Assembly: GCA_030640665.1 (NCBI GenBank)
Contig: DAOWIY010000020.1
Span: 1-34,668 of the forward strand
Direction of reading: 5' to 3'
Source of the DNA: Clostridia bacterium
GTDB taxonomy: Bacteria; Aerophobota; Aerophobia; Aerophobales; AE-B3A
DNA: 34,668 nt
Below the pieces are notes generated by a model. That model had not been told where the DNA came from and ran no database searches. It worked only from the letters and a program-made list of their open reading frames with translations. Shown one piece after another: positions 1-34,668 of the stretch; positions within the stretch are counted from its first letter, which is position 1, and every line of letters starts with the position of its first letter. The position numbers and the translations under genes are program-made.

Positions 1-189
1 GTATATTTTTCTTTTTCCTCCACTCGAAGCCTCGTTAAGGTAGCTTCTATAAGCAATCAGAATTGCTTTACGGAATATATAAGGCTCCTTCAGAAAATGT
101 CCTTCGGCAAGCGTATAATAAGAAATGCCTCAGGACATTTCCCGAGTTTCTTGCGAGGCTTTTACTCCCATTTTTTGAAAGGAATAATC

Positions 190-639
190 TTGAAGATTAT
201 ATTAAGAGAAAAAGTTGATAATATTGGAAAAAAGGGAGAGATAGTAGAAGTAGCCAGTGGCTATGCACGAAATTTCCTTCTTCCAAAGAACCTGGCCCTG
301 AGAGCTACTTCCAGTAATGTTAAGCAGTGGGAGGAAAGGAAAAGAGTTGCTCAACAAAAAAAGGAAAGAGGGAAATTGAAAGCTCTGAAAGTAGCAGAGA
401 AACTCAAAAAGGTAAGATTGATATTGCAAAGAGATATGGGGGAGGAAGGAAAATTATTTGGGGTGGTTACTTCTCAGGATATCGTTCAGGAGATTAAGAA
501 AAAATTAAATTTGGAAATAGATCATAGGAAAGTTAATCTAACCGAACCCATTCGAGTTATCGGAATCAAAGAAGTTCTTCTTAAACTGCATCCAGAAGTA
601 GAAATTCCTTTAGAGGTGGAAGTGAAGAAAAAAGGGTGA
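190..639 (+). CDS. rplI: 50S ribosomal protein L9
   Basis: KIILREKVDNIGKKGEIVEVASGYARNFLLPK and GKLFG motifs; true start is TTG at 190 behind AAAGGA, not the ORF-track ATG at 97. Confidence 0.97.
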   Translation: MKIILREKVDNIGKKGEIVEVASGYARNFLLPKNLALRATSSNVKQWEERKRVAQQKKERGKLKALKVAEKLKKVRLILQRDMGEEGKLFGVVTSQDIVQEIKKKLNLEIDHRKVNLTEPIRVIGIKEVLLKLHPEVEIPLEVEVKKKG

Positions 640-640
640 A

Positions 641-1906
641 ATGTCTAAAAAGCAAAATAAAATCTACATTATAGATGTTACCAATAGAGATGGAGTTCAG
701 ACATCTAGATTGGGTTTGGCCAAGTTAGAAAAAACTCTCATTAATCTCTATTTAAATGAGATGGGGATTTACCAGTCAGAATTTGGTTTTCCCTTTACTA
801 ACCACGAGATAAATTACCTTGAGGCTAATCTTGAGCTGGCTAAGATGGGAGTCCTTCGACCTATAATCCTCAGTGGTTGGTGTAGAGCAGTCAAGGACGA
901 TGTGAAGAAGGCTCACCAGATAGGACTCAAACACATCAATATCTCTATTTCCACCTCAGGGCAAATGGTGAAGGGCAAATTTGAAGGCAGAGTAGTAAGA
1001 GATCCTAAAGAGAACCCTTCTAAACCCAGCATAATAGGGATGATGATAGAGGCACTTGAGGAGGCAAAAAAAGGAGGAATGACCGTAGGTGTTAACGCCG
1101 AAGATTCCTCTCGGACCGATGATGAGTTTTTAATAAAATTTGCTCAGACAGCCAAAGAACATGGTGCTGACAGGATAAGATATTGTGATACGCTGGGCTA
1201 CGATGATCCTTTTACCATTTATCAGCGGGTAAAAAATCTGGCTAAAGAGGTTCGAATTCCCATAGAACTTCATTGCCATAATGATCTTGGTGTAGGAGTG
1301 GCCTGTTCAATAGCTGGAGCAAAAGGAGCTATTGAGGCAGGAGTAGACGCTTACATTAATACTACGATTAACGGTATAGGAGAGCGGACAGGAAATGCAG
1401 ACCTTGTTTCTGTAATTTTAGCTTTACGCAAATCCAGTGGCCTGAAAGATTTGAATTTATTGGACGAAAGAGTGAACCTCTCTAAAGCCTGGAGAACTGC
1501 CAAATATGCCTCTTATGCTTTTGGTGTTCCCATCCCCATAAATCAGGTAGGGGTGGGAGGAAATGCCTTTGCTCACGAATCAGGAATTCATGCTAATGGA
1601 GCCTTGAAAGATAGGCGTAACTATGAGCTTTATGATTTTGAGGATTTGGGAAGAGGGGAGCCAGAAATAGTGGAAACGGGTAGAGAGATAACTACAGGAG
1701 AATATGGAGGGATTAAGGGATTTAGAGATGTATATGAGAAATTAGAAATTGAGTTTAAGGATGAAAAAGAGACTTATACAGTTCTGGAGCTGGCTCGCTA
1801 TGCTAATGTACATACACAAAAACCTCTTACTAATGATGAACTTCTCTTTATTGCCCACTATCCAGAGCAAGCTAAGAAAATCCTTACCGTTGCTCCAGCG
1901 ATATAA
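641..1906 (+). CDS. DRE-TIM metallolyase (homocitrate synthase family), probably Re-citrate synthase-like
   Basis: DVTNRDGVQ, YCDTLG, HCHNDLG, NGIGERTGNA and AFAHESGIH motifs; no LeuA regulatory domain. Confidence 0.85.
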   Translation: MSKKQNKIYIIDVTNRDGVQTSRLGLAKLEKTLINLYLNEMGIYQSEFGFPFTNHEINYLEANLELAKMGVLRPIILSGWCRAVKDDVKKAHQIGLKHINISISTSGQMVKGKFEGRVVRDPKENPSKPSIIGMMIEALEEAKKGGMTVGVNAEDSSRTDDEFLIKFAQTAKEHGADRIRYCDTLGYDDPFTIYQRVKNLAKEVRIPIELHCHNDLGVGVACSIAGAKGAIEAGVDAYINTTINGIGERTGNADLVSVILALRKSSGLKDLNLLDERVNLSKAWRTAKYASYAFGVPIPINQVGVGGNAFAHESGIHANGALKDRRNYELYDFEDLGRGEPEIVETGREITTGEYGGIKGFRDVYEKLEIEFKDEKETYTVLELARYANVHTQKPLTNDELLFIAHYPEQAKKILTVAPAI

Positions 1907-1907
1907 T

Positions 1908-1963
1908 TCGTCGCTCGTTGTTCGTATCTCGTATCTCGTATTGCGTGATGCGTATTGCGTATT
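1908..1963 (+). repeat. Degenerate heptamer tandem array (8 units, CG every 7 nt)
   Basis: TCGTCGC TCGTTGT TCGTATC TCGTATC TCGTATT GCGTGAT GCGTATT GCGTATT directly after a stop codon. Confidence 0.9.
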
Positions 1964-2000
1964 TCCTCTCCCCTCTGGGGAGAGGATTGAGGTGAGGGGG
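1964..2000 (+). repeat. REP-like palindromic element (CCTCTCCC...GGGAGAGG...GGTGAGGGG)
   Basis: Hairpin tcctctcccc-tct-ggggagagga plus ggtgagggg tail; related copies at 10381-10409 and 18378-18411. Confidence 0.75.
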
Positions 2001-2038
2001 AAAAAGCCAGTCATTACTTTTATCAGGAGGCAACTTTT

Positions 2039-2269
2039 ATGAAACCAGCTTTATTAAATATTACAGAGATAAAGAGAAAATATCACAATTAATGGGTTCT
2101 CATAGTAGATCCTGTTTATAGTAAAACTCACAAGATAAAAAAGGGGAGAGTCCTTTTCTACAGTGAGGATAGAGAAAAAATTGATAAAGCAATGTTAGAA
2201 AGTAGAGAGAACAATATAGCTATAAGGTATTTAGGTACAGTGGACAAAGATTTATCAGTAATCCTATGA
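2039..2269 (+). pseudogene. Small-protein pseudogene, paralog of 2533..2760 (DUF5678-like)
   Basis: AGGAGG at 2025-2030, ATG 2039, MKPALLNITEIKRKYHN*WVLIVDP...GRVLFYSEDREKI...YLG...; one in-frame TAA at 2090-2092; final TGA overlaps the next ATG (ATGA). Confidence 0.8.
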
Positions 2270-2460
2270 AATATCCTTTTGAAAAGACAGGTTCTTTAAT
2301 AATTATAACCATGAAATTAGAGCATGGTAATAAAACAGCAGATGTAGAAGTAGCCTTAGATACAGGGGCTGTAACCACTATCATAAACAGCAGTATTGCA
2401 GAATATCTAGGTTGTAATCCAGCTGCTTCTCAAAAGAGGAGACGTATAGTAACAGCCTGA
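2266..2460 (+). pseudogene. Truncated retropepsin-like (clan AA) aspartic protease
   Basis: ALDTGA motif; stops at IVTA, where the intact paralog continues ITASG; no GLLG motif. Confidence 0.8.
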
Positions 2461-2532
2461 AGGCTTTCAGAACTCCTCGCAATCAGGCTGTGTCACACAT
2501 TCCGTACCTCAGAACTTATAGAGGAGGCTTTT

Positions 2533-2760
2533 ATGCAAGATAAAATAGAAGACATAATGAAGGAGTATAAGGATGAGTGGCTCTTGATAAAGGTTTTAAA
2601 GACGGATGAATTAGATAGGCCGAGAGAAGGAAAACTGATTTTACACAGCAAAAATAGGGATGAAATTTACGAGAAACAAAGGAAATTGAAAGATGACCTA
2701 TATATAACCTATTCTGGGAAAATTCCTAAAAAAGGATATGCGGTGGCTTTTAATGGCTAA
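2533..2760 (+). CDS. Small protein (DUF5678-like), partner of the downstream protease
   Basis: GAGGAGG RBS; Y-x-x-EWLLI...G-K-LILHS-x-x-RDEIY pattern; overlaps the downstream start. Confidence 0.75.
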   Translation: MQDKIEDIMKEYKDEWLLIKVLKTDELDRPREGKLILHSKNRDEIYEKQRKLKDDLYITYSGKIPKKGYAVAFNG

Positions 2761-3136
2761 GTTAAAGTTCGATCCCAGTCTTCCCGTTATCGTTTTAGAT
2801 GTAACTTTAGAAGGTAAGATAGTAAAAAGAAGGATAAAGATGGCTGTGGATACGGGAGCAACTTACACGATGATTCCATGGGAGATAGCAGAAGCATTGG
2901 GTTATAGACCTGATATCTCTGTACAAAGGGTGACTTTGATCACGGCGAGCGGAATAGAAAGAGCACCTTTAATTAAAATAGATTCGTTAAGAGTATGTAA
3001 TAAAGAAGTTAAGAACGGAAAGGTAATCTGCCATGATTTACCTCAAAAAAGTTATGTTGATGGATTATTAGGTTTAAATACCCTTAAAGAACTTAAGGTA
3101 AAGATAGATTTCGGTGAAGCAACGATAGAAGCCTAA
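2753..3136 (+). CDS. Retropepsin-like (clan AA) aspartic protease
   Basis: AVDTGAT catalytic motif, ITASG flap, DGLLGLN motif; likely start ATG 2753 (MAKLKF). Confidence 0.88.
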   Translation: MAKLKFDPSLPVIVLDVTLEGKIVKRRIKMAVDTGATYTMIPWEIAEALGYRPDISVQRVTLITASGIERAPLIKIDSLRVCNKEVKNGKVICHDLPQKSYVDGLLGLNTLKELKVKIDFGEATIEA

Positions 3137-3244
3137 ACAAGGTTTATTCATCGTTTAATTTTTGGGAATTGTCCAGAAAATGACATAAAATTAAGGAAAA
3201 TTATGAATTCTGTGGTTTTGATATAGGAGACATTCCCGAAATAT

Positions 3245-3288
3245 GTACTTGTAGCTCAGTTGGATAGAGCATCGGATTGCGGATCCGA
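3245..3288 (+). pseudogene. 5' half of tRNA-Arg(GCG)
   Basis: GTACTTG-TA-GCTC-AGTTGGATA-GAGC-A-TCGGA-TTGCGGA-TCCGA gives acceptor 5' strand, D arm and anticodon arm; no T arm or 3' acceptor strand follows. Confidence 0.8.
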
Positions 3289-3404
3289 TTCAAGGCAAAT
3301 TCCAAAAGCAAGACCAGAAGAAGCAAACCTAATTCAGATAAGCTTTCTAGCCAATTTTCTTTTCCTAACCAGTTATATGAATTTATGTGATTTTATAACT
3401 TGCA

Positions 3405-3422
3405 TGGACACTATTTGGACAC
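3405..3422. mobile_element. Putative tyrosine-integrase arm-type site (TGGACAC direct repeat, 11-bp period)
   Basis: tggacac-tatt-tggacac about 120 nt downstream of the tRNA fragment. Confidence 0.45.
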
Positions 3423-3441
3423 CAAAATATAAGGATTAAAA

Positions 3442-3702
3442 ATGAATTATATCCAAATCATAATTGCTATAGTTGCAATATGGGGAGCTGGCTTATCCAC
3501 CTATACAGCTATTAGAAATTCCATAAAAGAAAAGTTTAGGATAAAAGTAGAGTTAGGCTCTGGATTTCTAACAGGTGACAAAATAGCCTTTTTAAAAGCT
3601 GCAAATATAGGTAACCGACCTGTCACTTTATCCTCTTGCGAATTCAGCGTAAAACCAACAATTAAAGAGTATCCAGGAATAGAGGGGAAGAAGATATGCT
3701 AA
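3442..3702 (+). CDS. Hypothetical protein with N-terminal transmembrane helix, possibly truncated
   Basis: AAGGA RBS; hydrophobic IIIAIVAIWGAGLSTYTAI. Confidence 0.6.
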   Translation: MNYIQIIIAIVAIWGAGLSTYTAIRNSIKEKFRIKVELGSGFLTGDKIAFLKAANIGNRPVTLSSCEFSVKPTIKEYPGIEGKKIC

Positions 3703-3899
3703 GGATGGCTGTTGAGTACCTTAGCGATATCCTAGAAAACTGCAAAAAGCTCAAGAACATTTTTAGAGAGAGTATAAAAAAATGCATCTCTTTTATTCCA
3801 GAAATTCTCTACAAGGAAAAAAAGCAAATAGAGGATAAGTTGAATAAGATACCAAAAAATACCAGAACAATCAGAAAAAAGATAGGTTTTGTAGCTTGA
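3696..3899 (+). CDS. Hypothetical protein or gene fragment
   Basis: Short basic ORF overlapping the previous stop; no recognisable motif. Confidence 0.35.
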   Translation: MLRMAVEYLSDILENCKKLKNIFRESIKKCISFIPEILYKEKKQIEDKLNKIPKNTRTIRKKIGFVA

Positions 3900-3923
3900 C
3901 ACTTCAGATTTTTATGCTATCTT
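3896..3923 (+). promoter_or_regulatory. Sigma-70-type promoter
   Basis: TTGACA-N16-TATCTT with TGn extension. Confidence 0.55.
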
Positions 3924-3976
3924 TAAACTAGAATTGACAATTTAATATAGTTATCAGCTCACGCAGGCAGCAATCT

Positions 3977-4039
3977 GGGGGCTGACTCTCAAAGTATTAC
4001 GCTTTTATGTAGTGTTTTGGGGGTCAGCCCCCTTTTTTT
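3977..4039 (+). terminator. Long hairpin plus U-tract (intrinsic terminator, 3' end of candidate sRNA)
   Basis: 24-bp stem 3977-4000/4009-4032, fully paired with G-U wobbles on the + strand, then T7. Confidence 0.85.
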
Positions 4040-4137
4040 ATGGGATTTTCCCATGGGGGACTGGAGAGTTAAAAGAAGAAAGAACAAGAAAGCTCAAGAA
4101 GTTTATTTTTTCAGCTTCGTACATCAAACGTTAACCG

Positions 4138-5505
4138 CTAGCCAAGAAATAATTTCCCCACCTTGTTTATATCCCCTGCGCCTAGAGTAAGTATTAAATC
4201 TCCTTCTTTTGATTCTCTTTTTAAAAAATTGATCATTTCCTTAAAGGTAGGAAAATAATATGTTTGTTTTCTTCGCTTTTCTTTAACTTTTTCAAATAAC
4301 AGTTTTCCGTCTATTCCAGGAAGGGGATTTTCTCCCGCAGCGTAGATGCTGGTTAAAAGAAGAATATCTGCTCTTTCAAAAGAGTGAGCGAATTTAGAAA
4401 GAAGCATTTTAGTTCGGCTGTAACGGTGAGGTTGGAAGATGGCAATTACTCGTCTTCCCAGTCTTGCTGCTGCTTTTAGGGTTACTTCAATCTCGGTAGG
4501 GTGATGAGCATAATCGTCCACTACTAAAATGCCGAATTTTTCTCCTATTACCTCAAACCTTCTTTTTATTCCCTTAAAAAGAGAAAGGGCTTCTTTAATT
4601 TCATTCCATTTTATTCCCAGAGTTATTCCTACGCCAATGCTGGCTAAGGAGTTATATATATTGTGTTTTCCAGGTAAAGAAAGATTTATATTTCCCATAC
4701 TTCTGCCTTTATAGTTAACCTCATAAGAAGAGCCAAATTGTTCCAGTTTTATATTCTCTGCTAAAAGGTGAGCAGGGGAGTTGATTCCATAGATGATTAA
4801 TTTTTGAGAAGCGGCTAAAGAACTTCCTTTTAGAACCTTATCCAGGCCAGGATTATCTTTATTAATAATCAAGGTTCCTCCAGGTTTTAACCTTCTAAGA
4901 AATTGAATAAATGCTCCGAAGAGCCTAGCCTCCGAGCCATAATAGTCCAGATGATCATCTTCTAAGCTTGTAAGAACCGAGATTTTGGGAGAGAGAAATA
5001 AAAAAGAGCCATCAGATTCATCACTTTCTGCCACTACATATTCGCTCTTGCCTAATTGGCTATTGCCGCCAATATCATTAAGTTCCCCCCCAATAAACAT
5101 AGTAGGATTTTTACCTCCTCGGTGAAGAAGCGAGCAGATGAGAGAAGTAGTAGTAGTTTTTCCATGAGTTCCAGCGACAACAATCCCTTCCTTTTCATTG
5201 ACCAGCTCACCCAAAAGGGCACCTCTTGAGATAAGAGGAATTTTTTTTCTTTTTGCTTCTTGAACTTCAGGATTGAGAGAAGGGATGGTGGAAGAGGTTA
5301 CTACTAAGTCGGCTCCTGCAAGATGAGAAGAGATGTGTCCCTGATAAATAGTTGCTCCTCTTTTCTCCAGGTGCTCTGTAAGGGTGTTCTTTTTTCTATC
5401 CGAGCCACTAATGAGGTATCCTTTCTCTAACAGCACTTTAGCTAACCCACTCATTCCAATTCCCCCGATGCCTATAAAATGGATGGATCGAACCCCTTTT
5501 AGCAT
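4138..5505 (-). CDS. murC: UDP-N-acetylmuramate--L-alanine ligase
   Basis: HFIGIGGIGMSGLA, GTHGKTTT, ESDESDGSF, DDYAHHPTE, FQPHRYSR. Confidence 0.97.
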   Translation of the reverse strand: MLKGVRSIHFIGIGGIGMSGLAKVLLEKGYLISGSDRKKNTLTEHLEKRGATIYQGHISSHLAGADLVVTSSTIPSLNPEVQEAKRKKIPLISRGALLGELVNEKEGIVVAGTHGKTTTTSLICSLLHRGGKNPTMFIGGELNDIGGNSQLGKSEYVVAESDESDGSFLFLSPKISVLTSLEDDHLDYYGSEARLFGAFIQFLRRLKPGGTLIINKDNPGLDKVLKGSSLAASQKLIIYGINSPAHLLAENIKLEQFGSSYEVNYKGRSMGNINLSLPGKHNIYNSLASIGVGITLGIKWNEIKEALSLFKGIKRRFEVIGEKFGILVVDDYAHHPTEIEVTLKAAARLGRRVIAIFQPHRYSRTKMLLSKFAHSFERADILLLTSIYAAGENPLPGIDGKLLFEKVKEKRRKQTYYFPTFKEMINFLKRESKEGDLILTLGAGDINKVGKLFLG

Positions 5506-6614
5506 AGCTTTTTCCCCATCTCACAGACTAACTCCGCCATTTTCCTGGCAGCTTGAGGTCTGCCTAACTTCTTACTTTGTCTACTCATTTTTTCAAGCAG
5601 AGGTTTGTTGCCTATTAAGTCTAAAAGTAATTTTTTTAGCCTTTCTTTAGTAAGGTTCTTTTCAATAATAATACAGGCTGCTCCTTTTTCCTGTAGGATT
5701 TTAGCGTTCTTGTATTGATGTCCTTCTGCAGCATAAGGATAAGGGATGAGGATACTGGGTAGTCCCAGGGCAGTAATCTCAGCTATAGCTCCCGCTCCAC
5801 TTCGGCAGATGACCAAGTCAGAAGCGGCGTAAGCATATCGTATTTCCTCTAAGTAGGGAAAAGTCAAGGATTTAATCTCCAAAGATTTAAGGAAGTCTCT
5901 TGCCCATTTTACATCGTTTCTTCCAGTGATAAATATTACCTGAATTTCTGTAGCTATCTTTTCTTTATCTAATAGTTTAATCGCTTCTGCTCCAGATTTA
6001 TTTAGACTGTGAGCTCCTTGACTGCCTCCCAGGAAAAGAAGGGTAAATTTGTTTTTGTCTAAATCGAGCTTCTTTATTCCTTCTTCTCTTTTTGCCTTGA
6101 GAATTTCAGAGCGGATGGGATTACCAATGAGCTGGATCCTATTTTTTACTCTTCGGGACAGATACTCATTTGTTTGAGCCCAACTGGTGGCTATTTTTGA
6201 GGCGTACCAGGAAAGAAACCTGTTGGTAAGGGAGGGATATACATTCTGTTCACATATAAGGCTCCGAATACCAAAAAGGAAAGCAAGCGTCACCACCGGA
6301 TATGAGTGAAAACTACCCATTCCTATTACTATGGACGGTTTAAATTGCCAGAGAATGAGGAAAGATTGGAAAAAGGATACCACCAGGCTTACCCCAAAGC
6401 TGACCCATTTTATAGATAAGGCTCTGGGAAAAGTTTGAGTCTTTATCTGCTTGAATTCAAATCCCTGCAAGGGGATAAGCTCTCTCTCCAAATCTTTTTT
6501 TCCTGCTACCCAGAGGATACGGCTAACTAAATGGTGTTCTTTGAGGTAAGAGGCTATGGCTAAGGCTGGATAAAGATGGCCTCCTGTGCCCCCGGCGGCT
6601 ATTAAGATTCTCAT
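5499..6614 (-). CDS. murG: Lipid II N-acetylglucosaminyltransferase
   Basis: AGGTGGHLYP, EQN, GNPIR, GGSQGA, CRSGA, HQYKNA. Confidence 0.97.
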   Translation of the reverse strand: MRILIAAGGTGGHLYPALAIASYLKEHHLVSRILWVAGKKDLERELIPLQGFEFKQIKTQTFPRALSIKWVSFGVSLVVSFFQSFLILWQFKPSIVIGMGSFHSYPVVTLAFLFGIRSLICEQNVYPSLTNRFLSWYASKIATSWAQTNEYLSRRVKNRIQLIGNPIRSEILKAKREEGIKKLDLDKNKFTLLFLGGSQGAHSLNKSGAEAIKLLDKEKIATEIQVIFITGRNDVKWARDFLKSLEIKSLTFPYLEEIRYAYAASDLVICRSGAGAIAEITALGLPSILIPYPYAAEGHQYKNAKILQEKGAACIIIEKNLTKERLKKLLLDLIGNKPLLEKMSRQSKKLGRPQAARKMAELVCEMGKKLC

Positions 6615-7738
6615 CTTTTCCGCATTCTACTCCTTCTCCAGCTATAAATTACTGGTGTGGCCACAAAAATGGAGGAATATGTTCCTATTACTATTCCTAC
6701 TAAAAGAGCAAAGGCAAATCCATGGATTACGGCTCCTCCCCAGAGGAATAAAATTAGAACCACCAGGAAAGTAGTTAAGGAGGTGATAACCGTGCGAGAT
6801 AAAGACTGATTGATGCCCAGGTTGAGAATCTTTTTAGAGGATGTTCTTTTCTTTCGGTAGACCTCAGAATTTTCCCGAATTCTGTCATAGACAACAATGG
6901 TATCGTTCAAGGAATAGCCAATTATGGTAAGTAGAGCAGCTATTATAGGAAGGGTAAATTCATAACCTCCCAGGGTTAGGGCTCCTACGCTGATGAAGAC
7001 ATCATGAACCAGGGCAACTACTGCTCCCACAGCAAACCTTAACTCAAACCTCCAGGCAATGTAGGCGAGCATGCCTACCAGGGCAAAGATTATGGCTAAA
7101 ATAGCATCTTTCCGAAGCTCCTTACTCACTTGAGGACTTATGAAATTGGAGCCCTCAAGTGAGAATGTGTTTTTTTCTCCCCCAAACTCTTTTTTTATAG
7201 CTTCTTCAATTTTTGCACTTGCTTTTATAGGAATGATGCGGTAAAGAATAAGAGAAGCGAGAGAGTCTTCTGTTGCCTGGTTAATATCAATTCTCTCTTC
7301 TTGGGAGGGGTCAAGGGTGAAGAAATTGGCTAGATTTTCATATCCTAGTGCCTCTATTTCAGGAATATTTTTGAGTTCCTCCAGACTTGTAAATTTACCT
7401 TGTTTTTCTCGATAAGCAATTATTTTTGAGGCTATATTCTGAGAAGCTTCCTCTACTTTATGTTTTATAAGGATAAGATTTTCTTCTTTTCTACCATATT
7501 GCTGTATGACTGCTTTGCTTAAACCAATTTCAGCCAGGACCCCTCTTATCCAAGCAATAGAAGGAGATTCACTGAACTTAAGATGAACTTCAACTCCCCC
7601 TGTGAAGTCCAGGCCCAGTTTTAATCCTCCTCTTGAAATAATCAAAAAAAGAGTAGCGGCTATCATTATCCCTGAGATGATGAAAGCTTTCTTCCTTAAG
7701 GCAATAAAATCTATCTTTGTTTCTCCAAAAAATCGCAT
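6611..7738 (-). CDS. secF: Protein translocase subunit SecF with extracytoplasmic helix-hairpin-helix insertion
   Basis: GLDFTGG, GYSLNDTIVVYDRIRE, SRTVITSLTT, GTYSSIFVA; extra ~70 aa at residues ~97-165. Confidence 0.95.
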   Translation of the reverse strand: MRFFGETKIDFIALRKKAFIISGIMIAATLFLIISRGGLKLGLDFTGGVEVHLKFSESPSIAWIRGVLAEIGLSKAVIQQYGRKEENLILIKHKVEEASQNIASKIIAYREKQGKFTSLEELKNIPEIEALGYENLANFFTLDPSQEERIDINQATEDSLASLILYRIIPIKASAKIEEAIKKEFGGEKNTFSLEGSNFISPQVSKELRKDAILAIIFALVGMLAYIAWRFELRFAVGAVVALVHDVFISVGALTLGGYEFTLPIIAALLTIIGYSLNDTIVVYDRIRENSEVYRKKRTSSKKILNLGINQSLSRTVITSLTTFLVVLILFLWGGAVIHGFAFALLVGIVIGTYSSIFVATPVIYSWRRSRMRKR

Positions 7739-7749
7739 TAGAGTTTCTC

Positions 7750-9051
7750 CTAGATACTCAGTTTTTTTATGGGTTTTCCTGCTATTAGTAAGTTAAAGAT
7801 AACCCGAGTTACCACTACGGCCGTAAATAAACTGGCCAGGATTCCAATGGATAAAGTGATAGCAAATCCTTTTATCGGGCCGCTGCCAAATTGAAGAAGA
7901 ATAAGAGCAACAATCAAGGTGGTGATGTTTGCATCGAGGATGGTTCTCAGAGCCTTATTATAGCCGGCATCTACTGCTGAGCGAGGAGCTCTTCCTTCCT
8001 TTAGCTCCTCTCTTATTCTCTCGAAAATGATAACATTAGCATCAATACTCATCCCGATGATAAGAATGATTCCAGCAATACCGGGAAGGGTTAGAGTTGC
8101 TTTTAAGGCGGCCAGGGCTCCTAATATAAAGAGTAAATTTAATAGAAGCGCCGCATCAGCAATTAAGCCCGCTTTCTTATAATAAAAAATCATAAAAAGG
8201 ACAACAGCGAAGAAACCAATGAATCCCGCTAGAAGACCCTTCTGGATAGAATCTTTCCCCAGGGAGGGACCTACAATAGTGTTCTGAATAATATCAAATG
8301 GAATGGGCAAAGCACCGCTTCTGAGAACAATCTTTAGTTCGTTAGCCTCCTCCATGGTAAAGTTTCCTGTAATCTGCGCCTTACCACCAGAAATACGAGT
8401 CTTTATCACAGGAGCAGATTGAATTACGTTATCTAATATTATAGCCAGTCTTTCTCCTACATGTTGGCCCGTAATCTCAGCAAATTTCTCTGCTGCCTCA
8501 GGCTTAAAATCTAAACCTATGTAAGGCTCTCCCCATTGTCCAATTTCTACCCGGGCGTCTTTAATATCATTACCCGACAAAAGAGCCTTCTTTTTTACCA
8601 GGTATGGCTTTTTCTTTGAGTTTTCATATTTATAAAGTATCTCGTCTTCGGGGGGGATATTTCCTTGAAGAGCCTTATCTATGTCTCCTTTTTCGTCTAC
8701 CAGTTTGAATTCCAGAAGGGCAATTTTTCCAATGAGTTCCACTGCCCTTTGTGGATCTTCTATTCCTGGTAAATCTACGACTATTCTTTTATCCCCTTGG
8801 CGAGCGATGCTGGGCTCCCTTACTCCAAACTGGTCAATTCTATTTCTGATAATCTCCAGTCCTAAATCTACCGCATCTCTAGGACTTTCTCCCTCAGGAA
8901 GTTTGCTAGTATCTGCTTCCAATATAACATGCATACCTCCCTTTAAATCTAAGCCCAGGTTTATCTTTTCTTCAAGAGGATAGATAGCCCAGATGGCTAA
9001 AGTTGCCACTCCTATTATAAATAATATTAACCATTTACTGTATTGATACAT
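7750..9051 (-). CDS. secD: Protein translocase subunit SecD
   Basis: LGLDLKGG, RNRIDQFGV, VGPSLG, DANVIIFERIREE, ILDANITT. Confidence 0.97.
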   Translation of the reverse strand: MYQYSKWLILFIIGVATLAIWAIYPLEEKINLGLDLKGGMHVILEADTSKLPEGESPRDAVDLGLEIIRNRIDQFGVREPSIARQGDKRIVVDLPGIEDPQRAVELIGKIALLEFKLVDEKGDIDKALQGNIPPEDEILYKYENSKKKPYLVKKKALLSGNDIKDARVEIGQWGEPYIGLDFKPEAAEKFAEITGQHVGERLAIILDNVIQSAPVIKTRISGGKAQITGNFTMEEANELKIVLRSGALPIPFDIIQNTIVGPSLGKDSIQKGLLAGFIGFFAVVLFMIFYYKKAGLIADAALLLNLLFILGALAALKATLTLPGIAGIILIIGMSIDANVIIFERIREELKEGRAPRSAVDAGYNKALRTILDANITTLIVALILLQFGSGPIKGFAITLSIGILASLFTAVVVTRVIFNLLIAGKPIKKLSI

Positions 9052-9065
9052 CTAGCACTCCCTAA

Positions 9066-9267
9066 AATTCGTTGCTCGTTGCTCGCCTCTCGTCGATTAA
9101 TCTTTTTGATTAAGTTTGTGAACATATGAGATTCGTGATCAATTTTTTCCAAATATACTCTTTTTTCTTTTCATTATTTATAACTCGTATTTTGTTATTC
9201 GTACCTTGTCAATCATTTATTTTTTTCTTCTTTTCGAGATACGAACGACGAGCAACGAGATACGAAT
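9066..9267. repeat. Inverted pair of heptamer arrays (9066-9095, 9235-9267) enclosing a putative four-helix-bundle 3' remnant
   Basis: aattcgttgctcgttgctcg... and ...cgagatacgaacgacgagcaacgagatacgaatt; minus strand between them reads LEKIDHESHMFTNLIKKIN. Confidence 0.8.
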
Positions 9268-9346
9268 TGGTCGGGGCGACCGGATTCGAACCGGTGACCT
9301 CTTGCGCCCCATGCAAGTGCGCTAAACCAGGCTGCGCTACGCCCCG
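9268..9346 (-). tRNA. tRNA-Pro(GGG)
   Basis: CGGGGCG acceptor, CTTGC-ATGGGGC-GCAAG anticodon arm, GTTCGAATC T loop, encoded CCA. Confidence 0.97.
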
Positions 9347-9460
9347 AAGTATTTTTTAGGTCTATTTATACGCTTACCGAAAGACATTCCTCGAAGAAGC
9401 TGAGTAGAAATAATCCAAAGCGGATATACAGCGACAGAGAGGAATTGTCCTGAGGTACTC

Positions 9461-9799
9461 TTATTCTAATATCTGAAGTGTCTCTTGCAGTTCTTTTTTT
9501 ATAATAAGAGGGTCAAGCCAATCTTTTCTTTGTCTGTCTCTTAGTTCTTTTCGAGCCCCATTAATGGTGAATTTCTTTTCATATAATAGATTTTTTATCC
9601 AGAGAACCAATTCAACATCTTTTTTTTGGTAACGTCGATGTCCACCGCGACTTTTTTGAGGACGAAGCTCCTTGAATTGAGTTTCCCAAAAACGAAGGAT
9701 ATAAGGAGGAAGATGAGTAATCTTACTTACTTCTCCTATACAAAAATATTTATCTGGGATAATATCTCTCTGCTCCTTATTTTCACTATTTTGAAGCAT
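9461..9799 (-). CDS. MerR-family HTH transcriptional regulator
   Basis: YFCIGEVS...ILRFWETQF...GGHRRY; familiar IHF/HU-merR-tRNA-Pro(GGG) synteny. Confidence 0.93.
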   Translation of the reverse strand: MLQNSENKEQRDIIPDKYFCIGEVSKITHLPPYILRFWETQFKELRPQKSRGGHRRYQKKDVELVLWIKNLLYEKKFTINGARKELRDRQRKDWLDPLIIKKELQETLQILE

Positions 9800-9830
9800 A
9801 GGAATACATTATCATATCGATGTATTTTTT

Positions 9831-10009
9831 GAGACCAGGCCTAACATTTCGTTGTTCGTTGCTTGTATCTCGTATCTCGTAAAAAGACTTTAAGGCAAAC
9901 AACAAAATACAGAAGGGCGCTGCAAGAAGTTCGACACTCAAAATTCAAAAAACTTGATTGACGAGATGCGAACAACGAGATACGAGTGACGATGTTTAGG
10001 CCTGGTCTC
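9831..10009. repeat. Composite inverted repeat: 14-bp perfect IR flanking two inverted heptamer arrays
   Basis: gagaccaggcctaa (9831-9844) / ttaggcctggtctc (9996-10009); arrays at ~9848-9890 and 9961-9992. Confidence 0.88.
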
Positions 10010-10040
10010 TCTTTTAAAATTTCTCCTTAGAATAATTCCT

Positions 10041-10313
10041 TTAGGCTACCGCTTCTTTTAAATTCTTACCTGGTTCAAATTTAGGAACATCTTTAGCCGG
10101 AATCTGGATCTCCTTACCCGTTTGAGGATTTCTTCCTCGACGTGCTTTTCTCTTCCTCACTTTAAAACTTCCAAAGCCAACTAAGGTGATTTTCTCTCCT
10201 CTAGCCAGAGAGTCAGTGATGGTTGAGGTTATCGCATCTATTGCCTCTCTACATACCCTCTTTGTTAAACCCACCTGACCGGCTACTTCTCCTACCAACT
10301 CAGCTTTGTTCAT
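10041..10313 (-). CDS. hup: Histone-like DNA-binding protein HU
   Basis: MNKAELV, GFGSF, GRNPQTG, PKFEPGK. Confidence 0.95.
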   Translation of the reverse strand: MNKAELVGEVAGQVGLTKRVCREAIDAITSTITDSLARGEKITLVGFGSFKVRKRKARRGRNPQTGKEIQIPAKDVPKFEPGKNLKEAVA

Positions 10314-10333
10314 TCTCTCCTCCTTTATTTATT

Positions 10334-10455
10334 TAGCGTAGAGCGCATAGCGTTTAGTGGATAGTATCGCTTCGCTCCATTTCCTCTCCCACAAAAAATA
10401 GGGTGAGGGTTATTTTTGTCTTTCCTAAACGCTATACGCTACCCGCTATTCGCTA
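10334..10455. repeat. Inverted pair of TAG-phase heptamer arrays enclosing a degenerate REP-like copy (10381-10409)
   Basis: TAGCGTA GAGCGCA TAGCGTT TAGTGGA ... CTAAACG CTATACG CTACCCG CTATTCG CTA. Confidence 0.82.
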
Positions 10456-11076
10456 TATTTTCACTTTCTCTCCAATTTTTCTCTCTTTCCCTCTCAGAAG
10501 TCGTTCTATGTTGCTTCGATGTCTAAATAAAATAAGAGAAGCTCCCATTATACTTAGAGTAAGGCAAAATTGAGCTTTACTTGGCATCCAGAACCAAATG
10601 AAAAAAGGTAGACTCCCTGCCGCCATCATTGAGCCGAGGGAGACATAGCGGGTAAAAACTATCACTCCCACCATCATTAGAGCGGAGAATAGAAAAGGGA
10701 AAGGAGTAAGGATTAAAAATACACCAGCTGTTACAGCTACTCCTTTTCCTCCTCTGAATTTTAAAAATATAGGCCAATTATGTCCTAGGATAGATAAGAG
10801 TCCAGATATTCCACCGGTTACTTGAGGAGCAAATCCAAGGAGTGGTGCAAGAAGGATTCCTAAGTAGACGGAAACTACTCCTTTTGCTATATCTATAGTT
10901 AGTACTAAGAGACCAGGGAAAAGTCCTAAAACACGCAAAGCATTGGCAAATCCTACATTACCGCTGCCAAAATCTCTTATATCTATTTTTTTAAGAAGTT
11001 TCCCTATCAGGTAGCCCGAAGGAATAGAGCCCAAAAAGTAACCTATAATTAAAATCAACGAAAAAATAATAATCAT
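10453..11076 (-). CDS. plsY: Glycerol-3-phosphate acyltransferase PlsY
   Basis: YFLGSIP, DIRDFGSGNVG, GHNWPIF, FRGGKGVA, RHRSNI. Confidence 0.96.
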   Translation of the reverse strand: MIIIFSLILIIGYFLGSIPSGYLIGKLLKKIDIRDFGSGNVGFANALRVLGLFPGLLVLTIDIAKGVVSVYLGILLAPLLGFAPQVTGGISGLLSILGHNWPIFLKFRGGKGVAVTAGVFLILTPFPFLFSALMMVGVIVFTRYVSLGSMMAAGSLPFFIWFWMPSKAQFCLTLSIMGASLILFRHRSNIERLLRGKERKIGEKVKI

Positions 11077-11080
11077 TCTT

Positions 11081-12601
11081 TCAAAAACCTTTTTTTAGCT
11101 TTTTTTTCATTTTCTCCTCGATGAAATCTCCTATTACGATTCCATCTTCCTCAAAAGAAGGAAGGCTGTTGATTTTCTCCTCTTTCCCTTTTTTCTTTGT
11201 TTCTTTTTTTGTTTTTATCAACCGGCGTACACTAAGTCTAATTCGTCGTTTTTTCTCATCGATTTCTACAATTTCTGCCTTTACATCTTTTCCTATAGAA
11301 GTGACCTTTTCTGGATGGGGGACATATTCCTTATCTAATTCCGAAACATGGATAAGTCCATCTATTCCTGAAGCCAAATTGACAAAAACGCCGAAGTTAG
11401 TTATCTGCTGGACCTTACCAGAAACTATATCTCCTACTTTATATTTTTGCAAGAGCTTTTTCCAGGGATCGGATTTGGTTTGTTTTAAACCTAAGGAAAT
11501 CTTTTTTTTCTCTACATCAATATCTAATATCTTCACCTCTACTTTTTCTTCTTCTTGCAGGACCTCTTTTGGGTGTCCTGTACGTCTGTTCCAGGAAAGG
11601 TCGGAGATATGAATTAAACCTTCCAATCCTTCTTCGAGCCTCACAAAAGCTCCAAAATTTGTGAGATGGGTAACCTTTCCTTCGACGAGTGAGCCTATCT
11701 CATATTTCTTTTTGACTTCTGTCCAGGGATCGGATTTGGTTTGTTTTAGACCTAAGGAAATCTTTCCTCTCTCTTTATCCAGTTTTAATACCTTTACTTT
11801 TATTTCGTCTCCTCTTGAAAGTAGATCCTGCGGGTCCTTCACCCATTCCCAGGAAAGATTCTCTGGGTAAATTAATCCATCAATTCCTCCCAAATTCACA
11901 AAGATGCCAAATTTAGTTATAGAACTTACTCTTCCGGCAACGATTTTTCCCTCTTCTAAACTGGCCAAGGTCTTTTCTTTCCTCTTCTCTTTTTCCTTTA
12001 GAAGGAAGAGCTTTCTGGAAAGAACTATATTTTTCAAGTTTTTTTCTAATTTAATAACTCTGACACTGATATCTCTTCCAATGAATTCTTTGAGGTTATC
12101 CCCTTTATTTAAACTTATATGAGAGGCAGGAATAAAAGCATTTAGTGAATTTAGACTGGCGAGAAGCCCTCCTTTTACTATTTTCTTCACTTTTACCACT
12201 ATAGATTCGTTCTGTTTAAACGCCTCCTCAAATTTTGCCCAACTTAGGCGAAAATCTGCCTCTCTCTCAGATAACAAGAGCTGTCCTTTTTCACTTTTCT
12301 CTGAGATATAAACTTGCATACTTTCCCCTGACTGAAGGGGTTGTTCTCTTTTTGCTGTAAGTTCTTCCCAGGGCATAAAGCCTTCCGATTTTGCACCTAC
12401 ATCCATGAGAATTCCTTCTTTATTGGTTTGTACAACTTTAGCTTCTGTTATATCTCCTTTTTTCGGGAAGTAGAAGTTTCCATATTCCTGGACTATTTTA
12501 CCAAAATCATCTATTTTCTTTTCTCTCTTTTCTCCTATCTTTTCCCTCATTATTTTATCAGTGGCTTTATCTAGGAATCTTTCCTCTTTTGACTTAGACA
12601 C
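11081..12601 (-). CDS. rpsA: 30S ribosomal protein S1 (about five S1 domains)
   Basis: Repeated FG(A/V/I)FV..GLIH.S.L...ISLGLKQ S1 domains; GTG start. Confidence 0.93.
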   Translation of the reverse strand: MSKSKEERFLDKATDKIMREKIGEKREKKIDDFGKIVQEYGNFYFPKKGDITEAKVVQTNKEGILMDVGAKSEGFMPWEELTAKREQPLQSGESMQVYISEKSEKGQLLLSEREADFRLSWAKFEEAFKQNESIVVKVKKIVKGGLLASLNSLNAFIPASHISLNKGDNLKEFIGRDISVRVIKLEKNLKNIVLSRKLFLLKEKEKRKEKTLASLEEGKIVAGRVSSITKFGIFVNLGGIDGLIYPENLSWEWVKDPQDLLSRGDEIKVKVLKLDKERGKISLGLKQTKSDPWTEVKKKYEIGSLVEGKVTHLTNFGAFVRLEEGLEGLIHISDLSWNRRTGHPKEVLQEEEKVEVKILDIDVEKKKISLGLKQTKSDPWKKLLQKYKVGDIVSGKVQQITNFGVFVNLASGIDGLIHVSELDKEYVPHPEKVTSIGKDVKAEIVEIDEKKRRIRLSVRRLIKTKKETKKKGKEEKINSLPSFEEDGIVIGDFIEEKMKKKLKKGF

Positions 12602-12602
12602 T

Positions 12603-13451
12603 TTAAGTTCCCTTACCTCCTTGATTTAGTAATTTATTTTTTATCTTCTCTATCACCTCTTCAGGGGTAGAGGTTCCTCCGGTGATACCAACTCTTTTTA
12701 TTCCCTTCCACTCTTTCATACTCAGATCTTCCTCTTTTTCAACAAAACAGGTTTTTACTTCTAAGGATTGACACAATTTAACTAATTGATGAGTATTAGA
12801 GCTGTTATATCCACCCACTACTATTACTGCTTCAACTTCTCTGGCTAACTTCCTTATCTCTTCCTGACGCTCTCTTATTATTCTGCATATAGTATTAAAA
12901 ACTCTACACTCGCTTGTTTTTTCTATTAATCTCTTCACAATACGGCTAAAGTTCTCAATATTCTCTGTAGTTTGAGCTACTATCCCTGCTTTTTTTAAAA
13001 AGGGGAGTTTTTCTGTCTCTTGGGAGTTTTTAACTACGTAAACTCTCCCCTTTTTTACGTTAGCTATTACTCCCCTTACCTCAGGATGGGTATCCGTGCC
13101 TACGATGATCACCCGGTAAGATTCTTGAGAAAGAGATCTTACTATTTTTTGCACCTTTAGTACATAAGGGCAGGTAGCATCCAATACTCTTAATTTTCTT
13201 TTTCTTGCCTCTCTTATTACAGAAGGATCTTCTCCATGGGACCTAATAATTAATGTTCCTTCTTTAATTTGAGATAGGTTCCCTATGGACTTAATGCCTC
13301 TTCTTCGCAAGTTTTCTGCTACTTGAGGATTGTGAATTAGATCTCCCAGAATATAAACTTTCCTATTCCTTTTGATCTCGTCCAGGGTTAATTTTAAAGC
13401 TCTTTTTACTCCAAAGCAAAGGCCAATTTTCTCAGGGAGAAATATTTGCAT
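12603..13451 (-). CDS. ispH: 4-hydroxy-3-methylbut-2-enyl diphosphate reductase
   Basis: GLCFGVKRA, IHNP, DATCP, HPEV, NTIC, SSN, GTSTP. Confidence 0.96.
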   Translation of the reverse strand: MQIFLPEKIGLCFGVKRALKLTLDEIKRNRKVYILGDLIHNPQVAENLRRRGIKSIGNLSQIKEGTLIIRSHGEDPSVIREARKRKLRVLDATCPYVLKVQKIVRSLSQESYRVIIVGTDTHPEVRGVIANVKKGRVYVVKNSQETEKLPFLKKAGIVAQTTENIENFSRIVKRLIEKTSECRVFNTICRIIRERQEEIRKLAREVEAVIVVGGYNSSNTHQLVKLCQSLEVKTCFVEKEEDLSMKEWKGIKRVGITGGTSTPEEVIEKIKNKLLNQGGKGT

Positions 13452-13502
13452 TGTATAGTTAGTTAGTTATTTTCTTATCTTCACCTAACGATATTAACGA
13501 CA

Positions 13503-14123
13503 TTAACATTTCAAAAGCATCCTCATACTGTTTTCCAATTTCTTATGGAGTCTCTCTATGGAGGTTTTAACATCTTCTTTTTTAGATTTCTTACCTCTTA
13601 AGGGTTCTCCTATCCGCGCCTCTATCTTAGCTAATCTTATCATCTTTTTTCCTCTAGGCAAGACCTTTTCTGTTCCTCGAATAATGACAGGCACTAAGGG
13701 CACGTTTGCTCTAAGAGCTATTCTCGCTGTTCCTTGCTGCAGGCGTCCAAGTTTTCCTTCCCAGCTTCTTGTTCCTTCTGGAAAAAGAACGAGGAGTTCT
13801 CCTTTTTTTAAAAGATCCAAAACCTTTTGGTAGACTGTTTTATCTACTCTTTCTCTTTTAACGGGAAAAGCTCCTAGTTTGGTTATTAAAAGACGAAAAA
13901 GAAAATTTTCAAAGAGCTCTTCTTTAGCCATAAAATTAATCTTGCGGGGAGCGAGAAGACCTAAGACAATAGGGTCAAAATAACTTAGGTGATTAGAAGC
14001 AAGAATTGCTCCCCCTTTTAAAGGAACATTCTCTTTTCCCCGGATCTTTACGGCAAAGAAAACTTTAAAGATTATTATAGCCGGTCCCCGCAACAGACTA
14101 TACCAAAGGGGAGTTTCTTTCAT
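13503..14123 (-). CDS. plsC: 1-acyl-sn-glycerol-3-phosphate acyltransferase
   Basis: NHLSYFD and FPEGTRS motifs. Confidence 0.93.
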   Translation of the reverse strand: MKETPLWYSLLRGPAIIIFKVFFAVKIRGKENVPLKGGAILASNHLSYFDPIVLGLLAPRKINFMAKEELFENFLFRLLITKLGAFPVKRERVDKTVYQKVLDLLKKGELLVLFPEGTRSWEGKLGRLQQGTARIALRANVPLVPVIIRGTEKVLPRGKKMIRLAKIEARIGEPLRGKKSKKEDVKTSIERLHKKLENSMRMLLKC

Positions 14124-14839
14124 TTAATGGTTTTTTTAACTTGTTTTAATATCTTGTCCACTGTTTGAGAGATACTTAAATGGGTGTTATCTATAACTAT
14201 TGCTTTCTCGGAGATTTTCAAAGGAGAGGTTTTTCTTTGGCTATCTATTCTGTCCCGCTCGAGAAGTCCAGTAGCTACTTTTTCTTTATTTGAAGAAATA
14301 CCTTTGGTTTTTTCCTCTTTCCAGCGTCTCTCAACTCTCTCCTCAAAAGAGGCATTAAGGAAAATTTTGATATCGGCTTTTGGAAAGACTACTGTTGTGG
14401 TATCTCTACCTTCAGCTACTATACCTTCGTGTTTACCGAGCTTTTTTTGTTGAGCAACCATTGCCTCCCGAACCCCTTTTACAATTGAAACTAAAGAAAC
14501 ATATTTATTTATCTCTGGGCAGCGAATTAAAGAGGTTACATCTTTGTTATCCAGGTAAACCTTAGTTTCCACATTGGATCCGGGCTTTAAACAAATTTGT
14601 ATCTTTTTAGCTAGCTGAGAAAGAGCTTTTTCATCCTTAATATTTACTTTATCTTTTAAAGCCTTCCATGTCAAGGCTCTATACATTGCTCCTGTATCCA
14701 GGTATGAATAACTCAGTCTCTTAGCTAAAAGATGGGCCGTGGTGCTTTTTCCCGAGCCTGCTGGTCCATCAATAGCTATAATTAAGTTTTTTTTAGGTTG
14801 AAGAGAGAACTTTATCCAGGGCTTTGATGAACTGTTCAT
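14120..14839 (-). CDS. cmk: Cytidylate kinase (start uncertain, overlaps hisC end)
   Basis: IAIDGPAGSGKST, YLDTGAMYRA, EGRD, RDRIDSQR. Confidence 0.95.
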   Translation of the reverse strand: MNSSSKPWIKFSLQPKKNLIIAIDGPAGSGKSTTAHLLAKRLSYSYLDTGAMYRALTWKALKDKVNIKDEKALSQLAKKIQICLKPGSNVETKVYLDNKDVTSLIRCPEINKYVSLVSIVKGVREAMVAQQKKLGKHEGIVAEGRDTTTVVFPKADIKIFLNASFEERVERRWKEEKTKGISSNKEKVATGLLERDRIDSQRKTSPLKISEKAIVIDNTHLSISQTVDKILKQVKKTIK

Positions 14840-15905
14840 TTTGCTTTTTTGTTCCAATGGTCACCCTTATGCAATCACTGAGATTGTATGCTCCCATTCT
14901 CCTTACAATTATTCCTTCTTTGAGTAATCTTTTTTCGACATCTGAGGTCTTTTCTCCTATCTTGATTAGGATAAAATTGGCCTCTGTGGGAATGAAGGAG
15001 AGTTTAAGCCTCTTAAGATGAGAATAAAGAAACTTTTTTCCTTCTTTGACTAGCTTTCTACTTCGGGTAATCTGATTCTTATCTTTTAGGCTGGCTAAGG
15101 CAGCTACCTGGGCCAGAGAATTTACGTTAAAAGGAGGGCGGGCCCGGTTAAGTATTTCCATGATTTCTGATTTAGCAATTCCGTATCCTATCCTTAGACC
15201 GGCCAGGCCATAGATTTTAGAAAAAGTGCGCAAGACGATAACATTATTTTCCCCATCTATAAGATCTATAGTTTGAGGATAATCTTTATCTTCTACATAT
15301 TCAGAGTAAGCCTCATCAAAGATTACTAAAATTCGGGAAGGAATCTCTTTCAAGAAACTCTTTACTTCGTCCTTTTTTACAATGGTACCGGTGGGATTAT
15401 TAGGATTGCTAATGAAGATTAATTTCGTTTTAGGACTTATAGCTTTAGCCATAGCTGATAGGTCCAGCCTGAAATCATTTAAGGGAATAGAAATAACCCT
15501 TGCCTGACTGAGCTGGGTATCTATTCCGTACATTAAAAAAGAAGGGTCTCCCATTATCGTCTCTTCACCTTTTTGAAGAAATACCCGCGTAATTAAAGAA
15601 ACGATTTCATCAGAGCCGTTTCCCAGGATAATTCTACTATCTTCCAACCCCAGTTTTTCTGCCAGAGCTTTCTTTAAGTAATATCCACTCCCATTCGGAT
15701 AAAAGTTAATCATTGAGGTATAATTCTTGATAGCCTTAACTGCTTTAGGAGATGGGCCGAGAAGATTCTCGTTAGAAGCAAGTTTGATTACTTTTTTTAG
15801 TCCTAACTCTCTTTTTACCTCTTCCATGGGTTTACCTGGCTGGTAAGTTTTAATCTTCAAAATATCAGGTATTGCTAGCAGTTGAAGTTTATTCTGTTCG
15901 GACAT
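14793..15905 (-). CDS. hisC: Histidinol-phosphate aminotransferase
   Basis: KLASNEN, GNGSDE, NPNNPTG, DEAY, RTFSKIYGLAGLRIGY; real start ATG 15905 (the upstream extension is repeat DNA). Confidence 0.94.
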   Translation of the reverse strand: MSEQNKLQLLAIPDILKIKTYQPGKPMEEVKRELGLKKVIKLASNENLLGPSPKAVKAIKNYTSMINFYPNGSGYYLKKALAEKLGLEDSRIILGNGSDEIVSLITRVFLQKGEETIMGDPSFLMYGIDTQLSQARVISIPLNDFRLDLSAMAKAISPKTKLIFISNPNNPTGTIVKKDEVKSFLKEIPSRILVIFDEAYSEYVEDKDYPQTIDLIDGENNVIVLRTFSKIYGLAGLRIGYGIAKSEIMEILNRARPPFNVNSLAQVAALASLKDKNQITRSRKLVKEGKKFLYSHLKRLKLSFIPTEANFILIKIGEKTSDVEKRLLKEGIIVRRMGAYNLSDCIRVTIGTKKQNEQFIKALDKVLSST

Positions 15906-15930
15906 TAGATTTCTTCCCTTTTTGGACGCA

Positions 15931-16010
15931 GATATCTCGTATATCGTATTTAGTACTTCGTTTCTCTTTTTTCTTTTCGAGTTACGAGCGACGAGCAACA
16001 AGCGACGATT
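15931..16010. repeat. Inverted pair of heptamer arrays, one overlapping the ilvD 3' end
   Basis: tctcgtatatcgtatttagtacttcg (~15935-15960) and cgagttacgagcgacgagcaacaagcgacga (15978-16008). Confidence 0.78.
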
Positions 16011-17658
16011 TTAGTATTGCCCCTTCGCTGGCAGGGCCTACGAGCTCGCTGTAGCGAGCTAAATAGCCTTCTTTTACTTTAGGAGAAGGTCTCCTCCAAT
16101 TCCTTTTTCTTTCGTTAAGTACCTCTTTTGATAAGTTTACCTCTAGTTTTCTCTCTGGAATGTCAATGAGAATCTCATCTCCATCTTTTAAGAGAGCAAT
16201 CGGGCCTCCTACTGCTCCCTCAGGACAAATATGGCCGATGCAAGGACCTCTTGTTCCTCCTGAAAATCGTCCATCGGTAAGCAAAGCTACTGACTCGGAT
16301 AATCCCATTCCTACCAGTGCTGCGGTAGGGGAGAGCATTTCTCTCATTCCGGGTCCTCCCCTGGGTCCCTCGTAGCGAATAACGATAACCTCGCCTTCTT
16401 TTATTTTCTTTTCATAAATAGCTTTAATCGTCTCCTCTTCGCTATTAAAAATCCGAGCCTTTCCTTCGAACTTTTTCACTTTATCGCTCACAGCAGATTG
16501 CTTTACTACCGCTCCCTGGGGAGCCAAAGAACCAGTGAGTATAGCTAGGCCTCCTTCTTTATGATAGGGATTATCCAGACTTCTGATTATTTCTACATCG
16601 AAGACCTTTCCTTCTCGGGCAATTTCTTTTATGGATTTGCCAGATACAGTAGGACGGTGGGCAAGAAAGTTTTCCAGTCTATTTAATAGAGCAGGGATTC
16701 CTCCAGCCCACTCCAGGTCTTCCATAAAATAATCTCCCCCCGGCCGAAGATTAACCAGGTGAGGTGTTTTTTTGCCTATTTCATCAAATCTATCAAGGGA
16801 GAGTTTAACTCCAGCCTCATAGGCGATGGCTAAAAGGTGAAGAACGGTATTGCTCGATCCTCCAAAGGCCATATCCACTCGAATGGCATCCTCAAAAGCC
16901 TGCCTTGTCATTATTTCCCTGGGAAGGAGATTTTCTTTGATTAGTTCCGGGATTCTTTCTCCACTTTCGTAAGCAATTCTTTTTTTCTTGGCGGAAATGG
17001 CTAAAGCACATCCTGATTGGGGAAGGCTCATTCCCAGAACTTCGGTAAGACAATCCATTGTATTAGCTGTATATAAGCCCTGGCATGAGCCCATCCCAGG
17101 ACAGGCTTCTTCTTCTAGGCATCGAAGTTCTTCCTTATTTATTTCTCCTTTTTTAAATCTACCCACAGCTTCATAGGCATCTCTTACATAGGAAAGCCTT
17201 CTTCCCCTTAATCTGCCTGAGAGCATGGGGCCGGCAGTAACTACAATGGTGGGAATGTTAATGCGGGCGGCGGCCATAAGGGCACCCGGTGTTATCTTGT
17301 CGCAATTAGTGAGAAGGATAAGGCCATCAAGAGAGTGGGCCTCGGCTACAGCCTCAATAGAATCAGCTATAAGCTCCCGCGAGGGAAGAGAATACTTCAT
17401 TCCAGAGTGCCCCATAGCAATTCCATCACATATAGCAGGGATACCAAAGATAAAAGGATAACCACCTCCTGCCTCTACTCCTCTTTCTATAAATCTCTCT
17501 AACTCACGCATTCCTACATGGCCGGGAACTATTTCACTGAAACTGGAGGCAACTCCTACAAAGGGTTTGTTTAAAGCTCTTTTTGTTATTCCTGTACCGT
17601 AAAGCAGGGCTCTGTGAGGAGTCCGCTCCACTCCCTTTTTTATAAGATCACTGCGCAA
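15982..17658 (-). CDS. ilvD: Dihydroxy-acid dehydratase
   Basis: [35 protein letters not shown]; TTG start behind AAGGAG. Confidence 0.97.
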
Positions 17659-17674
17659 TTCTTACTCCTTGAAC

Positions 17675-17845
17675 TAGCGTTTAGCGTATAGTTTTTCCAG
17701 CTGTAAACAATAAGGGGTAAGCGGTAATCTTCTTTTTTCACGAAGTACGATGTACGAAGTACGATGTACGAATTTATGTGCTCGGGTCGGCTTCGAATCC
17801 CCTTTTCTCTCTTGCTATTCACTATTCACTAAATACTAACGACTA
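17675..17845. repeat. Nested heptamer arrays: inverted TAG-phase pair (17675-17692, 17815-17845) around a CG-phase array (17739-17775)
   Basis: tagcgtttagcgtatagt; cgaagta cgatgta cgaagta cgatgta cgaattt; ctattca ctattca ctaaata ctaacga cta. Confidence 0.82.
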
Positions 17846-17850
17846 TTTTT

Positions 17851-17926
17851 TGGTGGAGGCAGGGGGATTCGAACCCCCGACCTCGTCCACGCCAAGGACG
17901 CGCTCTCCCAACTGAGCTATGCCCCC
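17851..17926 (-). tRNA. tRNA-Ala(GGC)
   Basis: GGGGGCA/TGCCTCC acceptor with G3-U70, CGTCC-TTGGCGT-GGACG anticodon arm, encoded CCA. Confidence 0.97.
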
Positions 17927-17927
17927 A

Positions 17928-18266
17928 TCACTTTATTATCTTTTTGGCATCAGCCCATAATCTCTCCAATTGGTAAAAATTCCTTCCTCTTTTAGAAAAA
18001 ATATGGACTATTATTGAGCCAAAATCTAAAAGAACCCAACAGTCATTTGTCAAATTCCTTGGGTTAAACTGTTTTATTCCTTTTTTTTTGAGTTCTCTCT
18101 CTATAGCTTGAGCAATACTTCGCATATGGGGAGAAGATTCTCCACTGCAGATAATAAAATAATCAGCTATTGTCGAAATTTCTTTTAAATTTAAAAGCAG
18201 TATATCCTTTGCTTTTTTGCTCTCCACTATTTTGACAGTGGCTCGAGCTAGTTTCTGGGAGGTCAA
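17928..18266 (-). CDS. rsfS: Ribosome silencing factor
   Basis: [35 protein letters not shown]. Confidence 0.95.
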
Positions 18267-18377
18267 ATTTTCTTTCTCCTCAATCTACATAGTTTTCTCC
18301 GGAATTGCTTATCCCAAAATTTACCTAGATTCGGTAAACTCCTCTGGAGCATCTTGTATCCAGTAATTAGTTAATTT

Positions 18378-18411
18378 CCCCTCATCTTAATCCCCCCCCA
18401 AGGGGAGAGGA
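18378..18411 (-). repeat. REP-like palindromic element, copy of 1964-2000
   Basis: Reverse complement reads tcctctcccctt(g)8attaagatgagggg. Confidence 0.7.
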
Positions 18412-18440
18412 GATTTTTTTACGATATACTATATACGGTT

Positions 18441-19046
18441 TTACCACCTATAGAGATTATACTTATGAATATATTTTTCCACTACTTCTGGTAGAAGATA
18501 TTTAATGGTTTGTCCCTTCTTTATTCTTTTTCTGATCTCTGTGGAGGAGATGGCCAGAGCAGGAACTTCTACCAGGAAGGTATATTTTTGAAAACGGAGG
18601 TCTATCTTTTTTATGTTTAATTTATATCCTGGTCTGGAAGCAGCGATAAACTTTGCCATCTGTGGTAGGTCATCTGTTTTATGCCAGGCAGAGATTTCAG
18701 CTATAGCATCGGCTCCGGTGATAAAGTAGCATTCTGTTTCCTCTCCGTAAATCTGCTTCAATTGTGCAATAGTGTCCCGAGTGTAAGATTCGCCTTGCCG
18801 TTCTATCTCTATGGAAGAGACTGAGAAGTGCTCATTACTAGCTGTGGCTAGAACTGTCATCATCCAACGATGCTCCGGTAAGGCAATTTCGTCATTACCT
18901 TTATGGGGAGGTTTGCCAGAGGGGACAAAAAGCACCTCATCTAGCTTAAATTTATCCCGGATAAACTCTGCTGCCACTAGATGTCCCTGATGAATAGGAT
19001 TGAAGGTTCCTCCCATAATACCCAATTTGAGAGGTGATTTGCTCAT
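18441..19046 (-). CDS. nadD: Nicotinate-nucleotide adenylyltransferase
   Basis: GGTFNPIHQGH, PPHK, FITGADA, ISSTEIR. Confidence 0.96.
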   Translation of the reverse strand: MSKSPLKLGIMGGTFNPIHQGHLVAAEFIRDKFKLDEVLFVPSGKPPHKGNDEIALPEHRWMMTVLATASNEHFSVSSIEIERQGESYTRDTIAQLKQIYGEETECYFITGADAIAEISAWHKTDDLPQMAKFIAASRPGYKLNIKKIDLRFQKYTFLVEVPALAISSTEIRKRIKKGQTIKYLLPEVVEKYIHKYNLYRW

Positions 19047-20569
19047 CTTGCATACTCTATAGCTCGAAGTTCTCTGATTACCGTTATCTTGATTTGTCCG
19101 GGGTATTTTAATTTTTTCTCAATTTTGTGAGCCAGTTCTCGGGAGAGTTCTGCAGTTGCTTCGTCTGAAACCTCTTGCGGGTGCACCATAATACGTAGTT
19201 CTCTGCCGGCTTGAATAGCATAAGCTTTTTCTACTTTCTCGAAAGAGTCAGCTATTTCTTCTAAATCCTCAATTCGTTTAAGATAAGCTTCTAGAACCTC
19301 TTTTCTTGCACCGGGACGAGCAGCTGATATAGCATCCGAGATTTGGACTAAGACAGCTAAAGTGGTTTCCGCTACTTGATCTTCATGATGAGCGGCAATA
19401 GCATGGACAATATTAGGTGATTCCCCATATCGTTCAGCAAGATTAGCTCCGATTAAGGCATGAGGGCCTTCCATCTCCCGATCGACAGCTTTTCCAATAT
19501 CGTGAAGAAGTCCTGCTCTTTTTGCCTGGACATAATCTGCCTTAATCTCAGCGGCTATAATACCAGCTATATAAGAAACTTCTTTTGAATGTTGCAGCAC
19601 ATTCTGTCCATAACTGGTGCGAAATTTTAATCTTCCTAAAAGATTGGTTAGCTCAGAGGGTAAATCAGAGATTCCCATATCAAAGGCTACCCGCTGACCC
19701 TCCTCCTTTATCATCTCCTCTATATCCTTTTTGGTTTTTTCCACTATTTCTTCAATTCTAGCTGGGTGTATTCGAGTATCGGCAACAAGTCGTTCTAAAC
19801 TGACTTCCGCAATCTTTCTCCTTAAAGGGTCAAAACAGGAGATTACTACTGTCTCTGGAGTGTCATCCACGATTAGATCTACTCCTGTGAGAGCTTCGAA
19901 GGCTCTTATGTTTCTTCCCTCTCTTCCTATAACCCTTCCTTTCATCTCATCATTGGGCAAGGAAAGAGTGGAGACGACTGAGTTACTTGCCTCATCCACA
20001 GCACAGCGCTGAATGGCTGTAGCCAGGATTTTTCTTGCTTTTTTATTAGCTGTCTCTCTAGCTTCTTTTTCTACTTGTTGAATAATCTGAGCAGCCTCAT
20101 TTTTTACTTCCTTTTTTATAGTTTCCAGCAGAGTTTTTTTTGCTTCCTCAGCAGAAAGACCAGAGGCTCTTTCTAGTTCTTTCCTCCATTTAATCTCCAG
20201 CTCTTTTGTCTTTTCTTTATCTTTTTTTAACTCTTCTTCTTTAGAAAAAATACTTTTCTTTTTCTTTTCTAATTCTTGTAAACGATGATCTAGAACCTCC
20301 TCTCTCTCTATTAACCTTCTTGATAGTTTATGGAGTTCATCAGTCTTTTCCTTGGTTTCTTGTTCAAAAGCTGCTCTTACTCGGTGAAGTTCCTCTTTTT
20401 TCTCTAGTTCAATCTCTCTTTTTCTGTTTTTGATCTCCCCTTCCACTTGAGATAATTTATCTTGAGCCCTATTTAATAGGGACCTCGTTCTCAGCCTGGT
20501 AAGAAGAGTGGTTATTACCCATCCTCCCATTACACCTACTAGCACATATATCAACATTAGATTAATCAT
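19043..20569 (-). CDS. rny: Ribonuclease Y
   Basis: N-terminal TM helix, coiled coil, KH (KGRVIGREGRNIR), HD (LLHDIGK), ARPGAR. Confidence 0.97.
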   Translation of the reverse strand: MINLMLIYVLVGVMGGWVITTLLTRLRTRSLLNRAQDKLSQVEGEIKNRKREIELEKKEELHRVRAAFEQETKEKTDELHKLSRRLIEREEVLDHRLQELEKKKKSIFSKEEELKKDKEKTKELEIKWRKELERASGLSAEEAKKTLLETIKKEVKNEAAQIIQQVEKEARETANKKARKILATAIQRCAVDEASNSVVSTLSLPNDEMKGRVIGREGRNIRAFEALTGVDLIVDDTPETVVISCFDPLRRKIAEVSLERLVADTRIHPARIEEIVEKTKKDIEEMIKEEGQRVAFDMGISDLPSELTNLLGRLKFRTSYGQNVLQHSKEVSYIAGIIAAEIKADYVQAKRAGLLHDIGKAVDREMEGPHALIGANLAERYGESPNIVHAIAAHHEDQVAETTLAVLVQISDAISAARPGARKEVLEAYLKRIEDLEEIADSFEKVEKAYAIQAGRELRIMVHPQEVSDEATAELSRELAHKIEKKLKYPGQIKITVIRELRAIEYAR

Positions 20570-20631
20570 GGTAATTACTCCCCTCTTAATCTATTTTCAA
20601 AGATCTAAAACCTAACTCGATGTTATTATCT

Positions 20632-20696
20632 ATAGTAACATACATCTCGTGACGTATGTTACTATCAAACATACATTTTTTGAATTCTTTTGTCAA
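20632..20696 (-). promoter_or_regulatory. Putative rny promoter with overlapping 12-bp inverted repeat
   Basis: Minus-strand TTGACA(20696-20691)-N17-TATGTT(20673-20668); IR atagtaacatac 20632-20643 / gtatgttactat 20654-20665. Confidence 0.55.
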
Positions 20697-20745
20697 GAAA
20701 TGCCTCAGAAGAAAAAGGGGAAAAGGGTGAGCAAAAAGGCCCCTC

Positions 20746-20773
20746 TTGTCAAACAACGGTGAGGTGCTATAAT
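20746..20773 (+). promoter_or_regulatory. Sigma-70-type promoter of the radical SAM gene
   Basis: TTGTCA-N16-TATAAT with TGn extension; ATG lies 7 nt downstream. Confidence 0.6.
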
Positions 20774-20780
20774 TCGTATA

Positions 20781-21704
20781 ATGAAGATGGAGTTAAGTTA
20801 TCCCAGCTATCTAAAATTATACGAGGAGGGAGAGCTAGAAAAGCGGGTAGAAGAGGCCTATGAGCTGCTCGGCAGATGTAATATCTGTCCACGTAAATGT
20901 GGTGTAAATCGAATAAAAGGAGAGAAGGGATTCTGTAAAGCAGGCAAAGAACCTATGGTTTCTAGTTTTCATTCTCACTTTGGGGAAGAGCCACCCATAT
21001 CTGGTTATCGAGGTTCTGGAACTATCTTTTTTACCCATTGTAATTTGAGGTGTCTGTTTTGTCAGAATTACCCCATTTCTCATCTGGGAAATGGAAATCA
21101 AATTTCTCCTTCACAGCTTTCTCAAATGATGCTTAGCTTGCAAAAAAGAGGATGTCATAACATAAACTTAGTTACTCCTACCCATTTTACACCTCAAGTT
21201 CTCTCTGGCCTTTTTCTGGCTATCAAAAAAGGTTTAAATATACCCTTAGTCTATAACTGTGGTGGTTATGAGAGGGTGGAAACTTTGAGGCTTCTGGAGG
21301 GTATAGTAGATATTTATATGCCAGATATGAAATATGGAGAGGAAGAAAAGAGCAAGAAATTCTCTTCTGCTTCTGATTATTTTGAAGTAGCAAAAAAAGC
21401 AATTAAGGAAATGTATCGACAGGTGGGAAATCTTGAGTTAAATAGGAAAGGAATTGCTCAAAGAGGTCTTTTGGTGAGACACTTGATTTTACCCAATGAA
21501 GGAGGGGGGACAAGAAAGGTGTTTAGTTTTTTAAGAGAGGAGATTTCCCCTGCTGTCTATCTTAGCATTATGAGTCAATACTTTCCTGCTTATAAAGCGC
21601 AAGAATTTAAAGGATTAAATAGAAAGGTCACCCGGGAAGAATACGAGGAGGCTCTTCATATTGCTAGCGAGTTAGGTCTAGAAAGAGGGTGGCGACAGAA
21701 CTAA
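20781..21704 (+). CDS. Radical SAM protein, PflX-like
   Basis: CNICPRKC N-terminal cluster, HFGEEP, GSGTIFF, CNLRCLFCQN, YMPDMKY. Confidence 0.9.
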   Translation: MKMELSYPSYLKLYEEGELEKRVEEAYELLGRCNICPRKCGVNRIKGEKGFCKAGKEPMVSSFHSHFGEEPPISGYRGSGTIFFTHCNLRCLFCQNYPISHLGNGNQISPSQLSQMMLSLQKRGCHNINLVTPTHFTPQVLSGLFLAIKKGLNIPLVYNCGGYERVETLRLLEGIVDIYMPDMKYGEEEKSKKFSSASDYFEVAKKAIKEMYRQVGNLELNRKGIAQRGLLVRHLILPNEGGGTRKVFSFLREEISPAVYLSIMSQYFPAYKAQEFKGLNRKVTREEYEEALHIASELGLERGWRQN

Positions 21705-21759
21705 AAGCTAGATAAGGAGGTTAATTATTAATCGTTCTAAACTCATATCTTGTCTAAAT

Positions 21760-23475
21760 GTGGTTATGGTGGGGGTGGTTCTTTTAGCTATTTTTTCTCT
21801 TGTCTTGAAGTATGGGTTTTATTTATCAAATGAGACTAAGGCCCTGCTCTATCAGCTGTATATATTTATAGCAGGAATATTTGTGGCCGAATTTTTTCTT
21901 AAGTTGGCCCTATCTCGGGAGAGGAAAATTTTTTTAAAAGGCAATCGAATAGATTTTTTCCTCGTTCTCTTTTTCCTCTTTTTTATTTTATCCCTCAGAG
22001 GAATGTTTGCTTTGCCTGAACTTTCTCATTTTCGGCAAAGAATAGGTGTTTCCTCCTGGACTGAGAGTTCTGTTGTAATTTGTCAGATTTATATTGTTGC
22101 CTTTCTTCTTTTAAGATTGCCCCAGCTTAATAAAATAATAGCTATCTTGCGAATAAAGCCCCCATTGGTAGTTATTTTAACCTTTGTCAGCATTATTGCT
22201 CTAGGAACTCTATTACTTCTTCTTCCTCGCTCTACCATACCAGGCGAGGAGACTACCTTTATGGATGCTTTGTTTACAGCCACTTCAGCAACCTGTGTTA
22301 CTGGTCTTATTGTGGTGGATACGGGTGCTCATTTTTCTTTGTCAGGACAGTTAATTATTCTTTTTCTTATACAAATAGGAGGATTAGGATTGATGACCTT
22401 TACTTCCTTCTTTGCCTTGAGTTTAGGCAAAGGGTTCGGAGTTAAGGATAGGGTTCTTCTTCGGGATATACTTAATTATAGAGACTTGGGTAGAATGGGA
22501 TCTTTAATTCTTTCCATCTTTGCTATTACCTTTATTATTGAAGCGATAGGAGCTCTTCTTCTCTATACCCAATTTCTCCCTTATCATGAAAATAGTTTAT
22601 CTTCTGCTTATTCAGCCATTTTTCATTCTGTTTCTGGTTTCTGTAATGCTGGTTTTTCGCTTTATTCAGATAGTTTTAGAAGGTATCAAGGCAATCTAGG
22701 AATTAATTTTATTATGAGTAGTTTAATAATTCTAGGGGGACTAGGGTTTATAGTGATAGTCAATCTCTTGCGCTGCGGATACGCTCGTCTTAAGGGCAAA
22801 AAGGAGTTTTTGTTTCTTCAGAGCAAATTAGTTCTCTTGGTTTCTTTTCTTTTGATTGGTGCAGGAATGAGTCTTATTCTTCTAGGAGAAGGAGGGGGAG
22901 TATTAAAGACTTTTTCTTTAAAAGAGAAATTATTAGGGGCTTATTTTCAGTCAATAACAGCAAGGACAGCTGGATTTAATACATTAAATATAGGAAACTT
23001 AAGCATTTTTTCTGCTTTCCTTCTTATTGTTTTTATGTTCATAGGAGCTTCTCCTGGTTCTACAGGAGGAGGTGTTAAAACAAGTACCTTTGCTACTTTA
23101 TTTTTTACCGTTAAATCTATGGTTCAAGGAAAGAGCAGAGTGGAAGTCTTCAGCCGTACTATTCCTCGGTTAATAGTCTATCAGGCTTTATCTGTGGCTA
23201 TTCTTGCTTTGGGATGGATTGCTTTCTCTACTTTATTTCTTACTCTTACTGAACATGCTTCTTTTATGGATATTTTGTTTGAAGACCTCTCTGCTTTTGG
23301 AACGGTAGGATTATCCAGGGGACTTACCCCTCATTTGACGGTGGCGGGGCGAATTATTATTCTTCTAACTATGTTGATAGGAAGGATTGGACCTCTAACT
23401 TTAGCCTTAACTATAGGAGGAAGGAGAGTTAGTGAACTTTATGAATATCCTGAGGAAAGAGTAATGATTGGGTAA
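21760..23475 (+). CDS. KtrB/TrkH potassium uptake permease with N-terminal four-TM extension
   Basis: Four pore motifs (SATCVTGL, FCNAGF, RTAGF, FGTVGLS), PGSTGGGVK, MLIGRIGPL; start may be ATT 21727. Confidence 0.93.
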   Translation: MVMVGVVLLAIFSLVLKYGFYLSNETKALLYQLYIFIAGIFVAEFFLKLALSRERKIFLKGNRIDFFLVLFFLFFILSLRGMFALPELSHFRQRIGVSSWTESSVVICQIYIVAFLLLRLPQLNKIIAILRIKPPLVVILTFVSIIALGTLLLLLPRSTIPGEETTFMDALFTATSATCVTGLIVVDTGAHFSLSGQLIILFLIQIGGLGLMTFTSFFALSLGKGFGVKDRVLLRDILNYRDLGRMGSLILSIFAITFIIEAIGALLLYTQFLPYHENSLSSAYSAIFHSVSGFCNAGFSLYSDSFRRYQGNLGINFIMSSLIILGGLGFIVIVNLLRCGYARLKGKKEFLFLQSKLVLLVSFLLIGAGMSLILLGEGGGVLKTFSLKEKLLGAYFQSITARTAGFNTLNIGNLSIFSAFLLIVFMFIGASPGSTGGGVKTSTFATLFFTVKSMVQGKSRVEVFSRTIPRLIVYQALSVAILALGWIAFSTLFLTLTEHASFMDILFEDLSAFGTVGLSRGLTPHLTVAGRIIILLTMLIGRIGPLTLALTIGGRRVSELYEYPEERVMIG

Positions 23476-23486
23476 AGGGGGAAAAA

Positions 23487-24170
23487 ATGCGTAAATTTGC
23501 TGTTATAGGATTGGGTGGATTTGGCGGCACGGTTGCACAAAGTTTGGCAGAAAGAGGAGCAGAAGTAATTGCTGTAGATAAAGATAGTAGCTTAGTGGAT
23601 AAATTTGCCCAAATAGTGACCCTAGCAGTTAAGTTGGATTCTACAGATGAAGAGGCCCTGAAGGCTCAGGGAATAAATGAGGTAGATGTAGCTATAGTGA
23701 GTATAACAGATTTTGAGACTTCGGTACTGACTACAGCTCTGCTCAAACGATTAGGAGTACCCATAGTCATTACCAGAGCTTCTCAATCTCCTTCTCGTAT
23801 TGAGGAGCGAATATTGGATCTTGTAGGAGCGGATAGGGTGATTTTGCCGGAAGTGGAGATGGGTAAAAGGATAGCTAAAAACCTTTTAGTTTCCAATATT
23901 CTAGACTATCTGCCTATTTCTGAGAAATATAGTGCTGCTGAAATTCGAGCTCCCAAGTCTTTCTGGGGCAAAAAGATAGGCGATCTTAAAATTCGGGAAA
24001 GATATAAAGTGAACATATTAGAAATGAAGAAAATATCGGGAGAAGGAAAAGAAGAGCGGGTAGAGAAAGTAAGCTATCTTCCCCACCCCAATGATGTTAT
24101 TGGAAAAGGAGATATACTACTGGTGATTGGGGAGGAGAAAGACATCGAGCGTCTGTCAAAAGGAGAATAA
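23487..24170 (+). CDS. KtrA/TrkA RCK regulatory subunit
   Basis: FAVIGLGGFG Rossmann fold, GADRVILPE, C-terminal RCK_C. Confidence 0.93.
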   Translation: MRKFAVIGLGGFGGTVAQSLAERGAEVIAVDKDSSLVDKFAQIVTLAVKLDSTDEEALKAQGINEVDVAIVSITDFETSVLTTALLKRLGVPIVITRASQSPSRIEERILDLVGADRVILPEVEMGKRIAKNLLVSNILDYLPISEKYSAAEIRAPKSFWGKKIGDLKIRERYKVNILEMKKISGEGKEERVEKVSYLPHPNDVIGKGDILLVIGEEKDIERLSKGE

Positions 24171-24227
24171 ATTCGTTGCTCGTGAAGAAAAAAGCGGATG
24201 ATTAAAAGCTTTAGAGATTTGGAAATC
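24170..24227 (+). pseudogene. Short heptamer arm followed by a putative 5' remnant of a four-helix-bundle (TIGR02436-like) gene
   Basis: aattcgttgctcgtgaagaaaaaag, then ATG 24198 MIKSFRDLEI, after which similarity stops. Confidence 0.55.
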
Positions 24228-24262
24228 GTGTTATGCTTCAAGCAGGAAAGGAGGGAGAAAAA

Positions 24263-24493
24263 ATGTGGGTTTTGGTGCTGCGGATAATGGCTTATTTTTT
24301 TGGGATAGTAGGGGGACTGAGTTTAGTAACTGGCGTAATATTGCGGGTAGCAAAGGGGCCGCAGGGATCTATTTTTTTTGAAATCCAGCCCAATGCTTAT
24401 CTGGGATTTTCGCAGGTTTGTTTATTGTTTGCCATTGCTTTGGGAATAGCAGCAATACTGGAAAGAAAAGAGGGAAAGAAAAAGAAAAAGTAA
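24263..24493 (+). CDS. Small two-TM membrane protein
   Basis: GGAG RBS, ATG 24263, two hydrophobic segments, basic tail. Confidence 0.7.
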   Translation: MWVLVLRIMAYFFGIVGGLSLVTGVILRVAKGPQGSIFFEIQPNAYLGFSQVCLLFAIALGIAAILERKEGKKKKK

Positions 24494-24508
24494 CTAAATA
24501 CTAAATCA

Positions 24509-24595
24509 GCCGGGATGGCGGAAGTGGTAGACGCGCATGGTTGAGGGCCATGTGGACATTAGTCCATGGGGGTTCAAATCCCCCTCCCGGCACCA
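24509..24595 (+). tRNA. tRNA-Leu(GAG)
   Basis: GCCGGGA acceptor, CATGG-TTGAGGG-CCATG anticodon arm, long variable arm, encoded CCA. Confidence 0.97.
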
Positions 24596-24637
24596 AATTC
24601 GTCGCTCGCTACTCGTTGCTCGTATCTCGTGAAAAAA
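24596..24637 (+). repeat. Heptamer array abutting the tRNA CCA
   Basis: aat TCGTCGC TCGCTAC TCGTTGC TCGTATC TCGTGAA aaaa. Confidence 0.85.
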
Positions 24638-24684
24638 TTTCCTCTAACTTGCCTCTTATAGCTTAAAGCTTGCTTAAAAAGAAA

Positions 24685-25812
24685 ATGAATAGAGATGCTA
24701 TTATTACCTCTGCGAAAAGAGTAACTATTAAAGTAGGTAGTAGTCTTCTACTAACCGAAGAAGGCGATCCTGACCTTTACTTCATGGAAGGATTAGCTGA
24801 GGATGTTGCTACCTTGATTAGGAAAGGCAAAGAGGTTATTCTAGTTAGTTCGGGGGCTATTGGTATGGGAAGGGAGGAGTTAGGAACAGAAATGGGGAGA
24901 AAATACAATACCATTTCTTCCAAGCAGGCTCTTGCCAGCATAGGACAAACTCGTTTGATGAATATGTACTATCAACTTTTTCAAAAATATAATCTTTCTG
25001 TTGGCCAAGTGCTTTTAAGTGGAGTTGATCTTTCCCATCGTTCTTCCTATCTAAACGCTCGCAATACTTTCTTTACTCTTCTTAGGCTTAAGACTATTCC
25101 CATTGTCAATGAGAATGATACTGTAGCTGTGGAAGAGATTAAGTTTGGTGATAATGATACCCTTTCCGCTTTAGTGGCTGGGTTAGTGAACGCAGATCTT
25201 TTAATAATCTTCTCAGACATAAAAGGTTTATATACTTCTGATCCGAGGAAAAATCCAGAGGCGCGATTAATTAAACAAGTAAGAGAGATAGACAAAGATA
25301 TAGAAGAGATAGCCTCTAGTACATCAGTAGAGGGAAGGATAGGGGGGATGCAGACTAAAATCAAGGCAGCTAAAATAGCTACTCGTTCCGGTATTCCAGT
25401 AGTTGTAGGCGGAAGAAAGAGAAGTTTTCTCAAAGAGGTTTTTGCGGGAAAGGAGGTGGGAACATTGTTCCTGCCTCAGAAGGGTAGTCTAGCTTCTCGT
25501 GAAAAGTGGATTGCCTACGGGCACTTTCTTGAGGGTGCGATTATAGTGGATGAGGGCGCAAAGGGGGCATTAGTCAAAGAAGGAGGAAGCCTTCTTCCTG
25601 CTGGTGTAGTTGGGGTGAAAGGTGAGTTTGAAGCTGGAGACTCCATAAGTTTATTAGACAAAGAAAGAAAAGAATTCGCTCGAGGCATAGCCTATTATTC
25701 CTCTCAAGATATAAAAAAGATAAAAGGAATGAAAAGCTCTTTTATTGAATCACAGTTAGGATATAAGTATCATGACGAAGTTGTCCATCGCGATAATTTG
25801 GTGATACTATAA
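24685..25812 (+). CDS. proB: Glutamate 5-kinase with PUA domain
   Basis: IKVGSS, VSSGAI, PIVNEND, FGDNDTLSA, GGMQTK, VVHRDNL; start 24685 or 24670. Confidence 0.96.
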   Translation: MNRDAIITSAKRVTIKVGSSLLLTEEGDPDLYFMEGLAEDVATLIRKGKEVILVSSGAIGMGREELGTEMGRKYNTISSKQALASIGQTRLMNMYYQLFQKYNLSVGQVLLSGVDLSHRSSYLNARNTFFTLLRLKTIPIVNENDTVAVEEIKFGDNDTLSALVAGLVNADLLIIFSDIKGLYTSDPRKNPEARLIKQVREIDKDIEEIASSTSVEGRIGGMQTKIKAAKIATRSGIPVVVGGRKRSFLKEVFAGKEVGTLFLPQKGSLASREKWIAYGHFLEGAIIVDEGAKGALVKEGGSLLPAGVVGVKGEFEAGDSISLLDKERKEFARGIAYYSSQDIKKIKGMKSSFIESQLGYKYHDEVVHRDNLVIL

Positions 25813-26853
25813 ATGGACTATCGCAGGATACAGAGCCGTGGTTGGAGGAAGCTCTTCCTTCTGATTCTTTTTCTTTTTTCTCTTTTCTTTCTATGTGGTT
25901 GTGGCGAGAACCTCCAACCCGTTGTTTTTCCCCTAAAAGAACCTTATCTTGCCTACTTTTCCCCCAAAAATTCTCTTTATCCTCATCTTGTCTATTTAAT
26001 TCGAGAAGCTAGAGAAAGTGTCTATGCTGCTTTTTATAAGATAGAGCTAAAGGAAGTATCTCGTGCTCTCATTGAAGCTCATGAAAGAGGGGTGGAGGTG
26101 AGGGTATTTACTGATGATCTGACTTCCTATGATAAAGGATCTCAATTTGGCGAGCTGAATGAGTTTCATCTCATTAAAAAGGACAAAGACCCAGAGAGTC
26201 TTATGCATCATAAATTTTGCCTCATTGATGAGGAAATAGTCTGGACAGGTTCTTTTAATCCTACTTCAAAAGGGTCCTTCAAGGAGAACAATAATGTAGT
26301 GGTTATAAAATCCCGGGCTTTGGCTGCCGAATTTATGAAAGAGTTTGAGAAATTATGGGAGGGAAAACCATCATCTCCTGCTAATTTTTCTCACTCTCAA
26401 ATTTCACTAAGTGGAGCCCAGGCAGAGGCTTACTTCTCTTTGCATGATAATCCTGAAGAGGCTATCATTAGAGAACTAGAGAAAGCTAAAGAGAGTATAC
26501 ATTTTGCTCTTTTTACTTTCACCTCTCCAGAAATTGCTCATGCTCTTATTCACAAATTTGCAGAAAATGTGGAAGTGAAGGGAATAATGGAGAAGGAACA
26601 GGATAGTTCCTTCTCTCGATATCGTTCTTTAAAGAAACTGAGGATGCCTGTAGAGCAGGATGGAAATTTCTATTTTATGCACCATAAGTTCTTTATAATT
26701 GATAAAAAGATTGTTATCACCGGTTCTTTTAATCCTACCTGGCGCGCCAACTATCAGAATCGAGAAAATCTTCTCATAATTCAGAGTTCTTCCCTGGCTG
26801 CTCAATACGAAGAGGAGTTCTATAGGTTGTGGAAGGAAGCAGTGAAAAGATAA
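25813..26853 (+). CDS. Phospholipase D-superfamily lipoprotein (two HKD motifs)
   Basis: Lipobox-like FLCGC; HHKFCLID...TGSFN and HHKFFIID...TGSFN. Confidence 0.88.
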   Translation: MDYRRIQSRGWRKLFLLILFLFSLFFLCGCGENLQPVVFPLKEPYLAYFSPKNSLYPHLVYLIREARESVYAAFYKIELKEVSRALIEAHERGVEVRVFTDDLTSYDKGSQFGELNEFHLIKKDKDPESLMHHKFCLIDEEIVWTGSFNPTSKGSFKENNNVVVIKSRALAAEFMKEFEKLWEGKPSSPANFSHSQISLSGAQAEAYFSLHDNPEEAIIRELEKAKESIHFALFTFTSPEIAHALIHKFAENVEVKGIMEKEQDSSFSRYRSLKKLRMPVEQDGNFYFMHHKFFIIDKKIVITGSFNPTWRANYQNRENLLIIQSSSLAAQYEEEFYRLWKEAVKR

Positions 26854-26867
26854 AAGGAGAAAGAAAA

Positions 26868-28259
26868 ATGCAAGTAGCTAAAGAGAGTATAGAGCGTAGT
26901 ATTTTAGAGACCTATGAAAATAGCTTTCCATCCTCGCGAAAGTTATACAAGAAGGCATTGAATCTATTTCCCAATGGGATAACTCATGACAATAGGTTTC
27001 TAAAGCCCTTTCCTATTTATGTTGATCATGCCCTGGGAAGCAAAAAATGGGATGAGGATGGCAATGAATATATTGATTATTTTGGAGGTCATGGTGCACT
27101 ACTCTTAGGGCATGGACATCCTAAAGTGGTAGAGGCGGTAAAAAGACAAATTACAAGAGGTACGCACTATGGTGCTTGTCACCGCCTAGAGGTGGAATGG
27201 GCAGAATTGATAATGGATATGGTTCCCTCGGCACAGAAAGTTAGATTTGTCAATTCCGGAACAGAGGCTACTCTTATGGCTATAAGGCTAGCTAGAATTT
27301 TTACTGGCAAAAGTAAAATTCTCAAATTTGCCGGACATTTCCATGGTTGGCACGACAATCTGATTCCAGGAACTACTCCTCCCTATGAGCTATCTCTACC
27401 GGGAATACTGAATGGCGTCCTGGAGAGTATCATTGTATGTCCACCTAACGATATTAAAAGAGTAGAGAAGATCCTGCAAAAGGATAATGAGGTAGCTTCC
27501 GTAATTATTGAACCTACAGGGGCGAGTTTTGGGATGATACCTACGCGTGAGGGGTTTCTTAAAGAACTTCGTCAGGTTACAAGAAAGTGGGGAGTTTTAC
27601 TTATTTTTGACGAGCTTATTACTGGTTTTAGATGCGCTCGGGGTGGTGCTCAAGAATATTATGGGGTGATGCCAGATCTTACCACTCTTGGTAAGATACT
27701 TGCTGGAGGACTTCCGGGTGCAGCTGTAGCTGGAAGAGGAGATATACTTGAGCCTTTGGAGAGCAGGGAGGACGAGAAGTGGAATCTCGGCAAGAAAATG
27801 TTTCACTACGGTACTTTTAACGCCAACCCACTTTCTGCTTCTGCTGGTATTGCTACTCTAAAAATTGTAGCCACTGGCGAGCCTATCTCCAGAGCAAATA
27901 AAATGACTTCAATGCTGATAAAAGGTATGAATGAAGTCATTGACAAGCACAGGATTCCCTGGTGTGTCCATGGTGAATTTTCAGGTTTTAGATTCCTCTT
28001 AAATCATGCTTGTTACAAGAGAGCTTCCTGTAATTTCCGCAAGTGTGACTATGATTACAAAAAGCTCAAAGGGGCCAATGATCCTGTCCTGGTGCAGAAT
28101 TTGCGTTGTGGTATGCTTCTGAATGGGATTGATGTTGCCAAGCAGGGGGGTTGGGTTTCTGCAGCCCATTCTGCCGAGGATGTAGAAAAAACCATTGTAG
28201 GCTTTGATAGAACTATTGACTGGATGAAGAGGAGTAAGCTTTTAACGAGTTTTGATTGA
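26868..28259 (+). CDS. Class III PLP aminotransferase, glutamate-semialdehyde-aminomutase-like
   Basis: DEDGNEYID, FVNSGTEA, FHGWHD, LIFDELITGFR, LGKILAGG, GTFNANP; AAAGGAG RBS before ATG 26868. Confidence 0.88.
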   Translation: MQVAKESIERSILETYENSFPSSRKLYKKALNLFPNGITHDNRFLKPFPIYVDHALGSKKWDEDGNEYIDYFGGHGALLLGHGHPKVVEAVKRQITRGTHYGACHRLEVEWAELIMDMVPSAQKVRFVNSGTEATLMAIRLARIFTGKSKILKFAGHFHGWHDNLIPGTTPPYELSLPGILNGVLESIIVCPPNDIKRVEKILQKDNEVASVIIEPTGASFGMIPTREGFLKELRQVTRKWGVLLIFDELITGFRCARGGAQEYYGVMPDLTTLGKILAGGLPGAAVAGRGDILEPLESREDEKWNLGKKMFHYGTFNANPLSASAGIATLKIVATGEPISRANKMTSMLIKGMNEVIDKHRIPWCVHGEFSGFRFLLNHACYKRASCNFRKCDYDYKKLKGANDPVLVQNLRCGMLLNGIDVAKQGGWVSAAHSAEDVEKTIVGFDRTIDWMKRSKLLTSFD

Positions 28260-28283
28260 CAGAAGACGGGTTTGTGATAAAAT
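28256..28283 (+). promoter_or_regulatory. Sigma-70-type promoter for the manC-pepP-efp-acc block
   Basis: TTGACA-N16-TAAAAT with TGn extension. Confidence 0.55.
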
Positions 28284-28374
28284 ACCTAATGGGGATAAAG
28301 ACGTAAATATTCAGTAGTATACGTGCTTTAGTGAATATTTACTTAAAGGCAAAAAGAACTGGTAGGAGTGAGAT

Positions 28375-29454
28375 ATGAGCGTAGCTGTGATAATGGCGGG
28401 AGGACTGGGGAAAAGATTATGGCCAGAGAGTAGAGTAACTCACCCCAAGCAACTTCTCAGTTTAGAAGAAAAAGAAAGTTTCCTTCAAGCAACTTACAGG
28501 AGAGCTTCTAACCTTTTTGGCTCGGAGAATGTATATCTGGTAATAAGAGAAGAATTAAAGCAGGCAGTGATAGCTCAGCTTCCAGGGATCTGTCTGGATA
28601 ATATCATTGCAGAACCTCAAGGAAAAGATACTGCTCCTTGCATTGGTTTTGCTAGTACTTGGATAAAGAAAAAAAGAGGGGACGATTCTATGGCGGTGCT
28701 TCCTGCCGACCACTTGATAAGGAACGAGAAAAGGTTTGCTCAGATTATTTTGGCGGCAGTCGAACAAGCGGAAAAAGGTTTTTTAATAACCATTGGCATT
28801 AAGCCTACCCGCGCTGAGACTGCCTATGGATATCTTCAGATAGGAGACCAGTTGGAGGATTTAGATGGAATTCCTCTTTTTGCAGTAAAGAGATTTACAG
28901 AAAAACCTTCTCAGAAAAAAGCTAAAGAGTTTTTTGAACAGGGAAATTTTCTCTGGAATGCAGGGATCTTTGCCTGGAAACCGACTACTATTTTGAAACA
29001 GATAGAAATGTATCTTCCAGATCTTCATCAGGGATTAATGAGGATTGAAAAGGCTTTAGGAACAAAGGAAGAGAAGAAGATAATAAGAGAAGTTTACCTT
29101 TCTCTTCCTAAAATTTCCATTGATTATGGGATAATGGAAAAGGCCTCTTCGGTAGTAGCAGTCCCAGGGGATTTTTTTTGGGATGATATAGGCAACTGGG
29201 GTGCCCTGGAACGAATATTTGCCAAGGATGAAGAAGGAAATATTGTCAAAGGATTAGTACAGAAGAGGGGAAGCAGCGACTGTATATTGATAAATAGAGA
29301 GGATAAGATTTTGGGAGTTATAGGAGTCTCTAATTTAATTATCATAAATACAGAAAAGGGTGTCCTTGTTGTAAGGAAAGAAATGGCTCACAAAGTGAAG
29401 GATTTGATGAACGAGCTCTTAGGGGATGAGAAGTTAAAAGAGTATCTACAGTGA
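28375..29454 (+). CDS. manC: Mannose-1-phosphate guanylyltransferase (no PMI domain)
   Basis: MAGGLGKRLWPES..PKQ, EPQGKDTA, PADH, FTEKP, WNAGIF, ISIDYGIME, WDDIG. Confidence 0.92.
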   Translation: MSVAVIMAGGLGKRLWPESRVTHPKQLLSLEEKESFLQATYRRASNLFGSENVYLVIREELKQAVIAQLPGICLDNIIAEPQGKDTAPCIGFASTWIKKKRGDDSMAVLPADHLIRNEKRFAQIILAAVEQAEKGFLITIGIKPTRAETAYGYLQIGDQLEDLDGIPLFAVKRFTEKPSQKKAKEFFEQGNFLWNAGIFAWKPTTILKQIEMYLPDLHQGLMRIEKALGTKEEKKIIREVYLSLPKISIDYGIMEKASSVVAVPGDFFWDDIGNWGALERIFAKDEEGNIVKGLVQKRGSSDCILINREDKILGVIGVSNLIIINTEKGVLVVRKEMAHKVKDLMNELLGDEKLKEYLQ

Positions 29455-29460
29455 ATCAAG

Positions 29461-29540
29461 TTTAGCGTTTAGCGTATAGCGTATAGTGGATACGGCGAGG
29501 CGCTCTAGAGCTTAGAAAAACTACTCTAATACAACTAATA
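29461..29540. repeat. TAG-phase heptamer array with decayed inverted partner
   Basis: TAGCGTT TAGCGTA TAGCGTA TAGTGGA TA; weak cta-phase remnant before the pepP start. Confidence 0.72.
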
Positions 29541-29541
29541 A

Positions 29542-30585
29542 ATGGTAAAAGTTACTGAATCCAGATTAGGAACTCTACGTCAAAAGATAAAGGAGAGGAA
29601 GGTAGAGGGATTTCTTATTAAGAAGCCTCAAAATACCTTTTATCTTAGCCGCTGTTGGGCGGAAGGAAGGATATTACTCACCAAGCGGGAGAAGTTTTTT
29701 ATAACAACTTCCCTTTTTGCCGAAGAAGCAAGATCTAAGCTCAGCGGGTGGCAGATAGTTATTCAGAAAGATAGTTTTGAGGAAGCTGTCTTCCAAATTT
29801 GCAAAAAGCTAGGAAGTAAAAAAATAGGTTTTGAAGCTTCTCATTTTTCTTTTGAGGAGTATAGAAAATTAGGCCAGATTAAAGGAACTCTATGGATTCC
29901 CTGCCCAGGTTTAGTAGAAAAAGAAAGGGCGATAAAAGATACAGAAGAAATATCTTGCATAAGACGGGCTCTTAGAGTAGCAAAGGCTACTTTTGATTAT
30001 GTAGAAGCTAGGCTCAGAGAAAGGGTAACGGAAAAAGATCTAGCAAGAGAAGCCATTTATTTTTTAAGAAAAGATGCAGATGAAGAAGCTTTTCCTCTTA
30101 TAGTTCTTTTTGGGGAGAGGACTTCTTTGCCTCACGGTAAGCCTACTCAAAGAAGGTTGGAGAAGAATGAGTTAGTTCTTCTCGATTTAGGAGCAAAGAT
30201 AGAGGGTTATTGTTCTGATTTAACCAGAACTATTTTCTTTGGTCGGGTAAAAAAGAAGTGGCACCAGATTTACCATTTAATAACCGAGGCACAAAAAGAT
30301 GCTCTCCATCAGGTAAAGCCGGGGGTTATCTGTTCCCATATAGACAAGACATTGAGAGAGAAAATAAAAAAGGCTGGCTACGGTGAGGTTTTTTTGCATG
30401 ACAGTGGTCATGGGGTGGGTCTTGAAGTTCACGAGTCACCCTCTATAACTTTTAAATCGAAGGAAGTTTTAAAGCCGGGAATGGTCTTTACTTTGGAGCC
30501 TGGAGTTTATTTAGAAGGAGAAGGGGGGATAAGGGTAGAGGAGATGGTACTTGTTACTGAGAATGGAGGTGAAATTCTGGAGTGA
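29542..30585 (+). CDS. Xaa-Pro aminopeptidase (M24B)
   Basis: PHG, DLGA..GYCSDLTRT, GHGVGLEVHE, TLEPGVY; upstream of efp. Confidence 0.93.
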   Translation: MVKVTESRLGTLRQKIKERKVEGFLIKKPQNTFYLSRCWAEGRILLTKREKFFITTSLFAEEARSKLSGWQIVIQKDSFEEAVFQICKKLGSKKIGFEASHFSFEEYRKLGQIKGTLWIPCPGLVEKERAIKDTEEISCIRRALRVAKATFDYVEARLRERVTEKDLAREAIYFLRKDADEEAFPLIVLFGERTSLPHGKPTQRRLEKNELVLLDLGAKIEGYCSDLTRTIFFGRVKKKWHQIYHLITEAQKDALHQVKPGVICSHIDKTLREKIKKAGYGEVFLHDSGHGVGLEVHESPSITFKSKEVLKPGMVFTLEPGVYLEGEGGIRVEEMVLVTENGGEILE

Positions 30586-31139
30586 TTACCGTCAATGATC
30601 TTCGAAGTGGAATGAAGATAGATATGGATGGTGAGCTTTATGTGGTTGAGGAATTCCAGCATGTAAAACGAGCCAGAGGTGGTGCTTTTGCTCGTATCAA
30701 ATTGAAAAATCTTCAGAGCGGGCAGAGCATCAGAAAAGTCTTTCAACCTTCTCAAAAAATAAAAGATGCCTTTATCGTGGAAAAAAGTGCCCAATATCTT
30801 TATAAAGAGAGGGAGGATTTTCATTTTATGGATTTAGAGACTTTTGAAGGAAGAGTTATCTCAAAGAGAAATTTGGGTGAGAAGGTAAATTTTCTTATAG
30901 AAAATATGAAAGTAATCCTTCGATTATATGAAGAGAGGGTGATAGGGATAGAAATTCCTACCTTTGTAGAACTTAAAGTGAAAAAAGCTTCTCCAGGAGT
31001 TAAAGGGAATACGGTGAGTACACCCAGTAAGTTAGTGGTTTTAGAGTCGGGCTATAGCCTCCAGGTTCCTCTTTTTATAAAAGAAGGTGATATAATTCGT
31101 ATAGATACAAGGTCAGGTGAATACGTAGGGAAAAAATAG
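30582..31139 (+). CDS. efp: Elongation factor P (Arg32 type)
   Basis: NDLRSG, FQHVKRARGGAF, FMDLETFE, PGVKGNT, VPLFI..G..I.IDTR.GEY. Confidence 0.95.
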   Translation: MITVNDLRSGMKIDMDGELYVVEEFQHVKRARGGAFARIKLKNLQSGQSIRKVFQPSQKIKDAFIVEKSAQYLYKEREDFHFMDLETFEGRVISKRNLGEKVNFLIENMKVILRLYEERVIGIEIPTFVELKVKKASPGVKGNTVSTPSKLVVLESGYSLQVPLFIKEGDIIRIDTRSGEYVGKK

Positions 31140-31169
31140 GATGTGTCCCTATTTTTTAGGAGATAAAAG

Positions 31170-31616
31170 ATGGATCTTGATCAGCTGAGGGAAGTTATTG
31201 AGATTTTCGAATCTTCCTCTCTTTCCGAGATGGAGATAGAGGAGAAGGGAACCAGATTTAGATTGGCTAAGCACAAGGGAGGGAATAGTATTATTTCCAA
31301 AGAAGAAAACAGCATTATTCCTGAAAAAGAGAAGATACCATCTCCTACTAGAGATAAGGGAATAGAGGAACGTTCACTCTTTTGTGTAAGATCGCCTCTA
31401 GTGGGAACCTTTTATAGAACGTCTTCTCCAGAAGAGGAGCCCTTTATAGAGGTAGGAGATGAAGTCAGTGTGGGGCAGACTTTATGTATCATCGAGGCGA
31501 TGAAGGTGATGAACGAGATAACTTCAGAAGTTGCCGGAAAGGTTAAGGAAATCTTAGTAGAAAATGGACATCCAGTGGAGTACGATCAGAGATTGTTTTT
31601 AATAAGGAAGGATTAG
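31170..31616 (+). CDS. accB: Acetyl-CoA carboxylase biotin carboxyl carrier protein
   Basis: SPLVGTFY and EAMKVMNEI biotinylation motif. Confidence 0.96.
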
Positions 31617-32972
31617 GTGTTTAGTAAGGTTCTCATTGCTAATCGAGGTGAGATTGCTCTTCGTATAATAAGAGCCTGTAAAGAATTAGGGATAGAGACG
31701 GTAGTAGTTTTCTCTAAGGAAGATGAGCATTCTCTGCCAGTAAGGTTTGCCGATGAAGCTATTTGTATTGGTCCGCGTGAACCAGCGGAGAGTTATCTTA
31801 ATGTCCCTCGGATAATCAGTGCTGCTGAGGTAGCAGGAGCAGATGCTATTCATCCCGGATATGGCTTTTTGGCTGAGAATGAGCAATTTGCTGAGGTTTG
31901 TCGTTCCTCAAAGGTGGAATTCATTGGGCCTGATCCAGAGGTGATTAGAAAGCTAGGCAATAAAGTGGAGGCACGCAATACTCTGGCTGAGAGAGGCATT
32001 CCAGTGATACCTGGTTCAGAAGAAATAGTGAGGGATAAATCCCAAGCTTCTAAGATAATCTCCCGCATTGGTTATCCGGTAATTCTGAAAGCCGCCTCAG
32101 GAGGAGGGGGTAGAGGGATGCGGGCGATACGGGAGAAAAGAGATCTAAATCTCTTTTTTGACTTAGCTCAGCAGGAAGCAAGGACTTCTTTTGGTAACCC
32201 AGATCTATATATAGAGAAATATATGGAGAAAGCAAGACATATCGAATTTCAGGTACTGGCTGATAAATCTGGTAATGCTGTCCATTTTGGAGAAAGAGAT
32301 TGTTCCATTCAAAGAAGATATCAAAAATTAATGGAGGAGTCCCCTTCCTCTGTTTTGAGTGGATCTTTGCGTAAAAAGATGGGAAAAATTGCTGTAAAAG
32401 CGACCAGGCAGTTAAATTATGTGGGAGCGGGAACAGTAGAGTTTTTATTAGATGAGAAGATGAAATTTTACTTCATGGAGATGAATACCCGTCTTCAGGT
32501 GGAGCATCCAGTAACGGAAATGGTTACAGGAAGAGATCTAGTTAAAGCTCAGATTGAAATCGCCGAGGGAGAGAATCTGGATTATACCCAGGAAGAGATA
32601 AGGATTGAGGGTGTTTCCCTGGAATGTCGCATTAACGCGGAAAATCCAGACAAGAATTTTACCCCTTGCTCGGGTAAAATCGTCACTTTTCATCTTCCTG
32701 GAGGTCCTGGAATTAGAGTGGATACACATATCTTTTCTGGCTATATCATTTCTCCTTTCTATGACTCCTTACTAGCTAAACTTATTACCTGGGGAAATGA
32801 TAGGGAGGAGACGATAGCTCGGATGCGGCGGGCTCTAGAAGAATTTGTTATAGAGGGGGTAAAAACTACCATTCCCTTTCATCAACGTATAATAGAGAAT
32901 GAACACTTTAAAAAAGGTCAGTTTTACACTGGCTTTGTCGAGGAAGAATTGATGAAAGGGAGTGAGGCATGA
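31617..32972 (+). CDS. accC: Biotin carboxylase
   Basis: ANRGEIA, HPGYGFLAEN, GGGGRGM, ERDCSIQRR, EMNTRLQVEH. Confidence 0.97.
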   Translation: MFSKVLIANRGEIALRIIRACKELGIETVVVFSKEDEHSLPVRFADEAICIGPREPAESYLNVPRIISAAEVAGADAIHPGYGFLAENEQFAEVCRSSKVEFIGPDPEVIRKLGNKVEARNTLAERGIPVIPGSEEIVRDKSQASKIISRIGYPVILKAASGGGGRGMRAIREKRDLNLFFDLAQQEARTSFGNPDLYIEKYMEKARHIEFQVLADKSGNAVHFGERDCSIQRRYQKLMEESPSSVLSGSLRKKMGKIAVKATRQLNYVGAGTVEFLLDEKMKFYFMEMNTRLQVEHPVTEMVTGRDLVKAQIEIAEGENLDYTQEEIRIEGVSLECRINAENPDKNFTPCSGKIVTFHLPGGPGIRVDTHIFSGYIISPFYDSLLAKLITWGNDREETIARMRRALEEFVIEGVKTTIPFHQRIIENEHFKKGQFYTGFVEEELMKGSEA

Positions 32973-32988
32973 GTGTGAGGAGATAAAA

Positions 32989-33291
32989 TTGAGGGAAGAA
33001 GGAAGTTATGAGATTGATAGGAAGGTAGTTATTGCACTTATCAAAAAAGCTCTCGGCAGACTCGAAGGAGTTTATGCTATCAAGAGGGGTTTATTTGGAG
33101 AAAGAGTTAAGGTAAAGCAACCAGGAGAGAAGATAAGAATTTCTCTTGAGTTAATCATTAAAGAAGGAAGTTCTATTCCTCAGGTTGTGGAAGAGACTCA
33201 GAAGGAGATAACCGAAGAGATACAAAAAACTCTAAATAGGGCTGTGGATAGAGTTGACATAAAGATAAAGAAAATCAAAGCTATCTCTTGA
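32989..33291 (+). CDS. Asp23/Gls24 family envelope stress protein
   Basis: G..EI...VV.....A....EGV and SIPQV....Q pattern; accC-asp23-amaP context; TTG 32989 behind GAGGAG. Confidence 0.8.
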   Translation: MREEGSYEIDRKVVIALIKKALGRLEGVYAIKRGLFGERVKVKQPGEKIRISLELIIKEGSSIPQVVEETQKEITEEIQKTLNRAVDRVDIKIKKIKAIS

Positions 33292-33308
33292 AATAAAAGG
33301 AGGACAAA

Positions 33309-33830
33309 ATGGGATTTTGCAAAAAAGTGTTGTGGGGAATAGTTGTGGTTACTCTGGCTCTTTTTTCCCTGGGAGGATTTCTTGTTTCCCTAGAGATTAT
33401 TCCGAGGATTGTTATTATGGGAGTTCTTACTGGTTTCGAGGAGCAATTGTTGATCAAGGGAATTTTCGTCTCCTTCTTTGGTTTTCTATTTGTCTTGAGT
33501 ATAGTTCTATCCTTGTTGGCCCGAGAAAGAGCAAGGGATGCAATTATTCCTTTGAAAAATCCTCTTGGTGAGGTGGAGATCTCCCAGAAGGCAATCTGTG
33601 AATTTATCCAGCGAGTAGGCAAGGAGGTAGAGGGAGTTGAAGATATTAAAGCAAGAATTAAATCTAACGATGAAGGCATGGATGTTTATCTGGTTCTCTC
33701 TGCTCAAGCTCAAGGAGAAATTCCCCGATTAATAGACGAATTGCAGACAGTGGTAAAAAATTATCTCAATAATACCGTGGGGATTGAAAATATACGGGAG
33801 ATAAAGGTTAAGGTAGCTAAGATTCTTTAG
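33309..33830 (+). CDS. amaP: Alkaline shock response membrane anchor AmaP-like
   Basis: Two N-terminal TMs, LGEVEISQKAI, EVEGV, LQ..VK.YL...VGI; adjacent to asp23. Confidence 0.78.
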   Translation: MGFCKKVLWGIVVVTLALFSLGGFLVSLEIIPRIVIMGVLTGFEEQLLIKGIFVSFFGFLFVLSIVLSLLARERARDAIIPLKNPLGEVEISQKAICEFIQRVGKEVEGVEDIKARIKSNDEGMDVYLVLSAQAQGEIPRLIDELQTVVKNYLNNTVGIENIREIKVKVAKIL

Positions 33831-33838
33831 AGAATAAG

Positions 33839-34668
33839 ATGATTTACCAAAAACAAAGTTTGAAACAGAAGACCTCTCAGACTATCAGACAAAAACAGAT
33901 TGGCAGGGTAAAGCTGGCTCAGCTTTTTTCTCTTCCCGAAGATGAGTTCAGAAAATTAATTACAGAAATAGAGAAAAATTCTTTCTTTCAGGAATTAGTA
34001 CATAAGTGGAGAGTTATAAATTATAAAAAATTTAGCGGGGTACGAATTCCCTTTTCTCTTTCCCTCAATGAACAAATTGTTTCTTCCTCAGAGAATTTTG
34101 ATTTAGAAAGTCTTTTATATCAAAATTCAAAGGCTATACCTATTCTGAAAAAGATAGGAGCTATTATAGGCAAGGATCGATTCCGTGAGCTTTTATATAA
34201 GGGGATAGATGTTAGTGAAATAACCGAGAAGTGTAAATTGACCAGGGAGGAAAAAGAGACTTTTAAGATCTTTTTAGATAAGTTTGAGCTAGAAAAGATC
34301 GTCAGTGGTACTCAGGACTTTTTTCCCGATGAGAGTATTAAACGCTCAAATACCAGGGTCTTTAAAATAGCTACCATCGAAAGAGAAGAGGATAGGTTAG
34401 TTATCTATCCTTGTGCTGGAGAAAAGGGAGAAAATTACCTTGCCAAAGGCAAATACTACATTAATCATAATCAGTTTGAACAATTATATAAGAAGGGGAG
34501 ATTTACCCAGGGGAAGATTAGACAAATCTTTAAAACATTCAGGATGTTAGACTTGATTAATCGCAGAAGCAGCACTATTTATCGGATTATTCAACATATA
34601 AAAGAGAGACAAAGTGATTACCTTTACTCAGGAAACATAGATGATCTTAAACCTTTGACTCGACGAGA
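33839..34668 (+). CDS. Divergent sigma-54 (RpoN)-like protein, truncated by the window edge
   Basis: Hand-translated open frame: Gln-rich start MIYQKQSLKQKTSQ...LFSLPEDEF and INRRSSTIYRIIQHIKERQSDYLYSG...LKPLTRR, resembling the RpoN ELH/KPL segment; RpoN box not visible. Confidence 0.7.
   Translation, partial: MIYQKQSLKQKTSQTIRQKQIGRVKLAQLFSLPEDEFRKLITEIEKNSFFQELVHKWRVINYKKFSGVRIPFSLSLNEQIVSSSENFDLESLLYQNSKAIPILKKIGAIIGKDRFRELLYKGIDVSEITEKCKLTREEKETFKIFLDKFELEKIVSGTQDFFPDESIKRSNTRVFKIATIEREEDRLVIYPCAGEKGENYLAKGKYYINHNQFEQLYKKGRFTQGKIRQIFKTFRMLDLINRRSSTIYRIIQHIKERQSDYLYSGNIDDLKPLTRR

Follow-up and report, generated by a model that had tools for sequence, protein, structure and literature searches.

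Arrays of tandem heptamers, dispersed over a 34,668-nt stretch of Candidatus Aerophobetes DNA (hereafter the window, meaning the whole stretch analysed), are in our reading the arms of cassettes of the intervening-sequence (IVS) type, or remains of these, to which we assign a probability of about 0.75. In relatives, the complete unit opens with an upstream arm of ~4–5 tandem heptamers. A short 5′ UTR containing a Shine-Dalgarno sequence, a gene for a ~120-aa protein and a short 3′ UTR follow, and a downstream arm, the upstream one in reverse complement, closes the unit. The window holds derivatives only: a decayed cassette that retains part of its gene, gene-less hairpins and solo arms.

Period-7 arrays across the genome

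The assembly surveyed is a metagenome-assembled genome (MAG) of 1.01 Mb, 84.5% complete (G000). A genome-wide 7-nt autocorrelation scan, as suggested in an earlier note on the window, placed period 7 far above chance, with 62 anchor-free self-match regions at lag 7 and 29 at lag 14, versus 1–10 at each remaining lag within 3–13. Chains of at least three CG dinucleotides at a spacing of 7 numbered 104 in the whole MAG, compared with 5, 10, 18, 7, 28, 13, 5 and 16 at spacings of 4–6 and 8–12; for chains of at least four, the count was 56 versus 0–4 at the control spacings. Tandem Repeats Finder likewise returned period 7 most frequently (186 of 771 rows). The loci singled out in the earlier note are all present, at most a few bases from where it placed them, and the period-7 observation is confirmed for both window and genome.

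The arrays reduce to a few unit families, eight heptamers making up 197 of the 288 array units in the genome. An identical 23-mer, spanning three units, has seven copies here and is also present in two genera; genes in the two genera sharing it are only 72–78% identical. This strong sequence conservation, with its small vocabulary, within a family confines the earlier claim that period rather than sequence is maintained to comparisons between families. There it stands: from one cassette clade or phylum to another, the units vary freely in sequence at a period of 7, less often 8 and rarely 9 nt. Among 73 arms counted, the median length was 4.3 units. Of 100 oriented arrays, 23 have AATT immediately before their first CG, which bears out AATTCG as the outer boundary of CG-phase arms. 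Where two arrays are neighbours, their inner ends face each other in 11 of 20 pairs, every other arrangement accounting for three.

Docking at stop codons and tRNA 3′ ends had also been proposed, and genome-wide counts agree. With crude ORF calls serving as gene calls, 15 of 100 arrays had their first CG 1–10 nt past a stop codon or tRNA end of the same orientation, and in 11 it overlapped the stop codon, the flipped-orientation control giving 0 and 1, respectively. For seven of the 19 tRNA genes, an array lies no more than 21 nt from the 3′ end. The arrays occupy intergenic gaps, from the stop codon to the next ribosome-binding site.

A PF05635 gene lies between inverted arms in relatives

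The suspicion that a cassette-like element left the arrays as its termini or scars gained support from relatives, which carry a shared cargo between inverted arrays: a PF05635/TIGR02436 four-helix-bundle gene. Five array-carrying relatives yielded 2, 2, 8, 1 and 5 PF05635 hits. Among 16 intact genes in the phylum, lag 7 was the best flank period (at least 15/21) on at least one flank of 13; the other three comprise one with period 8, one with period 9 and one truncated by a contig end. The flanking arms are inverted, with a distinct unit for each protein clade, and complementary to each other in 26 of the 30 cassettes in which both could be called. The recurrent inner boundary that the earlier note had described is real, and corresponds to the 5′ UTR of the PF05635 gene in relatives. 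Cassettes sit between co-oriented host genes, directly past a stop codon or tRNA 3′ end; in Aerophobetes, they share the orientation of the neighbouring gene in 12/12 cases upstream and 14/15 downstream.

An HMM search of the 84.5% complete assembly of this genome gave no hit to an intact PF05635 gene. A tblastn search with the 16 intact phylum proteins detected three remnants, of which the one in the window (E = 1.3e-5) shares 65.5% identity with the C-terminal end of the gene that a relative locus (L110) carries intact. The spacer around it (9093–9234) retains the PF05635 start codon and the last ~29 codons, and arms, start remnant and 3′ UTR are colinear with L110 and a second relative locus (L111). 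Either this genome's more than 100 arrays have outlasted the gene, or the assembly misses the stretch that carries it. All copies in the window lie between protein or tRNA genes and none in a 23S rRNA helix; the 23S gene of G006, the sole one assembled among five genomes, also contained no array. Transposase, recombinase and reverse transcriptase genes showed no consistent linkage to the arrays.

Table 1 Heptamer arrays, cassette derivatives and associated repeats in the window.
Feature	Position	Strand	Details
Solo arm, stop-docked	1905–1966	+	HMGL-like gene TAA at 1904–1906; AATTCG, then 8 CG-anchored heptamers: family A (CGTCGCT, CGTTGTT, CGTATCT), then family C (CGTATTG, CGTGATG)
Second small dispersed repeat, copy	1966–2003	+	G-rich hairpin CCTCTCCCC-N3-GGGGAGAGG-ATTGAGGTGAGGGGG
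Downstream arm, decayed cassette	9066–9094	+	Family A; outer end AATTCG, toward secD ribosome-binding site and start codon
PF05635 gene remnant, clade A	9078–9164	-	C-terminal ~29 codons and 3′ UTR
Start remnant ATG ATT GAC AAG	near 9210–9221		Decayed cassette 9066–9268
Upstream arm, decayed cassette	9235–9268	-	Family A; docked on tRNA-Pro CCA end, A of AATTCG being the last base of the tRNA; inner end CTCGAAAAGAAG is the 5′ UTR of the decayed cassette
Gene-less cassette, HU/merR intergenic	9843–9995	-	Family A arms 9847–9881, 9959–9993
Gene-less cassette, plsY stop to HU start	10329–10457	-	Family B arms 10331–10362, 10425–10457; TAGCGTA type, around a G-rich hairpin-like spacer
Small TTAGTTA/TAAC-type inverted insert	13452–13512	.	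ispH/plsC intergenic
CGTATAT/CGTACTT-type arm	15931–15962	+	Head-to-head with 15978–16008 arm, without pairing
Family A arm	15978–16008	-	Overlaps ilvD end
Short family B arm	17675–17692	+	Immediately upstream of ilvD ribosome-binding site
Family D arm	17739–17775	-	CGTACAT/CGTACTT, 14-nt super-period; outer end AATTCG
TAG-anchored array	17811–17845	-	TAGTGAA type; abuts tRNA-Ala 3′ end
Two-unit solo-arm scar	24170–24190	+	Begins at trkA stop codon
Solo family A arm	24596–24632	+	Begins one base past tRNA-Leu CCA; inner end CTCGTGAAAAAA
Solo family B arm	29459–29493	+	5–7 nt past TGA of mannose-1-phosphate guanylyltransferase-like gene

Array sequence supplies the final 8 codons of ilvD and its TAA stop (15982–15984); homologues match residues 1–550 of 558. 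The G-rich hairpin repeat has 21 copies in the genome, often within or beside heptamer arms. The small inverted insert between ispH and plsC did not figure in the earlier note.

Folding of paired arms

Complementary arms of one family fold: the minimum free energy was −46.2 kcal/mol for 9066/9235 (z = −4.1), −39.7 kcal/mol for 9848/9961 (z = −2.1) and −44.8 kcal/mol for 10334/10425 (z = −6.5). These three account for the inverted pairs, put at five or more in the earlier note, that held up; 15931/15978 (z = 0.1) and 17675/17739 (z = −1.5) are opposed arms of different families in which pairing was not found. Long hairpins, likewise anticipated, apply to the one-family pairs, but not to solo arms and mixed-family pairs, for which no folding was found (z = 0.1 to +2.0) and to which a hairpin role is therefore inapplicable.

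Filled, empty and altered sites

Presence/absence polymorphism, named in the earlier note as a point to check, was found both between sister genomes and within natural populations. Orthologous sites in sister genomes were filled, empty or differently filled, and occupancy varied between genomes that are 96–98% identical. The merR–HU site is filled in the window and in G002 (241 nt), compared with plain hairpins of 66 nt in G001 and 87 nt in G003/G006. Between HU and plsY, the family B pair of the window is replaced by another family in G002 and by 15 nt in G001. At the trkA site (24170), G001 has a full 189-nt inverted pair versus the two-unit scar of the window, and at the 17675–17692 site relative loci (L001, L003) carry family B arrays too, with different unit numbers.

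An empty merR–HU allele came from a metagenome contig (record 23, run X9), which joins 9842 to 9996 via 9 nt and shows 3 mismatches to the window over 452 nt (>99% identity). This allele puts the cassette inside a hairpin loop of the host, between stems at 9832–9842 and 9996–10009, the one site where such a position is shown. Other population contigs have a 14-nt (2-unit) deletion at 17740, within the family D arm, and some lack the 13452–13512 insert, with AAGTT in its stead; unit number likely alters through slippage. The cassettes of the window and G002 differ at four positions, of which two abolish CG anchors, as expected under neutral decay. No target-site duplication was seen between filled and empty sites, so that we infer mobility from occupancy alone.

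The arrangement recurs in other phyla

We inspected 34 PF05635 loci from Cyanobacteriota, Omnitrophota, Latescibacterota and Desulfarculaceae, 30 of them cyanobacterial top HMM scorers taken one per genome, in which related genomes are non-independent samples. A 7–9-nt periodicity was present in 52 of the 68 flanks versus 10 of 390 control windows, and inverted complementarity between flanks in 26 of the 34 loci versus 1 of 263 controls. The genes were co-oriented with their neighbours in 25/32 cases upstream and 27/33 downstream. Cyanobacterial flanking arrays include ACAGGTG and TTAGGGG types. Packaging of a PF05635 gene between heptamer arms seems widespread and undescribed; in the literature searched, the only precedent found for such arms was the heptamers of the Coxiella IVS.

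Discussion

If the arrays are cassette arms, the insert would be transcribed by read-through from the host operon, and its two arms would pair in the RNA into a ~30-bp stem. Such a stem could seal off the insert and draw the following start up to the host stop codon; by analogy with rRNA IVSs, it would probably be cleaved by RNase III, an enzyme that this genome encodes. The cassette would then be a tolerated selfish insert.

Alternatively, the arrays could be host-beneficial RNA hairpins, kept by the genome as intercistronic terminators, attenuators, processing sites or stabilisers, with the gene as an occasional passenger. Stable stems, the span from stop codon to next ribosome-binding site, the array after tRNA-Leu in 5/5 relatives examined and the replacement of a plain terminator-like hairpin by the merR–HU cassette would all suit this explanation. 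We nevertheless hold it to be unlikely, as occupancy differs between near-identical genomes and within populations, one site holds different families in sister genomes, solo arms lack structure, no U-tract follows the stems and CG anchors are lost as in neutral decay. Variable unit number at orthologous sites and the 14-nt indel segregating at 17740 are what plain minisatellite slippage, acting independently at each site, would produce, but it leaves unaccounted for the same few unit families at ~100 sites and the docking at stop codons, and cannot yield the excess of inner-ends-facing pairs. As the sole cause, slippage is refuted by the enclosed homologous gene, its remnant, the flanks in other phyla and the pair orientation, and we give it next to no credence.

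Inverted doublets with short spacers, dispersed intergenically, also recall REPINs or MITEs, mobilised in trans by a RAYT (Y1 transposase) or some other transposase, and Y1_Tnp genes do occur in G003 (3 hits) and G006 (4 hits). We regard this explanation as very unlikely: PF01797 had no hits in G000, G001, G002 and G009, all array-rich, in MAGs that are 69–85% complete; the arms, being tandem arrays, vary in length, unlike fixed terminal repeats; and the enclosed gene is not a transposase. A MITE, with fixed terminal inverted repeats, a target-site duplication and a parent transposon, does not fit the variable arm length, nor the lack of a duplication at the filled and empty sites compared.

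The closest known counterpart of the cassettes is found in 23S rRNA. Like the complete cassettes of relatives, the ORF-bearing 23S rRNA IVSs of Coxiella burnetii and Leptospira carry a gene of the PF05635 family and have terminal inverted repeats that form a stem around the ORF; they sit in a hairpin loop, as one cassette does here, and are co-transcribed with their host, as the cassettes would be. The Coxiella S23p IVS has a terminal-inverted-repeat stem cut by RNase III, with the site at the first heptamer repeat, and 2–3 strain-variable tandem GACAGAT heptamers on the 5′ side of the ORF (PMC4990558). Tandem heptamers thus lie in the arm adjoining the ORF, as in the cassettes here. Unlike these IVSs, our cassettes occupy gaps between protein-coding genes or follow tRNAs, outside rRNA, their arms consist wholly of 4–5 heptamers in several coexisting unit families, and the gene is gone from most copies; cleavage by RNase III is assumed here by analogy.

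Mazel et al. reportedly described, in 1990, short tandemly repeated heptanucleotides (STRRs) in heterocystous cyanobacteria. These, too, are tandem heptamers of several sequence families in dispersed intergenic positions, and PF05635 genes in the sampled cyanobacterial phylum are flanked by heptamer arrays. Phylum and units differ, however, from the STRR1–3 units of cyanobacteria, the loci closest to ours being in Candidatus Aerophobetes MAGs, and the literature searched contained no link of STRRs to a gene. REP/REPIN elements with RAYT transposases are intergenic inverted doublets forming hairpins (PMC3116915), and resemble our pairs in lying at gene ends in many copies. They differ in that RAYT is absent from 4 of 6 array-rich genomes (MAGs, four without PF01797 hits), and in that the arms here are tandem arrays whose full form encloses a non-transposase gene. 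PF05635 is similar to Avd of diversity-generating retroelements (PMC10053308), and the cargo protein shows distant homology (NF033474, 29–37 bits, below the model cut-off of 80 bits); reverse transcriptase had no hits in G000, G003 and G006 and is not consistently present, and no template or variable repeats were seen.

A speculative extension, which we consider possible though improbable, is that the four-helix-bundle protein binds its own arm in single-stranded form with one protomer per unit, by analogy with TRAP. TRAP binds GAG repeats, and solved relatives of the four-helix-bundle protein are pentamers. Were this so, protomer spacing would set the 7–8-nt period and units would evolve separately in each protein clade, the ~4–5 units per arm would be accounted for, and gene and arms would form a self-recognising unit, mobile or self-regulating, across bacterial phyla. 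Unexplained bacterial heptamer repeats, cyanobacterial STRRs included, would then be its arms and scars.

The cassette reading itself would trace an abundant class of unexplained short tandem repeats, found between bacterial genes, to a concrete origin, and would tie PF05635/TIGR02436, a widespread, Avd-related family of unassigned function, to a defined nucleic-acid partner. This genome, in which more than a hundred arms were detected and no intact gene, would represent an end state, and its natural filled and empty alleles place one insertion in a hairpin loop. The rRNA 'intervening sequences' would be one niche of a broader cassette type that lodges between the genes of operons.

Period-7 arrays pervade the source genome

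The window makes up an entire contig (C28, 34.7 kb) of a Candidatus Aerophobetes MAG (1.01 Mb in 116 contigs, 84.5% complete, G+C 40%), and DNA near-identical to it occurs in metagenomes that nine studies obtained from cold seeps and marine sediments. Period-7 arrays were present at every position where the earlier note had placed them. Across the genome, chains of at least three CG dinucleotides numbered 104 at a spacing of 7 nt versus 5–28 at spacings of 4–6 and 8–12, and chains of at least four numbered 56 versus 0–4. An anchor-free autocorrelation scan returned 62 regions at lag 7 and 29 at lag 14, as compared to 1–10 at the other lags between 3 and 13, and TRF likewise reported period 7 most frequently (186 of 771 rows). 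For an array catalogue, both a low-threshold generic lag scan and a CG chain search with one miss allowed were too noisy. Since CpG reaches only 0.53 of its expected frequency in this genome (GpC, 1.01), the arrays represent CpG islands. In many array variants the CG anchor is replaced by CG>TG/CA or CTAG.

The unit vocabulary is small, with 50 distinct heptamers among 288 units and the top eight making up 197 of these. We distinguish family A (CGTATCT, CGTTGTT, CGTCGCT, CGTTGCT), family B (CGTATAG, CGTTTAG, CGGGTAG), family C (CGTATTG and others), family D (CGTACAT/CGTACTT) and families without a CG anchor, such as GTTCATA, AAGCTAT and TAGTGAA. The proposed outer boundary, AATTCG, was recovered: of 100 oriented arrays, 23 have AATT ahead of their first CG. 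Docking at stop codons and tRNA ends is equally borne out: by crude ORF calls, 15 arrays have their first CG 1–10 nt past a stop codon or tRNA end of like orientation, and in 11 the first CG overlaps the stop codon, versus 0 and 1, respectively, in a flipped-orientation control. Seven of the 19 tRNAs are docked in this way. Tabulating orientation for neighbouring arrays (≤700 nt apart) revealed inner ends facing each other in 11 of 20 pairs, with three pairs for each of the other three arrangements.

Copies within the window

The window encodes housekeeping functions (secDF, murC/G, rpsA, ispH, cmk, ilvD, rny, trkAH, proB, efp, accBC) and three tRNAs, the only Rfam matches at gathering thresholds. 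Its IlvD shares 79–81% identity with loci of Candidatus Aerophobetes MAGs.

Array-related and other features of the window
Feature	Position	Strand	Remarks
Decayed cassette	9268-9066	minus	tRNA-Pro CCA, family A arm, AAAAGAAG...ATG ATT GAC AAG, ~90 nt, then a stretch colinear with the C-terminal end and 3' UTR at loci L110/L111, complementary arm, secD ribosome-binding site
Gene-less arm pair	9843-9995
Gene-less arm pair	10329-10457
Solo arms	1905, 24170, 24596, 29459
Adjoining arrays	15931/15978
Adjoining arrays	17675/17739/17811
ilvD end	15982-16008		Family A array sequence forming the last 8 codons and the TAA stop
Fragment GGGGATTCGAAGCCGACCCGAGCAC	17780-17805	minus	Flanked by co-oriented arms from two families
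G-rich hairpin repeat CCTCTCCCC-N3-GGGGAGAGG-ATTRAGGTGAGGGGG	1966-2003, 10378-10411
Dispersed repeat CCTCGGGACAATTTTCTTCTGTCGCTGTATATCCGCTTTGGATTATTTCT.CTCAGCTTCTTCG...	9347-9465	minus	~64-100 nt
ORF, 86 aa	24233-24493		No Pfam match
ORF, 173 aa	33309-33830		No Pfam match

The adjoining arrays in the table bring together arms that belong to different families. IlvD homologues align only to residues 1–550 of the 558 in the window protein.

Several further elements accompany the arrays. Fragment GGGGATTCGAAGCCGACCCGAGCAC recurs on another contig of the source genome (C55), in G002 (C178) and in G003 (C2); it resembles a tRNA 3' half but lacks a T-stem. The G-rich hairpin has 21 copies in the source genome. 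About half are within or beside heptamer arms, in every case on the stretch that separates an arm from its partner, and the others stand alone between genes. The repeat CCTCGGGACAATTTTCTTCTGTCGCTGTATATCCGCTTTGGATTATTTCT.CTCAGCTTCTTCG has about 12 copies in the source genome, several at contig ends, and dozens in all five relatives. It had no Rfam match at the gathering threshold. Possibly it forms one end of some larger mobile element. G003/G006 and one population contig lack it at the window site.

Intact cassettes enclose a four-helix-bundle gene

A PF05635 profile search of the source genome (84.5% complete) gave no match. In five array-bearing relatives the same profile matched 2, 2, 8, 1 and 5 times, and every intact PF05635 gene had inverted tandem arrays on its two sides. 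When the 16 proteins of relatives were searched against the source genome by tblastn, the window remnant was recovered (E=1.3e-5, 29 aa, 65.5% identity), along with two further gene remnants on contigs C66 (E=1e-10) and C83 (E=4e-4). The shared inner boundary that the earlier note had recognized (CTCGTAAGAAAAG..ATG) corresponds to the 5' UTR and start of the PF05635 gene. The cargo proteins match TIGR02436 (‘four helix bundle protein’), with 2gsc as the nearest solved structure, and match the model of Avd, a distantly related DGR protein, only below its cut-off.

Sampling 31 genomes of the phylum yielded 11 with a PF05635 gene and 16 intact genes. In 13 of these, one or both flanks gave lag 7 as their best period; the remaining three comprised one of period 8, one of period 9 and one cut by a contig end. 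Units differ from one protein clade to the next. Among the pairings, RDLDIWKKGIE is matched by family A, KDLIVWQKAY by family B, EKLNVYNKANE by GTTCATA and KNIKVWQKAHE by AAGCTAT. At one locus (L118, G003:C1, 1330-1480), a family B cassette has three tandem copies of its whole upstream arm and 5' UTR, spaced 63 nt apart, ahead of a single four-helix-bundle gene.

Filled and empty sites in relatives and natural populations

Site-by-site alignment with two sister genomes and two outgroups of genus g2 uncovered filled and empty orthologous sites.

Occupancy of orthologous sites (identity of flanking genes to the window in brackets)
Site	Window	G002 (95-99%)	G001 (85-91%)	G003/G006 (72-78%)
merR-HU	241-nt cassette	241-nt cassette	66 nt, plain hairpin	87 nt, plain hairpin
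HU-plsY	Family B pair	Pair of another family	15 nt	50 nt
tRNA-Pro-merR	Unrelated 64-nt repeat	TTAGTTA-type pair, 217 nt	TTAGTTA-type pair, 125 nt	5 nt
trkA end	2-unit scar	Deletion including the native stop	Full 189-nt pair	Own stop, no array
secD-tRNA-Pro	Decayed cassette	Degenerate arm and G-rich hairpin	Arm and HicA/HicB pair

We rejected the idea that the element supplies the stop codon at the trkA site: because TrkA of both outgroups has the same ...LSKGE* end without an array, the stop must be native. What looks ‘empty’ in G002 is therefore a derived deletion, in which stop and cassette were both lost. At the tRNA-Leu end, all five relatives carry an array with differing unit order. The 86-aa ORF is missing between trkA and tRNA-Leu in G003/G006. 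Toxin-antitoxin-type pairs lie directly behind solo arms, namely HicA/HicB (assigned by Pfam) at the secD-tRNA-Pro site of G001:C105 (L105, 1126-1549) and a DUF433 plus DUF5615/PIN-like pair at the tRNA-Leu-proB site of G002:C178 (L161, 3720-4318). Both seem to be places where insertions of various kinds collect.

Presence/absence polymorphism was also found within populations, where alleles were read from assembled contigs at ≥90% likeness, a format that loses rare variants and strand information. In a 461-nt contig from sequencing run X9, counterparts of 9725-9842 and 9996-10329, with three mismatches to the window, are joined through 9 nt. The empty site consists of just a hairpin, GAGACCAGGCCT-loop-AGGCCTGGTCTC, and the 153-nt cassette (9843-9995) therefore sits in the hairpin loop. 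Other population contigs skip 10329-10453, 9348-9461 (4 nt instead) or 13453-13512, and two runs share a 14-nt, two-unit deletion at 17740. RNA run X19 contributed contigs at 90–95% likeness covering rpsA, ispH and other genes.

Related cassettes occur in other phyla

Sampling 301 genomes from the cyanobacterial phylum, we detected PF05635 in 115. We examined the 30 best-scoring cyanobacterial loci (one per genome) together with four from Omnitrophota, Latescibacterota and Desulfarculaceae. Periodicity of 7–9 nt (≥16/21) marked 52 of 68 PF05635 flanks but only 10 of 390 control windows drawn from these loci, and the two flanks showed inverted complementarity in 26 of 34 loci versus 1 of 263 controls. 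Over 48 cassettes, 73 arms had a median size of 4.3 units (interquartile range 3.8–4.6) and a period of 7 (51 arms), 8 (19) or 9 (3). One unit was common to both arms in 26 of the 30 cassettes with both arms called, and adjoining genes mostly had the orientation of the cargo gene. An Omnitrophota locus (L168, G044) combines a PF05635 gene at 65% identity to the Aerophobetes clade-A protein with arms of the family A-like unit AGTCGCT; this hints that a cassette was transferred between phyla.

Candidate mechanism and alternative explanations

Recurrent features of the cassettes are their architecture, a site after stop codons or tRNA ends, co-orientation with neighbours and ~30-nt complementary arms. 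Occupancy turns over between genomes and within populations, unit numbers change, and cassettes decay to gene-less and solo forms. The suggested folding of paired arms into hairpins gained support from z scores of -2.1 to -6.5 for three window pairs. We infer that transcription of the host operon would run on through a cassette, whereupon its arms may pair, closing off the insert and bringing the host stop and the next start side by side. By analogy with the Coxiella IVS, the intervening sequence of a 23S rRNA gene whose stem is described in PMC4990558 as an RNase III substrate, the arm stem might likewise be cleaved by RNase III, which the source genome encodes.

The match between protein clade and unit might be read as a sign that the protein recognizes its unit. 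Units resemble each other closely (0.84, 13 pairs) only where the proteins are more than 70% identical; below that, their similarity is at background (0.26–0.34). Because gene and arms are inherited together, the correlation is no proof of recognition, and we discarded it as such. On the boldest view compatible with the data, a pentameric four-helix-bundle protein would read one unit per protomer. Another role, in which the stop triplets of 7- or 8-nt units would close all three frames, was likewise rejected. A sense-strand stop occurs in 20 of 30 distinct upstream units versus 16.7 ± 2.2 in letter-shuffled units, which is not significant, since 185 of 2000 shuffles reach 20; family A units lack such a triplet.

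As to mobilizing agents, a RAYT/REPIN system was dismissed, PF01797 being absent from the source genome and three of five array-rich relatives, as was a retroelement link via the Avd-like cargo, RVT_1 being confined to G001 and G002. No RAYT, reverse transcriptase or target duplication was consistently present across the source genome and its relatives or between filled and empty sites. An exact three-unit 23-mer is common to two genera whose genes are 72–78% identical, which, together with the differing occupancy of orthologous sites, argues for continuing spread of the arrays rather than vertical conservation.

Unlike the 23S rRNA IVS, the elements lie outside rRNA genes as far as these are assembled: the G006 23S gene, the only one among five genomes, was scanned and contains no arrays. 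Heptamers in the Coxiella IVS are mentioned in PMC4990558, and a DGR survey equates PF05635 with Avd (PMC10053308). In the openly searchable literature, we found no paper tying heptamer arrays to the PF05635 family in general, and such cassettes are apparently undescribed as a class. Intact gene-bearing cassettes in relatives, the gene remnant in the window and filled and empty sites together uphold the proposal that the arrays are cassette scars, which represent a form of the IVS-type four-helix-bundle cassette that lies outside rRNA and is for the most part degenerate.

Follow-up and report, generated by a model that had tools for sequence, protein, structure and literature searches.

The SecF protein encoded in the window (the whole 34,668-nucleotide stretch of DNA analysed here) carries a permuted helix-hairpin-helix (HhH) unit of the ComEA type within its periplasmic P4 domain. 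As was supposed when the fusion was first predicted, it appears to be new: full-text literature searches gave no description of a SecF or SecDF with an HhH or ComEA-type domain, and a SecF with an inserted, permuted and degenerate ComEA-type unit is undescribed as far as these searches reach. SecDF is a proton-driven motor that pulls exported proteins from the SecYEG channel. In present models of its mechanism the P1 head of SecD plays the active part in the periplasm and SecF P4 is a passive base. We infer, at a probability of about 0.4, that the inserted unit is a protein-contact or steric module of the SecDF periplasmic machinery and does not bind DNA.

A ComEA-type unit within SecF P4

The host gene, secF, lies on the minus strand (6611..7738) and encodes 375 residues; its stop overlaps the start of murG. 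Directly upstream on the same strand is secD (7750..9051, minus), whose 433-residue product contains the P1 head, the N-terminal part of P1 and a SecD_SecF_C membrane domain (PF22599 at 126 bits, PF21760 at 92 bits and PF02355 at 84 bits in Pfam). The 375-residue protein is SecF by all tests run. It scores 222.4 bits against PF02355 (cut-off 20.5) and 295.2 bits against TIGR00966 (cut-off 160), has a Sec_GG motif after the first membrane helix (PF07549, 21.3 bits; cut-off 20.3) and ends in a SecD_SecF_C membrane domain assigned by Pfam to residues 191-369 (6632..7168, minus). The P4 domain (residues ~47-200; 7139..7600, minus) connects the first and second membrane helices as a loop, periplasmic by SecF topology, and has a ferredoxin-like core that bears the insert. 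Since the genome (an assembly of 1.01 Mb in 116 contigs, 84.5% complete) contains an Omp85/BamA gene, we assumed an outer membrane, with the P4 loop facing the periplasm. Close database relatives of the protein carry names that assign the organism to Candidatus Aerophobetes.

The original prediction had placed a ComEA-like HhH module in the extracytoplasmic domain of SecF, and the profile comparisons bear this out. In the HMM scan that it proposed, residues 99-141 matched positions 23-65 of the 65-position Pfam HHH_3 profile (PF12836) with an E value of 4.1e-12 and 46.5 bits, well over the curated cut-off of 27. A 69-residue piece searched alone gave 7.9e-14 and 52 bits, and a search of the genome recovered the same site. 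The inserts of relatives scored 23-44 bits against HHH_3, mostly over the cut-off. When a profile of the inserts from 22 genomes was compared with a profile of Aerophobetes ComEA, hhalign returned a probability of 98.4% (E 4.7e-15), and against the solved ComEA chains 8dfk and 8dss the E values were 2.7e-5 and 9.8e-5, respectively.

The extent of the insert had been given as residues ~97-165 (7244-7450), and the letters quoted for that span are indeed found in the translation of the 375-residue frame. The insert is real, but it ends further towards the C-terminus: alignments with insert-less Aerophobetes SecFs leave a clean gap at residues ~106-172 (about 67 residues; 7223..7423, minus), flanked by 'AS(K/E)' and '(M)SAKIE'. 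The insert thus follows strand beta3 of the ferredoxin-like core and precedes its native helix alpha2, which comprises residues 172-185 (7184..7225, minus) according to DSSP of both AlphaFold models described below and the alignment with insert-less SecFs.

The halves of the unit are in permuted order, as had been predicted. In BLASTP comparisons with ComEA ORFs of the lineage, SecF residues 102-143 align with the final two thirds of the ComEA unit (HhH2 in full, preceded by helix two of HhH1), and residues 148-163 (the 'IDINQA...L' helix) align with the start of the unit, which in ComEA lies upstream. The canonical colinear order of HHH_3 is therefore not kept: only profile positions 23-65 are colinear and the first helix comes last. 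The helix order is h2-h3-h4-h1, circularly permuted relative to ComEA. The second helix of HhH1 and the whole of HhH2 (helix, altered hairpin P-E-I-E-A-L-G, helix) occupy residues 99-141 (7316..7444, minus; Pfam HHH_3). They are followed by the displaced first HhH helix, 'R-I-D-I-N-Q-A-T-E-D-S-L-A-S-L', at residues 149-163 (7250..7294, minus), in which N153 is invariant. The altered hairpin was also read correctly, with P-E-I-E-A in the window SecF and P-G-I-E-A in most relatives.

Searching 1.84 billion representative proteins with the insert returned, as the top matches, proteins with 3-7 tandem HHH_3 units; only two of the best 150 of 1364 matches were SecF, both of the Aerophobetes type. 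In a tandem HHH_3 array the second half of one unit and the first helix of the next are contiguous, so the permuted insert may be read as a register-shifted slice of such an array.

Two AlphaFold models were computed, one of the whole SecF (51-row alignment, mean pLDDT 75.4) and one of the P4 domain (m04cdafd8154f; 22-row alignment, pLDDT 84.4, pTM 0.74, insert blocks at 85-94). Across the insert pLDDT is 82-94. In both models DSSP assigns helices to residues 98-113, 119-124, 126-131, 133-137 and 157-185, and the last of these is unbroken, joining the displaced first HhH helix to native alpha2. With its last helix running directly into alpha2, the unit is predicted to be rigidly mounted on P4. 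The whole-SecF model matched solved SecDF structures in Foldseek (5yhf at E 4.6e-13, 3aqp at E 3.9e-12 and 5xap within the same range). In VIA-align the P4 model superimposed on the SecDF P4 structure 2rrn at Z 7.6 (rmsd 3.0, 79 aligned, model range 9..166), an alignment in which the insert loops out, and on 3aqp at Z 6.8. Foldseek found no match in the PDB at E <= 0.001 for the model of P4 with its insert, and the matches listed by a wide VIA-align search with that model were ferredoxin-like folds. The HhH fold of the insert is assigned from the sequence profiles and the predicted helices.

A single permuted, degenerate ComEA-type HhH unit is thus spliced into an otherwise ordinary SecF, in P4 at the beta3/alpha2 junction. 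We propose that the unit folds as a small helical knob, held rigid on P4 through the fused alpha2, and that it would serve the SecDF motor as an accessory on the periplasmic side, acting by protein contact or sterically. Candidate contacts for the knob include secretory chains as they emerge, the mobile head of SecD and an adjacent envelope protein. A complex prediction pairing the SecD P1 head (19 rows) with the SecF insert (22 rows) scored 0.00 against a mark of 0.32, a result that counts neither way.

Distribution, loss and selection

SecF was found in 29 of 31 species-level Aerophobetes genomes; none was found in G002, and G009 gave SecD only. The SecF fragment of G013 starts past the insert region and was excluded, leaving 28 assessable genomes. 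The insert is present in 24 of these and absent from four (G025 and G026 of family f4, G027 of f5 and G029 of f6); in G019 only its C-terminal part is visible, at a contig end. It is retained in five of seven family-level groups. In a set of 119 protein clusters (the query and 118 database matches with 290 residues or more, after removal of two shorter rows) 96 carry it. The survey across the lineage that was suggested as a check thus revealed a lineage-wide feature, and these counts rule out a single-genome artefact. A pattern search of genome contigs, made with one very specific pattern, recovered 14 loci, all of the Aerophobetes type; some of them are labelled 'uncultured Clostridia' or 'bacterium'. 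Database entries show the SecF and HHH_3 domains together in their precomputed Pfam annotations.

To follow the history of the insert we used trees computed without the insert columns. In a 29-row tree, from which three partial rows were excluded, the genus-mates G028 (with insert) and G029 (without) form a sister pair with support of 100/100. In the FastTree phylogeny of the 119 clusters, P0113, which has no insert, is nested within a starred clade (99*) of 40 insert-bearing rows, to one of which it is 89% identical, and the trio P0098, P0099 and P0105 falls together with P0026, which has the insert, at 100*. At least five state changes are needed on this tree, three of them forced by starred branches. 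The insert is therefore old in Aerophobetes and has been cleanly deleted at least twice in nested lineages; families f4 and f5 may have lost it or may never have had it. Because close relatives have deleted it cleanly, the insert would be useful and non-essential, and the knob we propose would be helpful but dispensable. Sister genomes with and without it provide a natural presence/absence system.

The insert is under purifying selection and evolves like the rest of P4, unlike junk. Its mean pairwise identity is 0.52, with 0.61 and 0.45 for the two P4 flanks. The dN/dS ratio (Nei-Gojobori) was 0.17-0.60 for the insert, 0.20-0.55 for the P4 core and 0.08-0.22 for the membrane domain, in the eight close pairs for which it was finite; two further pairs were saturated, and the within-genus pairs are non-independent.

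Outside Aerophobetes we sampled 90 genomes of other families, 27 of which matched the P4 query. Eight SecF loci with open frames of at least 345 residues, or with a match running into the insert, were examined, and seven were Pfam-scanned. Two of these seven, G070 and G109, showed HHH_3 inside P4 at 23.6 and 22 bits (E 5.5e-5 and 1.8e-4), under the cut-off. Relatives of the G070 SecF are named Candidatus Coatesbacteria, and 10 of 120 database relatives of this protein have HHH_3 at E <= 0.01. Compared with the Aerophobetes ComEA profile by hhalign, Coatesbacteria-type SecFs (393-409 residues) gave 93.8% (E 1.8e-7, 65 columns) and a SecF group of 392-432 residues gave 85.5% (E 5.7e-6, 64 columns). 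Like the Aerophobetes proteins, both kinds of SecF have a ComEA-type unit within P4. They differ in that the whole unit is in canonical order (h1-h2-h3-h4), the first hairpin is enlarged and the Pfam scores are only 16-24 bits, below the cut-off. The Gly of the second hairpin is lost here too, the hairpin reading P-G-I-P, P-G-M-S or P-G-M-T. Judged by eye, these units follow an alpha2-like helix and lead into beta4, whereas the Aerophobetes unit precedes alpha2. If this reading is right, the units sit on opposite sides of alpha2 and the two arrangements represent separate captures.

Other SecFs have P4 inserts of different kinds. Another form is the fused SecDF of G043, to which P0391 and P0392 are related; it has a P4 insert of ~230 residues, which starts in the Aerophobetes order and repeats 'x-[DN]-[LA]-N-T' three times. 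Against single SecFs the insert profile reached only 6.7% (P0392, of the G043 type) and 4.6% (P0395) in hhalign, values that leave homology unconfirmed, and Pfam detected no HHH_3 at E <= 0.1 in P0391, P0392, P0394, P0395, P0398 or P0290. Unrelated P4 inserts occur in other phyla, in G067, in G059 and in a group of 387-394 residues. The Atlas clusters nearest to the window SecF that carry a name are SecFs of 391, 392 (2423 members) and 407 residues, with Acidobacteriota as the commonest label, a feature score of 0.96 and a structure TM of 0.77; an Atlas search with the P4 part gave scores of 0.76-0.82, which are leads only. These comparisons mark P4 as a permissive site and ComEA-like units as a recurrent passenger in it.

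A bolder reading goes further. At least two captures of ComEA-type units would then have taken place, flanking alpha2 of P4 (permuted and before it in Aerophobetes, canonical and after the alpha2-like helix in the Coatesbacteria-type and 392-432-residue SecFs), and the SecDF motors concerned would form a class that spans several phyla and has gone unrecognised, marked by a second periplasmic head that binds a ligand, either unfolded secretory chains or a phosphate-rich polymer. We regard this as quite unlikely.

The best of the competing explanations, though an unlikely one, is that the insert is a tolerated decoration: a chance insertion at a permissive P4 site, kept folded to spare SecF and binding no ligand. 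The unrelated inserts that P4 takes in other phyla speak for such an explanation, and the conserved residues of the insert belong mostly to the HHH_3 fold core. What is more, SecD, including its P1 head, is 70-80% identical throughout between insert-bearing and insert-less genomes and shows no obvious co-variation with the insert, which also weighs against the protein-contact reading. The four genomes without the insert, and its repeated clean loss in nested lineages, would fit a nearly neutral decoration too. On the other hand, a mere decoration sits poorly with retention in five of seven family-level groups and with dN/dS values like those of the rest of P4. Lineage-specific surface residues are also conserved (E129 in 20 of 22 inserts, N135 in 18 of 22), and chance explains poorly why ComEA-like units, in another arrangement, turn up in the P4 of several unrelated SecF lineages. 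That these canonical units recur elsewhere, also without the second hairpin Gly, would favour the protein-contact reading.

DNA-contact features of the insert

The original prediction offered two functions for the fusion: that it couples SecDF to extracytoplasmic DNA or another polyanion, or that it acts as a structural adaptor. We compared the insert with ComEA at the positions that bear on DNA binding. According to Ahmed et al. (2022; PMC9747964), ComEA contacts DNA through backbone amides and lysines, and HhH-DNA contacts are described as largely backbone-mediated; in B. subtilis ComEA, K164A and K199A lowered transformation more than 100-fold and K193A and K197A had a smaller effect. In all 22 Aerophobetes ComEA-like ORFs the first hairpin reads G-I-G and the second G-[IM]-G, and 21 of the 22 have a basic residue three positions later. 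The insert has no such pair of G-h-G hairpins. Its first hairpin (HhH1) is absent, with a continuous helix in its stead, and residue 129, which HMMER aligns to the second hairpin Gly, is E in 20, K in one and N in one of the 22 SecF inserts.

The B. subtilis lysines were mapped by us onto the insert from the alignment and a constant offset of 56, and the assignments are to be read as inferred. The K164 site is I102 (I in 20 inserts, A in two), that of K193 is residue 131 (V 14, I 6, L 1, M 1), that of K197 is N135 (N 18, E 2, K 1, T 1) and that of K199 is residue 137 (A 8, V 6, I 4, L 2, T 2). The four sites are thus non-basic in 21-22 of 22 inserts. The net charge of the inserts ranges from -5 to +2, and the window insert is at the acidic end (-5, pI 4.5). 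Scores against the comE families are low as well: 27.9 bits against TIGR01259 (cut-off 152.35) and 29.5 bits against TIGR00426 (cut-off 53.1). By these comparisons the insert has lost what ComEA uses to grip DNA, and it probably does not bind DNA in the ComEA manner. Two doubts attach to this. As HhH domains contact phosphate mainly through backbone amides, the loss of side chains in the insert is not decisive; and a shifted hairpin is possible, given the near-invariant G132 (21 of 22 inserts) and a G-[IV]-G three residues downstream in four of 22.

We next consider which genomes have ComEA of their own. Of 24 insert-bearing genomes, 20 (among them G010, of the same genus as the window) encode ComEA-like ORFs of about 125-260 residues, which score 61-107 bits against HHH_3 across almost its full length; so do all four insert-less Aerophobetes genomes. 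The idea that the insert replaces ComEA is ruled out by this coexistence: with canonical ComEA present in 20 of 24 insert-bearing genomes, the insert is no substitute for it. In the window's own 84.5%-complete assembly no stand-alone ComEA was found, and the only other HHH_3 match there is a cytoplasmic radical-SAM protein.

It is, on this evidence, improbable that the insert tethers extracytoplasmic DNA, or a polyanion such as LPS or polyphosphate, to the proton-driven SecDF. Its homology to the DNA-binding domain of ComEA, in ComEA's own compartment, keeps the idea alive, as do the ComEC gene in the window's genome beside the missing ComEA, the backbone contacts set out in PMC9747964 and the nearly invariant G132. 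The acidic hairpin residue, the vanished first hairpin, the four non-basic lysine sites and the acidic to neutral charge all speak against it. Nor is there a gap for the insert to fill where canonical ComEA is present, and the window, whose genes are ordinary housekeeping ones, contains no competence, nuclease or other DNA-uptake-linked genes. The DNA coupling first suggested does not hold up well, and of the two functions offered the structural adaptor would seem to fit better. Annotators may take a caution from this, namely that an HHH_3 match in a periplasmic protein need not imply DNA binding.

Least probable of all is a docking site for another envelope machine outside the SecDF cycle (such as YidC, SecYEG periplasmic loops, periplasmic chaperones, peptidoglycan enzymes or a pilus/ComEC apparatus), for which the use of HhH-like modules as protein adaptors elsewhere and the translational linkage of secD-secF to murG-murC in the window can be cited, and against which stands the lack of a co-varying or linked partner gene in any comparison run.

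We return, then, to a protein-contact or steric module of SecDF. A conserved, rigidly mounted P4 module that comes from a DNA-gripping domain and occurs, in more than one arrangement, in several uncultured phyla suggests that P4 can have a function of its own.

Comparison with known systems

ComEA (PF12836; PDB 8DFK, 8DSS) is the closest relative of the insert, with homologous sequence, a periplasmic location and the same helices; the core residues Y-R, G-x-F, E-L and I-N-x-N are kept. ComEA, however, is a free or anchored protein, and the Aerophobetes unit is an insert in SecF. That unit is permuted, has lost one hairpin and has Glu for Gly in the other, and it has neither the key lysines of the B. 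subtilis protein nor the SLBB-like N-terminal part.

GspK, a minor pseudopilin of type II secretion, contains an HhH-like region that is a periplasmic module used structurally, and HhH-like modules serve as protein adaptors. The likeness to the SecF insert is one of resemblance only. The insert has no pilin fold, and all scores of SecF against GspK families are sub-threshold (PF03934 at 12.2-16.2 bits, cut-off 24.2; NF037980 at 28.6, cut-off 130).

The solved SecDF proteins of Thermus thermophilus and Deinococcus radiodurans (3AQP, 5XAP, 5YHF; P4 2RRN) share with the Aerophobetes SecF the membrane domain and the ferredoxin-like P4 core, and with its locus the gene order secD-secF. Their P4 domains are about 90 residues long and have no insert, whereas the Aerophobetes P4 has an extra helical module of ~67 residues before alpha2. 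Within the same machine, the SecD P1 head (PF22599) has a substrate-handling role. It differs from the SecF insert in fold, in host subunit and in insertion point, but gives a precedent for a ferredoxin-like periplasmic base that has taken in a mobile domain.

Genes around secF in the window

The secD, secF, murG and murC genes form a single tight run on the minus strand (4138-9051) with two overlaps, one between the stop of secF and the start of murG, the other between the end of murG and the start of murC. Between secD and a MerR-family gene lies a minus-strand gene for tRNA-Pro (GGG) (9268-9346), which is overlapped by a 77-aa ORF on the plus strand (9126-9359) that is probably not a real gene. 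At 2738-3136 on the plus strand, housekeeping genes surround a 132-aa ORF that encodes a retropepsin-like aspartyl protease domain (PF13975, 60 bits).

HHH_3, ComEA and SecD/SecF pairs in Aerophobetes

Besides SecF, the sole HHH_3 match in the window's genome lies at the C-terminal end of a radical-SAM-type protein of 395 aa (contig C89, locus L002, 562-1749, plus strand), where the hairpin has the canonical P-G-V-G form. The assembly, which is 84.5% complete, yielded no stand-alone ComEA; G010, a genome of the same genus, encodes one.

Another Aerophobetes genome, G028, encodes two SecD/SecF pairs (contigs C47 and C76), one of which carries the insert. The second, more distant pair (52% identity over residues 176-367; 320-aa frame) could represent a paralogue or contamination. 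Several public genome records with an insert-bearing SecF of the Aerophobetes type are titled 'uncultured Clostridia bacterium' (loci L069, L071, L072, L074 and L076), which looks like a labelling problem.

C-terminal tails and P4 inserts of other SecF proteins

The SecFs of one Aerophobetes genus, g3 (database relatives P0020-P0071, 447-453 aa; loci L008, L009 and L011-L013), have a cytoplasmic C-terminal tail of ~75 residues that is rich in lysine and arginine and ends in K-K-K-R-R. Insert-less SecFs of 345-360 aa have a similar Lys/Arg-rich C-terminal tail, but a shorter one.

A P4 insert of ~230 residues is found in P0391 and P0392, SecF/SecDF relatives of the fused SecDF of genome G043 (L088). 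The helix start x-[DN]-[LA]-N-T occurs three times within it, and the insert may consist of highly degenerate HhH units arranged in tandem; neither Pfam nor hhalign gave confirmation of this. Inserts of ~70-100 residues that are not HhH occupy the same P4 region in SecFs from other phyla (L091 in G067, L089 in G059, P0286, P0317, P0336, P0345 and P0380), among them a group of 387-394 aa that includes a Candidatus Krumholzibacteriota entry. The P4 domain of SecF looks like a hot spot of domain insertion.
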